From Mytilus trossulus (taxonomy: Eukaryota): DNA of 64,000 nucleotides. The notes under the pieces were generated by a model. That model ran no database searches and had not been told where the DNA came from. It worked only from the letters and a program-made list of their open reading frames with translations. Location of the stretch: NCBI RefSeq assembly GCF_036588685.1, contig NC_086380.1, positions 10,912,001 through 10,976,000 on the forward strand. Direction: 5' to 3'. Each line of letters starts with the position of its first letter. Position 1 is the first letter of the stretch. Below, one piece after another: positions 1 to 64,000 of this stretch. The position numbers and the translations under genes were made by a program.

Positions 1-820
1 ACCCCAATTATTCAATTTTTGATGAAATCAAACAAAGTTTAATTTTGGACCCTTTGGGCCCCTTATTCCTAAACTGTTAGGACCAAAACTCCAAAAATCA
101 ATACCAACCTTCCTATAATGGTCATAAACCTTGTGTTTAAATTTCATTGATTTCTATTTACATATACTAAAGTTATGGTACGAAAACCAAAAAAAATGCT
201 TATTTGGACCCCTTTTTGGCCCCTAATTCCTAAACTTTACGGACCAAAACTCCCAAAATCAATACCAATCTTCCTTTTGTGGTCATACACCTTCTGATTA
301 AATTTCATAGATTTCCATTCACTTATACTAAAGTTATGGTGCAAAAAAGTTAATTCAACTACTATTCTATACAAAGAAAGATAACTCCAATTGATTTCTA
401 TGTACTTAAAAACCAAGAAAAATGCTTATTTGGACCCCTTTTTGGCCCCTAATTTCTAAGCTATTAGAACCAAAACTCCCAAAATCAATCCCAACCTTCC
501 TTTTGTGGTTATAAACCTTTTGTCAAAATTTCATAGATTTCTATTTACTTAAACTAAAGTTACTGTGTGAAAAAAAAAGAATATGCTTATTTGGGCCCTT
601 TTTGGCCCCTAATTCCTAAAATGTTGGGATCAAAACTCCCAAAATCAATCCCAACCTTCCTTTTGTGGTCATAAACCATGTGTTAAAATTTCATAGATTT
701 CTATTCCCTTTTACTAAAGTTAGAGTGTGAAAACTAAAAGTATTCGGACGACGACGACGCAGACGCCAACATGATAGCAAAATACGACGAAAATTTTTCA
801 AATTTTGCGTTCGTATAAAA
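1..820. mobile_element. Helentron-associated (HINE/pearl-like) non-autonomous element with ~160-bp internal tandem repeats; one end visible
   Basis: Unit (gga)ccaaaactcccaaaatcaatcccaaccttccttttgtggtcataaacc recurs at ~80, 241, 467 and 627. It is followed by a (CGA)n microsatellite at ~748-760 and an imperfect hairpin atacgacgaaaattt/aaattttgcgttcgtat at 782-816. This layout is typical of bivalve HINE-like elements. Confidence 0.7.
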
Positions 821-844
821 ATATGTGATTTAAAAAAAAATAAT

Positions 845-2690
845 AAAATGTTGCAGGCTCGACAAAAATGGATTGTTATCCTATGTATATTTCTTGGTAA
901 AACTACAAGTATGTACATGTTATGCAGGTTTAGAATATAATTTGTGAAAGAGCAGATATAGAAATCTGCTCTTTGAAGCCGTTGAATGTTGTACAAAGGA
1001 CTGCTGATGTAGGAAGTAGGTTCCATTGTACTATTGTCATGATTGTATGTGGATAAAATGAAAACTGGTAAAAATCTTTATTTGTTTGAATTTGTTCAAA
1101 GTAGTTGGTATGTTTATGTTCTACTGTCATGACTGTCTGATTTAACGAGAAGATCTTTGGGGTTGATTGCTTTGTGTTGGTGTATGATCTTATAGAATAC
1201 CACTAGCATGACTAGTCTTGTTTGTATATAGTGACAGTATACGTCTCAATTCTAATGTAGGCCACTGTAAGTGATCAAGCATATTTGAGACTGATTTGGT
1301 ATTGTGATATCTATTACATGTATAGCGAGCAGCTCTTCGTTGGACCATCTCAATTTGGTTGGTTTGATTTTTGGTGTAAGGGTCCAAGAGGCAAGAGTTG
1401 TACTCAGACTTAGGTCTAACTAATGACATGTACAATGTATGCCCTTTCTTTAATTTGTTTGGATGAAACTTTAAGGTTACGTTTTAGAAAATTAAGCTGA
1501 CGATTTGCATTAGCTGTTATATTATTTATGTGTTTATTCCATTTGAGATCAGATTGGATGGTTATGCCTAAAATTTTTATTGCTGTTTCAGTTTGAAGAA
1601 TGTGACCATGCATGATGTAGTCATGGTTGACTGGTTTCTATTTTTGTGTAATTCTAAGTATGGAGCATTTGTCTGGGTGAAATGACATTAACCCGTCTTT
1701 TTCCAATTGTGCAGCTGAATTTAAATCCTGTTGTAGTTTGAATGCATCATCTATGTTTTTGATGTTTCTATAGATGATACTGTCATCAGCAAATAACCTT
1801 AAGATGCTGTGTTGTAAATATTTTGGGAAATCATTTATGTAAATGAGGAATAAGGTTGGGTCAAGGACAGTGCCCTTTGGCACTCCAGATGTTACCCCAA
1901 TTTTTCTGAATGTTTTCAATCTAGCATGACTGTCATGACTGTTCCTGTACGATGGTGTGAAAAATCACCAATCCATTCCAAGGTATTATTGTCTATGCTT
2001 TAGTATTTTAATTGTCAAAAGCTTTTTGGAAATTCATCACAACCGACACAATAATATCAGTTTGTATGTCGTTATTGTTGTCTCTTACAAGGTCCTGTAT
2101 GAAAGGTAGTAATTGTGTCTCACCAGAGTGTTCTGATAGGAAACCATGTTGTAAATCATATGAAATATTGTTTTTTTCAAGATGTTCCATTATTTGACTA
2201 GCTACATTGTATGATATGCTCCATTATTTTGCAAAGTACATGTACATGATTAATCCTGTTGCAAATATTTGCACCTGTCCTACATGTCCTAAGCCAGGAA
2301 TCTGATGTACAGTAGTTGTTGTTTGTTTTAAGTAATTTATGCGTGTTTCTCATTATTTCATATAGATTAGACTGTTGGTTTTCCCATTCAAATGGTTTTA
2401 AGCTATTAATTTTGGGGCCCTTTATAGCTTGTTGTTTGGTGTGAGCCAAGGCTCTGTGTTGAAGGCCGTACATTGACCTATAATGGTTTACTTTATTTTA
2501 AATTGTTATTTGGATGGAGAGTTGTCTCATTGGCAATCAAACCGCATCTTCCTATATCTACATGTAAGTGAAATCGGCTTGTAATTTATGGCATTGTTTT
2601 TGTGGCCTTTTTTGAATGCAGGATATACATTTGCATGTTTCCGGTCTGTATGTATTTTATGAGTGTTAATTGATTTTTAAAAGATAAGTG
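845..2690 (-). mobile_element. Degraded CR1-group LINE (RT and C-terminal region), frameshifted
   Basis: Translated fragments NYKPISLT..CKIMEHII, LQHGF, FQKAFD, SGVPKGTVLDPTLFLIYIND, RLFADD, LGITIQSDLKWNKHI, EMVQRRAARY, FSFYPHTI..WN. Same family as 8411-9312. Confidence 0.9.
2245..2558 (+). mobile_element. 5'-truncated SINE-like insertion inside the CR1 LINE
   Basis: Flanked by the 8-bp duplication TACATGTA (2237-2244 and 2559-2566); removing it restores the LINE motif NYKPISLTxxLCKIMEH. The 3' motif ggagagttgtctcattggc..cacatcttcc is shared with 7731-7774 and 11125-11160. Confidence 0.75.
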
Positions 2691-3260
2691 TGATCATAGC
2701 TTGCACCCCAGTAAATTTCAAAAAGTTGAACTGAACTTGAAGTACATGTATAAAAGACATGGTAGATCATGTAGATGGACATACAATTCAAAGTGAAAGT
2801 AACAGGACAGGTTGTTTATCATGAAATCTAATTAAAGTAATATGTGCAATACTCAAGTGAAAATTTATCTCTTGTGCTTCATTAAGGACAAGCAAAATAG
2901 TCTATCAACAATACTTTTTTGCAGGAAACGCCTCCAACAGGACATATCTTATTTCCAATGGTCACGGCTTTCTTATAAATGACAGTACCTGTTTTCCTTC
3001 TAAATAAGGGCATTTTAATAAACTATTCAAACATGGTCAGTTAACTTCAATGTAGCTTCGAACAATTAGGAAATAGAAAATCTCATATCTTCAATATTTC
3101 TATTCCATTTCGACTGGAGGCAGCCATATTTGTAGACAAAGTCATAGTAAATTGCAGAATCAAGAAAACGAAACGAATGTATGTTATAGGTCAATAATTT
3201 TATAGACTAAAAGGGAAGAAACGAAATTGATGAAAACCCTAAAATCATTATAATTGTACG

Positions 3261-3440
3261 AATAGTTATCAAATGTACCAGGATTATAATTTAGAACGCC
3301 AGACGCGCGTTTTGTCTACATAAAACTTATCAGTGACGCTCATATCAAAATATTTATAAAGCAAAACAAGTACTTTTGAAGTTGAAGAGCATTGAGTATC
3401 AACATTCCAAAAAGTTGTGCCAAATACGGCTAAGGTAATC
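3261..3440 (-). mobile_element. Partial hammerhead-repeat (retrozyme-like) copy with a mutated ribozyme core
   Basis: The reverse strand reads agcgtca-CTGATAA-gttttatgtagac-AAAA-cgcgcgTC-tggcgt. It is homologous to 34300-34480, but both CUGAUGA and GAAA are altered. Confidence 0.8.
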
Positions 3441-4186
3441 AATCATTGTTATAGGCCTATATAGTGGGCCTAATCATGATGATGACACTTAAAAGTCGAA
3501 TAATTAAAGATCATTAAGCGCTAAAACGGGCAGCGAAGATGGCCGTGCCGACGGGAAATTAAATGCGCTCAGTATGACAACGAGAAGCCGTATACGGGAT
3601 TCCCACAAAACAATTATCGGGATCCCCGGCTTAAAGGTTAAAAAATCGGATAGTGTTTAAAACTATGTTGAACTATGAAATCAAAATAAATATTGGCAAC
3701 ACTGAATATTGTGAAATTCTCAATCTTTAATTAGCATGTAAAAAAGTTTAGGCAATAGTCACATGAGTTTGACAATAAAATAATGAAAAAGATGAAAAGA
3801 GTGCGGATTTTTTAGAAAAAAATATATGATAGCATGATAAGAAATCATATATCATCAGACATGCTATAAAATTGGCCAGATCACAACTTCGATGATGCTG
3901 TGATTCGTGGATGGAAATTCAAACTTTAAATAAAATTTGTAAAACAAATAATTTAATCACGACAACAATCAGATATTGTTCTGGTAGTGTCGATATTCAA
4001 CCGTTTCCAAGCAAATATCCCGATAATCCCGTTCTCAAATTCCGCTTCTAATTCAATTTGTTTCTTTCACCTGGTAAAATTCGACCGAGACTGTCACGAC
4101 TGCGTCACGATTCGACTCTGTAATTTTATCTCTACCTTATATCTGATACTTTTTTAAAAATAGGGTATTTTTATTGTTGGTAATAA

Positions 4187-6650
4187 ATGTTTAGCAAGGC
4201 ATTTTATCTGTGGAAAAAGGTTGGTTCACCTCCGTCGAAAAATAATATTTACAACTTAAAGAGACTAGAGACGAAACGTTCGGTCAGATTGATACAAAGA
4301 CAACAAACCGCTGACAAAAGAATTGAACTACATGAAGAAATTATGATGGCTTCAGATAGGGACAAGGATCTGTTTTTTTGACTTATTAAAACTCAACGGT
4401 CTTCTTCTTCTCATTTCACACACACCCTTAGAACTGAAGAAAAAGAAGCATCAACTCCAAATGAGATAAATAATGTCTTCAAAGAACACTTTGAAAAATT
4501 AGCCAAAACCAATTCAAATCCTTCCTTCAACACTGGTCATGATAATCTTGTCAAGCTAGACATGGAAACCATTGTCAACATCTGTGAAAACCAAGAAATA
4601 ACAATTCAACCTGTTACTTCAACAGAAATCAGCAAGCGTATTTCGATATTAAAAAGAAAAAAAGGCTGGGGATGTAGAAAGCTTAACTGCAGAACATCTA
4701 ATTTATGGTGGAACAGAGTTGACTGAATTCCTGGTAACCTTAATTAACAATATATTCTATACAAAGCATGTACCTGAAGTCATCAAAAAAGGTCTTCTGA
4801 CCCCTGTCCACAAAAAAGACAAAGACCCTACTATTCCATCAAATTATAGAGGCATCACAGTCAATTCCATCATTTGTAAGATTTTGGAGCTTTGTATTAG
4901 AGCTAGAATTGAGGGCACACTAAATAAACATCAAAACAAGCTTCAGAAAGGTTTCACTAAAGGTGCATCCTCTATTAATATTGCTCTTCTCATCTCTGAA
5001 GCAATTAATGAAGCCAAAGATAAAAACGAGTGTCTTATTCTAATAACTCTGGATGCAGAAAAAGCATTTGACGTGGTAGACCATATACACCTATTTTGGA
5101 AATTATATCATCAAGGAATTAATGGAGCTTCATGGTTACTATTTAAGGAACTATATAATAAGACAACTACACAAGTTAAATCTCAATGATACATCTCGGA
5201 AACATTTGTAAATGAACAGGGAGTCAAACAAGGAGGAATTCTCTCTGCCAATTTTTACAAGGCCTATAATAAAAATATCCTTGATACTCTTGAATCCACA
5301 AACATAGGAATTAAAATTGGAACCAATTATGTGGGTTGCCCAACGTGCGCAGATGACATAATGCTATGTGCTGGCTCAGAACATGATGCCTCAACCCAAC
5401 TCCGCATCATTGAAAACTGTACCAAAAACGATCGGGTAAAGATAAACAGCAAAAAAACTGAAATTCTAATGATTAACAAGAAGAATAAAGATATAAATCT
5501 ACAACTTTTTAATGAAAAAATAGACGAAAAGCAAAACATCAAACATTTAGGAATTGAAAGACAAGAGAAAAAATGTAGAGAAAAGAATCTCTGCTGCAAG
5601 AGCTACAATGTATTCACTATTAGGTGCTGGATTACATGGAATAAATGGTATAAATCCTCTATTATCTTATAAACTATGGCGGACTTACGTTATACCAAGA
5701 ATGCTCTATGGAATTGAAATTCACAACATTACTAAAACTGATATCCAAAATTAGAAGCTTTTCAGAAAAAAACATTTTTAAGCAAATTCTATCTTTACCA
5801 CAAAGAACTGCAGATGCTGCTATCTATATCTTGCTCGGAGCCGAATCCATTGAGCAACTCGTACATAAAGCTTTCATTTCCCTATTTCTAAGAATATCAA
5901 AAGATCCCAATTCAATCGAGTGTAAAATTGGAATTAGACAGCTAGCTACAAAAGATGATAAATCAAATAGCTGGTACATAAATGTGGACAAAACTCTCAA
6001 ATCTTATGATCTTCCATCCGCACATGAGATTATACTAAATCCGGAGAAAAATTGGAAAAGATTGACTCATGATGTCATAGACAAAACCTGGAAAAATAGA
6101 TGGACCGAAACTGCTAGAAGCAAATCAACGCTCAAATATATGGAACTTTAAAAAAAAAAAAAAAAAACTTCTGTTGGAGCAGTGTCAGAGATCATAAAAA
6201 GAGATGTTAGCAAAGGGATAATAAAATCCAGGATACTTACAGGAACTTACAAAACCCAAAGTATTACCAACCGATTTGACGAAACAAAATCTGCAGAATG
6301 CAAATTATGCATGGTAGCCCCTGAAGATTATAAACATTTTCTAATCAAGTGTTAAAGTCTGAATTCTGTGAGAAAAATTCATCACAATAGACTGAAATCC
6401 CTACTAGAGGATAATCAAATCCCCTATTGCAGTATAATTAATTCTGATGAGGATCTTCTCGAAATCTTGGTTGACTGTTCTAGGAACGAACTTATAACTG
6501 TGTCTCAGCAGAGAGATTTAGAACGAATCTGCAAAGACTGGATCTATGCATTGCATGCTAAAAGAACCCAACTTTTGGAAAGCAAATGAACAATCAGTTG
6601 AGTTCTGTGCTTAACTTGCAAGTGGCTGTCAGTCGTGGGAATGTAACATA
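4187..6650 (+). mobile_element. Degraded 5'-truncated LINE ORF2 (RTE-X/Proto2-like RT plus C-terminal CCHC)
   Basis: NYRGITVNSIICKILE, LQKGF, LDAEKAFD, QGVKQGGILS, PTCADD, and CxxC..ED..HFL..C at ~6299-6351. Several stops and frameshifts. Clade is tentative. Confidence 0.85.
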
Positions 6651-6668
6651 TAACAAGTATTATACTAC

Positions 6669-6828
6669 CAGTGGCGGATCCAGAGGGGGGGTTCCGGGGG
6701 TCCGCACCCCCCCTTTATTTTGGCCGATCAATGCATTTGAATCGGGACATATGTTTGCACCCCCCCTGCACCCCCCCTTTGCCCTGGGCTAGCACCCCCC
6801 CTTTCGAAAATTCCTGCATCCGCCACTG
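6669..6828. mobile_element. 160-bp MITE with CAGTGGCGGAT termini
   Basis: TIRs cagtggcggatccag / ctgcatccgccactg; 7-bp TSD ATACTAC at 6662-6668 and 6829-6835. Confidence 0.9.
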
Positions 6829-7089
6829 ATACTACTATGTCTATAATATAATTAATTAAATACTAGGTGATATGGCTAAGTACTTCATAGTTAAACGGCC
6901 ATAACTAGAGAATATGAAAACTAATTACCCCTGTAAATAATCTTGTAGATCCAAATTGTATTGACAAACTTTACTGTTTTACATAAAACTATTTTTTACA
7001 AGTTTCTTTTTATTCGTATCCTTTACCATTTTAGATTTTAAATACATACAGTCCGGAATGCGGTTCGATAAAATTGCTCCCTTTGTTTA

Positions 7090-7996
7090 GGGGACGACCA
7101 TTTGATATTCTGGGGGGGGGGGGGGGGGGGGGGGCAGGGAGGATTTTGAAAATAAATAACTCGGCCTTGATAATCTCAAAAATAAATGGTTTGTTCTGTG
7201 GTAGTTTGAAAATAAATTACCTGACTTGCAATGTATTGAAAATAAATAACTCAGCAGGTCTATAGCTTATTGGGCCTTCAGCGGTTCCAAAACCCTTCAA
7301 AAAAAATTTTGCCTCGCTCCGCTCGGCGAAATATGTTGGACAATACTTTGGAAAGAAACTAGGTAAAACCAAACTAAATTAACTTTACTAATATGACAAT
7401 AGTATGCAATATGTGTGTATTGCTTTGGAATATAAATGATTCATTTCGTTCAGAAAATTATAACATACTTAATCTAATTATACCAATTGTCTTTTATAAT
7501 ATACTTATTAATATGTATTTGTGTTTCATTTGTCCTGTCTTGCTATGTATTATCTTAAAATATTTGTATATAATGTCCTCTTGTACACAAGTATGTGTCT
7601 GAGGTTATGAATGAAATCTTGAATCTTAAAATTTCTGAAGGGGATATATAATGATCTACTAGTATTCTGATTAAATGGTACACAATGACTTAACTATATT
7701 TTCCTTTTTTTTTAATGGTTAATATTTGGATGGAGAGTTGTCTCATTGGCACTCACACCACATCTTCCTATATCTAATTATTCATAATTAACAAATATTT
7801 AAAAAATTGTATGTTTTCGAATATCAAAATTATATTAGTAAAAAATGAATAATCAGTCCCTTGCTTTAATGAAAATGAAAAATCTTGCTTCAATAGTGCA
7901 GAAAATGAATAATCTGTCCTCTCAGTTTACAAAAATAAATAACCGTTCAAAAAAAAATCCTCCTGGCCCTCCCCATAATATCAAATGGTTGTCCCC
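7090..7996. mobile_element. PIF/Harbinger-like (Tourist-type) MITE, 907 bp
   Basis: 20-bp TIRs ggggacgaccatttgatatt / aatatcaaatggttgtcccc (1 mismatch); TTA TSD at 7087-7089 and 7997-7999; subterminal tgaaaataaataa repeats. Confidence 0.85.
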
Positions 7997-8410
7997 TTAT
8001 TTCGCTCTCCTGTCAATTCGTGTAATTTCGCTACCTCCAAAGGTAGACGCTACAACGATGGATGTCTTCAAGAAAGGTACAATTATAGGAATCAGCTAGG
8101 AATTAGAAGATCACCATTGGTATAGTTGTTTAATAGTTGTTGCATTGGGACAAGTGCATGTTTTGGATTAATTCATAATCAGAAATAGTTGGGAAGGGGA
8201 GAAACGTGTTGCTACGTGAACCCGGAAAGGCCGGGACGAATTTAAAAAAAAAATCTAGAGACGATCGTTCTGAGTGTGCCACCTACACATTCAAACGTGT
8301 GCACAAGCACAGTATTCCCTATCTATGTAATTTGTTTTCATAATTATGTGATATAGAGCAAAAAAATTGGTAGCAGTTTTTTGTGTCGTGTTGTTAAGCA
8401 TTTCCAGGGG

Positions 8411-9312
8411 ACCAGTCAACCATGACTACATCCTACATGGTCACATTCTCCAAACTGAAACAGCTACAAAATATTTAGGCATAACCATCCAATCTGATCT
8501 AAAATGGAATAAACACATCAATAATGTAACAGCTAATGCAAACAGACAACTGAATTTTCTCAAACGTAACCTTAAAGTTGCATCACAAAAAATCAAAGAA
8601 AGGGCATACATGTCTTTAGTTAGACCTAAGCTTGAGTACAGTTCTTGCGTCTGGGACCCTCACACAAAAAGTCAAATCAACCAAATTGAGATGGTCCAAC
8701 GCAGAGCTGCTCGCTACACATGTAATAAATATCACAATACCAGCTCTGTCTCAAACATGCTTGATCACCTACAGTGGCCTACATTAGAACTGAGACGTAT
8801 ACAAACAAGACTAGTGGTATTCTATAAGATCATACACCAACACATAGCAATTTACCCTAAAGATCTTCTAGTTAAATCAGACAGTAGAACAAGATATAAA
8901 CCTACAAACCACTTTAAACAAATTCAAACAAATAAAGATTCATACAAGTTTTCATTTTATCCACATACAATAGTACAATGGAACCTACTTCCTACATCAG
9001 CAATCCTTTGTACAACAGTCGACGGCTTCAAAGAGCAGATTTCTATATCTGCTCTTTCACAAATATTCTAAAAAATGCATAACATGTACATAGTTTTAAC
9101 AAGAAATATACATAGGATAACAATCCACAAAAAAAAATTGAAATCACTGTTATATTTTTACTTTAATTATTTTTTCTAAGCACCAATGCAATGTAACGTA
9201 ATATTACTGCAAAATTATTTCTTTTTAATTGTAAATAAGCCACGCATGCAATGGCACGTAATAGTCAAAGTTGTGACTGAGTGCGGAAATATGAAGATAG
9301 ATAGATAGAGAT
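8411..9312 (+). mobile_element. 5'-truncated CR1-group LINE 3' end with (GATA)n tail
   Basis: Open frame to 9071 (KYLGITIQSDLKWNKHI, LVRPKLEYSSCVWDP, FYPHTIVQWN), then a 3' UTR ending in gatagatagataga at ~9296-9312. Inverted relative to the copy at 845-1635. Confidence 0.9.
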
Positions 9313-9447
9313 AATGTTACTTTTCACGGTGTGTTTGATAGGTTTGTTACATTGTAACATTATATAATACACAAGCATAAAGTGGATTAAAATAGCCTCT
9401 CACACTATTAACTGAATTTCAATGATCAATTTACCGTAGTGCTATCA

Positions 9448-9830
9448 TATAAGACTTCGGAGGTTCATATCACTAATATTCAATGTTTTTATATCGATTT
9501 TTTTTTACTATTGTTATTGAACGGTTCATAGTAAAAAATTTAAAAAAAATCCAATAAAATCGTTGAATTTAAATGACATGAACCTCAGAACTTGAACGAC
9601 AGAAGTCTTATATACTGTCCTTTAATATATAAGACCGGAGGTTCATATCATTTACATGATTTACATTTTTTTATCGAATTTTTGTTTACTTTCAATAATG
9701 AACGGTTCAACGGTTCAACATTGGTAGTTAAAAAAAAATCCGATAAAAATTAATGGTTCAACATTGATAGTAAAAAAAAATCCAAAAAAAAAAGTTGAAT
9801 GTAAATGATATGAAGCTCCGAAGCCTTACA
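9448..9830. repeat. Two tandem degenerate foldback units
   Basis: ataagac(tt)cggaggttcatatca at ~9448 and ~9629, with reverse-complement counterparts at ~9573-9612 and ~9803-9829. Confidence 0.55.
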
Positions 9831-10799
9831 TTATTGTACTATTGTTTATTAGTTTTTTTATCCTAACAAAATGTTTTTTTGTGTTGTATATTACAAAAAA
9901 AAGGGGGGTGGTCTTTTAAAAACACCAACATACCTACAATATCTGTTTACAGAATGAGAGAGATATTTTGTATTCTAAAAATAATTTTTCTCACGTGTTT
10001 GTTGGATATATGTTGAAAATACAGACAAATGTTTAGTACGTATACCCATCCCCTCTTTTTCAATTCACTAGTTCAAGATACAGCTCTGAAGAATATGCAA
10101 TAACCTAACATTGATAATTTAGCTAACAATAAATTCAGTACATTTTCTAACAAGCGAAGACCAATGAAAACATTTGATATGATGTGAAAACATGGCCAAT
10201 TAAGTATAGGATCTTGTGGTTTCGTAGACATAAATGATAATTCAATATTTTCGATTCATATTCAAGTATATTTAATAACATGTTTATATTTTGTGACGTA
10301 TCTGATGTATAAATCCATTGCCAGATCCGGGAAAGAGCTCTTAGTTCCGATCCGTTTGTACGGGGAACATGTGGTTGCAACCCCCTCTTTAACTGCCTGT
10401 TCGATTTTTTGTTTGCAGTGTCGAAAAGGGAGAAAGACGGCAGTTTTATCAAGAAGTTATGTGAAAGTTCTGCTATACATCTGACAGTCGGGAATTATTC
10501 TGAAGTATACACATGTCGACCAGAGGCATGGAGAGGGTACCAGATGCTTATCTGAGATTTCAATTTGAACTAAAGAAAGCAATATATAAAGATATGTTGA
10601 AGAAATAATCTATATGAATAAAGTTAGGACACAAAAAGGAACTTCTTTTTTTTATATACAGAATTTGTCAAACGTATCCATAACAGAAGAGATGTGAATG
10701 CATCCTTCATAGCCTTGTAATACTGATGGTAATAATTTATTAAATTTCTGAGATGATATTGCAGTGCCATTGGTTTCCCCTTTCTCCTTCTTCAAAGAA

Positions 10800-11165
10800 C
10801 TTCGTTCTTATGTTGTACTGTTATACCACTGTCCCAGGTTGGGATCCCGCTAACATGTTTAACCCTGCCACATTATTTATGTATGTGCCTGTCCCAAGTC
10901 AGGAGCCTGTAATTCAGTGGTTGTCGTTTGTTTATGTGTTACATATTTGTTTTTCGTTCATTTTTTTACATAAATAAGGCCGTTAGTTTTCTCGTTTGAA
11001 TTCTTTTACACATTGTCTTATCGGGGCCTTTTATAGCTGACTATGCGGTATGTGTTTTGCTCATTGTTGAAGACCGTACGGTGACCTATAGTTGTTAATG
11101 TTTGTGTCATTTTGGTCTTTTGTAGATAGTTTTCTCATTGGCAATCATACCACATCTTCCTTTTT
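10800..11165 (+). mobile_element. SINE-like element (central domain resembles Deu/Nin-type SINEs)
   Basis: gtttaaccctgccacatt..tgcctgtcccaagtcaggagcct core and a 3' end shared with 2245-2558. The domain name is from recall. Confidence 0.65.
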
Positions 11166-11677
11166 ATATTGATCATCTGAACTCTTTTTTTAAAATTGGA
11201 GCCCTGTTCAAGAAGAGTTAAAAGAGCATATGCTTAATTTTCGTTATTTTTTAGAATCATCATTTTTTTTTAAATGAAACGGTCTGTATATTCTACATAA
11301 AATATGCCAGTCAACCGTAAATGTTAACACCCCAAAAATGTCTTTAGTATATTCATTTGTCAACTTACAGAATATGTCAAAGGTTTAAGCATCCCAACCA
11401 TTACCAAGTGACTTGAGTTTTTGATTATCAATAACAAGCAAACTCGATATTTTCCATAACATCATAATAGTTCCGTTTAATTATTAAAAAACAAAGGAGT
11501 AACTGTAACAGATTATCAAAGACTGTCTAGTAAGTACAATTTTAACCTAAGCCCCTGCTCTTAAAGCACCGTCTTAACAACGGCTTGGTTGATTGTAAGT
11601 GTTTGGTGTAGAGACTAAATACTTGAGACAATAGCATGGAGGTAAGTATGTATAAGACAACGTTTTCAAGAATATAT

Positions 11678-11829
11678 GCGGATTCGAGCGGGGGGGGGGG
11701 TAGCTTTAATCTGAAAAATTTGTTTGATTAAACATTGGGAATCACTGAAGCATATCTCGAGCGAGCTCTTCGTAGCTCCGTCAGTGCCCCCCCCCCCCCC
11801 CCCCTGTAAAATTCTGGATCAGCCACTGA
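11678..11829. mobile_element. Degenerate MITE related to 6669-6828
   Basis: gcggattcgag..G-run at the left end; C-run..ctggatcagccactg at the right end. Confidence 0.55.
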
Positions 11830-13819
11830 ATATTGGTTTGAACAGTGCGATGGAAGTATTCAAATGTATATAAAAAAATGATGAAAGTCTTTGTGCTGGT
11901 TATTGAAGGTAAACTATTTATAAGAAAAGAAAAAGATATAAATAGTATATTCAAATCGTATGAATCGTATGAATAATATTGGCGAACAAACAAAGTATCA
12001 CATTATGTCGTCTGACGATTTTAAGATGCTATAAGATAGACTAAAAATGTATCGAAAATATAGCACAAAAGAAATCATGAAATAACTCAGTGCAATCCCA
12101 ATTTTAGATGCAAACACACGAAAAGAAAAACAAAATCATACCATATCGCTCCACATGACACAAAACAAAAACCAACTGCAATCAACAAATAAGTCGCAAA
12201 GAGTCACAAGAAATGAAAAAAATCCATTCGCGGGCAACTACCAACTTATTATATACTGTATGATCGAACACAAACATAGCCAAAATATGACACTTGAGAA
12301 ATAAGACCCAAACTAAATAACAAGTAATTGCAAGATCAATAAATGATGCATAAAAAATAATTCCGAACAACAATGGGTTGCTACCCCAAAAACTCAACTT
12401 CACAGTGATCAACCAATCCGGGTTAATGGATAACTAAGGTGTAACAAAATGTGTAACAAAACTTTTTAAATATTACAGAAATTATGACTGTCGGTGTAAT
12501 TGTAATTGTTTAAGAAAAAAACATGTCAAGCATGCAAATATTATTTAAAAGAAACTAGCTTTAATCACTTAAAAATCATGTGATGTTACATATATAGGAC
12601 GGGTGTGTTCGATGCGTAAATTAATTAACAAAACCCCGTCATATAACATCCAACTTTGAAGTCGCGTCTAAATGTCAAATTTAGGTGTGCCACTTTGGGA
12701 ATGGTCTTAAACGATTGACAATTCATTTCTCAATTTTTGTAATTTTTCCTAGATTTTTTCTATGTCCAGCAAAAAAAAGTAGCAGTTTATAAGGAGACCC
12801 CCTAAATGACGTAACAGCTCGACTTATGGTCGTTTTAAAAACGATCGTTTGCAAGTTGCATTGTGAACAAGTGTACAATATGAAAACTAATCAACGTGAA
12901 TGCAAATATTTTTAATGACTTTACGGAAAGTAACTTTTGTGACATCTTGACAACTGTATACAATGTTCATTACACTTTTCTACCTTCTAAACACAAGAGG
13001 TCGCATTCTTTTGTTCTATTTAAACCGCATATCGGACTGTGTGGATTGGCTGGTGACGCACCCGGTCTCGTTCCCTTTGGAGTTCATCTGATTCACGTTA
13101 TTTATGTTTTTTTGTTAACCTGATTTGGATTTGGTTAATCGAGGTCGAAGATTTGAACATTGGTACACTCAAATTTACATTAATTTGTTATTTGTCATAC
13201 ATGTAGTTTGTACGTTTGAAGTAGTCTATCCTGGTCAATACCCAAGTAAAATATAACACTATGAATCAGTATTTGTAGTTTTGGTAGATTCTATCTGTAG
13301 TTTCAAGTGATTTGATCGGATTATTTCGAGTGTGACAATGTTTATAGAGTAAATATGATCAAAAATATAAACAAACAGACTTCTTTTCTTAAAGAATCTT
13401 ATATTTAAAATCATAGAAGGTTATAATTAATGATTTATCAGTGTTTGTGACAAAAAAAAACCTTTTATCAACCCTAGTAACATTATAATGTTTCAAAGGC
13501 TTTTGATTAGCCTGAAAATGATATATTTCAAATTATAGATTAAAGCCATACCTTTCCACATACCATCGCAAAAGTCAACTGAAATACTTACATGGATTCT
13601 ATATACTATACAAATATTCTTTTTTAAATTTGCAATGAAAAGTACATTTTTGAGAGTAAATTCATTTTTATATGTTCGTGTTCTTTCAAGATCAGTCTTA
13701 TTCACATTTTCTTCACTTGTTGAAAACCCCGGACATTTTAGATGTTGCTCTCGGGAAAAAAAATCAATATAAAACACTGAGTGACATACATTGAAATTGT
13801 ACGTCGTTTGTGCTCAATT

Positions 13820-15336
13820 AAACTAGAGGCTCTAAATAGCTTGTGTCGCTCACCTTGGGCTATGTGCATATTAAACAAAGGACACAGATGGATTCATGAC
13901 AAAATCGTGTTTTGATGATGATGATGTGTTTGTAGATCTTACTCTACTGAACATTATTGCTGTTTACAGTTTTATCTCTATCTCTAATTATAATCAAGAT
14001 AATAACCAAGAACGACAAAATCTCCTTACAATTACCAATTCAGAGGCAGCAATCCAACAACTGGTTGTCCAATTCCTCTGAAAATTTCAGGACAGATAGA
14101 TCATGACCAGATCAACAATTTTACACCATGTCACATTTGCTCTAAATGCTTTGACGTTACGCGCGATGTTCGTACATGTAAGTGTAACACAACGTCGCGA
14201 ATATTTTGTAACGTTTTAACCAAAACTTCGGCTGAAACGTTGTTTTTAAGCCAGTGCGACATTCTTGTAAGACTCCGCAAAATCGACGGTGCTTTTTAAC
14301 TACTTATTGAAAAAATATATATTTCATGAAGGTTTTTGAAAAATTAAGAAAAATAACATTTTAAAAGATCATAAAATTCTACCCTTATAAGAGCTCTGAT
14401 AAGCGAACAGTTAACGTAAATTTGAGTTGAGTTCGTTTTTACGTCAAAAAATGGCGGTGCGACAACCTTGTAAGCCTTTGAAAAATCGCTCATAAATTAC
14501 CATATATCATTTTTCAGGATATTTGTCTTTAAATTAATAAAATTTAGCAAATTAACATTGATGTAGTAAAAAAAAAATACTAACTTTTTTCATTTTAGAT
14601 AAATGTTTTTTGATTCTCAAATCTGGAATCCCAATTTTTTTCCCCGTGGGATAGATTTGCCCTTGTAGTATGGAACACTTTTTTTCTATGACGTCATCTT
14701 AACGTCATAAAAATGCATAAAAGACTGAAGGAACCTTTCTGTTAAATAATGGAAAAAAACGCCGGTTTTTCAAAATATTCAATAGTTTAGACGAAAATCA
14801 TAGTTTAGTGGTTACAATAAATGAAATATGTTACGCAGGACAGCCTAAACATAGTCGGTTTTTAAAAACGGAGCTTGTCGCATGCAGCATAAAAAGATAG
14901 TTTCAACAATTATTTTTTTCGTTTTTATTTTAAAAAAACATTATTTTTTAAAATACGTACACTAGCTATGAACATGTGAATATGATATCACACAATTATA
15001 TATTTTGGACTTGCATCTTGCCAACTACACCGATTTTCCAATAAGGTACGAACATCGCGCGTAACGTCTTTGGTTTCAGAAATTTAAGCCAAAATCTACA
15101 TTGCACCCCTATGTTCAATTTTAGCCATGGCGGCCATCTTGGTTGGTCGGCTGGGTCACCGGACATATTTTTTAAAACTATATACCCCAATGATGATTGT
15201 GGCCAAGTTTGGTTGAATATGGCCCAGTTGTTTTATAGGAGAAGATTTTTGTAAAAGTTAACGACGACGGACGATAGACGACGGACGCCAAGTGATGAGA
15301 AAAGCTCACTCGGCCCTTCACGCTAGGTTAGCTAAT
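13820..15336 (+). mobile_element. Helentron-associated (HINE/pearl-like) non-autonomous element, interrupted by a MITE
   Basis: Starts aactagaggctc..gctcacc and contains gccatggcggccatcttg. Ends with a gacg/gacgg microsatellite (15262-15288), aaagctcac and a terminal hairpin. The host sequence rejoins across 14153-15068. Confidence 0.75.
14153..15068. mobile_element. 916-bp non-autonomous DNA transposon nested in the HINE-like element
   Basis: Perfect 23-bp TIRs gacgttacgcgcgatgttcgtac (14153-14175) and its reverse complement (15046-15068); 3-bp TSD TTT. Confidence 0.9.
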
Positions 15337-15499
15337 AAATTATTTTATTTACTACATAGCTTTTATATAGCGCCTATCTAAAAAAAAAAACCAACATAAC
15401 ACTCCAAGCTCTTAAGTTGAAGTAAACATATAAAATTAAAGGAAAATATATATCACAATGCATACGATAATACTAGTAGCAAATATTTCTCTAATTTTT

Positions 15500-16292
15500 C
15501 GTCAATTTATCCCTTTTGGCATCGAATGTATAAAAAAAAGTGTAATCAACGTGTGGTTCGTTTGATCTCAGTACTTCATTGGTTAAAATCCGATTATGAC
15601 CTCGAACTTTCTTGCTTTCCTCTAAATTTCCTATTGTGACGGCATGAAAAAAGGCGACCGTGCCATAGAAAGAACACATCTATTTGCAGATCATTCGAAA
15701 AGAAGGAATAAGTTTGCCTGCATAATGTTAGAAAATCATTAGAGAAACAGATTCCACCACCATACGATATTTATCCGCTCTCGACAGTTAAATTTTAAAT
15801 ATTTAAAACGCTTGGACAAGCCTCGTGTTTCAAATTTTAAAATTTAACTGTCTCGAGTGGATAAATATCGTATTACACTCGATGCAGTGGTAGAATCTAT
15901 ATTTCTCAAATTCTTTGCGACTTTATCCCTTTCTGCACTCATTGTATAAAAAAAAATCAACGTGTGGTTCGTTTGATCTCAGTTCATCATTGGTTAAAAT
16001 CCAATTATGAAGTAGAATTTTCTTGCTTTCCTCTGAATTTCCTATTGTGACGGCATGAAAAACGGCGACCATGCCTGATGACGTCACATAGTAAAAACAC
16101 ATCTTTTTGCAGAGCATTCGTAAAGAAGAAATAAGTTTGCCTGCATATAGTTTGAAAATCATAAGAGAAACAGATTCCACCACCAAACATCGTGTAAAAC
16201 GATATTTATCCACTCTCGACAGTTAAATTCTAAATAAAAAACGCTCGGCGAACCTCGCATTTTAAATTTGAAAATTTAACTGTCTCGAGTAT
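15500..16292. repeat. Two tandem copies (~420-bp period) of an element containing a long palindrome
   Basis: 15503-15870 matches 15923-16290. Arms atatttatccgctctcgacagttaaattttaaa / tttaaaatttaactgtctcgagtggataaatat at 15768-15868. Confidence 0.75.
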
Positions 16293-16639
16293 ATATAAAT
16301 ATATTTAAAAGTACGTCTATGAACATAAGAATTAAACAGAAATGAAATAGAATAATAATGTAAATTAAAAACATTGAAAGGGGATATATATATATATATC
16401 ACAATGAATACCATAAAACATATTAGAATATAACAGTGAACCAAAATATAATAGAATAATGATGAAAATGATAAGTATTTACATTCCCTGCGGTATATAC
16501 ATAAGTAAAACTTACAAACATTTGCATTAAACGATTTGTTCACTTAGCTAAGAAAAATATAAGGTAGAAATTTAACCAGTAAAACATAGAGAAAAAATAG
16601 GTAAAACTGTCTCTTAAATAAAAACTTTAAAACTAAAAA

Positions 16640-19240
16640 TTAAAAATTTAAATAAAATAAGAATAAAAAGGCCCTATCACTTAAACTGTTAGAATAATAC
16701 ATAAATATCACAGGTCTTACACATCACAGTACGCCAGTCTAAAAATATGTTTGTCTTTAAACCATTTTAAAACGAGGAAGCGATTGTTCTTTCCGTAAAT
16801 GAATTGGTAGGTCATTCCACAATGTAGCTTTAGCTCTGTCAAATCGTCTTTCACCGTGTTTTAGTGCGGACATCTATTGGTTTCGTTATGAGTCCTTTAT
16901 TTTCTGACCGAAGTGTTCTAATAGGAGCGTATGGTACAATCAGTTCTTCCAAATATTTAGGTGCTTTATGCTTTATTGTGTAATGCCTTAAAAACGCAAA
17001 GTTATAGTTAAAAATGTGATCGGTATTGCAGGGGGGGCAATGCAGCTGCATCAGAACAGATGTTATGGATTAAAACTTCATTTTCTTGTGATAAGTCTAG
17101 CTGCTGTGTTTTGAACGCGTTGCAGTCTTACTATAGTGGAAGAGTTTACATTATATAATAAAGCGTTCCCATATTCTTATCTAGAGGAGAACAGACTTGT
17201 CTAGTGTCTTACGCGCATTTTCAGTGATATATGATCTAATGTTTCCGATGGTTCGAACCTGGTGGTCACATTGTGACGGCTGTTACCTGCTGTTCCATAC
17301 TCAATTTCTTATCAAAGAACACTCGTAGTGCCATCGAATGGTAGCTCATACTTTGATAACTGTTTGACTCAATGTTTCGGAGCAAAGACGATCCGCTCTG
17401 TTTTGACTTGATTCAGTTTCAGCATATTTAGAGTTATCCAATCGCTTATCTCTGAAAAACACTCTTTCAAACGGTCGGATAGATCGTCACAATCACCTTC
17501 CGGTTTAATCACTTGATAAACATGAGTGTCGCCGGCATACGAGTGGTATAGCATTTTATGTCGCCTGCATATTTCACCAACAGATTTCCAGTAAATGCAG
17601 TATAACTTTGGTCCTAGAACTTAGCCTTGAGGCACATCATATTGAAGAAGTAGATAGTCAGGTTGTTTGGTGCCAATGGCAACTCGATGAGTTCTATCTT
17701 TCAAGTTAGACTCGATTGACGATTAGACTCCAAAAGACTAGTTCAGACGTTCTAGTAAAATCTTGTGGTCCATACCATCAAATACGGCCGACAGATTGAG
17801 CATCAGAAGTACAACACAACTGCGTTTGTCCAGTGCAGAAACTATATCGTGGTGAACACATAGAAGAGCTGTTTCTGTTGAATGACGAGCTCGGTATGCA
17901 GATTGCATATTTTCATGCAGATTATACGATTGTATGTGGTATTCAAGCCGAGAGGAAACATCTTTTTCCAAGACCTTCGACAAAAACGGAAGGTTTGACA
18001 CCGGACGGTAATTTTTGAACGCTTCACGATCTAGACTAGGTTTCTTCAGCAATGGTCGAACGATAGCTTGCTTAAATGAAGATGGCACCAGTGATTCTGA
18101 CAACGAGCAATTAACAATGTTTGTCATTACCGGTAGAGTTCGTTTGAACAAGATTTTAGTAAATAGGTAGGCATTGGATCTAGTTCACAGTGTTTTGATG
18201 GTGCAGATTGTATGATCTTCGTGAGTTCCGTAATGGTTGTTGGTTTGAATGATGATTAATGTTCACCGTTAAACTTTTCGTCTGATTTCATAATGTCGCT
18301 CATTGTGATGGAGCTTTTATTAGATGCGCTAAGATTTGCCCAAATCGTTTCAATCTTGTTCGTGAAAAACTGACAGAAATTGTTAGCAAGGTCTTTTCCA
18401 TCTTTATGCGATGGTAGAATTGTTTCTTGCTTTTCTCCCATAATGCGTTTACTTAGTCGAAAGAGTTGTTTCTGATCATGTTCAGCTTCTTCAACTTTGG
18501 TCGAATAGTGTTCTTTTTTACATCCGATAAGGAGTTTGTTCGCATGTACACAAGCATCGCGATGTATCTGCTGATGAACAGTAATATTTCTTTTCCGCAT
18601 GCGGCGTTCAGCTTTACGACAATACCGTTCAGCGTCACGGAGTTCTTCAGTGTGCTCCTCGGTATTTGGTCGAAGTGTTGCAAGTATCTCCTTTGAGACT
18701 ATCGGTGCATGTTTGTCAATAACCGATATCAGATTAGTATTGTAAAGAATAACCAGGCTACCGACAGGTTCTGTTACATTTACAACAGGTGAAATTGATT
18801 CAACAAAATCATTTTTCGATATCGTCCAGATTGAGGTCTCGATAAATGCGGTAAGTAACTGTTTGGCGATATTTCGACAGTCTTGAGATTCTTAGCAGAG
18901 CGAATAGTACCATATGGTCTCCATCGGGATTGCATTTCTTGTCACATAAATACGGATAATATACGACCGGCGTAGTCTTTAGAATCGAACTGATTTCTCT
19001 TGAAACGATGACATCTAAGGTGTGTCCATGGATGTGAGTTGGACCATTTATATGTTGTTGAAGTCCATGATCCTCCAACGTTTCGATGAATTTACAAGCT
19101 TCACTATTGAAGATGCTGTATGATTGCCAAAGCATGTAAAGCATTCGGAATAAGACGATGATCGAATAACAGTCACGAATACAACTATTGTATTCGCGAA
19201 ATAGCAGTAAATCGATCTGAACGCATGTAATATCACTCGA
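16640..19240 (-). mobile_element. Degraded L2-group LINE ORF2 (end of endonuclease plus RT)
   Basis: [66 protein letters not shown] (degenerate YADD), LKLNQVKTE. Multiple frameshifts. Confidence 0.9.
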
Positions 19241-19337
19241 AAGAACCTGATCTACATTCGAAATAAGTGGACCGATTGACTCGAGAAAAAAAATACGATC
19301 TCAGCCGGATTCTATATCTACCGTGATATGTCCATCA

Positions 19338-19343
19338 TTTATT
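19338..19343 (-). terminator. Candidate polyadenylation signal of the cGLR gene
   Basis: AATAAA on the minus strand about 75 nt after the stop codon. Confidence 0.5.
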
Positions 19344-19416
19344 CAACAGTTCAAAGTACACATTATTCCATAAACACACAATTATAAAAATATGACAGTT
19401 CATGCTACAACAACGG

Positions 19417-21726
19417 TCATAACTTCAGCGTCCGGAGAAGATTTATGATATACTTGATATACAAATATGCCACATTAGTTTTGACGGGATTGAGTTCAAA
19501 TGATTGAATCATGCATCTATATGCTGAGTAATAATCTTGCTGTAAAGAACAACAATAGGTAAGGAAATTAAGTCCTGTTGACTGTTGTCCTTCTGGTATT
19601 TTAAGAAGGCATTTCATCATTTTCTCTACAACCTTTTCTCTTTCAACGCTTTCAGAATCGTTCTGTACATGCCAAAGAAATTCAAGAAGGAGTGCATAAA
19701 AAATTGAGTTAAAGGTAACTTTTTTCTGACTTCCATCAATGCATAACTCCAAAGCCGCTGGTTTCGGGAGAATTGGCAATTCTGCAGGCATAAATGTAAC
19801 ATCAAGCCAACAATCCCGCCATAGAACTCGAAATAAGTGGTAACCACCAACCACAAGACCCTTTTTCCTGAGTTGTTTGAATAGCCATAAAGTTTTATAC
19901 GGATCTTTATTAATAAGGTCTAGGGTTATTACTATGTAGTAGATTTGGGTTTCTAATGCATTGCGATCAAGTGGCATATTTTTAAGTGTTTTAATAATGT
20001 CATTGAACGTTTCCATCACAAGATTTTTAAAGTTTTGCAGTAAATAATCAATATATCTTTGATCAGTTACCTTCCGTATGATATTGAGTATTTTGCATTT
20101 TTCCTTTACATTATTATCTAGATAACACGTAGCAATACGAAGTCTTGTGTTTGTTTTGTCTCCATCCAAACTTAATTTCATGAATTTCAAACATTGTTTT
20201 TTGATATCTGAATCCGTCGTGTGACCTAATTTTTCCTTTTCATTCTTTAAAAGAACATATTTCAGAACAGCCATGCAATTCTGCAATGACTTGACATAGG
20301 GTTGAGCATAATCGACTGTAGACAATTTATCAGCGTCAAGTTTACATCGGAGAAAGCTGTTTTCAATGTTGTATCCGTCATATTGTCGGTAAGATGCAAA
20401 CACAGTAACATCATTAATTTGAAAATCTAATGCACTACGTATTCTTGATCCCATCCATGCTTCAAAGAAAAGTTGTCGACTTTTTTCCTCCAATACTAGT
20501 TTAGGAAGTTCAAAGTGTCCTAACATTTTGTATCTTGGTAAAAGAGAACTAATGGTACCTATGGGATTTTTAAGAAAATGGTCTAAGCAGCTTATTGTTT
20601 CGGTTTGCATAGACCTGGTAAACTCACTCGCAATGAATTGGTTTCGTTCCTTGATGAAGTAATTTGGGAGAAATACTTTCTGCACAAAGGATTCCAATTT
20701 TGATAAACAAAAACAAAAACAACAAATTAAGTTTGATGATTGCCAAAATACATTTGGTTTTTCTTCAATGCACCAAAACATTAAAGTTTTCATTGTATAT
20801 GATGTTATGGTTTTTCCAGCTGCTTTTGAAAGCTTAGACTTCAATGATTTTAACAGCCAAATGCAGTGAATTTGTGTGTCATTGAACGATTCAATTAATA
20901 ATAGCTCCGCTCTGTTAAAAGATACTCTCCATTGGATATGACTGTAATTCGATTCTTTACTTCCGACTCCAGCAAGTATATAACCCGATTCGATTATATC
21001 ATTTATCAATTCTTTCGTCGGCCAATTGAAAAACCTTGACCTTTTCGTCCACTCTGAAGCCTCATCTGGCCATTTTTCACCCATTAAGCAGTCCACATGA
21101 TCTGTATCCGCAATCACAGATTTAAATTTGTCTTGAACCTCTTTAGCATTTATATAGGAAACATTTCTTGCTATTTCTAGCCTTTTTGGCGAATTACTTT
21201 CGTTAGTGCTCACCGCAGGACCATGAATATCTAACTTATCACCAAATCTTTCCATGATTTCGTTACGAAAAATTTCTTTTAGATTATTTCCTAAGTAACC
21301 CTTAACTTGATATTCAATACAGGTATGGTCTTGAAAAAAGCTTTCGTTTAAAAAAAGTAACTGTGCATAACCTGGACACGTATTGTCTCGTAGTCGTAGA
21401 ACATGAAATAGTTGCGGATATAAAGATTTCCCTCTTTTTAGTTCTTCAAAATGCTCATAAATCTTGTATGTATTATGAATCACAACCAAATCTAAATCAC
21501 TTGAAGACAATTGGTCATATTGGTCGCCAGCTTTCATCAATAAGCCTTCTGCCAGGCTTCCAGCAAATATTCTTGTTTTTGCTTTATTTGTTTTCAAAAT
21601 TTCGTCAATTTCGGAAAATGATTTTACCGGAATCTGTCGTAATTTCAACACAGGTGATGATATGCTGAATGCTTTCAATACAAGTGATAGGCGAATACTT
21701 TCTTCAGATATTGAAGGAATATGCAT
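19417..21726 (-). CDS. Mab-21 family nucleotidyltransferase / cGAS-like receptor (cGLR) with helical TPR-like C-terminus, 769 aa, single coding exon
   Basis: Uninterrupted ORF. Motifs GSLAEG..SDLD, HGPA, DTDHV, WP..A.EW..R.R...WP, WRVSF..AE, SYTMKTLMFW and LPNYFI.E.N are diagnostic of metazoan Mab-21/cGLR proteins. C-terminal NFLTYCCSLQQDYYSAYRCMIQSFELNP is TPR-like. Confidence 0.93.
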   Translation of the reverse strand: MHIPSISEESIRLSLVLKAFSISSPVLKLRQIPVKSFSEIDEILKTNKAKTRIFAGSLAEGLLMKAGDQYDQLSSSDLDLVVIHNTYKIYEHFEELKRGKSLYPQLFHVLRLRDNTCPGYAQLLFLNESFFQDHTCIEYQVKGYLGNNLKEIFRNEIMERFGDKLDIHGPAVSTNESNSPKRLEIARNVSYINAKEVQDKFKSVIADTDHVDCLMGEKWPDEASEWTKRSRFFNWPTKELINDIIESGYILAGVGSKESNYSHIQWRVSFNRAELLLIESFNDTQIHCIWLLKSLKSKLSKAAGKTITSYTMKTLMFWCIEEKPNVFWQSSNLICCFCFCLSKLESFVQKVFLPNYFIKERNQFIASEFTRSMQTETISCLDHFLKNPIGTISSLLPRYKMLGHFELPKLVLEEKSRQLFFEAWMGSRIRSALDFQINDVTVFASYRQYDGYNIENSFLRCKLDADKLSTVDYAQPYVKSLQNCMAVLKYVLLKNEKEKLGHTTDSDIKKQCLKFMKLSLDGDKTNTRLRIATCYLDNNVKEKCKILNIIRKVTDQRYIDYLLQNFKNLVMETFNDIIKTLKNMPLDRNALETQIYYIVITLDLINKDPYKTLWLFKQLRKKGLVVGGYHLFRVLWRDCWLDVTFMPAELPILPKPAALELCIDGSQKKVTFNSIFYALLLEFLWHVQNDSESVEREKVVEKMMKCLLKIPEGQQSTGLNFLTYCCSLQQDYYSAYRCMIQSFELNPVKTNVAYLYIKYIINLLRTLKL

Positions 21727-21728
21727 GA

Positions 21729-21750
21729 CTGAAAATAAAAAAAAACAAAT
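21729..21750 (-). promoter_or_regulatory. Splice acceptor 2 nt upstream of the cGLR ATG
   Basis: The minus strand reads a long pyrimidine tract ending ..tattttcag|tcATG, implying an upstream exon. Confidence 0.75.
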
Positions 21751-22644
21751 GTAAAATATTAAATTTAGTGCAAGTCCACTAAATCTGGATTTACTGTCCC
21801 TTCAATTGAAATGATGAGTATTGAAGTCGGATTTTCTTGTTACATTTCTTGTAACAGTTAGGCCAAAAAGAATATAATAGTATTCTGTTTAAGGTTTACA
21901 ATAGTATCGAAGGAAGGTAGGCAGATCGTTATAATTTTTTCATTCTTTTTGTTGTTGCGAGAGGATAACTGTGGGATGGTTGGACATGTTGTGTAAACTA
22001 CTATGTGACTATATTGGTATATATATATCTTTGTAATACTTGTCAATGAAATCAATTCAGTGTGAACTGACTGGTAATTATCGCTTATGATACGATTTTG
22101 ACACGCCCACATAGATAATGCACATTCATGACTTGATCGACAAGATCAGCACGTGTGCATGGTGTACTATACACTGAGAGTTGTAGATTTGTAGCCTAAA
22201 TCAGGGACTTTTTTATAATAGTTCTATTCTACTTAAGTATATATAGAAAGTCCCTGCGTATATGTATGGACGTAGTTTATCGAATAAAAAAATCAGATAT
22301 TCAGATATATAGTTAACAATTATCATAACATAAAGCCAAGCTAGAAAAACACGGATCTATCAATATATATTAACTTTTTGAATTGAAAAAGTATATTTTT
22401 ACTTTTGACTAACAGGCATATATATAGATATAATAAAAGGATACCAAAACAATTTTATTCTTATACACACGTCCCCAATCGCCATTCCTGAGATTGCAAA
22501 TGATTATAGCCAACCTCGGTTTAGATGTCTGTACCAAAATTTACTTTAAGTCTGGTACGCAGGTTTTATATGTTTTTAAGAAAAAATAAACATTCTAAGG
22601 CTTCCATATAGCTACATTTACATCAACAGTTAAAAATAATAATT

Positions 22645-23520
22645 AAGAAACATCACGAACTCCACTAAGAACCGGGAGTGAAATAAGGTGCTCCAAAAGG
22701 GTAAGCATCGACTGCACCGTATACGTCAGCCGTCGTGTTATTTTTGTATTGTTCAGTTCGGTATTGATGGAATGGTTTATATGACTGAGGAAGAATATCA
22801 GATATGATTTCTGACACACTTTTGTCATAATGACCAATCAGCTCGTGATACCGACCGTAAAATGTCTTCAATGATGAACTTAATTTGATTGGTTCATAGC
22901 CCTGTCTTAGCAACTTTTGAGAAAGCAGTATTCCTAGTTCAACAAAATTAACGTTTGTTGAGCTAGCTTTAGACTAACGTTTTAATTGAAACACATGTAC
23001 TCCATATGCTGGTGCCGCTGGGATGTTGCTGCACAGAAATGGAAAGTTGACTATAGGAAAATTAAAATCTTCACGTTTGTCATAACTTTTGGTATTCAAC
23101 CTACCATCAGTAGTCATTTCGAGAAAAAGGTCAACATATGAAGCAGATTTATCTGTGTCGGTAGTATCTTTAATTTCAAGTTCACTTGGATATGTTAAAT
23201 GTAAGTGATCACTGAACCTATCATTATTAAGAGACAGTACATCACCAATATACCGAAAGGTGAAAAGAAAGTACGAGGCTAGTTTCTTTTCTCCTTTCTG
23301 TACAAGTCTTTGGTAAAATTCTGCTTCATAGCAATATAAACCAAATCTACCAGTAAAGGAGCGCAATTGGTAAATATTGGGTTTCCGATAGTCTATTGGA
23401 AGACCAAGTCTCCAAATTCAACAAATATGTTGTCAATTTAAAAGTCCAGTATGGCAGTGATATCCTCGTCGGTATATTTTTTCCTTGACTCTGTATGATT
23501 TTTCATATTGTTAAATACAA
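22645..23520 (-). mobile_element. Degraded Penelope-like element RT fragment
   Basis: FRYIGDVLSLNN (FRYIDD-type), YPSELEIKDTTD, SASYVDL, YDKREDFNFPIVNFPFLCSNIPAAPAYGV, then LRQGY..KLSSSLKTFYGRYHEL. Frameshifted. Confidence 0.8.
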
Positions 23521-23819
23521 GTTTCCGTTTTGTTGCGTGCTTGCAGAAAACTTGCAGGAACCCCTAACAAATCAATGTTATGTGTGGAGACCCATTCAAC
23601 TTACCTCTTTCAAATTACACATTAAATTTCTAAAGAAAGAACTTTTTTTATATATACAAACAGCTATTGGAAGTATACTTGCAAACTGATCTGAGATTCG
23701 GTCAATATATTTAAGAAAGTGTATGATACTTTACTATGATAATTTATCTTATCTGAAAAAAAAATATATTCATGCCTTATATATCATGTACTGTATTAAC
23801 GAAGCTAGATTAAACCTGA

Positions 23820-24201
23820 AGTCGAAAAATTTAAAGTTTTGTAAACAAGAAATTTATAAAAATGACCACATTATTGATATTCATGTCAACACCGAACTGT
23901 TGACTACTGGGCTGGAGATACCCTCCAAGACGAAACGTCCACCAGCAGTGGCTGCGACCCAGTGGTGTAAATAGTTATCAAAATAGGGTCGCAAGATACC
24001 AAAGGGACAGTCAAACTCATAAATCTAAAATAAACTGACAACGCCATGGCTAAAAAAGAAAAAGACAAACAGAAAACAATAGTACACATGACACAATATC
24101 AAAGGTCAAAGATACCAGGATAATAATTTAGTACGCCAGACACGGTGGCATCGACCCAGTGGTGTAAATAGTTATCAAAAGTACCAGGATAATAATTTAG
24201 T
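23820..24201 (-). mobile_element. Rearranged hammerhead-repeat fragments with a nested non-autonomous repeat (~23985-24097)
   Basis: Matches the reverse complement of ~34075-34270. The ribozyme core is absent (only acgccagac remains). The nested piece matches 60562-60665. Confidence 0.75.
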
Positions 24202-25969
24202 AAATTCTACATCTGTTAAAACCTTACTTAGATCACTTGAAAATCGGTACCATGACACTGGACTTCAACCAAAGTAACTGAATAAGGCGGCCTTGACTTT
24301 CGGTCTTTGCATTTAGTAAGTTTTTAACTAATACATTAGACAATCTTTCAATTTAGTTTCTGTTATTTCTATTGATGCACCATAACCATATGGATCCCAT
24401 TTTGAGAAAGGGATAACAATTTTAGCAATTTCAACGTGATCTCTCTTTGACAGCGTAACATTCTTTTAAAAATTGCTATAACTTGATGAGCCTGTCACTG
24501 TCTTTTTATTTTACTGCGTACTATCTAACCTATAATCAAACACCTATGATAGCTAACAAAAAAGAGGATGAAACAAATCTCTTTCAAATTTCAAAGAACA
24601 AACATTTGGTAATTTTTAATTATGTACATAAATAGTTAATTTGGGAAACCTTGTAACTGTAGATTTGTTTGAACGTTAATCATGTTAATAACACTTTTTT
24701 TTTTATGAAAACCCAGAAGGTTTCATTAACTTACAACGAAATTTATTGCAGAAAGATAGCAGTGTACTGTCCTATAAGTCTTACTGATGATGGACATATA
24801 AGCAATAAATGTACTTATATGCGATAAAACTGGTGGCCAAATGATATCATAATTATACAATTCACAGAACGCTTCGAAAGTCAATAAACCTGTACAATAT
24901 GTCTATTTACTGTTCACTGATATTGATGAATCTTCTAGTTTGTTAATTTAAACATATGTATCAGTCTCAGAAAATTTAATTGTGTTGCTGTTGATAAGGA
25001 TCTTTCCCACTGTCTTTAAGAGACTGCATCTGCTATGCAGTTTGGCTGTCCGTAGATACAGCAAACTTTAAACTGCATACCGTAAAACCAGCTAGACAAC
25101 TTGTTTCTCTTTTGAAGACTTTTAACTCAAAATAGCAACGAAAGAAAAGTTATTTGTGTGAAACATAATTTGTTATTCAATTTAAAGGTTAATATGTATT
25201 TGGCCAAGAGAATGAATAGAAGTTCTAAAAAAGTCATAAATTTCATAATTTCTGTTTTGTGACATTCAACGGGCCAATCAAAATATGCCCAGTGTCCAGA
25301 GAATGATACTCTTCATACAAGTTTGGAATTTCCTGTACTTTAAGTGTACAAATTTATCAGTTTATTTGTCTAAAAGATAGTTTAACAAAATTGACATCTT
25401 CCATTATCTGAATCTAGAAATGTATACCACATATTTATATTCTCTGTCATGCTTATAGTACGGGGCGCCGAACGGGACTTTTTTTGTATTGTACTTGAAA
25501 TTCAATTTTGTACGGACAAAAGTGAGTATATGGCAAACATAGGACATTTTGTGCATTATTGGTTATTTGAAAGACCAATTGTGAAGTCAATCACGTATAT
25601 CCTATAAGTAACATGGGTTTGTTGACATATCAGAAAAGAATAATGTCATATAAGAATAATCACTATAATTGCACAAAATATCATATATTTGACATATACA
25701 TGTAAACTTTTTAAAGATTGCGCATCAACCATATGATATGTCCTTGAATCTGCAAGATCGAGTTTACTACAAACTATGAGAGGCCTTCATACAAAATCGT
25801 GATGGGGAGAAATTCAGTTGCAGATACACTTTTGTTGAGGGTCAATAAAAGTATTTACACTTTGACCAAATGAATATGACAAGTAATGAGTGGAAACCAT
25901 CCATACTTGTTTTAATAGATGTATTGTAGGGACGAAACGTACCCATTCGTGGTTGTCAAAATTTTGCGG

Positions 25970-26115
25970 GACCCTACATATTTTTAAAAACAGTGTAAGA
26001 CGACACACAGACTAAATACTGTTTTCAATTAGAATAGTTGATCAGTGGAATAACCTGTCAGATTTAACTGTGACGGCAAAGACTTTGAATAATTTTAAGT
26101 TAACATTAAATGGCG
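25970..26115 (+). mobile_element. Small CR1-like LINE C-terminal remnant
   Basis: Translates to FSIRIVDQWNNLSDLTVTAKTLNNFK. Confidence 0.55.
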
Positions 26116-27274
26116 AGAATTGGAACCCGTATAAATTCATATGTTCATCTTAAGTGTTCATTTCCACTTTTTATACAAACTAAGCGAGTAAGGTCGAAAA
26201 ATGCGACTATGCATATTACCTATACAACACAGAGGCATGCTGATTAATTTATAGTTGAAGGAAGAGAAGCGACACTCAAAATGAGGTCTTCTCATTTGAT
26301 AGTATAGATTATACTTTTAATTATTTCATTGTATACGTAATGTAAATGCACTTTGTATGAATAAATATTTCGCCTTTCGCATTTCGACTTCCCGTTTTCG
26401 CGTTTTCGACTTCGTGTCTTCGCGTTTCCGCAATATAGAATATGAAAGGCGAAAACGCAAAATGGCCGAAACAAGCCACCATACACATCACCTTATTTTA
26501 CTTTTAAATATTTCTGTTTTGACTGCAATATGAATTTTGTCAGTTTTCACGTTTTAACCTGTCTTATGTATAAATGTCTATGCAGTATGTGTTTTGATCG
26601 TTGTAGAAGGACGTATGATGAAATACAGTTATACACATCTATGTCATTTGTCTCTGGTGGAGAGTTGTCTCTTTGGCAGTATATTTCTACGACTATGTTT
26701 CTTTTTTTAATCAATTAGCTTTGACACATCTCCTTCCTAACTCATAGTTATATACTTTGACAGTTTTGCATAGTTTGCATAGTTTACATGTTACAGCATT
26801 GTCATCCCAATTTCTACACTTGTTTTATGATATATTTGAGGAACTACTGATATATTTTTTCTATCTATGAAGAAATAACATAAACAATTTGGTGCACACT
26901 GAATAACGCGCGTAGCAAATAGACAGAAAAAGTATTACAGTCATTTCTTATAATTTAATTCTAAATTCCATTTTTAACCGTTGAAAACCATGAACAAACG
27001 TTGATGACGTCACGGTCACATGACTAAATTATGTCTAGGGTCTGCTAACAAGATAACAAAATAACGTCAGCCAATCAGAAGTCGCTTTACATCCAAAATC
27101 TAATTATTTGTACATACACAAAATCAAAGAAAGTAACACATTGTGTCAACAGGTAATAGAAAAAGAAAGTCTGCTTTTTCTTTTAACGAATGCTGTTTAT
27201 TATCATTTGCTTCAACTCTATACCATTTTCTATATGTTACCATAAAAGATGATCTAAAGATTTAATTTGAATTT

Positions 27275-27400
27275 AATTTGAGTTGGTGTTTTAATGCCAC
27301 TTTTAAGCACCGCAATTAGACTTTTTCGTGACGACCACGTTAGATTTTTGATGGAGGAAACCGGGTGTCCGAAAAAGACCACCGACCTCTGATGGGAATC
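27275..27400 (-). mobile_element. Degenerate SINE 3' fragment (V-domain-like)
   Basis: ggaggaaaccgggtgtccgaaaaagaccaccgacc resembles the reverse complement of a common invertebrate SINE central domain (from recall). Confidence 0.45.
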
Positions 27401-29090
27401 CTAGTCACTTATTTGCTGAAACCCTATACCATCATTTAAAAAATACCAGAAAAGATATACTGAGGAAACGAATCTCCCAGGCCATAACAGACACTATTAT
27501 TTTGTTCCAGTGTTATAACATTTTATTTGACATTTGTTAGATTAAAGAAACGAGTGACCGGTGAAAAATAATGTTCTTCCAATTCTTAAACCAATGCATA
27601 CAAACATCATAAACTTAGTCTTCTGTGCTCGAATTATCATTTTTTTTTCGTGTAAATTTCGTATAATCGTCAAATTTTTTTTCAATCGATCAGTGTTGTT
27701 GTGAAAATATGGCAGGTCATTAAAAGTCGTGTTTAGAAGCCGAAGTTTAACGATTGTCATCTGTTTGTCAACAATTGACGATAAATAAACAAAAAAGCAT
27801 GGAATTTGAGCACGTGTTTAACATGTAAATTCAGATAAAAGTTTATTTTAAGGACATCCATGCGTATTGTGGTCACCGGATTTTTACGAGATAGGTCACA
27901 CTGAGGTCACCTTGCATACGGAAATATATATCGGGGGAATTGCTTGCTGGAAGGAAGCAATTCAAATAAAGTAAACTTCTTATTAATATGAATAAATTAA
28001 AGAATTTTCTTCAGAAAAAAGTATATGTACATAAGTTTTACAATGAAAACTATCCATTGAGTTATAAAAAACAGATGCATTATTTTTTTTTGATTTGAGG
28101 TTTCTTATGACTTTAACATAAAGTACCGGTACTTTATCCCGGCTTCGTAAACGTTAGTATATAAATGAAGTTCAAAATAAACTGTTGTTGAATATTATTT
28201 TTGTATCATTATATTATTACTATAAAGGACTCAACCCTTCAGAAATATTTTTTTTAATATTTATAAATTTGTCAAACTGACTTGCCAGTATTGCCAGTTC
28301 TACTGTTTTTTTACAGGAAATTCCCCTAATACTTTAGCATCAAAACAAGTTCATTTGCTAATTTTTTTGTAATGTACGTGTGTGAAAATAATCTATTGCC
28401 GATGCCAATTTACAATTTTTTTTACATGATATATATTAATATATTGATACTTTGACTTCTACCTATATAAAATGAGCATTTGGTGTTTACCAATTGTCTG
28501 TCTCGATAGGATGTATATAAAGGCCTAGTATGTGATCTATTTTTCTCTGTTCATTATCATAAATAAAATACTAGCAATGATCTTTCTGTATAATCACTTC
28601 AGTACCTTTACTTTTTCTTAACATGCTTATTTTGTCAAATAAATATTTACAGTCTATTACATTTATGCGTCTGTGTCCAACTTTGCCCAAATGCAATATA
28701 TTTGTTTTTCCTCACTTATCAAGATGAACAAACAACATTTACTTACTTACTTTATTTCTGTGTTTGTGTTGAAATCGATGCCATTTAAGTTCTGTACAAT
28801 TTAAATCATTTCTTTTTAAATTGTATCATCATAAATTGTTTAACACCAGTCCAGTAGAGTTTTAACATCCACTCTAATACGACATTTTAAAAAACAGAAT
28901 CGATACTGACACGTTACACCTATGCTTATGATGACGTGTAACCTTTTGATAAAGAGATGCAATAACAACAAATATTTAAACTAATAATGACATACAACGG
29001 GTATTTGTTAAATTCTATATACTGTATTTACATATACAAGATTGTAAATGTTTCAATGCTTTGCTTCAAAATAACCCTCTTTTGTCATAG

Positions 29091-29246
29091 TCTCCGTTTA
29101 ATATATATTGTTGATGATTATAATGAATACAGCAGCTATTTTGTATTGTTTGATTGCGGTGACGACTGCCTCCTCTGATTCATATCTTTTATCAGATAAT
29201 GTTGATGTCGCATGTCTCCTGTAAATCATATCTTTTATCAGATAAA
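29091..29246 (+). other. Candidate exon with a 36-codon signal-peptide-like ORF (29114-29224)
   Basis: Acceptor ctcttttgtcatag and donor aa|gtaagt. ORF MIIMNTAAILYCLIAVTTASSDSYLLSDNVDVACLL*. Also present at 38426-38579 and 45172-45325. Confidence 0.4.
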
Positions 29247-29684
29247 GTAAGTTGCGTGATATTTGTCAGTATTTCTTATTGGAATTTTAAACAAGTCAAG
29301 TCAAGGAATACATTGGAAACCTTCCATGACACAATAAGGCTTGATACATAATCTGTTCACATCATAAAGCCAGCATTTTAAAGGATATTTTCTTTATGGA
29401 ATTAATGCATAATATTTAAAAGAAAGAATCAAAAATGTATAGACATTTTGCAAAAGAATACTTTGTTTATCACAACACACATGAAGTTTACAATGGGAAC
29501 TTTTTGTACTCCCATGGCAATTTCTGTTGAAAATGAACTCTTAATCAGCTGTAGTTACCACAGTGACATTGTGTTCTTTTAATAATTTACCATTGACCAA
29601 AAATATTTTGTTATAAGTCAGTTTTGCCAATTCTGGTATAGCAAATATGGACCGCTTAGTATTTAAATTTGTCACTTAGTCCTA

Positions 29685-30965
29685 CTAAACTATTGCCGGC
29701 CGGCCAAATTAAGAGTTAACTATGTGACCATTAAACCAGAGGTAGAGGTGGGCATTGCCTCTAAAATAGCCTTTCAACCCTATGCCCTATACCCTTACAA
29801 ATTTGTCAGCATAGGGTAGGGGATGGGGGTACCAAGGTATATCACAAAGTCATAATGAACCATTTTTAGTTATTACCGGCTGACCAATCTAAGAGATTCT
29901 CTACGTGGGTCATAACACCAGAGGTAGAGCTATGCATGTCCTTTAAAATATAACATAACATTTATGTTCGAGATCCGCACGAGTTTGCTGGCAGTAAGTG
30001 TGGGGTACCAAATATTTCATATAATTCAACTTTTGCTATTGCTGGCAAAACTAAGAGATTTTGCATGTTGGCCATTATGGGGGTAGAGGTAGCAGTGGCC
30101 TCTATAATTGCCAAGAGTGCGTTTGTCCAAATTTACCATAATAGGGTGTCGGACTGGGGTATCACAAAGTCAAAATTAACTATTGAAGTTGTCCAAACTA
30201 AGAGGTTCTCCATGTGGATCATATTGCCGATGTAATGTAGAAATGGCCTCAAAAATTGACGATGGCACTCTTGCGAGTTATCAGAATGAGGCGGGAGGAG
30301 GGTACACCTGTATATTATAAACCAACTTATTTTCGCAGATACTTTATTTCGCGTTCAGCGATTTCTAACTCTATTCACGGCGATTTCATTTTGCGATTCT
30401 TGAATTAACTGAATATGATAAAAAAAAAAAGTTTTACATATTCTCAACGATTTATCTTCGTGTTATTTTTCTACTCGCGCAGTGTGCTTCAGAACAAGAT
30501 GTAGACATGGCCTCTAAAAGGGTTATCACTTATGCCTTAGACCAGTAAGAGTTTGTCAGTGGAGAGTGTGGGGTGGGATACACCCCGGTAAGTCAAACTT
30601 ATCTGTTGCCGGATGAATAAACTAAGAGATTATCCACGTAGATCATTTTACCAGGGGTAGAGGTTGATATGGCTTATAAAATGGTCTAGAGCACTTATGC
30701 AAAAGACCCTTCTGTAAGCATAGGGTTGGGGTGGGGTATACCAAAGGTAAGTCAAAAATAATTATTGCCGGCTGGACAAACTACTTTTAGTATGAGATTC
30801 TCCACATTAGCCATTATACGTAGAGGTAGAGGTAGGCATCGCCTCTTAAATTGTTTACAACACGTATGCTCTGGGCTCTTACTAGTTTGCTGGTTTTTTT
30901 GGACGGAGGGTATCCAGTATGTCACAAAGTCTAACTTTAATATTGCCGGCTTTCTAAGCTAAGTG
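29685..30965. repeat. Degenerate ~150-180-bp tandem repeat array (~7 units), interrupted at ~30310-30483
   Basis: Recurring aactaagagattctccac..ccattataccagaggtagaggttgacatggcctctaaaat..ggg(t)ggggtac..tcacaaagtc. Also at ~39020-40310 and, more diverged, at ~45700-46465. Confidence 0.8.
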
Positions 30966-32471
30966 ATTTTCTTCACGTGTGCCAAAATATATCAGCAGTA
31001 TAATTCATATAAAACTGAGTTTTCGTAAAATATAAAAATATACCACGGCTATCGAGTTATTGTGCCACCTTATTACTCCCAAAAAATAATATTATTTCTT
31101 GTTTATAGCTTCTGTGTCTAATACTATCGTTCCCTTTTATCATTTATCCGAAATGTTGTTTACAACTGGAACGGTGAACCATGACGGTTAAAATTCACTG
31201 AGGTTGGTATAAGGTTATTTTCGTGCAAAGTGATCGCCGTTTTCACGTGTATTTACTATTCTATTTGACGTTCATTCGTGCAAGACAGATGGCTCGTTCA
31301 ACGTGTTCTGCTTATTTGAGTTGACGTGCATCGTGATTTTTGAATGCCTATTTTGAGTGCTCGGTATTTTTCAAATAAAATTCAAACACATGGCAGGGAT
31401 CGTCAAAAAATACTTTTTTTAAAAGCCGCAAACCATTTATATCATACATGTGTATACTAAATCGGGAATATCAAGTAAAACAGAGAGTTTATATACACAA
31501 AAAGACAGGCACTCAGCCACAAAAGGTTAACATCAAAGTCATTAATTTTCGTGCAACGTTCATAACAGAAATTATTTCACCTTCAAAGCGAAAGCCTGTC
31601 TTATTTTCCGTTTTTCCGTCCAAGCACCTTCCCCCTTTTTCAACCCTTTTTAATGAGTAAAGATCAAAAGATTAGAATTACAAAATGCTAATCTATTAAT
31701 TACCTTAAATTTGATCACACATTCAACATCCACTAGGTGTCACAGTACAATACACATTATATTTACTTCTTTATAAGTTGGAAATGTTTGCTAGACTGAA
31801 GTATAAGGACAGAATACAAGCGTGCATGTTTTAATACACTATCAACTTGAGATCATGTCAGTTATATATTTTTGTTTGAAGTATTTGTCGGAAAAAAACA
31901 AAAATATCATAAATATGTCCTATTGTATGAATTTCTTTCATTACTATAATCATATCAGAAGTCCTTAACACACAAATCCTTCAATTTAAATCTAAAAGTT
32001 GCACGGCTATCACTTTACTTTCTCAATTAGTTTTTGAATTAATTTAATAAATTGTAGCCGTTACCAATGGGGTCTTATTGAGGGTTTCCGATCCTGGATC
32101 GCGCATAATGTTTTGTCAGATTCCCGTATTCCGCTTACACTTTGTACATAAGCAATTATCATTTTCTTGGTTATTTCCCGGGTCCCCTAGACCTCATTTC
32201 TTGTTTTCACGACACAATGATTTGACTTTCACGTGTCAAGCTTACATAAAATCGGCAACTCACGTCACGCTTAGACCCCAATGAGATCCACTACCAAGCG
32301 GAAAACGAGATTTATTTTTAATTCTATTTTAGTAAATAAATGATTTAACATTTTAAGAAAGCAAACTGAAGTTAAATATGAAAGTTATGATGAAATTTGA
32401 CTTGACAATTATTTGCTGGTTAATAGCTACACCAAAAGTCGTCGATGCGCTTAAAATCGCCTTATTAGATG

Positions 32472-32605
32472 GTTTAATTTATAAATATGACCATATCAAT
32501 GATAATTCATGTCAGCACAGAAGTGTGACTACTGGGCTGGTAATATCCTCGGGGAATCAAAACTCCACCAGCAGTGGCATCGACCCAATGATGGAAAAAA
32601 CTCAT
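32472..32605 (-). mobile_element. Internal fragment of the hammerhead repeat (subfamily 2), no ribozyme
   Basis: Reverse complement of ~48365-48485; duplicated at ~41835-41965. Confidence 0.7.
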
Positions 32606-33245
32606 ACATTTTCTAAATGTTACCAGAAAAGATGTTCTAAACATGCTAAAGGAACGAACCTCCTAGGCGATTTCAGACATTAAAATTGATATTTTTTTTA
32701 ATTTGTTCTTTTTAAATATTTAATTATCTTTTTTGAATTCTTCATTTGTTAGATATATACTAGTCAACAAGAAACGATACGCGACTTTGGAATAACATTT
32801 CGCAAAAAGTATGAAATAAAAACCGAAATGAAATGCACTTTTTTGAAAAGCTCATTTGCAATGTATGCACATATGATAATGAAACCAAAACCTGTCGGGA
32901 AGTTACTAAATTCCATGTAAACTTTACTTTTGCGGATAGTTGGACACACAATTTTTCAAGTACTAAATAAATATTCAAATTTGTTGAAAATATTAAATAT
33001 GCTTATCGAGTTATGTTCATGTGTAACTTAAGGGTTGAAATATTGTTTTTTTAATTTTTTTTGGTTAAAAATATTTTTTGAAATCTCCAAAAATGCAAAA
33101 CTTAAAAAAAAACTGTTTTCGCCTTAAATCATTGCCGAAGATATGAAAACAACACACTGTAAATTTGAAACCTTTCAGATAAGTTTTAAGAATGTGACCA
33201 TTTTTTTTATTTCACTTAATACATACCCTCTATGGTAAATCGTTA

Positions 33246-33605
33246 AATGAATGGCTATTATTTATTTTGATTTTATTGAACCATAAAACTAATTTTTGAC
33301 TCTTCACATTGAATAATCCGCGAAGCTGATTATGTGAAATATGATGTCAAAAATTAGTTTTATGGTTCAATAAAATCAAAATAAATCATTGCCATTCATT
33401 ATAAATAAATTTCTATCAAAAATAAGGCTCAAAGAACTTTTTATATTATTTATATTAACAATAACAAGCGTACACACATGTTGGCGTATGAATACTCAAC
33501 GTCAGAGTGGGCGTGTCGCCATCAAAATTGACAACATTGAAAATAAAACTAATAATTTTAACCAATCAGAAGACAGTAAAAACACCAAATTTATTTATTT
33601 GATAA
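33246..33605. mobile_element. Palindrome-containing non-autonomous element
   Basis: Perfect 41-bp inverted arms at 33260-33300 / 33346-33386, plus outer 10-bp arms at 33246-33255 / 33391-33400, around a central GCGAAGC. Second copy at ~42617-42975. Confidence 0.7.
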
Positions 33606-34050
33606 TGTATACATTTTAACGATATCTCGTTGGGCCGAACTTTGCTTTACAAATAAACGAAGAAACGCTTTAATCTTGAAAAAAGAATTGACGGCAAACA
33701 TTGTCTTTATCTTAAATTAAGAGGTTGGAATCATTAGTTGAAACTTGTTTTTAAAATTGTCGTTTTATGTAAATTTTGTAAAAAAATAGAATTTCGCCAA
33801 ATGACAGCAAAAATTATTATTTAAGGTGGATCCCTACAGATATAGCAATGTTTTATTCACCATTGAAATTTCTAAAAATTTGCATATATATATACTATGC
33901 AATGGACTCTATAAAAAATTGAGTTAAAAATAGTATGTCACCAGACTCCTTTCCATGGTAACGGTCACCAAAGTTGGAACATCACGTATATGCATAAATA
34001 CATACCTGATGTGGAAACTGTTTTTTTAAGCCTTTGAAAGTATTTTGAAA

Positions 34051-34480
34051 GATGAGTCTTATGTAGACGAAATGTGCGTCTGGCGTATTAAATTATAATC
34101 CTGGTACCTTTAATAACTATTTACACCACTGGGTCGATGCCACTGCTGGTGGACGTTTCGTCCCCGAGGGTATAACCAGCCCAGTAGTCAGCACTTCGGT
34201 GTTGACATGAATATCAATTATATGGTCATTTTTATAAATTTTCTGTTTACAAAACTTTGAATTTTTCGAAAAAACTAAGGATTTTCTTACGCCCAGGAGT
34301 AGATAACCTTAGCCGTATTTGGCACAACTTTTTTGGAATTTTTGGGTCCTCAATGCTCTTCAACTTTGTATTTGTTTGGCTTTTTAACTGTTTTGATCTG
34401 AGCGTCACTGATGAGTCTTATGTAGACGAAACGCGCGTCTGGCGTATTAAATTATAATCCTGGTACCTTTGATAACTATT
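34051..34480 (+). mobile_element. Non-LTR retrozyme-like insertion: 1.2 units of a 359-nt hammerhead repeat
   Basis: 34051-34121 repeats at 34410-34480. Absent from the paralogous site at ~43424. Possible short AAAG target duplication. Confidence 0.9.
34402..34445 (+). ncRNA. Minimal type I hammerhead ribozyme (intact core)
   Basis: gcgtca-CTGATGA-gtct tatgt agac-GAAA-cgcgcg-TC-tggcgt: 6-bp stem I, 4-bp stem II, palindromic stem III. Predicted cleavage after GUC at 34439. Confidence 0.9.
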
Positions 34481-34829
34481 AAAAGGTCTGTCCTTCATTT
34501 CTTACAAAATTATTTTGTAAAATGTAAATAAAACACAAATAATGGCATTGTCATTTATGTTTATTAATTCGGCTCCAATTTCAATGCCACCTTCAATATT
34601 GGTCCTATAAACGGAAAACTGCATCTTAAATTTGATTTTGTTGACAAGTATACATAAAAGTACTGGTACCTTATCCCGGCTTCGTAAACATTAGTATATA
34701 AATGTATATTCTTCAGATTAAAGTGTTGTTGAATGATAAGTTTATGCATTTTTATTTTATTACTACAAAAGACTCAATCCTTAAGAAATGTTTTTTTTTT
34801 ATATTTGGAAATTTGTAAACCTGACTTAA

Positions 34830-35421
34830 GGTGGTATGGGTGTCTTTCGCCATCTTGAATTGTAAAAAACAGAGAATCTAAGGTCCATATTTTCTATCAA
34901 GTTAGCCAAATTTGATGCAGGAATGCAGAAATTTAATTTGAATTTGAATTTAAAAGAACCAATTTATAAGAATATAACTTAGAAATATTAATATTTTTAC
35001 AATTGTAGATTAATTTTGGTTGTTTTTGAATATTTTCAAATTGGCATTGTAAGGGGAGGTAACTCTATAACAGTGCATTTTCTGAAGAACTCTACATGAA
35101 ATTTTCCTATTTTGTCTTTTAGCCAGAAAAAACGTACGGTGACCCTACCTTTTCTTTTAATATTCTCAAAGCATTGTCTGAAAGCAATCTTTTCCTAATT
35201 TATTTTACAATTCTATCATTTTTTTTAGTTTCTTTTCACAAAATGGTGTTTTTTCCTGTATAATCCATACAAAATTTGTCAAATTGTCATAACCTGTAGC
35301 TTGAAAAAATGCACGGTGACCTATCATTTTTATAATATTTTTGATCATGTATTAATAGATACTACATTTTGACAAAGTATGAAAAAATTCTATCATTTTT
35401 ATTTTAGACTCCCATACCACC
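34830..35421. mobile_element. Kolobok-like MITE (GG termini, TTAA target)
   Basis: TIRs ggtggtatgggtgtct / agactcccataccacc; flanks TTAA..TTAG here and TTAA..TTAA in the paralogue. Empty sites with a single TTAA at 47807-47810 and 49647-49650. Confidence 0.85.
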
Positions 35422-35787
35422 TTAGGGAGTATAACCAGTTCTATCTTTTCTTAATGTGTTATTTTACAGTTTTATTTGAGGCAATTTTTACAAGAAATCC
35501 CCCTAATACTTTAGCATCAAATCAAGTTCATTTGCTTTTTTTTGGTAATGTTCGTTTGTGTAAGACAATGTTTTGACGATGCCAATTCACATTTTTTTTA
35601 CATGATATTTATTAATATATTGATACTTTGACTTCTACCTATATAAAATTAGCATTTGGTGTTTACCAATTGTCTGTCTCGATAGGATGTATATAAAGGC
35701 CTAGCATGTGATCTATTTTTCTCTGTTCATTATCATAAATAAAATACTAGCAATGATCTTTTTGTATAATCACTTCAATACCTTTAC

Positions 35788-37706
35788 TTTTTTTTTTTTT
35801 TTTTTTTTAATTTTTATTATTTTCAAGATTTACAACAAATATACAACACATCAAACATACATACAGTAATATTAGCGATACATTTGAATATATATTTATT
35901 TATGACAATAAACATTGTTGTAAATTCATTTTTTCTATTTATATGAGAAAAAAAAGAAGTAAGAAAATACAGAAGAAAAATATAATTAGAGTTAAATGTT
36001 CATGTACCACTGTGTGGCACTTGAGAATTGTAAAAAAAAAAAAAAAAAAAATTTTTATAAAAAATAAAAAAAAATATCCTGTAAGATTTTCAGTACATAA
36101 TAAATTGTGCTATTAGATACAATAATATTTTATGTTAGTTTTGACAATAAATATAGATTGTAAAAACAAATGACAAATTGAATTATAAAAATAATACTTT
36201 AAATGCATTCCACATGGTATCAAAGTGTTTTTGTCTCTTATTTTTGACTGCCATTATTTTTTCTAAATTGTACATATATTTTAACTTTTCTTTAATGGCA
36301 CTGACTGAAAGATCTTTTGAAAAACATCTATTGTTGTATATATATTGTTTCATGTATAGAAAAATCAAATTATATGGGTCACCTTTTCTAACTTTTGTTA
36401 CATCTCCAAAAATAAAATTCAACTTATTCAATGGCAGGCTTACCCCACCAGATAAAAACCAATAATCTACATCTTGTAAAAAATTTTGGATAATCTCACA
36501 ATTCCACAGAATATGTTCAATGGTTTCATCTTCTAATTTACAAAAAGTACATAGAGGGTTATCAATAAGTTTGATTTTACATAAAAATTTATTTGTGGCA
36601 AGAATTCTATGGTTGATCCTGTACTGAAGCCACTGTAGTTTAGTATTGACAGTGACTGTAAAAGGTAGTTTGAATATATGTTTCCAAATGAGATCTTCAC
36701 CTAATATTTCACTCCACTTCAGTTGTCCTGTTGGAGTCACTTTATTACTTATGAGTATTTTGTACATATCTTTAGTACCTTTTCTACTTTTGAAAAAGAC
36801 TTGTAAGCAAGCTGGAATAAATGGACAACATAACTTATATGAACCTTTTTTGTAATTATTTGCTGCTTTTTTAATAGCAGAAATAACACTCATGTAATTC
36901 AAAAAATTTACATTTACATCATAACATTGTTGTAACAATTCTAATGAAATAAAACATCCATTTTCATCTATTACATCATTAACATATTGTAAACCATGAT
37001 TAAACCAATGTTGATAAAAAACAGGTTTATTACCAATTCTGATCCTATTGTTAAACCAAAGAGGACTTGATAAAAAATATTCATAGTCCATATTTCTTTC
37101 TTTATCAGTAATCATTTCCCATGCTCTGAATACATCTTTCCAAAAACTATTTTTGATATATAAACTAGCTTGTTTGATATACTGAACACCACAATTAAAA
37201 AGTTTATTTTTATCAATATCTGACATCAATATACTTTGCCACTTATTATCTCCCTGAAAAATCCTTCTTATCCATGATGATTTTAGTGCCATGGTAAAAC
37301 TATAAATATCTATCATTTTTAATCCTCCCTCCAAATATTCTTTAATCAATACGTCCTTCTTCACTCTATGAATAGGAGAATTCCATACAAACGAATAGAA
37401 AATGTCATTAATTTTTTGGAATACACTGTTTGTAGGATTAGGCAAAGAAATAATAAGGTGGTTTAAAATAGGTAAAACAAGAGTTTTTATCACAGTTATT
37501 CTTCCTATTACTGTAAGGTTTCTTTTCGACCATTGTTTTATTATGTTCTTAATCTGTATGATTTTATCATTATAGTTGATGTTGACAATATTGTCTAAGT
37601 CCACATCAAAATTTATCCCAAGTAGTTTAAAAGTTGTCTCCCCCCATGACAGGTTAACGTCAGGACATAAAATTTCCTTGCTATACTTTTTACTTCCAAA
37701 CCAAAT
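35788..37706 (-). mobile_element. 5'-truncated L1/Tx1-clade LINE with poly(A) tail; ORF2 C-terminal part open (37706-36183)
   Basis: IWFGSKK, FKLLGINF, LTVIGRITVIKTLVLP, GGLKMID, and the zf-RVT/CCHC motif CTFCKLEDETIEHILWNC. A 21-T run lies at 35788-35808. Confidence 0.92.
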
Positions 37707-38425
37707 CTATTGCCGATGCCAATTTACAATTTTTTTTACATGATATATATTAATTATATATATATATATATTGATACTTTGACTTCTACCTATATAAAAT
37801 GAGCATTTGGTGTTTACCAATTGTCTGTCTCGATAGGATGTATATAAAGGCCTAGTATGTGATCTATTTTTCTCTGTTCATTATCATAAATAAAATACTA
37901 GCAATGATGTTTTTGTATAATCACTTCAGTACCTTTACTTTTTCTTAACATGCTTATTTTGTCAAATAAATATTTACAGTCTATTACATTTATGCGTCTG
38001 TGTCCAACTTTGCCCAAATGCCCAAATGCAATATATTTGTTTTTCCTCACTTATCAAGATGAACAAACAACATCTACTTACTTGCTTTATTTCTGTGTTT
38101 GTGTTGAAATCGATGCCATTTAAGTTCTGTACAATTTAAATCATTTTTTTTTAAATTGTATCATCATAATTTGTTTAACACCAGTCCAGTAGATTTTTAA
38201 CATCCACTCTAATTAGACATTTTAAAAAACAGAATCGATACTGAAACGTTACACCTATGCTTATGATGACGTGTAACCTTTTGATAAAGAGATGCAATAA
38301 CAACAAATATTTAAACTAATAATGACATACAACGGGTATTTGTTAAATTCTATATACTGTATTTACATATACAAAATTGTAATTGTTTCAATGCTTTGCT
38401 TCAAAATAACCCTCTTTTGTCATAG

Positions 38426-38579
38426 TCTCCGTTTAATATATTGGTGATGATTATAATGAATACAGCAGCTGTTTTGTATTGTTTGATTGCGGTGACGACT
38501 GCCTCCTCTGATTCATATCTTTTATCAGATAATGTTGATGTCGCGTGTCTCCCGTAAATCATATCTTTTATCAGATAAA
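38426..38579 (+). other. Candidate exon, copy 2 (ORF 38447-38557)
   Basis: Same splice signals and 36-codon ORF as 29091-29246, with two amino-acid changes. Confidence 0.4.
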
Positions 38580-41500
38580 GTAAGTTGCGTGATATTTGTC
38601 AGTATTTCTTATTGGAATTTTAAACAAGTCAAGTCAAGGAATACATTGGAAACCTTCCATGACACAATAAGGCTTAATACATAATCTGTTCACATCATAC
38701 AGCCAGTATTTTAAAGGATATTTTCTTTATGGAATTAATGCATAATATTTAAAAGAAAGAATCAAAAATGTATAGACATTTTGCAAAAGAATACTTTGTT
38801 TATCACAACACACATGAAGTTTACCATGGGAACTTTTTGTACTCCCATGGCAATTTCTATTGAAAATGAACTCTTAAGCAGCTGTAGTTACCACAGTGAC
38901 ATTGTGTTCTTTTAATAATTTACCATTGTCCAAAAATATTTTGTTATAAGTCAGTTTTGCCAATTCTGGTATAGCAAATATGGACCGCCTAGTATTTAAA
39001 TTTGTCACATAGTCCTACTAAACTATTGCCGGCCGGCCAAATTAAGAGTTAACTATGTGACCATTAAACCAGAGGTAGAGGTGGGCATTGCCTCTAAAAT
39101 AGCCTTTCAACCCTATGCCCTATACCCTTACAAATTTGTCAGCATAGGGTAGGGGATGGGGGTACCAAGGTATATCACAAAGTCATAATGAACCATTTTA
39201 GTTATTGCCGGCTGACCAATCTAAGAGATTCTCTACGTGGGTCATAACACCAGAGGTAGAGCTATGCATGTCCTTTAAAATATAACATAACATTTATGTT
39301 CGAGATCCGCACGAGTTTGCTGGCAGTAAGTGTGGGGTACCAAATATTTCATATAATTCAACTTTTGCTATTGCTGGCAAAACTAAGAGATTTTGCATGT
39401 TGGCCATTATGGGGGTAGAGGTAGCAGTGGCCTCTATAATTGCCAAGAGTGCGTTTGTCCAAATTTACCATAATAGGGTGTCGGACTGGGGTATCACAAA
39501 GTCAAAATTAACTATTGAAGTTGTCCAAACTAAGAGGTTCTCCATGTCGATCATATTGCCGATGTAATGTAGAAATGGCCTTAAAAAATTGACGATGGCA
39601 CTCTTGCGAGTTATCAGAATGAGGCGGGAGGAGGGTACACCTGTATATTATAAACCAACTTATTTTCGCAGATACTTTATTTCGCGTTCAGCCATTTCTA
39701 ACTCTATTCACGGCGATTTCATTTTGCGATTCTTGAATTAACTGAATATGATAAAATAAAAAAGTTTTACATATTCGCAACGATTTATCTTCGTGTTATT
39801 TTTCTACTCGCGCAGTGGCAAAAATAAAATTGCTTCAGAACAAGATGTAGACATGGCCTCTAAAAGGGTTATCACTTATGCCTTAGACCAGTAAGAGTTT
39901 GTCAATGTAGAGTGTGGGGTTGGATACACCCCGGTAAGTCAAACTTATCTGTTGCCGGATGAATAAACTAAGAGATTATCCACGTAGATCATTATACCAG
40001 GGGTAGAGGTTGATATGGCTTATAAAATGGTCTAGAGCACTTATGCAAAAGATCCTTCTGTAAGCATAGGGTTGGGGTGGGGTATACCAAAGGTAAGTCA
40101 AAAATAATTATTGCTGGCTGGATAAACTACTTTTAGTATGAGATTCTCCACATTAGCCATTATACGTAGAGATAGAGGTAGGCATCGCCTCTTAAATTGT
40201 TTACAACACGTATGCTCTGGGCTCTTACTAGTTTGCTGGTTTTTTTTGGACGGAGGGTATCCAGTATGTCACAAAGTCTAACTTTAATATTGCCGGCTTT
40301 CTAAGCTAAGTGATTTTCTTCACGTGTGCCAAAACATATCAGCAGTATAATTCATATAAAACTGAGTTTTCGTAAAATATAAAAATATACCACGGCTATC
40401 GAGTTATTGTGCCACCTTATTAGTCCCAAAAAATAATATTATTTCTTGTTTATAGCTTCTGTGTCTAATACTATCGTTCCCTTTTATCATTTATCCGAAA
40501 TGTTGTTTACAACTGGAACGGTGAACCATGACGGTTAAAATTCACTGAGGTTGGTATAAGGTTATTTTCGTGCAAAGTGATCGCCGTTTTTTATTTCACG
40601 TTTCACGTGTATTTACTATTCTATTTGACGTTCATTCGTGCAAGACAGATGGCTCGTTCAACGTGTTCTCATTATTTGAGTTTACGTGCATCGTGATTTT
40701 TGAATGCCTATTTTGAGTACTCGGTATTTTTCAAATAAAATTCAAACACTTGGCAGGGATCGTCAAAAAATACTTTTTTAAAAGCCGCAAATCATTTACA
40801 TCATACATGTGTATACTAAATCGGGAATATCAAGTAAAACAGAGAGTTTATATACACAAAAAGACAGGCACTCAGCCACAAAAGGTTAACATCAAAGTCA
40901 TTAATTTTCGTGCAACGTTCATAACAGAAATTATTTCACCTTCAGGGCGAAAGCCTGTCTTATTTTACGTTTTTCCGTTCAAGCACCTTCCCCCTTTTTC
41001 AACCCTTTTTAATGAGTAAAGATCAAAAGATTAGAATTACAAAATGCTAATCTATTATTTACCTTAAATTTGATCACACATTCAACATCCACTAGGTGTC
41101 ACAGTACAATACACATTATATTTACTTCTTTATAAGTTGGAAATGTTTGCTAGACTGAAGTATAAGGACAGAATACAAGCGTGCATGTTTTAATACACTA
41201 TCAACTTGTGATCATGTCAGTTATATATTTTTGTTTGAAGTATTTGTCGGAAAAAAACTAAAAAAGTCATAAATATGTCCTATTGTATGAATTTCTTTCA
41301 TTACTATAATCATATCAGAAGTCCTTAACACACAAATCCTTCAATTTAAATCTAAAAGTTGCACGGCTATCACTTTACTTTCTCAATTAGTTTTTGAATT
41401 AATTTAATAAATTGTAGCCGTTACCAATGGGGTCTTATCGAGGGTTTCCGATCCTGGATCGCGCATAATGTTTTGTCAGATTCCCGTATTCCGCTTACAC

Positions 41501-43770
41501 TTTGTACATAAGCAATTATCATTTTCTTGGTTATTTCCCGGGTCCCCTATACCTCATTTCTTGTTTTCACGACACAATGATTTGACTTTCACGTGTCAAG
41601 CTTACAAACAATCGGCAATATCACGTCACGCTTAGACCCCAATGAGATCCACTACCAAGCGGAAAACGAGATTTATTTTTAATTCTATTTTTAGTAAATA
41701 AATGATTTCACATTTTAGAAAGCAAACTGAAGTTAAATATGAAAGTTTTGATGAAATTTGACTTGACAATTATTTGCTGGTTAATAGCTACACCAAAAGT
41801 CGTCGATGCGCTTAAAATCGCCTTATTTATAGATGGTTTAATTTATAAATATGACCATATCAATGATAATTCATGTCAGCACAGAAGTGTGACTACTGGG
41901 CTGGTAATATCCTCGGGGAATCAAAACTCCACCAGCAGTGGCATCGACCCAATGATGGAAAAAACTCATACATTTTCTAAATGTTACCAGAAAAGATGTT
42001 CTAAACATGCTAAAGGAACGAACCTCCTAGGCGATTTCAGACATTAAAATTGATATTTTTTTTAATTTGTTCTTTTTAAATGTTTAATTATCTTTTTTGA
42101 ATTCTTCATTTGTTAGATATATACTAGTCAACAAGAAACGATACGCGACTTTGGAATAACATTTCGCAAAAAGTATGAAATAAAAACCGAAATGAAATGC
42201 ACTTTTTTGAAAAGCTCATTTGCAATGTATGCACATATGATAATGAAACCAAAACCTGTCGGGAAGTTACTAAATTCCATGTAAACTTTACTTTTGCGGA
42301 TAGTTGGACACACAATTTTTCAAGTACTAAATAAATATTCAAATTTGTTGAAAATATTAAATATGCTTATCGAGTTATGTTCATGTGTAACTTAAGGGTT
42401 GAAATATTGTTTTTTTTAAATTTTTTTTGGTTAAAAATATTTTTTGAAATCTCCAAAAATGCAAAAAATTTAAAAAAAAACTGTTTTCGCCTTAAATCAT
42501 TGCCGAAGATACGAAAACAACACACTGTAAGTTTGAAACCTTTCAGATAAGTTTTAAGAATGGGACCAGTTTTTTTTTTATTTCACTTAATACCTACCCT
42601 CTATGGTAAATCATTTAATGAATGGCTATTATTTATTTTGATTGTATTGAAACATAAAACTAATTTTTGACTCTTCACATTGAATAATCCGCGAAGCGGA
42701 TTATGTAAAATATGATGTCAAAAATTAGTTTTATGGTTCAATAAAATCAAAATAAATCATTGCCATTCATTATAAATAAATTTCTATCAAAAATAAGGCT
42801 CAAAGAACTTTTTATATTATTTATATTAACAATAACAAGCGTACACACTTGTTGGCGTATGAATACTCAACGTCAGAGTGGGAGTGTCGCCATCAAAATT
42901 GACAACATTGAAAATAAAACTAATAATTTTAACCAATCAGAAGACAGTAAAAACACCAAATTTATTTATTTGATAATGTATACATTTTAACGATATCTCG
43001 TTGGGCCGAACTTTGCTTTACAAATAAACGAAGAAACGCTTTAATCTTGAAAAAAAGAATTGACGGCAAACATTGTCTTTATCTTAAATTAAGAGGTTGG
43101 AATCATTAGTTGAAACTTGTTTTTAAAATTGTCGTTTTATGTAAATTTTGTAAAAAAATAGAATTTCGCCAAATGACAGCAAAAAATATCATTTAAGGTG
43201 GATCCCTACAGATATAGCAATGTTTTATTCACCATTGAAATTTCTAAAAATTTGCATATATATATACTATGCACTGGCCTCAATAAAAATTTGAGTTGAA
43301 AATAGTATGTCACCAGACTCCTTTCCATGGTAACGGTCACCAAAGTTGGAACATCACGTGTATGCATAAATACATACTTGATGTGGAAACTCTGTTTTTT
43401 TTTAGCCTTTGAAAGTATTTTGAATGGCCTGTCCTTCATTTCTTACAAAATTATTTTGTAAAATGTAAATAAAACACAAATAATGGCATTTTCATTCATG
43501 TTTATTAATTTAGGCTCCAATTTCAATGCCACCTTCAATATTGGTCCTATAAACGGAAAACTGCATCTTAAATTTGATTTTGTTGACTAGTATACATAAA
43601 AGTACTGGTACCTTATCCCTGCTTCGTAAACATTAGTATATAAATGTATATTCTTCAGATTAAAGTGTTGTTGAATGATAAGTTTCTGCATTTTTATTTT
43701 ATTACTACAAAAGACTCAATCCTTAAGAAATGTTTTTTTTTATATTTGGAAATTTGTAAACCTGACTTAA

Positions 43771-44356
43771 GGTGGTATGGGTGTCTTTCGCCATCTTGAA
43801 TTGTAAAAAACAGAGAATCTAAGGTCCATATTTTCTATCAAGTTAGCAAAATATGATGCAGGAATGCAGAAATTTAATTTGAATTTGAATTTAAAAGAAC
43901 TAATTTATAAGAATATAATATTAATATTTTTACAATTGTAGATTAATTTTGGTTGTTTTTGAATATTTTCAAATTGGCATTGTAAGGGGAGGTAACTCTA
44001 TAACAGTGCATTTTCTGAAGGACTCTACATGAAATTTTCCTATTTTGTCTTTTAGCCAGAAAAAACGTACGGTGACCCTACCTTTTCTTTTGATATTCTC
44101 AAAGCATTGTCTGAAAGCAATCTTTTCCTAATTTATTTTACAATTCTATCATTTTTTTTAGTTTCTATTCACAAAATGGTGTTTTTTCCTGGATAATCCA
44201 TACAAAATTTGTCAAATTGTCACACAACCTGTAGCTTGAGAAAATGCACGGTGACCTATCATTTTTATAATATTTTTGATCATGTATTAACAGATACTAC
44301 ATTTTGACAAGGTATGAACAAATTCTATCATTTTTATTTTAGACTCCCATACCACC
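43771..44356. mobile_element. Kolobok-like MITE, paralogue of 34830-35421
   Basis: Same TIRs; TTAA at 43767-43770 and 44357-44360. Confidence 0.85.
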
Positions 44357-45171
44357 TTAAGGAGTATAACCAGTTCTACCTTTTCTTAATGTGTTATTTT
44401 ACAGTTTTATTTGAGGCAATTTTTACAAGAAATCCCCCTAATACTTTAGCATCAAATCAAGTTCATTTGCTTTTTTTTGTAATGTTCGTTAGTGTAAGAC
44501 AATGTTTTGACGATGCCAATTTACAATTTTTTTACATGATATATATTAATATATTGATACTTTGACTTCTACCTATATGAAATTAGCATTTGGTGTTTAC
44601 CAATTGTCTGTCTCGATAGGATGTATATAAAGGCCTAGTATGTGATCTATTTTTCTCTGTTCATTATCATAAATAAAATACTAGCAATGATCTTTCTGTA
44701 TAATCACTTCAGTACCTTTACTTTTTCTTAACATGCTTATTTTGTCAAATAAATATTTACAATCTATGACATTTATGCGTCTGTGTCAAACTTTGTCCAA
44801 CTAACATAATATTTGTGTTTCCTCACTTATTAAGATGAACAAACAATATCTACTTACTTACTTTATTTCTGTGTCTGTGTTGAAATCGATGCCAATTAAA
44901 TTTTGTACAATTGTATCATTATAAGTTGTTTAACACCAGTCCAGTAAATTTTTAACATCCACTCTAATTAGACATTTAAAAAAAACTAGATAGAAAACAC
45001 CTATGCTTAGGTTGACATGTAACCTTTTGATAAAGAGATGCAATAACAACAAATATTTAAACTAATAATAACATACAACGGGTATTTGTTAAATTCTATA
45101 TACTGTATTTACATATACTAAATTGTAATTGGCTCAATGCTTTGCTTCAAAATAACCCTCTTTTGTCATAG

Positions 45172-45325
45172 AATCCGTTTAATATGTTGGTGATGATTAT
45201 AATGAATACAGCAGCTATTTTGTATTGTTTGATTGCGGTGACGACTGCCTCCTCTGATTCATATCTTTTATCAGATAATGTTGATGTCGCGTGTCTCCTG
45301 TAAATCATATCTTTTATCAGATAAA
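45172..45325 (+). other. Candidate exon, copy 3 (ORF 45193-45303)
   Basis: Near-identical to copy 1, although the downstream flank is visibly more diverged. Confidence 0.4.
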
Positions 45326-47129
45326 GTAAGTTGCGTGATATTTGTCAGTATTTCTTATTGGAATTTTAAACAAGTCAAGTCAAAGAAAATATTTGAAATC
45401 CTTCCATGAAACAATAATGCCTTACATATAATCTGGTCTCCTCGTAAAGCCAGCATTTTTAAAAAAAAATATTTTCTTGATGGAACTAATAAATAATTAT
45501 TAAAAGAAAGAGTAAAAATGTACAGACACGCGAGCTTTAAATTTTCCAATGGGAAATGTTTGTACTCTCATTGCAATTTCTATGGAAAATTAACAGTTAA
45601 TCAGCTGTAGATACCACAGTGACATTTGTTTTTATCAATAATCCATCAATTTCCCAAATATATTTTGTTATTTTGTGAAACAGTTTTGCCGATTCTGGTA
45701 ATCATAGGGTTGCGGAGTAGGGGTCCCATTATATCAAAACGTCAAACTTAATTATTTGAACGAACTTAGAGATTCTCCATATAGGCCATTATAGCAGAGG
45801 CAAAAGTTTGCATGACTTCTAAAATAGCATAAAGCATTTAGGCCTGAGACCCGTACACATTTGTCAGAATAGGTTGTCGGATTGTTGTATCCTGGTATAT
45901 CACACATTCAAAATTTACTATTGCAAGCTGTTGAAACGAAGAGGGTCTCCAAGTGGGTCATTTTGCCAGAGGAAGAAGTTGACATGGCCTCTCATATGGC
46001 CGATAGCACTCATGTCGTAGACCCTTACGAGTTGTCAGAATAAGGAGAGGAGGCGGGTACTCCGGTATATCACAAAGTTTAGATTTATTATTGTCAGCTG
46101 GACAAAGTAAGTAATTTTCCATGTGGCCATAACAACAGATTTAGATGTAGTCATGGCCTCTAAAATGGTCTGTATCAGTTTCGCCTTATACCAGAAAGAA
46201 TTGGTTGTGGCAGGGGAGTTACAAGGAGATATTACAACGTCAAAACCAACTTTTACCGGCTGGCCAAACTAAGAAATTCTCAACGTAGACCATTATGCCA
46301 GGGGTAGAGGTTGACATGGCCTCTATAATGGTCTACATCACTTATGCCAGGGAGCCGTACGAGTTAGTCAGCATAGGGTTGGGGAGGGGGATAACCCGGT
46401 TTATCATGAAGTCAAAAATAATTACCTATTATGTCACAAAGTCAAACTATAACGATGTAGGCTGTCTAAATAGAGGAAGTGATGGGTCAATATTCCTTGT
46501 ATGCCTGAAATTCTGGCATGTGTGAATGTGTAAAACTATGGAGTTAACTAAATTTTCAAAAAAAAATTTATGTGGAAAAAGGGATTTTATTACCCCGAGG
46601 AGACGCTTATTAACGGAAAATGAATATTACTTCGTCCCCAGGAATTTTAACCAAATATGTGAAAATGTTAAACCTTGGAAACGAGCCATCATACATATCC
46701 ATGTTTACGATATGACTAAAGAAATCTGGTAAAAAAGCTACCATTACCGCCTGCATGTGCCCATTTTATAAGCTTTATTTTAGAGGTTGTCATACTGATT
46801 TTTGCATGACTGCATCTTCTACAACAGGAACAATGTGAAAGGGAAAGTAGTTCTCTTTTATAGATACCTAGTTATCACAGCTGGTTCTAGATTAATATTA
46901 TTTGTGAAGATCAGCAATAACTTTCGCTTTTCAAATGTATTACTGGCATACGGCTGGATCACTTCTAATAGGCGCAACCAGAACGTTTGTATAGATCAGA
47001 GGCTGAAAGGCGCATGTCATAGCTTTTTATGGATTAATTCAACATTGTTTAATTGTAATTTAACATGACACACTAAAGACATTGTTATACTACAATGATT
47101 CATGTCTACCCATGCTATAGGGATGTTAC

Positions 47130-47690
47130 AGAGTTGATGGTTCTTTTGCAAAGAACAAACAACTTGAGGATACAAGATACTAATAAAGATGTAATAATAA
47201 TTACAGAATAGAGGAGAGAAAAATTAATATACCCGATATATCACAGGAATTTGACAATGTTGTTCAAGGTATTGGATTTTAGAGAAAATTATTAATGGCA
47301 ATAAATTAAAGGTGAAATTTAATATGAAACAAGAAATTGGTGCAGTTCCTCAGAAACCAAGACCCGTGACTTGAAGAAGGAGGTAAAGCAGATATATTTG
47401 TGGAAGGTCCACTAGGAACAAATGTAAAATGATGCTCAAGTAGGCTCAATGTTGGTTGTTATACCGAAACCCGAATTCATTAAACTACAGCAAGATAAAC
47501 TAGAATCGCACAGGATTAGAGCCTGCGTTGACTTTAGAAAACCAAAAAGGTTTATGGATTAGAACTAAATAACACCAGTCTCAGTTGTTAAAGAATATAT
47601 ACAGGTTTAACAACTGCAGAGTATTTTTTAAGATGAACTTAAGACACGGATATCACAAACTTATGTTAAACCTATAAGCAATATCTACTA
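47130..47690 (+). mobile_element. Highly degraded Gypsy-type pol fragment (start of RT); duplicated at 48970-49530
   Basis: Remnants IRACVDFR and VFFKMNLRHGYHKL; DNA similarity to ~59490-59705. Confidence 0.6.
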
Positions 47691-48091
47691 TCAAACGGGA
47701 AAACAAACAGTCTAATGGATATTTAGGTATTTTATCTTTTTACTAAAAGAGACTCATTCCTGCAGAAATATATAAATCTTAATATTTATAAATTTCTCAA
47801 CCTGACTTAAGGGGTATATCCAGTTCTACTTTTTCTAAATGTGTTATTTTACTGTTTTATTTTAGGAATTTTTTACAAGAAATCCCCTAACTACTGTAGC
47901 ATCAAAGCATGTTCATATGTTATTTTGTTGTAATGTTCGTGTGTGGAAGACGATGTATTGACAATGCCAATTCACAAATTTACTTTATATGAGATTTTTT
48001 AATATAAATTCATTTACAATTGATATTTTGACCTCAACTTATATAAAATAAGGATTAGGTGTTTAACAATTGTCTGTCACAATAAGATGTA

Positions 48092-48558
48092 TATCATTGA
48101 TATTGTTACATTTATAAATTAACTGTTTATTTTGAATTTTTTGAAATACTAAGGCTGTTCTACCTCAGACATAGTTTACCTTAGTTCTATTTGGCAACAC
48201 TTTTAGGAATTTAGGATCTCAATGCTCTTCAACTTCGTACCTAATATGGCTTTTTTTAAAACTTTTTTGGATTCGAGCGTCACTGATGAGTCTTTTGTAG
48301 ACGAAACGCGCGTCTGGCGTATATATAAAAATAAATCCTGGTATCTATGATGAGTTTATTAACCACTGGGTCTATGCTACTGCTGGTGGAGATTTATTTC
48401 CCCGAGGGTATCACAAGCCCAGTAGTCAGCACTTTTTGTGCTGACATGAATTATCATTGATATTGTTATATTCATAAATTAACTGTTACAATTTTTTGAT
48501 TTTTGGAATACTAAGGCGTTTATATAAGATTAAGGCCTGGTATCTATGATGAGTTTAT
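48092..48558 (+). mobile_element. Hammerhead repeat, subfamily 2 (~360-nt unit plus partial second unit); duplicated at 49932-50398
   Basis: tatcattgatattgtta recurs at 48092 and 48452. Inserted into the gatgtatataaaggcc motif that is uninterrupted in the other module copies. Confidence 0.85.
48277..48320 (+). ncRNA. Minimal type I hammerhead ribozyme (intact core)
   Basis: gcgtca-CTGATGA-gtct tttgt agac-GAAA-cgcgcg-TC-tggcgt. Confidence 0.9.
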
Positions 48559-50116
48559 ATACAGGCCTTGTCTGTGATCTGAATTTCTTTGTTAATTACC
48601 ATAAAAAAAATACTTGAAATGGTCTGTCTTTTTCATCACTTCAGTACCTTTACTTTTACTAAAATGCTGAATTTGTCAAATGCACATTTGCAGTCTATGA
48701 CATTTATGCATCAGTATCCAATTTTTTTCAACTGACATTATTTGTGAAGATCAGCAATAACTTTCGCTTTTCAAATGTATTACTGGCATACGGCTGGATC
48801 ACTTCTAATAGGCGCAACCAGAACGTTTGTATAGATCAGAGGCTGAAAGGCGCATGTCATAGCTTTTTATGGATTAATTCAACATTGTTTAATTGTAATT
48901 TAACATGACACACTAAAGACATTGTTATACTACAATGATTCATGTCTACCCATGCTATAGGGATGTTACAGAGTTGATGGTTCTTTTGCAAAGAACAAAC
49001 AACTTGAGGATACAAGATACTAATAAAGATGTAATAATAATTACAGAATAGAGGAGAGAAAAATTAATATACCCGATATATCACAGGAATTTGACAATGT
49101 TGTTCAAGGTATTGGATTTTAGAGAAAATTATTAATGGCAATAAATTAAAGGTGAAATTTAATATGAAACAAGAAATTGGTGCAGTTCCTCAGAAACCAA
49201 GACCCGTGACTTGAAGAAGGAGGTAAAGCAGATATATTTGTGGAAGGTCCACTAGGAACAAATGTAAAATGATGCTCAAGTAGGCTCAATGTTGGTTGTT
49301 ATACCGAAACCCGAATTCATTAAACTACAGCAAGATAAACTAGAATCGCACAGGATTAGAGCCTGCGTTGACTTTAGAAAACCAAAAAGGTTTATGGATT
49401 AGAACTAAATAACACCAGTCTCAGTTGTTAAAGAATATATACAGGTTTAACAACTGCAGAGTATTTTTTAAGATGAACTTAAGACACGGATATCACAAAC
49501 TTATGTTAAACCTATAAGCAATATCTACTATCAAACGGGAAAACAAACAGTCTAATGGATATTTAGGTATTTTATCTTTTTACTAAAAGAGACTCATTCC
49601 TGCAGAAATATATAAATCTTAATATTTATAAATTTCTCAACCTGACTTAAGGGGTATATCCAGTTCTACTTTTTCTAAATGTGTTATTTTACTGTTTTAT
49701 TTTAGGAATTTTTTACAAGAAATCCCCTAACTACTGTAGCATCAAAGCATGTTCATATGTTATTTTGTTGTAATGTTCGTGTGTGGAAGACGATGTATTG
49801 ACAATGCCAATTCACAAATTTACTTTATATGAGATTTTTTAATATAAATTCATTTACAATTGATATTTTGACCTCAACTTATATAAAATAAGGATTAGGT
49901 GTTTAACAATTGTCTGTCACAATAAGATGTATATCATTGATATTGTTACATTTATAAATTAACTGTTTATTTTGAATTTTTTGAAATACTAAGGCTGTTC
50001 TACCTCAGACATAGTTTACCTTAGTTCTATTTGGCAACACTTTTAGGAATTTAGGATCTCAATGCTCTTCAACTTCGTACCTAATATGGCTTTTTTTAAA
50101 ACTTTTTTGGATTCGA

Positions 50117-50160
50117 GCGTCACTGATGAGTCTTTTGTAGACGAAACGCGCGTCTGGCGT
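50117..50160 (+). ncRNA. Minimal type I hammerhead ribozyme (intact core), duplicate of 48277-48320
   Basis: Identical sequence 1840 bp downstream. Confidence 0.9.
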
Positions 50161-50833
50161 ATATATAAAAATAAATCCTGGTATCTATGATGAGTTTATT
50201 AACCACTGGGTCTATGCTACTGCTGGTGGAGATTTATTTCCCCGAGGGTATCACAAGCCCAGTAGTCAGCACTTTTTGTGCTGACATGAATTATCATTGA
50301 TATTGTTATATTCATAAATTAACTGTTACAATTTTTTGATTTTTGGAATACTAAGGCGTTTATATAAGATTAAGGCCTGGTATCTATGATGAGTTTATAT
50401 ACAGGCCTTGTCTGTGATCTGAATTTCTTTGTTAATTACCATAAAAAAAATACTTGAAATGGTCTGTCTTTTTCATCACTTCAGTACCTTTACTTTTACT
50501 AAAATGCTGAATTTGTCAAATGCACATTTGCAGTCTATGACATTTATGCATCAGTATCCAATTTTTTTCAACTGACATTCAGTATATCACTTATAAAGAT
50601 AATACAACAATCTCTTCTTACTTACTTTATTTCTGTGTTTGTGTTGAATTCGATGCCAAGTAAATTCCGTACAATTTAAATCAAATATTGTTCACTTCAA
50701 CTAATCATATTATACAATGGATATTTGTTAATTCTTTAAACTGTATTTACATTTACGGGATTATGACAGTTCTTGTCCATTCGTTTTTGATGTGTTTTGT
50801 ATTTTAATTTTGCCATGTCATTATGGACTTTCC

Positions 50834-51220
50834 GAGGACCCAAAATTCCAAAATTCCAAAAAGTTGTGCCAAATACGGCTAAGGTAATCTACTCCTGGGG
50901 TAAGAAAATCCTTAGTTTTTCGAAAAAATCAAAGTTTTGTAAACAGAAAATTTATAAAAATGACCATATAATTGATATTCATGTCAACACCGAAGTGCTG
51001 ACTACTGGGCTGGTGATACCCTCGGGGACGAAACGTCCATCAGCAGTGGCATCGACCCAGTGGTGTAAATAGTTATCAAAAGTACCAGGATTATAATTTC
51101 ATACGCCAGACGCGCGTTTCGTCTACATAAGACTCATAAGTGACGCTCAGATCAAAATAGTTCAAAAAGCCAAATAAATACAAAGTTTAAGAGCATTGAG
51201 GACCCAAAATTCCAAAAAGT
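50834..51220 (-). mobile_element. Hammerhead repeat, subfamily 1, slightly more than one unit; ribozyme (51103-51146) has CUUAUGA instead of CUGAUGA
   Basis: gaggacccaaaattcca at 50834 and 51198; circularly permuted reverse complement of 34081-34439. Confidence 0.85.
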
Positions 51221-52639
51221 ATCCAAATGATATTAGATTTATAGACACTTCTACCAACTCTAACTCAAAATATTGACAATTCTGTGTTAGGGGGGTCTAA
51301 AATTCAGTTTCACAGCTTCAGACGTAACAATAAAATGGACCAAATCACTACTTAGCATGAAGATTCAGTACCAAAATTTTTTCACATGTATTAATATCCC
51401 CCTCCCTAAAATTTCATGCATCAAATATCAAGAAATAAATTGGAAAAGTGTGTCAAATAAAAACTGAAAATTATACACTGTTATACACAAGGGACAACGA
51501 TAACTGTTTCCTTGGACCGAATGATACTTTTCAGTATTTTTTTAGAAGAATTTTAAACAAGCCGAGTCAAAGAATATATTTGAAATCCTTCCATGACACA
51601 ATAATGCCTTATATATAATCTGTTTTCATCATAAAGCCAGTATTTTTAAGTTTTTTTTTCTTTATGGAACTAATGAATAATACTTAAACGAAAGAGTCAA
51701 AATGTACAGACATATTGCAAAAGAATATTTTTTTCATCACAACAAACACGAACTTTGAATTTTCCCATGGGAGCTTCTTGTATTCTAATGGCAATTTCTA
51801 CGGGAAATGAACTCATTGTTATCTGTAGTTACCACAGTGACATTTTATTTAATAAATTGCCACTCATAATTTTAAACACCCTCTTTCCCTTCCTTTATAA
51901 TATTTGTGTTATGCATGTGTATATTTATGGAAAGAGTATCTACCATAGATTTGATTTCCAATATTAATAATGGTGAAGTATAAGCTCTTTTTTGTGTAAC
52001 CATGACAACAATCTGCATTTATTTGATACACAATATTGCAAAAAGGGGATGAACATGTCACAACAGTCAAAATATTTGATCCAAAGGAAAATTTTAATCA
52101 ATTGTAACACCTTTCCTGAAACCACATACATATATCTATCAAGAGGTAGAAAAAAACATATGCATTTTTGCTCGTTTTTTTATAAAACTGTATTAAAAAG
52201 ACTTGGCGTCAAATCTTTGTTTCAAAACACTACAATAATTTCTAAACATATGGGCGGTACTAAAAGCAACATACGGACTGTCAAAGAGAAAACTATGTCT
52301 ATAAAACATGCTTAAAACAATCTAAATGTTCAAATAAACCCACTAGGAAGCTATATTATTTTTCAACTATCAAAAAATCAAGTTTATTGTACAAAAACGT
52401 TCATATCTAAAAAAAAAAAATCAAAATGCGAAAATGAACTTCTAACTGTGTATTGCTACATGTCAGTGGTTGAGAATGACATGACCTCTTAAGGTTAAAA
52501 AAAAAACAGTAAATGAGCTATGTCTCAGATTTTGCTAAAATTTTACATGCAACCTTGGCTACAACTGAAAATCGAAAAAATAATGCATGTGTCATCAGTC
52601 CCATATTTGACTATTTTATTTACTTTGTTAGCGCTATAG

Positions 52640-52803
52640 AACAAGGTTAAATCCACCATTTTCTACATTTGAAAATGCCTGTACCAAGTCAGCGATATGA
52701 CAGTCCTTGTCTATTCGCTTTTGAAGCGTTTTGTATTTTAATTTTTCCATGTCATCCGAATTGATTTTCCTTTAAGTTGAGTATTTTTGTGATTTTACTT
52801 TTT
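52640..52803 (+). mobile_element. SINE-like 3' fragment
   Basis: ttaaatccaccattttctac..tgcctgtaccaagtcag core resembles 10857-10905; related piece at 50757-50833. Confidence 0.5.
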
Positions 52804-55519
52804 ATTACCTGAAATATTACAAATTGATTTCGTCCAATATGGGTGAATATTGGTATAGAAAGCGCATAAAATCGGAGAAAAAGCTTCTATTTTTTTCTAA
52901 AACCCGTCAAATCTCTTATTCATATAACAACATAATATAGTTGTTAAGAAAACCCTATGGATTAGAATTAGATTTTAAGACAAATTTTAGAAGATTTGTC
53001 GCCTCTTTTATGTGCTTTCTTTACAAATGTTCACCCATTTCATTCTGAAAAACTGTGACTAATTTGGAGAGTAGAGGACAATACAATTAATGTGTAAAAC
53101 TATGAAGTTATTAGATGTATGCAAATAACTAAATTTTAAAGATTTTTTTTGTGTGGAAAAGGGAATTTTTGTATCTTGAGGGGAAAAGGATTTTCTGGAT
53201 GTGCTTATTAACGGGAAATGAATCTTACGTCGTACCCTAAAAAATTAAAAAAAATATATGAAAACATCTTAGCTTCGAAACGAGCCATCATACATATCAA
53301 AGTTTACGATATGAGTAGATAAATTGGTGAAAAGACTACCATTACCGCTAACCTGTACCGATTTTATAAGCTGCATTTTAGGAGTTGTCAGATTTATCTA
53401 TTCATAATTGTACCTTTTGCACAAACAAGAAAGTTGCAAAAATCAAGTTAATAGATACCTAGTTATCATAGCTGGTTCTAGATTAACATTATTGATAAAG
53501 ATCAGCAACAATTTCGCTTTATAAATGTTTTACTTGCACTTGACTTGAGCAACCAAGACCTTTGTTTAGAACAGACGCCGAAAGGCACATGTCCTAGACA
53601 TGAAAAAGGGACTAACATCTTATGAAAACATTTAATATTGTTAAATTGTAATTCAACATGACATACTGAAGACATTCTAATGCTATTATGATTCAAGTCT
53701 ACACATGCTACAGGAATAGCTGATAATCAAGTGATATAACACAGTCACTTATTTCGAAAATCATTTGATACATGTGTTTTACAACAATAATTTGACCCTC
53801 AGTTAGCAGCTGGTCTCTAAAACATGTACATAAACAGGCAAACGTGTTTTAAGAAAATCACGGACTGATAGCTATATTTTAATGCACATTAACAAATTAC
53901 AAGATAATTGTCTTTTTCAGTAAAAAGTGGGAGTGTCAAACCTTTTAAAACAAAGTTGCTTTACTTAATATTCAATTATTTTAAAAGCTACTACTTATTG
54001 CTCCTCATGAAAAAGGATAAAATGGAGGTTGTGAAGGTCTCTTCTTTTTTTTTGTGATAAAACATTCAAGAATTTATTTCCTTTTCTCTCAATAGTTATT
54101 ATAATACAGTTCTATTTAACTGAAATGATAACACAACCTGAATCAAAATTTATTTGTCTTATTTCAGTTTCAGACTTATCATTCCAGTTTAACATGAAAA
54201 GACAAATAAGAGGTTTTAAAAGTTTTGAACTACTTATAAGCATTTTGTTTTTTAAAGCAAGCTCTAAATTGTCTTTTTATGGTATTCGTGAAATTGAAAT
54301 TAATTCAGGAAGTTCAAAATATACTTATATTAAAGCTGTTGCTATTGTCTTTATATTATATACAAATGCTTAGTGACGGGTAGTTTGACTCAACATTTTG
54401 AATACACCTTATCGCTATTAAGTCCAATACGGGAAACACAGTCATTTATACAACTTCCTGTTTGGGTCAGGCCACCGAAAATAGAGGTCATCAGTAAAGA
54501 GCTGAGGGAAGAAAAATTTTAATAAAGGCAACAGTAGTAATCTGTTCAAAACTCGTAAATCTATGGACAAAAACCAAATTGGGGTAACAAAAGGCGATCA
54601 ACAAAAAACTTTGAGAGTAAGAAATTAAAATTGAAGTAAAACAATATTTTTAGTGCAGTATTTACGGTAGTTTAAACAGGTCTCATTAAAAAAGTATCAT
54701 GCATGGTGAATTGTTTTAAACAGGGTCTCAAATAGCTAAAACTGGATGAAAAAGTTGTGTAATTCTAGAACTTATCCGAAATGAAATTAATAGTGATAAG
54801 GTTTATTAAACCCTGAGGCATCTGTACGTTATGTACCATTGCTATTGATATCTACAACGCAGCGCCTGCCCTTTTTTATTGACGCACTGCCTTTTTTCTG
54901 TCGTTTCTCTGGCGGCTGGCCCTTTTATAGCAAAAACCTCGGCATTTCTGCCTTTGAAATACCGTCAAATTCGTAATGTTGCCTTGAACAGGAAGTTCAG
55001 CTAACTGTGTAAACTGTCCAATTATTATAAGTGATCCATTAACTGCATAGTTTCACTTGGCAGCTTTAGTGTCAAACACATTGTTAATTAACACCAATTA
55101 CCTTAGCTTAAGGTCATAAATAATTTGTTTATCTCAAAAATGTTTGGCAAAACAAATGAGTTACTTCCCCCTTTTTTACCTTTCACATTACTCTTATTAA
55201 GTTTATGTTATTTTTTTAGAAATAAAGATTTAATTTATAAACAAATCAAATGCAAACGCATATCAAACTATTACTTTTCATTATTTTGCACATAAGAAAT
55301 CTAAATATTAAATATTTAGAAAAAGTTGTTTTACATCTACACTTCCATTAAATGATTTATCAAGCGCATTATAGTAATAATTTGAAACAATAGATTCCAA
55401 TAAAATATTATTATTGTGAATCAAGGACGCCCTAACATATAATTATTTGATAAAGGACGCCCTAAAAGAGCAGTATTATTACAAACAATTTATAACAATG
55501 ATTATTAATAATTCTTAAT

Positions 55520-56630
55520 AATATACAAATGACAAAATATGGAATAAACAAAATAAACAAAAGCAAAATTAAAACTGCAGATATTCATATATGCATATAT
55601 TCAACATGTAAAAATGTTACTCAACTGTTTTTGGATAACATTAGTGCCATAAAATGTAAATTTGGTCTATCAATGATTCACTGGGTCAGCAAATTGGCAT
55701 CATTTACATTTTTGATCAACTTATCCCTCTCAGTTCAGAAACTGATTATTAAATTACATAGGTGTTTTAGAACCTCTATATTCTCACAACCCATTAGCCA
55801 TATAAACATATTTTCGTCGTTACATTTCTTTAGATTAGGATAAAAAAAATACAAAGTTCTTTAATAAATGTTATTCTGTATGTTTCTAATTTTTTGCATC
55901 GTACGAGAAAGTTGATCTCATCTTCCACCTCCTCCTCACAAAGTTTACAAATACGCTCATGGACTGGGATGTTTTTGTGCCTCCTTGTTTCAATTGAAAG
56001 TTGATGGTCCCAAATTCTTAGTTTTGTTAATGCCTGACTTTGTTTAGAGTTTAGCAGGTTTAAATAGGGTTCAAAATTGAAATTCGTTTTGAATAAACGA
56101 AATGTACGAAGTTTATTTTTAGGTTATCAAAACTCCTTACATCATTAAAAATGTAAATTTTCCATTCTTTTATATATAATCCTTTAAGTTTTCCCAATGA
56201 CTATTTATTTAATACAATATTTACTGTTATGTAGTAAACTGTCGGGAGTGAGATCTAGAAGCTCCAAAACTTTAACAATATAACTATACCATGAATTGTG
56301 AACTTTTTTATGTAGGCTTTATGATAGTGCCAAAGCTTCTTTTAGTAAAATGTCTTCAGATTTTTCTAAAGTTATACAATATTTAAGGATGCTTAATAAA
56401 GTAGGCAATTGCATTGGTAAATGTCCCACTTCTGCCATGACAGCATTATTTGTGCTCTTTCTGTTTACACCAAGTATATATTTACAACTTTTTACATTCA
56501 ATTTTTCAAGTATAAAATCATTACATAGTTTATAAAAGAAGATGAATCTTTGAGTTTCGAGGGACTGCCAGCACTCCATATTTCTCATCCATACAGTAAA
56601 ATTGACTGAATTGTGTGGTCAAATGGTGAA
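55520..56630 (-). mobile_element. Degraded LINE 3' region (RTE-X-like C-terminus)
   Basis: CKYILGVNRKSTNNAVMAEVG; LRTFRLFKTNFNFEPYLN; KLRIWDHQLSIETRR..ERICKLCEEEVEDEINFLVRC. Confidence 0.75.
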
Positions 56631-57072
56631 TTGTGTCATAAACACTCTTAGTCTTGATAAAATCTAAATATTCATCTCAGACTTAAAATTAAGTTGTAGT
56701 TGTTATAGAAGGAGTAAATATTTAAATAGTAAAGAAGAAGATAAGTGCAAAAAGTATTGAAATGTTACATGATTTTAACTAAAACTTTACCATAGTGGCT
56801 AAGTTACATGTATATTCTTGTGTAAAATTTGCTTACCAAATTTGTAATTAGTCGTTATTTAATAAATACTTGTAGTGTGGAAATGTTAACTTAAAAACCA
56901 AACGTGCATTTCTCACTGGTATAGGGCACTTCATTACACTTTAGTGATATAATAAATAAATGAATATATCTTATGAAAATACATTATTCCGGGAACATAC
57001 CAATCAAACCTTCGTGGCATTCATTATTTCGTAACGTCGCTACGGCGATACGACTTAAGATCAAGGAACAGT

Positions 57073-57814
57073 AAACTGGCTATGTCACAGATTTTGTTAA
57101 AACTTTGCATACAACCTTGGCTCGATGAACTACTACTGAAAATAGAAAACAGAATGCATTTATATCATTTATTATCTGAAATATTGCAGATCGATTTCTT
57201 TTGATATGAGTGAATATTTGTATAGAAGCACATAAAATCAGTGAAATTAACAAATAAAATGTGTCTTAAAATCGTCAAAATCTCGTGTTCTACTCCATAG
57301 TTTATTTTTAAAAACTATATGTTGTTGACATATACATTACTGTTGTAATGATGCAAAATAAAGATAGGGTCACCGACTTCGTTTTTTTTTTGTCTAATAA
57401 TTAATTTGTTATTTTTCTTTAGTGGAAAACGTCAAATATCTACGTGTTTTGGCCTACAACGCGGCGACATTACGATTATTTCGACGTTTTATCGGAATTT
57501 GTCACAAAGAACATAACTTTGAGTCGGTGATCCTATCTTTATTTTGCATCACTATAACGATTTTCAAAAACTTATTTTTTACAAAATCTATTGAGTTAAA
57601 TTAGAGATTTTGCAATTATAAGACAAATTTTAGAAGAATTTATGCCGATTTTTTGTGCTGTCTATACACATTTTCACCAAATTTGTAAAAATTCAATCAG
57701 TGATATTTTCGATAATAAACAAGATAAATGCATTATTTTTTTCGGTTTTCAGTTGAAGGTCATCGAGCAAGAGTTGTATGCAAAATTTAACTGACATCTG
57801 TGACATAACCCATT
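57073..57814. mobile_element. Degenerate MITE; related sequence at ~52510-53040
   Basis: Imperfect TIRs aaactggctatgtcacagat / atctgtgacataacccattt. Confidence 0.55.
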
Positions 57815-58009
57815 TTCACTTGATACTATAATAGATTTTTATTTGATATCTTAGATTTTACTAGATATTATAAATATTTTAACTTTGATATCTTAGATTT
57901 CACTAGATATCTTAAATTTTTTACATGATATATCAGATTTCTCTTTCTTTACCACATTACTGTAACTTAACCTTAAATTACTATCTGAACTATCAAGTCC
58001 TGCTCCAGT

Positions 58010-59705
58010 CTGTCAATGGCAACAACTGAAGGATGAAAAACAACAATATCAGCAGAAGTTAATGGAGTCAAAAATTTGATGGCACACAGAATTTAAAGAA
58101 GATAGCGAAACATGGAACCAAAAGAAGGTATTGCTAAAAAAACCAGATTTTGGACCGAGGAGAGCCCTGCAGATAAAGTTTGTTACAGAAAACAGAAATT
58201 TACAATCAGTAAATTTATACATTCGGTAGATCAGATATCTACAGGAAAACAATGGGAAGAATTACTTGAAAGTATAAGAAGGAGACAATAACAATCAAAA
58301 CCAAGGAGTAAATTTTTCAGGATAACTGAACCTGCAGATAAAATGATGTTTTGATCAGTTATAGAGGAAAACCTCAAGATTTGAAAGAAGCCTAAGAAAT
58401 GAAGAAGGTAAAGATGAGTATAAAATATTAAATATAAAATTAGCGATATTTGAAAAAGAGGAAAATACATCATGTCAGGTATCTTTTACTAAAACGGAAG
58501 CCCTTATTAAAGAGACAAAAAGGCAGTACCATATGTAATGAGACTCAAAGAAAAGGCACGTGAATGCGAGTTTGAATCTACAGGTGTAGTTACAATTCCT
58601 GAACATTGTATAAAAACCATAACCAATTAGGAATTGACTAAGACGATTACATGTATAAGCAAAGGTTGGAATTTAGATAAATTTTGATAAATTTGTTGAA
58701 GGTAAGCGGAACAAATGGAAAACATATGTTTAAAGATGAAAGCTTTGCAAAGTCACAGAGATCAGCAAATATGATTCAAAGCAACATGTCAAGCTTTGAA
58801 TAAGCTATAAAGAAGATGACTTTAAACAAAATGGTAGAAATGAAATGACCAAATCTAATTGTAGATATTGTGTATTCGATCATTGTAAAAAGACAAGATG
58901 TCCTGCATATGAGAAACAATGCCGGAATTGTGAAAAACATATTCATTTTGCATCAGTTTGCAAAATGAGCAAAAAAGAAATATAGCAGTAGGATATAATA
59001 GTCAGCAAAACAGATTTTGGCAACTTTAGACATAGAGGCAGCAATGTGAAGTAAACAACAGAGGACAAAATTGAGAAAGATTCAAATACAGACATATCAT
59101 AATTGAATTGGTGAAAATTATTTGCGAGGAACTATTAAACATATAATGAAAATACGAAAAGGAAAGACCATGTAAGGAATAAGAGTAACGATAAGAACTG
59201 ATGTTGCAGTTGGAACCTGATAATTGAGTAGATGTCAAGGTGATGAATGAACATCAAGGTGTTAAATTTTAGAATAAAACCTTCGGCAATCAAGTTTTAG
59301 AAAAGAGTGAAATCAAATCAAAACTGCAAAATATATATCCAATAAAGGAAGAATTGAAAACTTCAAAAGAAATGGAACAAATGGCACAAAGACAAAATTT
59401 ATTGTTGTTGAAGAAAAATTAATTGCCTACCATTAATAAGTAAATCAAATCTTATTGAGCTAGGAATGTTACCGATTAGAGCTGATTTGTCTTTTGCAAA
59501 GGCGAACTATTTGAGGATATAAGACATAGATAAAGACAAAATGATTATTACCGAACAAAGAAGAGTAAAAATTAATATACCCGATATATGACAGGAGATT
59601 GACAGTGTTGTTCAAGGTATTGCCATTGGTAAAATAAGAGACAACAACAATGACAATGACAATGAATTATATGTTAAATTTGATATGAAACCTGGAATTG
59701 CACCA
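58010..59705 (+). mobile_element. Highly degraded Gypsy-type gag-protease relic
   Basis: Double zinc knuckle CRYCVFDHCKKTRCPAYEKQCRNCEKHIHFASVCK at ~58859-58964; A-rich coding-like composition with many stops. Confidence 0.7.
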
Positions 59706-60549
59706 GTTGGGTCAATATCCCGAACGAACCTTGATAAGATGAACTCAGACCTCACACTGTTTTATATCTATTTAATTAAAAACAATACAAAAAGTCTTTC
59801 AATACTTTTGATTTTTATCAAAAAATATACAACTTTTATGCTTTTGAAAAGTATAGCGGCAGAAAATGAGACATGCATTATTTTGACTGGAGCAATTCAG
59901 GGGAGAAATGATTATATTCTAGGGATGATCAATGTTACATACCCAAATGTCAAAAGAACAAAAATGAATGTTGCACGTTTAGCAAAAAATGTGCAGTTGA
60001 AATGAAACGAAACTGTAGTTGGTCATGAGCTCGTATTTAACAAAATAAAAATGGGTGAAAAGCCAACCCTCACATCTCTAAGACACTGAAACAAATATTG
60101 ATGCATGTTTGTGCAAAATTAAAAAATCACGGACAAACATGTTTGCGTTGTTTTGACCAGCCTTTATTATTATCTATAGTACAAGTTGAGAAACTTTTGA
60201 TGGTTTCATTTCACTGTATCAAAATATCGTATGCCTGCTTTACTAAACCAGAGCTATTATTGTCACTCATGCTAAAAGGGATATCAGCATAAAGAGGAAC
60301 ACCGTTGCAATATCATTTGCATTGCATGCCATAAAATACCCGATAAGGCAGACGGTGATTGGATATACTGCAACGATTGTAATCGTCATTGCAATGGAGA
60401 ACATTGTTACAATATTCACATACAGGCAACAAGTGTGACGGGTGGGTTAACTAAAAGTCTGGACAGGCAGTAATACAACGTCTGGTTCGTTTGATCGTAT
60501 AATCTCAACTCAATATAGTAACATGATACATAACAATTGAACAACGTTA

Positions 60550-60724
60550 AAAGAGGGACCAAAGATACCAAAGGGACAGTCAAACTCGTAAATCTAAAAC
60601 AAACTGACAACGCCATGGCTAAAAATGAAAAAGACAAACAGAAAAGCAATAGTACACATGACACAACATAGAAAACTAAAGAATAAACAACACGAACCCC
60701 ACCAAAAACTAGGGGTGATCTCAT
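60550..60724 (-). mobile_element. Short non-autonomous repeat sharing a motif with the 3' end of the Penelope-like element
   Basis: atcacccctagtttttggtggggttcgtg resembles ttcactcccggttcttagtggagttcgtg at 22653-22682; partial copy at 23985-24097. Confidence 0.6.
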
Positions 60725-60849
60725 GAGATATCATGACGTTAACAATGTGAATGAAAACGGCGTTAAAAGTAGTGTTTACGTTTGACGCGTAAGTTAAACT
60801 GTCGTCTCTAAATCACCGACAACAAGGACATACCACTCTACATTCGATT

Positions 60850-62678
60850 CGTACTATCGGTGCAAAGTTTGTAGTCAAACAATTAATAAACAAAAATGCA
60901 AAAGAAAGAACATCAATGCGGTGAGGTTTACTGCAAGACTTGTAAAGATTTCTATTAAGTTGAGCATCTCTGTTTTATGCATCCAGTAGAAGGCCACAGA
61001 CAGCTAAAACAGAAGGGTCATGGAAACGCAAATCCTGAAACCGAAAAGTCAGTCGATGTTGAAGAAAGTGACGCTAAACCCCCTGTTTACATTTTATTTG
61101 ATTTTGAATGTACCCAAGATGATTTGCTAGAATTACAGATGGATATCAACTAGGAGAATCTGGATGTAAGAACTGAGGAACAACTAACTGTGGAATTTAT
61201 AAACACAAACCAAATTATGTGTTGTTCATAAAGTATGTCTAGAATGTTTAGACCGGGAGTTACACAGCATAGTAAATGCAAGAAATGTGGTAAGAATGAG
61301 CGGAAAGAATACTACGAATGAATTTTGTCAATGGCTTTTTTCTGGAGACAATAACGGAGCTTCAGTTCTCTGTCATAATTTCGAAGGATGCCTTTTCATT
61401 CCCTCTCCTGCAATACCTATATTAGAATGGTGTTCTTCCAAAGATCGTTCCAAGTGGAGCCAAGAACATGTCGATTGAGGTTCCGTCATGTAATATTAGA
61501 ATGATTGGCTCGATCAAATTTTTACCTGTGGCACTCTCAAAATTGCCTAAAATGTTTGGAATTAAAGAACTACAGACAGGATACTTACCGATGGCGAACA
61601 TGGCAAAAACTATGATGCTACCTTACATATCAATAAAACTGGTAAAGCCGTATTAGGTCAACCCAACAGTTGTGACAGAAAACTTTGATGATTTACAAAC
61701 ATATGAAGGATTAATCAAATGCAAAGTGTGTCCTCCCCGTGAACTTAACATTCCGAAGTCACCTGCTAAGATTAACAAAAAAACTGATGTTTACCTTGGG
61801 GAGAACTTGTACAGAATTGAAACAACAAACCACTTATGAGCACAATCCTGAAGAACGATCATTTATTGTAACTTGGATAACAGACGAGTTAAAGATGGCA
61901 TTGCAAAAGGGATACGCGGTGGATACAAATTATGAAGCATGGCACTTCAATGATGTTGAGCAATATGATCCAAGATCAAAATCAGGAGGAATCTTCACGG
62001 AATACTAGTACATCAATACACTTTGGAAAATGGAACAAGAAGCCAGTAGTTGGCCTAGCTGGTGTATTAGTGGAGAGCATAGACAGAAATATATTCAAGA
62101 TTATTTTGAAAAAGAAGGAATCTTACTGGATTATGCAAAAATAGAACCGAACACTGGCCTCCGTTCCATTGCTAAACTTATGCTGAACAGCTTCTGGTGT
62201 AAATTGGGACAACGGACAAATTTACCTCAAGTTGAGTATGAGTCCGACCCTATAATTTATTTTGATATTTTTACCATTGATCAAGATTTTGTAACTGGAG
62301 TTAACTTTGTTACGAGTGAAATGGTATAGATAAGATGGAAAAACAAGGGAAAATTCCGTGAAACTTCTGGAAGAGCTAATGTAGTAATAGTTGCATACAC
62401 AACAGCTCAAGCTAGATTAAAATTGTACAGTTATTTAGAAAAACTAGGACCCCGAGTCAGGTACCCCGATACTGATTCAATTATATTAACTGTAAACGAG
62501 GGTGAGTGGGAACCTCCACTTGGTGACTATCTAGGAGATCTAACAGATGAAGTCCCGTTTAATAACATCACACACTTTGTTACCGGTGGCCCCTAAAACA
62601 ATGCTTTCAAGCTGGAAAAGCCAGATCCCATAGGAATTGGAACTGTATGCAAAGAACGCGGAATAACACTCAACTATA
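60850..62678 (+). pseudogene. Fragmented protein-primed-type DNA polymerase B2 (Polinton/Maverick-like)
   Basis: FDFECTQD, LCHNFEG, IKFLPVALSKLPKMFG, GLIKCKV.PP, EQEASSWP, RSIAKLMLNSFW.KLGQR, AYTTAQARLKLY, YPDTDSII, GDYLGDLTDE, FVTGGP, RGITLNY. Many frameshifts and an apparent internal deletion near 61590-61660. Confidence 0.9.
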
Positions 62679-63588
62679 ACAAGTGTGCACACACTGAAAT
62701 GTCTCGCCTTCTTTACTAATAATTGATATTATGTTGATGGTCCTAAATATAAAGCTTTATTACAACTTTTACATAAACTTAACATTAACCAAGATAGCTA
62801 AACAAAGCCCAATGAACAATGAAAATGAGGTCAAGGTCAGATGAACCATGCCAGGCAGACATGTACAGCTAACAATGCTTCCATACAACAAATATAGTTG
62901 AACTATTACTTATAGTTTAGGAAAAATAGACCAAAACACAAGAACTTAACACTGTGCAATGAACCGTGAAATTGATGTCATGGTCAAATAAAACCTGTGG
63001 GACTGACATTTAGATCATAATATATTTATATACACCAAATAAAGTTGACCCTTGGCATATAATATTAGATAAAAAGACAAAAACTCAAAAACGTAACTTT
63101 GACCACTGAACCATGAACATGAGGTAAAGGTCAGATGACATCTGCCCGCTAGAAATGTACATCTTACAATCATTCCATACAACAAATATAGTAAACCTAT
63201 TGCATAAAGTATGAGAAAAACAGACCAAAACACAAAAACTTAACTATAACCACTGAACCATGAAATGAGGTGAAGGTCAGATGACACCTGCCAGTTGGAC
63301 ATGTACACCTTACAATCCTTCCATACACCAAATATACTAGCCCTACTGCTTATAGTATCTGAGATATGGACTTGACCACCAAAACTTAACCTTGTTCATT
63401 GATACATGAAATGAGGTCGAGGTCAAGTGAAAACTGTCTGACGGGCATGAGGACCTTGCAAGGTACGCACATACCAAATATAGTTATCCTATTACTTATA
63501 ATAAGAGAGAATTCAACATTACAAAAATTCTGAACTTTTTTTCAAGTGGTCACTGAACCATGAAAATGAGGTCAAGGACATTGGACAT
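62678..63588. mobile_element. Helentron-associated element with ~147-bp tandem core repeats
   Basis: Starts aacaagtgtgcacac; atgaggtcaaggtca-like anchors at ~62825, 62971, 63119, 63265, 63411 and 63566. Confidence 0.75.
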
Positions 63589-64000
63589 TAGCCCGAGATT
63601 ACTCTGACGTCCGACGGCTGTTTAGCCAGACAAACTGGGGCCGTGGGACGTCAGAGCTTGTCCCATATCAAAAAGTGGATATTTGCCCACCCAAAATAGA
63701 TGCGCTACTTCCTCGCTTCTGGAGCCGACTGAGGGCCTTGGAATTATATAAATTGGGCATCAATCTCTTCAGTTTTCATTTATCTCTTCATTTATGTAAG
63801 TTTCACCTACCTGCCAAACCTTTAATTTTCTATGTTTTAACATTTTTCACAGAGACCCATGATTTCTCCATTTTTGACTTTCACTTTCAAATGGATGTCA
63901 AGTTACGAGAGATTTCGTGGCCTCGAGACTGAAATATGCAAATATTTATATTTTGTTACCTCCTTTATAGGAGATCGATGAATAGCATTTAGAAGCAACC
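63589..64000. mobile_element. Probable left end of another DNA transposon truncating the repeat array
   Basis: Abrupt switch to tagcccgagattactctgacgtcc; the partner end is not in the window. Confidence 0.35.

Follow-up and report, generated by a model that had tools for sequence, protein, structure and literature searches.

The window analysed here, a stretch of 64,000 bp from Mytilus trossulus (NC_086380.1, positions 10,912,001 to 10,976,000), carries a repeat which is the known Mytilus non-LTR retrozyme, a small parasite of mussel genomes with a self-cutting circular RNA. An earlier note on this DNA had counted eight copies; all eight are present and represent six independent loci, because 48092/49932 and 32472/41835 each sit in duplications, of 1843 bp in tandem with 0 mismatches and of 5.7 kb at 97% identity, respectively. 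Search of the window with nhmmer returned no further retrozyme copies, pieces at 24106-24202 being counted within the 23820 locus. Remnants of LINE reverse transcriptases (RT) are also found in the window.

Positions in the unit were counted from +1, the first base 3' of the hammerhead cut, located at 34440 in subfamily A, at 48315 and 50155 in subfamily B and at 51108 on the minus strand, with an alignment register between the subfamilies of B+45 = A+41. Units of subfamilies A and B are 359 and 360 bp long with GC contents of 0.39 and 0.36, inside the ranges given for metazoan non-LTR retrozymes (150-450 bp, GC below 45-50%), and each carries a type I hammerhead. The division into two subfamilies was upheld (83% identity of A to B over +48..+160), with the qualification that the 32472/41835 variant is intermediate, showing 87% identity to A and 86% to B. 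Subfamily B matches the published 375-nt Mytilus RNA, as compared by eye to figure text and not as a computed identity. Since none of the copies contains an ORF of 120 aa or more, and hence no RT with GIY-YIG, the retrozyme was ruled out as an autonomous Penelope-like element (PLE).

Subfamily A is represented by a copy at 34051-34480 (plus strand), running from -29 through one full unit to +41 (430 nt, 1.2 units); by a 5'-truncated copy with a mutated hammerhead core at 3261-3440 (minus), from +222 to +41; by a copy at 50834-51218 (minus), from +250 through a full unit to +271 (about 385 nt); and by a composite locus at 23822-24202 (minus), which comprises +6..+63, -5..+33, a 117-bp insert (23983-24099) and +29..+189. 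In subfamily B, a body of 426 nt at 48092-48517 (plus) extends from B+138 through a full unit to B+203, with its hammerhead at 48277-48320, and a shared GGC joins it to a 44-nt tail at 48515-48558 (plus; B+2 to B+45). This tail starts at the ribozyme cut and finishes at the fixed 3' end discussed below. An identical, non-independent copy of 48092-48558 occupies 49932-50398 (plus) in the perfect 1843-bp tandem duplication. The intermediate variant at 32474-32609 (minus) covers B+33 to B+168, and its non-independent duplicate in the 5.7-kb duplication lies at 41838-41973 (minus). The near-full copies are, as had been claimed, permuted, and their lengths somewhat exceed that of a single unit (430 nt, 426 nt with the 44-nt tail, and about 385 nt); lengths above the unit reach 1.06-1.2 units in the window, and a multimer of 864 nt occurs in the outside locus L002. 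As for the 30-40 bp tail that a Naiad-dependent element would have at one end, short pieces measure 44 nt (48515-48558) and 39 nt (24106-24144), the former of which could be mimicked by a deletion between GGC repeats, four of which occur in the unit.

Matches to Rfam Hammerhead_1 (RF00163) were obtained at 34402-34445 with 33.0 bits (E 2.4e-4), at 48277-48320 and 50117-50160 with 32.5 bits and at 51103-51146 (minus) with 24.6 bits; all these scores are below the gathering score of 34, which the two best ones (33.0 and 32.5 bits, E 2-3e-4) miss only narrowly. The hammerhead core is intact at two independent loci and mutated at two (3261 and 51108). For the intact type I hammerhead at 34402-34445 (plus) the predicted cut is 34439/34440, as derived from alignment to the Rfam model. 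Self-cleavage and circular RNA have been published for the Mytilus retrozyme family, with full-length circles predominating in mussel tissues. Contigs of the RNA run X17 cover the retrozyme unit, and such contig coverage is no sign of transcription or of circles.

Three of the six independent loci in the window share one 3' end, namely 3261 (+41), 34480 (+41) and 48558 (B+45), about 40 nt past the cut, as had been noted earlier; on a 359-nt circle, three or more of six ends would coincide to within 4 nt by chance with P about 0.009. Conversely, the 5' ends are scattered over six different positions at the six loci (+222, +6, B+33, -29, B+138 and +250), again in agreement with the earlier description. 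A start at -29 is shared by two copies (34051 and L006), which is not significant (P about 0.10). The remaining 3' ends lie at +189 (23822), B+168 (32474/41838) and +271 (50834), so that the 50834 copy is indeed an exception and was wrongly taken for the sole one. A visible reason for deviation exists for this one of the three: its 3' end stands tail-to-tail against a Naiad 3' fragment, matched by eye, which itself lacks its end.

Outside the window, too, the 3' breakpoints are not uniform. Five of six readable 3' ends in public contigs (loci L001-L006) lie at A+41..+44, these loci having been picked by their hammerhead, a selection that favours ends nearby. In contig pile-ups from public runs, contigs with mixed flanks leave the unit at 50200 in 342 (X1), 401 (X5) and 16 (X17) cases, and at the A site 12 leave at 51068 and 7 at 51066 (X17); their loose parts have a median length of 226-255 nt and an agreement of 0.39-0.53. 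Runs X21-X24, in which next to none of the sequence words occur, were left aside. Among the 24 of 4041 loose-end rows listed, five have long mixed flanks and all five are at the fixed site; some rows of the pile-up are uncounted, and among those listed the A site appears for X17 only and neither site for X13. It should be added that about 3 nt are missing from the window B copy directly past 50200, a reference gap which can pile up alignment breaks there, and a joint of 50199 to 51064 is probably an effect of this gap and not a chimera. Contig depth was left out as evidence because it sums cross-mapping contigs. The interpretation of a defined 3' site is thereby supported at the level of sequence, priming being the process that we infer, and the proposed likeness to the Penelope tail agrees with the published mechanism of internal initiation (PMC11167929). 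Relative to the covered parts of the literature on this element, the fixed 3' end appears to be new.

Empty paralogous sites were recovered for two insertions. That of the 34051 insertion is at 43395-43430 (plus), without clean target duplication; those of the 48092 insertion are near 28516, 35692, 37843 and 44626, and this insertion is near-blunt with a TAT overlap at both junctions. At both loci the right flanks are pre-insertion DNA, which shows that the fixed end was made at integration. Neither empty site revealed a regular target duplication (at 48092 there may be one of at most 5 bp), nor a poly(A) or repeat tail. The left flank at the 34051 empty site is alike to the last 15 nt of the element at 13 of 15 positions (empirical P 0.0009-0.0016). 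Tail-like targets were rejected as a general rule, only one of six left flanks being alike and the others giving P 0.25-0.85.

The likely cause of the fixed end, missed in the earlier note, lies immediately past it. The 65 nt directly downstream (from +42 on) form a hairpin of the type found in Naiad elements, located in the 34051 copy at 34125-34188 (plus; +45..+108) with the core ACTGCTGGTGGA at 34142-34153 and TCCCCGAGG at 34161-34169. Its folding energy is -26.9 kcal/mol with a modest z of -2.15, and two of five copies fold more weakly (z -1.57 and 0.16). The core is retained in both retrozyme subfamilies, the intermediate variant at 32474-32609 includes the hairpin as well, and no core was seen in the figure text for coral and Xenopus retrozymes. 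Rfam gave no family for the hairpin at E up to 1, by which a known ribozyme was rejected.

Of 54 published Naiad consensi, 16 have the hairpin core at their 5' end or at a junction: 14 have it in exact form, in Olur it is interrupted by a line end, and Mphi has a variant. The consensus ends are the curators' choices, and the 5' ends were viewed for 17 of the 54, among them Naiad_Scon, which is without the exact core. The Naiad/Chlamys/Hydra supplement (584,131 characters) contains GCTGGTGGA at 16 places, of which 14 are Naiad 5' ends or tandem junctions; the same holds for all six occurrences of ACTGCTGGTGGA and all nine of TCCCCGAGG. The distance from the Naiad boundary to the core is 19 (Olur), 20 (Tgra) and 22 nt (Pmar) at true tandem junctions and 20-24 nt at five consensus 5' ends, by text search and counting by eye with no computed alignment, so that distances may err by 1-2 nt. 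From the retrozyme 3' end to the core it is 21 nt in A and 20 nt in window B by script, and 22-23 nt in published B. The outer stem varies in sequence among Naiads and keeps its pairing (by eye). The main text of PMC8557442 has no mention of the word hairpin, and the presence of the Naiad hairpin in the otherwise known retrozyme seems to be newly noticed with respect to the parts of the literature covered.

The candidate partner clade, Naiad, is shown by sequence likeness to be present in this genome as a broken remnant and 3' fragments. The remnant at 22645-23506 (minus) consists of a broken, 5'-truncated Naiad-type RT (22782-23506) and the start of a 3' UTR, with 63% identity over 186 aa to P0047, a protein with an N-terminal GIY-YIG domain followed by RT. 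A Naiad_Mgal-like 3' UTR fragment without its last approximately 50 nt lies at 50760-50835 (plus), and a second one, with intact end, at about 52643-52803 (both by eye). A possible Naiad 3' fragment at 60549-60718 (minus), of one family with the 23983-24099 insert, is suggestive only (37 bp at 78%, E 0.004); its last 20 nt agree with those of the retrozyme at 15 of 20 positions with ends in register. This match stays a lead, because no curated Naiad with an end like the retrozyme tail was found (TTTGGTATCTT 0 matches; TTTGGTATC one match, inside an ORF). That the 23820 locus and the Naiad remnant are neighbours on one strand, 316 bp apart, was discarded as evidence, the spacer having no alignment to Naiad protein. 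Viral contigs yielded nothing for four patterns nor for the Naiad protein; in genome contigs the long pattern had no matches and a shorter one a single match, in a genome with one copy and no Naiad RT.

On these grounds, we consider it probable that the retrozyme is non-autonomous and depends for its copying in trans on a Naiad-clade Penelope-like element, whose RT would bind the hairpin, start internally just upstream and copy round the circle. The retrozyme shares the hairpin core with a Naiad end, and its fixed 3' end, with variable 5' truncation, is in register with the Naiad boundary (register by eye). It has been published for Mytilus retrozymes that the hammerhead cleaves multimer transcripts, which are then ligated into circles of 350-400 nt. 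The sequence shows that the unit carries, from +42, the hairpin with which many Naiads begin at the 5' side. In a transcript of tandem Naiads, this hairpin would come just 3' of the end of the element, and the Naiad protein would bind it and begin target-primed cDNA internally, about 20 nt before the core; reading the retrozyme likewise would fix its 3' end at +41. Synthesis would then go back over the ligated cut and halt or jump variably, leaving short truncated copies or permuted ones longer than the unit. With a cleaved linear monomer as template, the enzyme would come to the end within about 41-45 nt and then jump, which would give a short tail as at 48515-48558, and copies ending elsewhere would be later truncations or template switches. 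Naiad is not the type of partner suggested earlier, hammerhead-bearing PLEs, because Naiads are without hammerheads. The mussel retrozyme may have been derived from a Naiad tandem junction, i.e., 3' end plus 5' hairpin.

That same origin would leave the hairpin a mere relic if the circles are at present copied by a LINE or by another PLE RT, from a Neptune or Poseidon with hammerheads. PLEs that bear hammerheads are the retrozyme partners preferred in published work, Xenopus retrozymes group with PLE pseudo-LTRs, and the window does hold LINE RT remnants; we nevertheless regard such a relic as rather unlikely, given that the distances from end to hairpin are equal in retrozyme and Naiads, that the core was kept in both subfamilies despite 83% identity, and that poly(A) or repeat tails and clean target duplications are missing at both empty sites.

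Alternatively, the site might be set in DNA, with the Naiad GIY-YIG nuclease recognising and cutting the tail or junction, or with the motif as an internal promoter, so that the clustering of ends would stem from cutting or resolution instead of RNA-guided initiation. The tail-like 34051 empty site would fit, as would a possible Naiad fragment inserted at +29..+34 in the 23820 locus, the start of the 32472/41835 pair near the site, tail-to-tail joints of 50200 to 51067 in 3, 8 and 1 contigs, and the attribution of the tail to nuclease-mediated resolution in PMC8557442. Against this, the resemblance is confined to one left flank in six, the outer stem still pairs where its sequence has diverged (by eye), an indication of RNA structure, and among the 24 loose-end rows listed no long mixed flank is on the 5' side of the site. 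We judge this unlikely, and a DNA-defined site can be compatible with a start at the Naiad hairpin.

It is quite improbable that the hairpin cuts, or directs cutting of, RNA on its 5' side as an undescribed ribozyme or nuclease site, substituting for the hammerhead absent from Naiads, with ordinary RNA 3'-end priming giving the fixed end: 5'-processing ribozymes are published for other retrotransposons and the motif is strongly conserved exactly at the Naiad 5' boundary, but it has no Rfam family, full-length circles predominate in mussel tissues, and copies and the L002 multimer read through the site. Lastly, it is very improbable that the clustering is an artefact, whether from the alignment, from ascertainment or from a hot spot of later deletion, although the reference gap, the choice of outside loci by hammerhead and the number of only six window loci would fit, as the A site has no such gap yet the same ends, the loose parts are long and mixed and do not continue the unit, and intact target DNA adjoins the end at empty sites.

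Start choice by Penelope-like RTs is known for one element only (PMC11167929), in which internal RT start with genomic ends matching the start sites provides a precedent for the Naiad-dependent copying. The enzyme copying animal retrozymes and its priming mode are stated as an open question in PMC7229834 (discussion) and PMC7761336, and according to a 2020 review no conserved motif indicates the autonomous partner. A 65-nt motif common to the retrozyme and the Naiad clade at a fixed distance from the ends of both makes both questions reducible to a simple binding and start-site assay. If true, the partner of an animal retrozyme would be named and a Penelope-like RT would have a start signal that is portable; an account would also be given of the functioning of hammerhead-less Naiads and of why hammerheads may be passengers, a suggestion made in PMC8557442. 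In a broader sense, we lean slightly towards the Naiad hairpin being a conserved RNA start signal 3' of the template for a telomerase-like RT, maintained across corals, molluscs, hemichordates and fish, which a hammerhead-circle retrozyme took up and by which it parasitises a hammerhead-less Penelope-like element.

Among known systems, the M. galloprovincialis non-LTR retrozyme (PMC7229834; PMC4918200 Additional file 11) agrees in unit size, type I hammerhead, division into two families and low GC, and it is one element family with the window repeat; the fixed 3' end and the partner motif, both seen here, are not described in the parts of those sources covered. Xenopus retrozymes (bioRxiv 10.64898/2026.07.22.740005) are treated as non-autonomous Penelope-like elements, derived from PLE pseudo-LTRs and sharing sequence with PLE ends; that study, in its accessible part, is vertebrate-centred and phylogenetic, reports Naiads only in a coral and has no mention of tail, junction, breakpoint, Mytilus, mussel or hairpin. 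With the Naiad clade (PMC8557442) the retrozyme has in common the 5' hairpin core, the register of the boundary, truncation at the 5' end, partial tandems, the lack of regular target duplication and possibly a short tail, whereas Naiads are 3.4-4.4 kb long, encode GIY-YIG and RT and are without canonical hammerheads, and the retrozyme is non-coding and has one. Poseidon PAc of the green anole (PMC11167929) also shows an internal RT start downstream of the hammerhead, near an AC-rich stem-loop, with genomic ends at the start sites and AT-rich targets; PAc, however, acts in cis and has two start sites, which lie 111-118 nt inside its ORF, while the retrozyme would be started at one site, 41-45 nt past the cut, on a non-coding circle and in trans.

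The repeat comprises two retrozyme subfamilies, A (359 bp, GC 0.39) and B (360 bp, GC 0.36). Its unit contains a hammerhead of type I, for which the Rfam scores are 33.0 and 32.5 bits (gathering score 34). For Mytilus galloprovincialis, the accessible text of PMC7229834 describes some 5000 ribozymes of this kind, which fall into two families and lie in repeats of 350-390 bp expressed as circular RNA. Subfamily B corresponds to the published 375-nt mussel retrozyme, as compared by eye with the text of the figure in PMC4918200, Additional file 11. Since unit, hammerhead and subfamily B match the published Mytilus retrozyme, the repeat is a previously described element. Its surroundings are AT-rich (32.6% GC) and eukaryotic in character, with nested repeats, a Mab-21 family ORF and broken LINE-type RT remnants at 4653-6151, 8352-9071, 17738-19300 and 36183-37706 (Pfam RVT_1 or zf-RVT in four frames). 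The ORF (19417-21801, minus strand) is an intact frame of 794 aa in which Pfam recognises Mab-21 domains (Mab-21_C, E 1.5e-12) and which we take to be of the cGAS-like receptor kind. Palindromic or inverted-repeat, MITE-like elements lie at 33246-33400 and 42616-42772 (with a chance match to MIR396 in Rfam), 57078-57810 and 9437-9841. At 62809-63595 a unit of 147 bp is repeated in tandem (4-5 copies, ~72%).

All eight copies proposed in the earlier note (3261, 23820, 32472, 34051, 41835, 48092, 49932 and 50834) were present, but they represent only six independent loci. Copies longer than one unit occur, and 5' ends vary among the copies, as had been claimed. Counting from the first base after the hammerhead cut (34440 for A), the proposed common 3' endpoint held for three of the six loci. 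Those at 3261 and 34480 stop at +41, and the end at 48558 (B+45) was counted with them because B+45 aligns with A+41; the chance probability of three of six ends within 4 nt is 0.009. The 50834 copy is not the sole exception, as three loci, its own included, end elsewhere (+189, B+168 and +271). Its 3' end adjoins, tail-to-tail, a 3' fragment of a Naiad (a GIY-YIG-bearing clade of Penelope-like elements, PLEs), and a later deletion is suggested here, alone among the three exceptions, because both abutting elements lack their ends.

A duplication of ~7 kb at 96-97% (28390-35795 and 37704-44729), with further ~80% copies at 44420-45976 and from 46605 onward, provides empty paralogous sites for the insertions at 34051 and 48092. 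Because these show the target DNA, both ends date from the integration itself, and a later insertion did not create them. Compared with its empty site (43406-43424), the 34051 insertion has no clean target duplication, and target DNA resumes in the right flank after ~7 ill-fitting bases; the 48092 insertion, compared with four paralogues at ~80%, is near-blunt with a TAT overlap on both junctions. It should be added that a tandem duplication at 46897-50579 (1843 bp, 0 mismatches, period 1840) is either a very recent event or an assembly artefact.

Outside the window, a hammerhead pattern gathered five metagenome loci and a shorter pattern one genome locus, together holding seven hammerhead-bearing copies. 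At one locus (L002) the copy is a multimer interrupted where its contig stops, and another (L001) has an ambiguous 3' end, B+45 to +54. The 3' end lay at A+41..+44 in five of six readable cases (two copies in L003, one each in L004, L005 and L006), with P ~2e-6 if ends were distributed evenly along the first 100 nt, for loci chosen by hammerhead. The presence of mussel-type retrozyme DNA in metagenome contigs (L001-L005) and a cyanobacterial MAG contig (L006) most likely reflects host contamination. Furthermore, contigs from 4 of 24 listed runs (4 studies) were mapped on 49900-51300. Among the 24 loose-end entries listed of 4041, five had flanks that were both long (median 226-255 nt) and mixed (agreement 0.39-0.53), all at the shared site: 50200 (342 contigs in run X1, 401 in X5, 16 in X17) and 51068 and 51066 (12 and 7 in X17). 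The other 19 listed showed agreement of 0.56-1.0 and medians of 13-105 nt, mainly unit continuation; within the same 24, which count part of the ends, X13 had neither site and X17 alone the A site. The B copy in the window, by the published sequence available, is ~3 nt short after 50200 and may collect ends from a few bases beyond. Three runs have contigs (3, 8 and 1) in which the 3' end of B joins that of an inverted A copy (50200 to 51067); these are tail-to-tail insertions at the same site.

Immediately after the fixed end, the 65 nt following +41 fold into a long hairpin, with z of -2.15, -2.15 and -2.17 for three copies and of -1.57 and 0.16 for two others. The hairpin core occurs seven times in the window, always within retrozyme copies (expected 0.11). 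In the portion seen of the PMC8557442 consensus file, GCTGGTGGA occurred 16 times in 584,131 characters, with 14 occurrences marking the 5' end or a tandem junction of a Naiad (Amil, Aacu, Anas, CGi, Sglo, Tgra, Pmar, Mcor, Mgal, Bpla, Skow-1, Pfla-1, Pfla-2 and Cmel) and two elsewhere, and ACTGCTGGTGGA (6/6) and TCCCCGAGG (9/9) only at such positions, adding Olur. With a variant in Mphi, 16 of 54 Naiad families, several closely related, bear the core, exact or variant; among the 17 of 54 5' ends viewed, that of Scon had no exact core. The outer stem, by eye in the same portion, varies in sequence among families with pairing retained. The register is also common: the retrozyme 3' end lies 21 nt (A) or 20 nt (window B) before the core, and the published B end, by eye in the figure text, 22-23 nt. 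Naiad distances in the viewed consensuses, uncertain by 1-2 nt because they were counted by eye without computed alignment or covariation statistic, are, from the element's 3' end at a tandem junction forward to the core, 19 nt in Olur, 20 nt in Tgra and 22 nt in Pmar, and from the consensus 5' end forward to the core 21 (CGi), 23 (Bpla), 24 (Pfla-1), 20 (Pfla-2) and, after removal of an inserted hairpin, 22 (Mgal) nt.

Naiad traces are present in the window itself. An RT remnant at 22782-23506 shares 63% identity over 186 aa with P0047, a protein with GIY-YIG preceding RT and a DKA motif, which are Naiad marks according to the available text of PMC8557442. Moreover, the last 20 nt of the retrozyme found their best ungapped match outside A copies (~128,000 positions) at the 3' end of a repeat at 60549 (15/20, in register). 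A stretch of 37 bp resembling Naiad sequence (78%, E 0.004) makes this repeat a possible Naiad 3' UTR; no curated Naiad in the viewed part of the consensus file ends in the manner of the retrozyme tail.

Self-cleavage and circular RNA are published for the mussel retrozyme (PMC7229834, accessible text), and one Penelope-like RT initiates internally, with genomic ends coinciding with start sites (PMC11167929, accessible text). We infer that a Naiad protein would bind the hairpin on retrozyme RNA and nick AT-rich DNA; cDNA would start immediately 5' of the hairpin and proceed back across the ligated hammerhead cut. A 44-nt tail at 48515, which begins at +2 and meets the body over GGC, would fit an enzyme running off cleaved linear RNA and then jumping; it could also derive from a later deletion between GGC repeats, GGC occurring four times in the unit. 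Some recognition at the level of DNA is suggested by the tail-like target at 34051 (P ~0.001) and by an insert that the 23820 locus carries at +29..+34; five of six flanks had no resemblance to the retrozyme tail.

We found no report of the fixed 3' end or of the hairpin motif in a search that lay outside subscription papers and repeat databases, so earlier notice is possible; the viewed parts of PMC4209133 and PMC10886601 hold nothing on a retrozyme end or motif. The connection with Naiads may be confined to mussels, because the scrambled text of the figure in PMC4918200, Additional file 11, shows no such core in coral and Xenopus retrozymes. The accessible text of PMC7761336 states that metazoan retrozymes lack a conserved motif revealing their partner. 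In the part seen of a 2026 preprint (bioRxiv 10.64898/2026.07.22.740005), which contains no junction analysis, Xenopus retrozymes are tied to PLE pseudo-LTRs by phylogeny. The mussel repeat itself is a known element; its fixed 3' end is real, and its link to Naiads is new and testable.

Follow-up and report, generated by a model that had tools for sequence, protein, structure and literature searches.

A young hammerhead-repeat insertion in the mussel Mytilus trossulus, likely written in by a Naiad enzyme through a shared stem-loop

INTRODUCTION

Which enzyme moves animal retrozymes, and what does it recognise in their RNA? Both points are left open in the accessible text of PMC7229834, PMC7761336 and a July 2026 preprint. 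They are raised here by a 430-nt insertion in Mytilus trossulus, at positions 34051-34480 of a stretch of 64,000 nucleotides (NC_086380.1, 10,912,001 to 10,976,000, forward strand; hereafter the window, numbered from its first base). A sequence-only reading had taken this segment for a recently inserted hammerhead-type retroelement of the retrozyme kind, which our analysis supports, and had remarked that the class is already described in Mytilus, in agreement with PMC7229834. There, the non-LTR retrozyme of Mytilus galloprovincialis (Cervera and de la Pena 2020) is reported as 350-390-bp repeats giving abundant circles. The element examined here is a member of this known class and, judging by size and features, probably belongs to the published Mytilus family. 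By itself the insertion is ordinary, one among tens of thousands. We asked how it was made.

RESULTS

Anatomy of the insertion

The insert extends from G34051 to T34480. It amounts to about 1.2 times a hammerhead repeat of 357-359 nt, with 30 nt in front of a full unit of 359 nt and a 41-nt tail behind it. Its parts and borders, all on the + strand, are as follows.

34048..34050 (+): left copy of the target duplication, AAA; G34051 can be assigned to target or element
34051..34480 (+): whole insertion, 430 nt, 5′-truncated with a fixed 3′ end (sequence and paralog alignment)
34051..34086 (+): truncated first hammerhead, cut site after C34080; no Rfam match
34081..34439 (+): one repeat unit of 359 nt, the predicted monomer or circle; family RNA ends map to 34081
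34128..34185 (+): Naiad-type stem-loop, likely the signal for reverse transcriptase binding and start; found likewise at the 5′ terminus of Naiads
34402..34445 (+): complete type I hammerhead, cut after C34439 (fold and Rfam match)
34431-34438 (+): palindrome ACGCGCGU within the complete hammerhead
34440..34480 (+): 41-nt tail past the cut, stopping at the fixed 3′ end of the family
34481..34485 (+): a single additional A followed by the right-hand target duplication, AAA[G] (sequence and host-repeat alignment)

The two GUC sites end at 34080 and 34439, exactly where they had been placed, 359 nt apart. This spacing holds, but the picture of a 359-nt unit bounded by two hammerheads does not: the element is a 5′-truncated concatemer whose 3′ end lies 41 nt past the cut. 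The tail 34440-34480 stops 6-7 nt short of where the next stem-loop would start. The unit is 98.6% identical to those of the nearest arrays.

The hammerhead motifs

The second hammerhead is formed by stem I (34402-34407/34440-34445), CUGAUGA (34408-34414), a 4-bp stem II, GAAA and a stem III of 2 bp with a GCGC loop. It thus carries the CUGANGA and GAAA core, the NUH site and stems I-III of a type I hammerhead, with stem I open. The Rfam model Hammerhead_1 (RF00163) aligned over 45 of 45 positions with 33.0 bits (E 1.9e-6), so that the proposed Infernal check gave a full-length match by E-value. This score lies one bit below the curated cut-off of 34 bits, which explains why a scan of the whole window at the gathering threshold returned 0 matches. 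The likeness to RF00163 covers the full length at 34402-34445, but the model covers the ribozyme alone. The earlier description of a complete minimal type I hammerhead is correct as to completeness and type, while ‘minimal’ is a loose word for a motif whose stem II is full and whose stem III has 2 bp.

As had been noticed, the first hammerhead is 5′-truncated and carries two C-to-T changes: its core starts without CU, its stem I has no 5′ strand, and the changes lie at 34073 and 34075. Through this truncation it lacks the features of a type I hammerhead. Both changes affect CpG sites, and about 95% of family reads (RNA run X21) have C at 34073/34075. A third difference, G>A at 34112, had been overlooked. 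In read-through RNA of this copy, the catalytic strand of the second motif is predicted to pair with the first cut site (-9.6 kcal/mol).

The palindromic stem III had been read as implying dimeric cleavage. Folding computation indeed favours a dimer at this stem (-13.3 vs +1.7 kcal/mol for the monomer), yet a published mussel repeat is cleaved from one cloned repeat at ~0.1/min (PMC7229834); dimeric cleavage is possible but need not be obligatory. The hammerhead differs from the minimum-energy fold, and folding z-scores (hammerhead region 0.77, unit -0.60) did not stand out. We also considered a minus-strand hammerhead (CUGGUGA...GAAACGUC within 34130-34180) and rejected it: it gave no hammerhead fold, the RNA is mostly + strand, and GAAAC is not conserved in Naiad or sister families.

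The insertion site

The insertion splits a dispersed repeat that lies within a tandem segmental duplication, the second copy of which provides the corresponding site.

33820..34583 (no strand assigned): host dispersed repeat, unclassified, split by the insertion (genome search)
28390..35795 (no strand assigned): segmental duplication copy 1; copy 2, in tandem, is 37704-44729
43423..43425 (+): empty counterpart of the site in copy 2, AAT; its T is private to that copy

Over the stretch upstream of the site (a 5726-column alignment), the duplicated copies show 88 substitutions and 97.2% identity, gaps included. Just two copies of the locus were seen in a genome search, and the 7.4-kb duplication may be genuine or may represent two haplotypes joined in assembly.

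Alignment to 43423-43425 shows the paralogous position without the insert, as had been claimed for all 430 bp at about 43424. The alternative named at the time as refuting, loss of the segment from copy 2 by deletion, is ruled out by the host-repeat family (at least 41 matches, from 40 scored of 370 candidates): the site is uninterrupted in 9 of 9 other aligned copies, all reading TTTTGAAAGG, hence an insertion and not a deletion. The target duplication is of 3-4 nt (AAA or AAAG) plus one extra A. Because the junction of the paralog bears a private A>T, the filled/empty pair alone would hide this duplication. The expectation that such a pair would be directly informative on mechanism was therefore not borne out, as a single pair says little and mis-calls the target duplication; what could be learnt of the mechanism derives from the family ends and the Naiad-type stem-loop. 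No match to the empty allele was found among the joints listed for two contig sets.

The retrozyme family: abundance, arrays and RNA

A search of its own genome with the unit gave 3814 first-look candidates, the 40 of them that were scored containing 181 matches. Forty 10-kb stretches sampled at round coordinates contained 27 family matches, distributed over 15 of them and occupying 1.5% of bases. Extrapolation (27 per 400 kb) leads to a genome total of roughly 90,000 fragments, older subfamilies included. Arrays reach 23-25 units, and the hammerhead core is intact in 89 of 96 array units. Divergence between units is 0.3-1.7% inside an array and 2.1-3.3% from one array to another. The tandem units of 357-369 nt (one of 352), each with one type I hammerhead, low in GC and non-coding, correspond to metazoan non-LTR retrozymes, for which a unit of 150-450 bp is taken. 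Two arrays, L030:1097-2703 and the end of L124, are of an alternating ABAB type, with units of 357/364 nt and 366/356 nt. The ABAB arrays fit a dimeric template or local duplication, and together with the homogeneous arrays they are also compatible with multimer templates or local duplication.

Two other classes were examined and set aside. Plant LTR retrozymes have type III hammerheads in their LTRs, PBS/PPT and a 4-bp target duplication, whereas the motif here is type I; the 70-nt terminal repeat is a partial unit and not an LTR, since 5′ ends are ragged. SINEs of the L1/CR1 type have poly(A) or a simple repeat as their 3′ tail and are flanked by long target duplications; the insertion has no tail, and a junction repeat of at least 6 nt was present in 1 of 27 insertions (control 1.6%).

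The family is transcribed: in RNA run X21, depth was about 1000 on the element and less than 5 on its flanks, with a strand excess of about 5:1 in favour of the + strand by the usual stranded convention. In the same run, 106 family RNA molecules end at 34081, the first base after GUC, at a depth of 431; with a threshold of one fifth of depth, this was the sole pile-up of RNA ends listed in X21. Run X24 showed neither strand bias nor pile-up, and the pile-up was thus seen in 1 of 2 RNA runs. As 91 of 5187 reads are at least 99% alike to the 34051-34480 copy, these reads speak for the family, and it is at the family level that they support in vivo cleavage at GUC.

Copies share a fixed 3′ end

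We compared the termini of 30 loci. Five were left out as duplicates and another 5 fell within long arrays; the 20 that showed a 3′ end all had it at +39..+48 after the cut, with 5′ ends spread round the unit. In loci chosen independently of the element, 12 of 22 young copies had their 3′ end at +36..+48, where 0.8 would be expected (p 2e-12); the remaining 10 matches end elsewhere, several of them being fragments or other families that share the motif alone. Anchored ends lay at +37..+45 in 27 of 27 scored insertions, a set partly chosen for ending there (27 of 30 insertions scored, 3 dropped for want of an anchor). Similarly, hundreds of contig loose ends with unrelated flanks pile up at 34479-34482 in two runs.

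Across the 27 scored insertions no long target duplication was found, the mean best repeat being 3.7 nt vs 3.0 nt in controls; target duplications in the family are mostly of 5 nt or less, or absent. The 3′ flank showed no added AT-richness (69% vs 68%). A fixed 3′ end combined with ragged 5′ ends of dispersed copies is the mark of target-primed reverse transcription.

A covarying stem-loop shared with Naiad elements

Just behind the position of the fixed 3′ end lies a 58-nt covarying stem-loop (34128-34185) that the sequence-only reading had overlooked. It consists of P1 (34128-34134/34179-34185), P2 and an inner hairpin; in a circular fold of the unit, pair probabilities of P1 and P2 are 0.85-1.0. 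The 34051-34480 copy has a private C>A within it, at 34174. Compared with Naiad family C, 55 of 63 nt are identical (E 3e-19), and Naiad family A carries a 21-nt insertion within the structure.

Among 12 diverse sequences, 91.6% of cells were paired over 22 pairs, of which 7 changed on both sides; 0 of 500 shuffles reached the covariation score and slid controls were 38-55% paired. In 28 model-fitted sequences, 88.9% were paired. These counts come from related sequences from which the structure itself was derived, so that they are inflated by kinship and do not represent a probability. The compensatory changes nevertheless argue for a role of the stem-loop at the RNA level.

By an exact-word search in the PMC8557442 supplement, the stem-loop opens 12 of the 54 Naiad consensuses given there. 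The animals concerned are oysters, an ark clam, mussels, two acorn worms and a fish, with one further entry from a bivalve; the exact words were unmatched in the other 42 consensuses. Its core (CUGCUGGUGGA, UCCCCGAG) is conserved across phyla and matches no Rfam family. Full-length matches to the model were also obtained in 16 of 80 metagenome loci, including Naiads and ~340-nt repeats; the animal-derived repeats of this size combine a hammerhead of another kind with this motif and this end rule. The other 64 loci gave no full-length match and look like chance.

Naiad and retrozyme families end at the same place

Three families of Naiad, a clade of Penelope-like elements (PLEs), were found in the genome, and each unit starts with the stem-loop. 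Naiad A has a 1056-aa frame whose start resembles the published Naiad_Mgal protein, Naiad B a 927-aa frame, and Naiad C (L325) a 1000-aa frame in a 3370-bp unit, 55% identical to A. Many copies of Naiad C are 99-100% identical (155 residues searched). Its frame has an N-terminal GIY motif at 135 and YIDD at 844 of 1000 aa; Pfam matches are weak (GIY-YIG E 0.034, RVT_1 E 2e-4), those of families A and B being above cut-off. Diagnostic Naiad features are present: the CX2-5CxxC finger, the CxC motif, DKA replacing DKG and no canonical hammerhead. The stem-loop lies upstream of the ATG in 29 of 30 Naiad C loci, at a distance of 75 nt.

Termini were then expressed relative to P1. Naiad A ends 2-7 nt before P1 in all 13 copies that show the end (in a further 3 loci the edge of the locus came first), Naiad B 1-6 nt before it (9/9) and Naiad C 2-6 nt before it in 15 of 16 copies, the last one being at -1 through alignment overrun. 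The retrozyme family of 34051-34480 ends 2-10 nt before P1 (median 6), and retrozyme families B (9/9) and C (5/5), read by eye, 2-8 nt before it. The distance from cut to P1 is 48 nt here and 52-55 and 40 nt in the sister families. Thus all three Naiad and all three retrozyme families end a few bases before the stem-loop, whatever the hammerhead or tail. The retrozyme shares the terminal signal and the 3′-end rule of Naiad, as is asked of a non-autonomous partner.

A same-strand retrozyme was present within 40 nt of the Naiad 3′ end in 5 of 73 cases (4 of 72 without one retrozyme-chosen locus), against 7 of 2000 (edges, p 1e-4) or 25 of 2000 (any start, p 0.013) in the random control. Such junctions fit template switching or homing by one enzyme. 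Part of the Naiad B 3′ UTR is a decayed retrozyme-like piece with a 66-72% match. We rejected it as a shared terminus: its position ~650 nt before the Naiad end and its decayed core make it better read as an old captured copy. Naiad A variants contain a 29-nt retrozyme tail fragment, and from these cases (L111:3468-4016, L112-L118 and L120) Naiad UTRs seem to collect pieces of passengers.

PLEs with a C-terminal GIY domain (L126, L149-L151, L171, L172) end at (TA)n runs downstream of the ORF and carry hammerhead-like cores, with first bases altered, seen by eye. The repeats of these families, among which L171 is the sole full-length one, had neither the stem-loop nor similarity to the retrozyme.

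DISCUSSION

A model of insertion and its alternatives

The segment 34051-34480 is a young 5′-truncated insertion of a hammerhead repeat whose RNA is cut at GUC. We consider it likely that it was written in by a Naiad reverse transcriptase-endonuclease, which is predicted to recognise the shared stem-loop and to copy from just upstream of it. Transcripts of the + strand would end at the hammerhead site, where the ends of family reads are found. Monomers would then be ligated into circles, as published for M. galloprovincialis repeats of similar size; reads across the junction are expected from a tandem transcript as well as from a circle. By analogy with the Anolis PLE, the Naiad protein would nick target DNA and bind the stem-loop, priming about 2-10 nt 5′ of P1 in a U/A-rich stretch, where element ends are observed. 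Reverse transcription would cover the 41 nt back to the cut/ligation point, then a complete unit and a further 30 nt, and repair would leave the 3-4-nt duplication observed here. Since copying crosses the cut point twice, a linear monomer that has been cut cannot serve as template; it must have been circular or a multimer left uncut. The best candidate partner would be the young 3370-bp Naiad family of L325, on account of its closest motif identity and its intact frames.

The nature of the template is where the nearest alternative diverges. The same Naiad machinery could use an uncut linear multimer transcribed from tandem arrays, circles being a by-product and the hammerhead dispensable for insertion; this differs from the above in the copying step alone, and we hold it to be a serious if less probable reading. 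It retains this weight because the Anolis PLE does not need hammerhead cleavage: in vitro, its insertion is unaffected by hammerhead mutants and its main substrate is unprocessed RNA (PMC11167929). Naiads, too, spread without canonical hammerheads (PMC8557442), and template arrays of 23-25 units as well as the ABAB arrays of L030 and L124 are at hand. What speaks for the circle is the core kept intact in 89 of 96 array units, the family RNA ends that pile up at the cut site in X21, and the mostly circular state of published mussel RNA (PMC7229834). Events purely at the DNA level, that is satellite amplification, gene conversion or deletion from copy 2, would leave long homogeneous arrays, and the site does lie within a tandem duplication; they may extend arrays after insertion. 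As the origin of dispersed copies, spread without reverse transcription is largely refuted by the fixed 3′ and ragged 5′ ends and by the host repeat unbroken at the site in 9 of 9 copies, and we regard it as scarcely credible.

Other explanations concern the function of the stem-loop. It could serve expression, as a promoter, a translation signal or the like, and descend from a Naiad ancestor, the 3′ ends being set by something else such as the hammerhead, the tail or another reverse transcriptase. The structure lies 75 nt upstream of the Naiad ATG, where internal promoters of PLEs sit (PMC8557442), and the Naiad B 3′ UTR, with a 72% match to most of the remaining unit, would fit Naiad descent. 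But the distance from end to stem-loop is constant in six families with differing tails and hammerhead distances, and is the same in Naiad C, where no hammerhead core occurs between the ORFs; together with compensatory changes suggestive of an RNA-level role, this makes an expression signal improbable as the whole explanation, though a second role as promoter may exist. More unlikely still is a novel self-cleaving ribozyme that would cut a few bases upstream of P1 and so provide the RNA 3′ end for the start of reverse transcription. HDV-like ribozymes cut at the 5′ end of some retrotransposons (PMC7761336), and a stem-loop placed at the unit border in a clade that has no canonical hammerheads, its core (CUGCUGGUGGA, UCCCCGAG) kept across phyla and unmatched in Rfam, could be taken for one. 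However, the listed RNA-end pile-up is at 34081 alone, with none near 34121, element ends spread over about 9 nt (+37..+45), and the circles reported in mussel (PMC7229834) would not survive another active ribozyme.

Beyond this locus, we are evenly divided on a wider proposal: that the Naiad stem-loop, conserved from mussels and oysters to acorn worms and a fish, tells the telomerase-related reverse transcriptase where to start, that it was captured several times by different hammerhead circles, and that any small circle with these 58 nt would be written in by rolling-circle target-primed reverse transcription. On this proposal retrozymes would be modular, with one ribozyme making the circle and one portable structure for copying.

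Relation to known systems

The M. galloprovincialis retrozyme resembles the present family in its type I hammerhead, repeat size, low GC, dispersed and tandem copies and expression (PMC7229834). The two accounts differ in the number of copies (about 5000 hammerheads there, ~90,000 fragments extrapolated here), in target duplications, which when present are >4 bp there and mostly 5 nt or less here, and in the number of mussel hammerhead families, two in the 2020 paper and a third, with a CUGAAGA core, seen here. This third repeat family (L036, L079, L119) has the stem-loop about 40 nt past the cut. PLEs were proposed as retrozyme partners in 2020, but in the accessible text of PMC7229834 they are named merely as likely ones, and neither a fixed 3′ end nor a stem-loop or Naiad link appears there.

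Like the retrozyme, the Naiad clade (Craig et al. 2021, PMC8557442) shows 5′ truncation, partial tandems, no long target duplication and a fixed 3′ end, and Naiad consensuses of that work carry the same 5′-terminal motif; the retrozyme differs in that it encodes nothing and has a canonical hammerhead. Non-autonomous partners are described for Chlamys in the same paper. A word search of its main text (stem, hairpin, secondary structure, UTR) revealed no mention of a 5′ structure. The Naiad C protein and the retrozyme hammerhead words were unmatched in its supplement, where text broken in long runs makes for a weak search.

The July 2026 preprint likewise argues that retrozymes depend on PLEs, from co-occurrence and homology to Xenopus pLTRs. 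In its accessible text it is vertebrate-centred, Naiads being just a clade detected in coral, and its authors leave the mechanism open; Mytilus, mussel, mollusc, tail, RNA structure and start site go unmentioned there. The closest precedent for the start is the Poseidon element PAc of Anolis carolinensis (Frangieh et al. 2024, PMC11167929), for which reverse transcription starts internally at a stem-loop downstream of the hammerhead. PAc also needs RNA 3′ of the start, and its starts match genomic 3′ ends. In contrast, it belongs to another PLE clade (C-terminal GIY-YIG) and begins copying 85-92 nt past the cut, at an AC-rich stem-loop that is part of the ORF. Our literature search, which covered sources other than subscription journals and Repbase/Dfam, found no report of the Naiad link or the stem-loop. 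The general link to PLEs is thus already argued, and the Naiad partner and signal were found in no paper searched.

The case is useful in several respects. It offers a candidate enzyme with intact, near-identical copies in the same genome and a start predicted to within a few bases; the 58-nt structure provides natural compensatory variants, and the shared structure and end rule make the question directly testable. It also separates the hammerhead from the mobilisation signal: a common possession of hammerheads is not the link here, because the partner clade has no canonical ones. If the model is true, about 1.5% of the mussel genome would be explained, and the stem-loop would offer a short, transferable tag by which circular RNA could be inserted into DNA.

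Other features of the window

Further copies of the retrozyme family lie on the - strand at 3261-3440, 23822-23982, 24106-24203 and 50834-51220. The copy at 23822-23982 directly abuts a Naiad C 3′ end, and the end of the one at 50834-51220 is not at the usual site. A second retrozyme family, ~77% alike with the same hammerhead core and stem-loop, is represented at 48087-48516 and 49927-50356 (+). Its copies sit in a 1840-bp tandem duplication (46897-50579) that is 100% identical and, for this reason, very recent or an assembly artefact. A stem-loop fragment without upstream hammerhead occurs at 32476-32610 and 41840-41974 (-); its presence in both duplicated copies indicates that it predates the duplication.

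A decayed Naiad reverse transcriptase fragment lies at 22665-23417 (-), one of 27,259 first-look candidates in the genome; considered as a neighbour of the insertion, it was discarded as old and not joined to 34051-34480. LINE-type reverse transcriptase fragments (zf-RVT, RVT_1) were found at 4382-6151 (+), 8352-9071 (+), 17738-19300 (-) and 36183-37706 (-), the last separating the two duplicated blocks. Diverged repeats of ~170 nt occupy 29700-30900, 39050-40250 and 45780-46420 in duplicated blocks; the one frame translated was not open. The broken frames at 61203-62329 (+), without Pfam match, resemble a Polinton-type DNA polymerase B. Finally, 19417-21801 (-) holds an uninterrupted 794-aa frame with a Mab-21_C match (E 1.5e-12) and weak Mab-21 nucleotidyltransferase matches, which we take to be a cGAS-like receptor gene.
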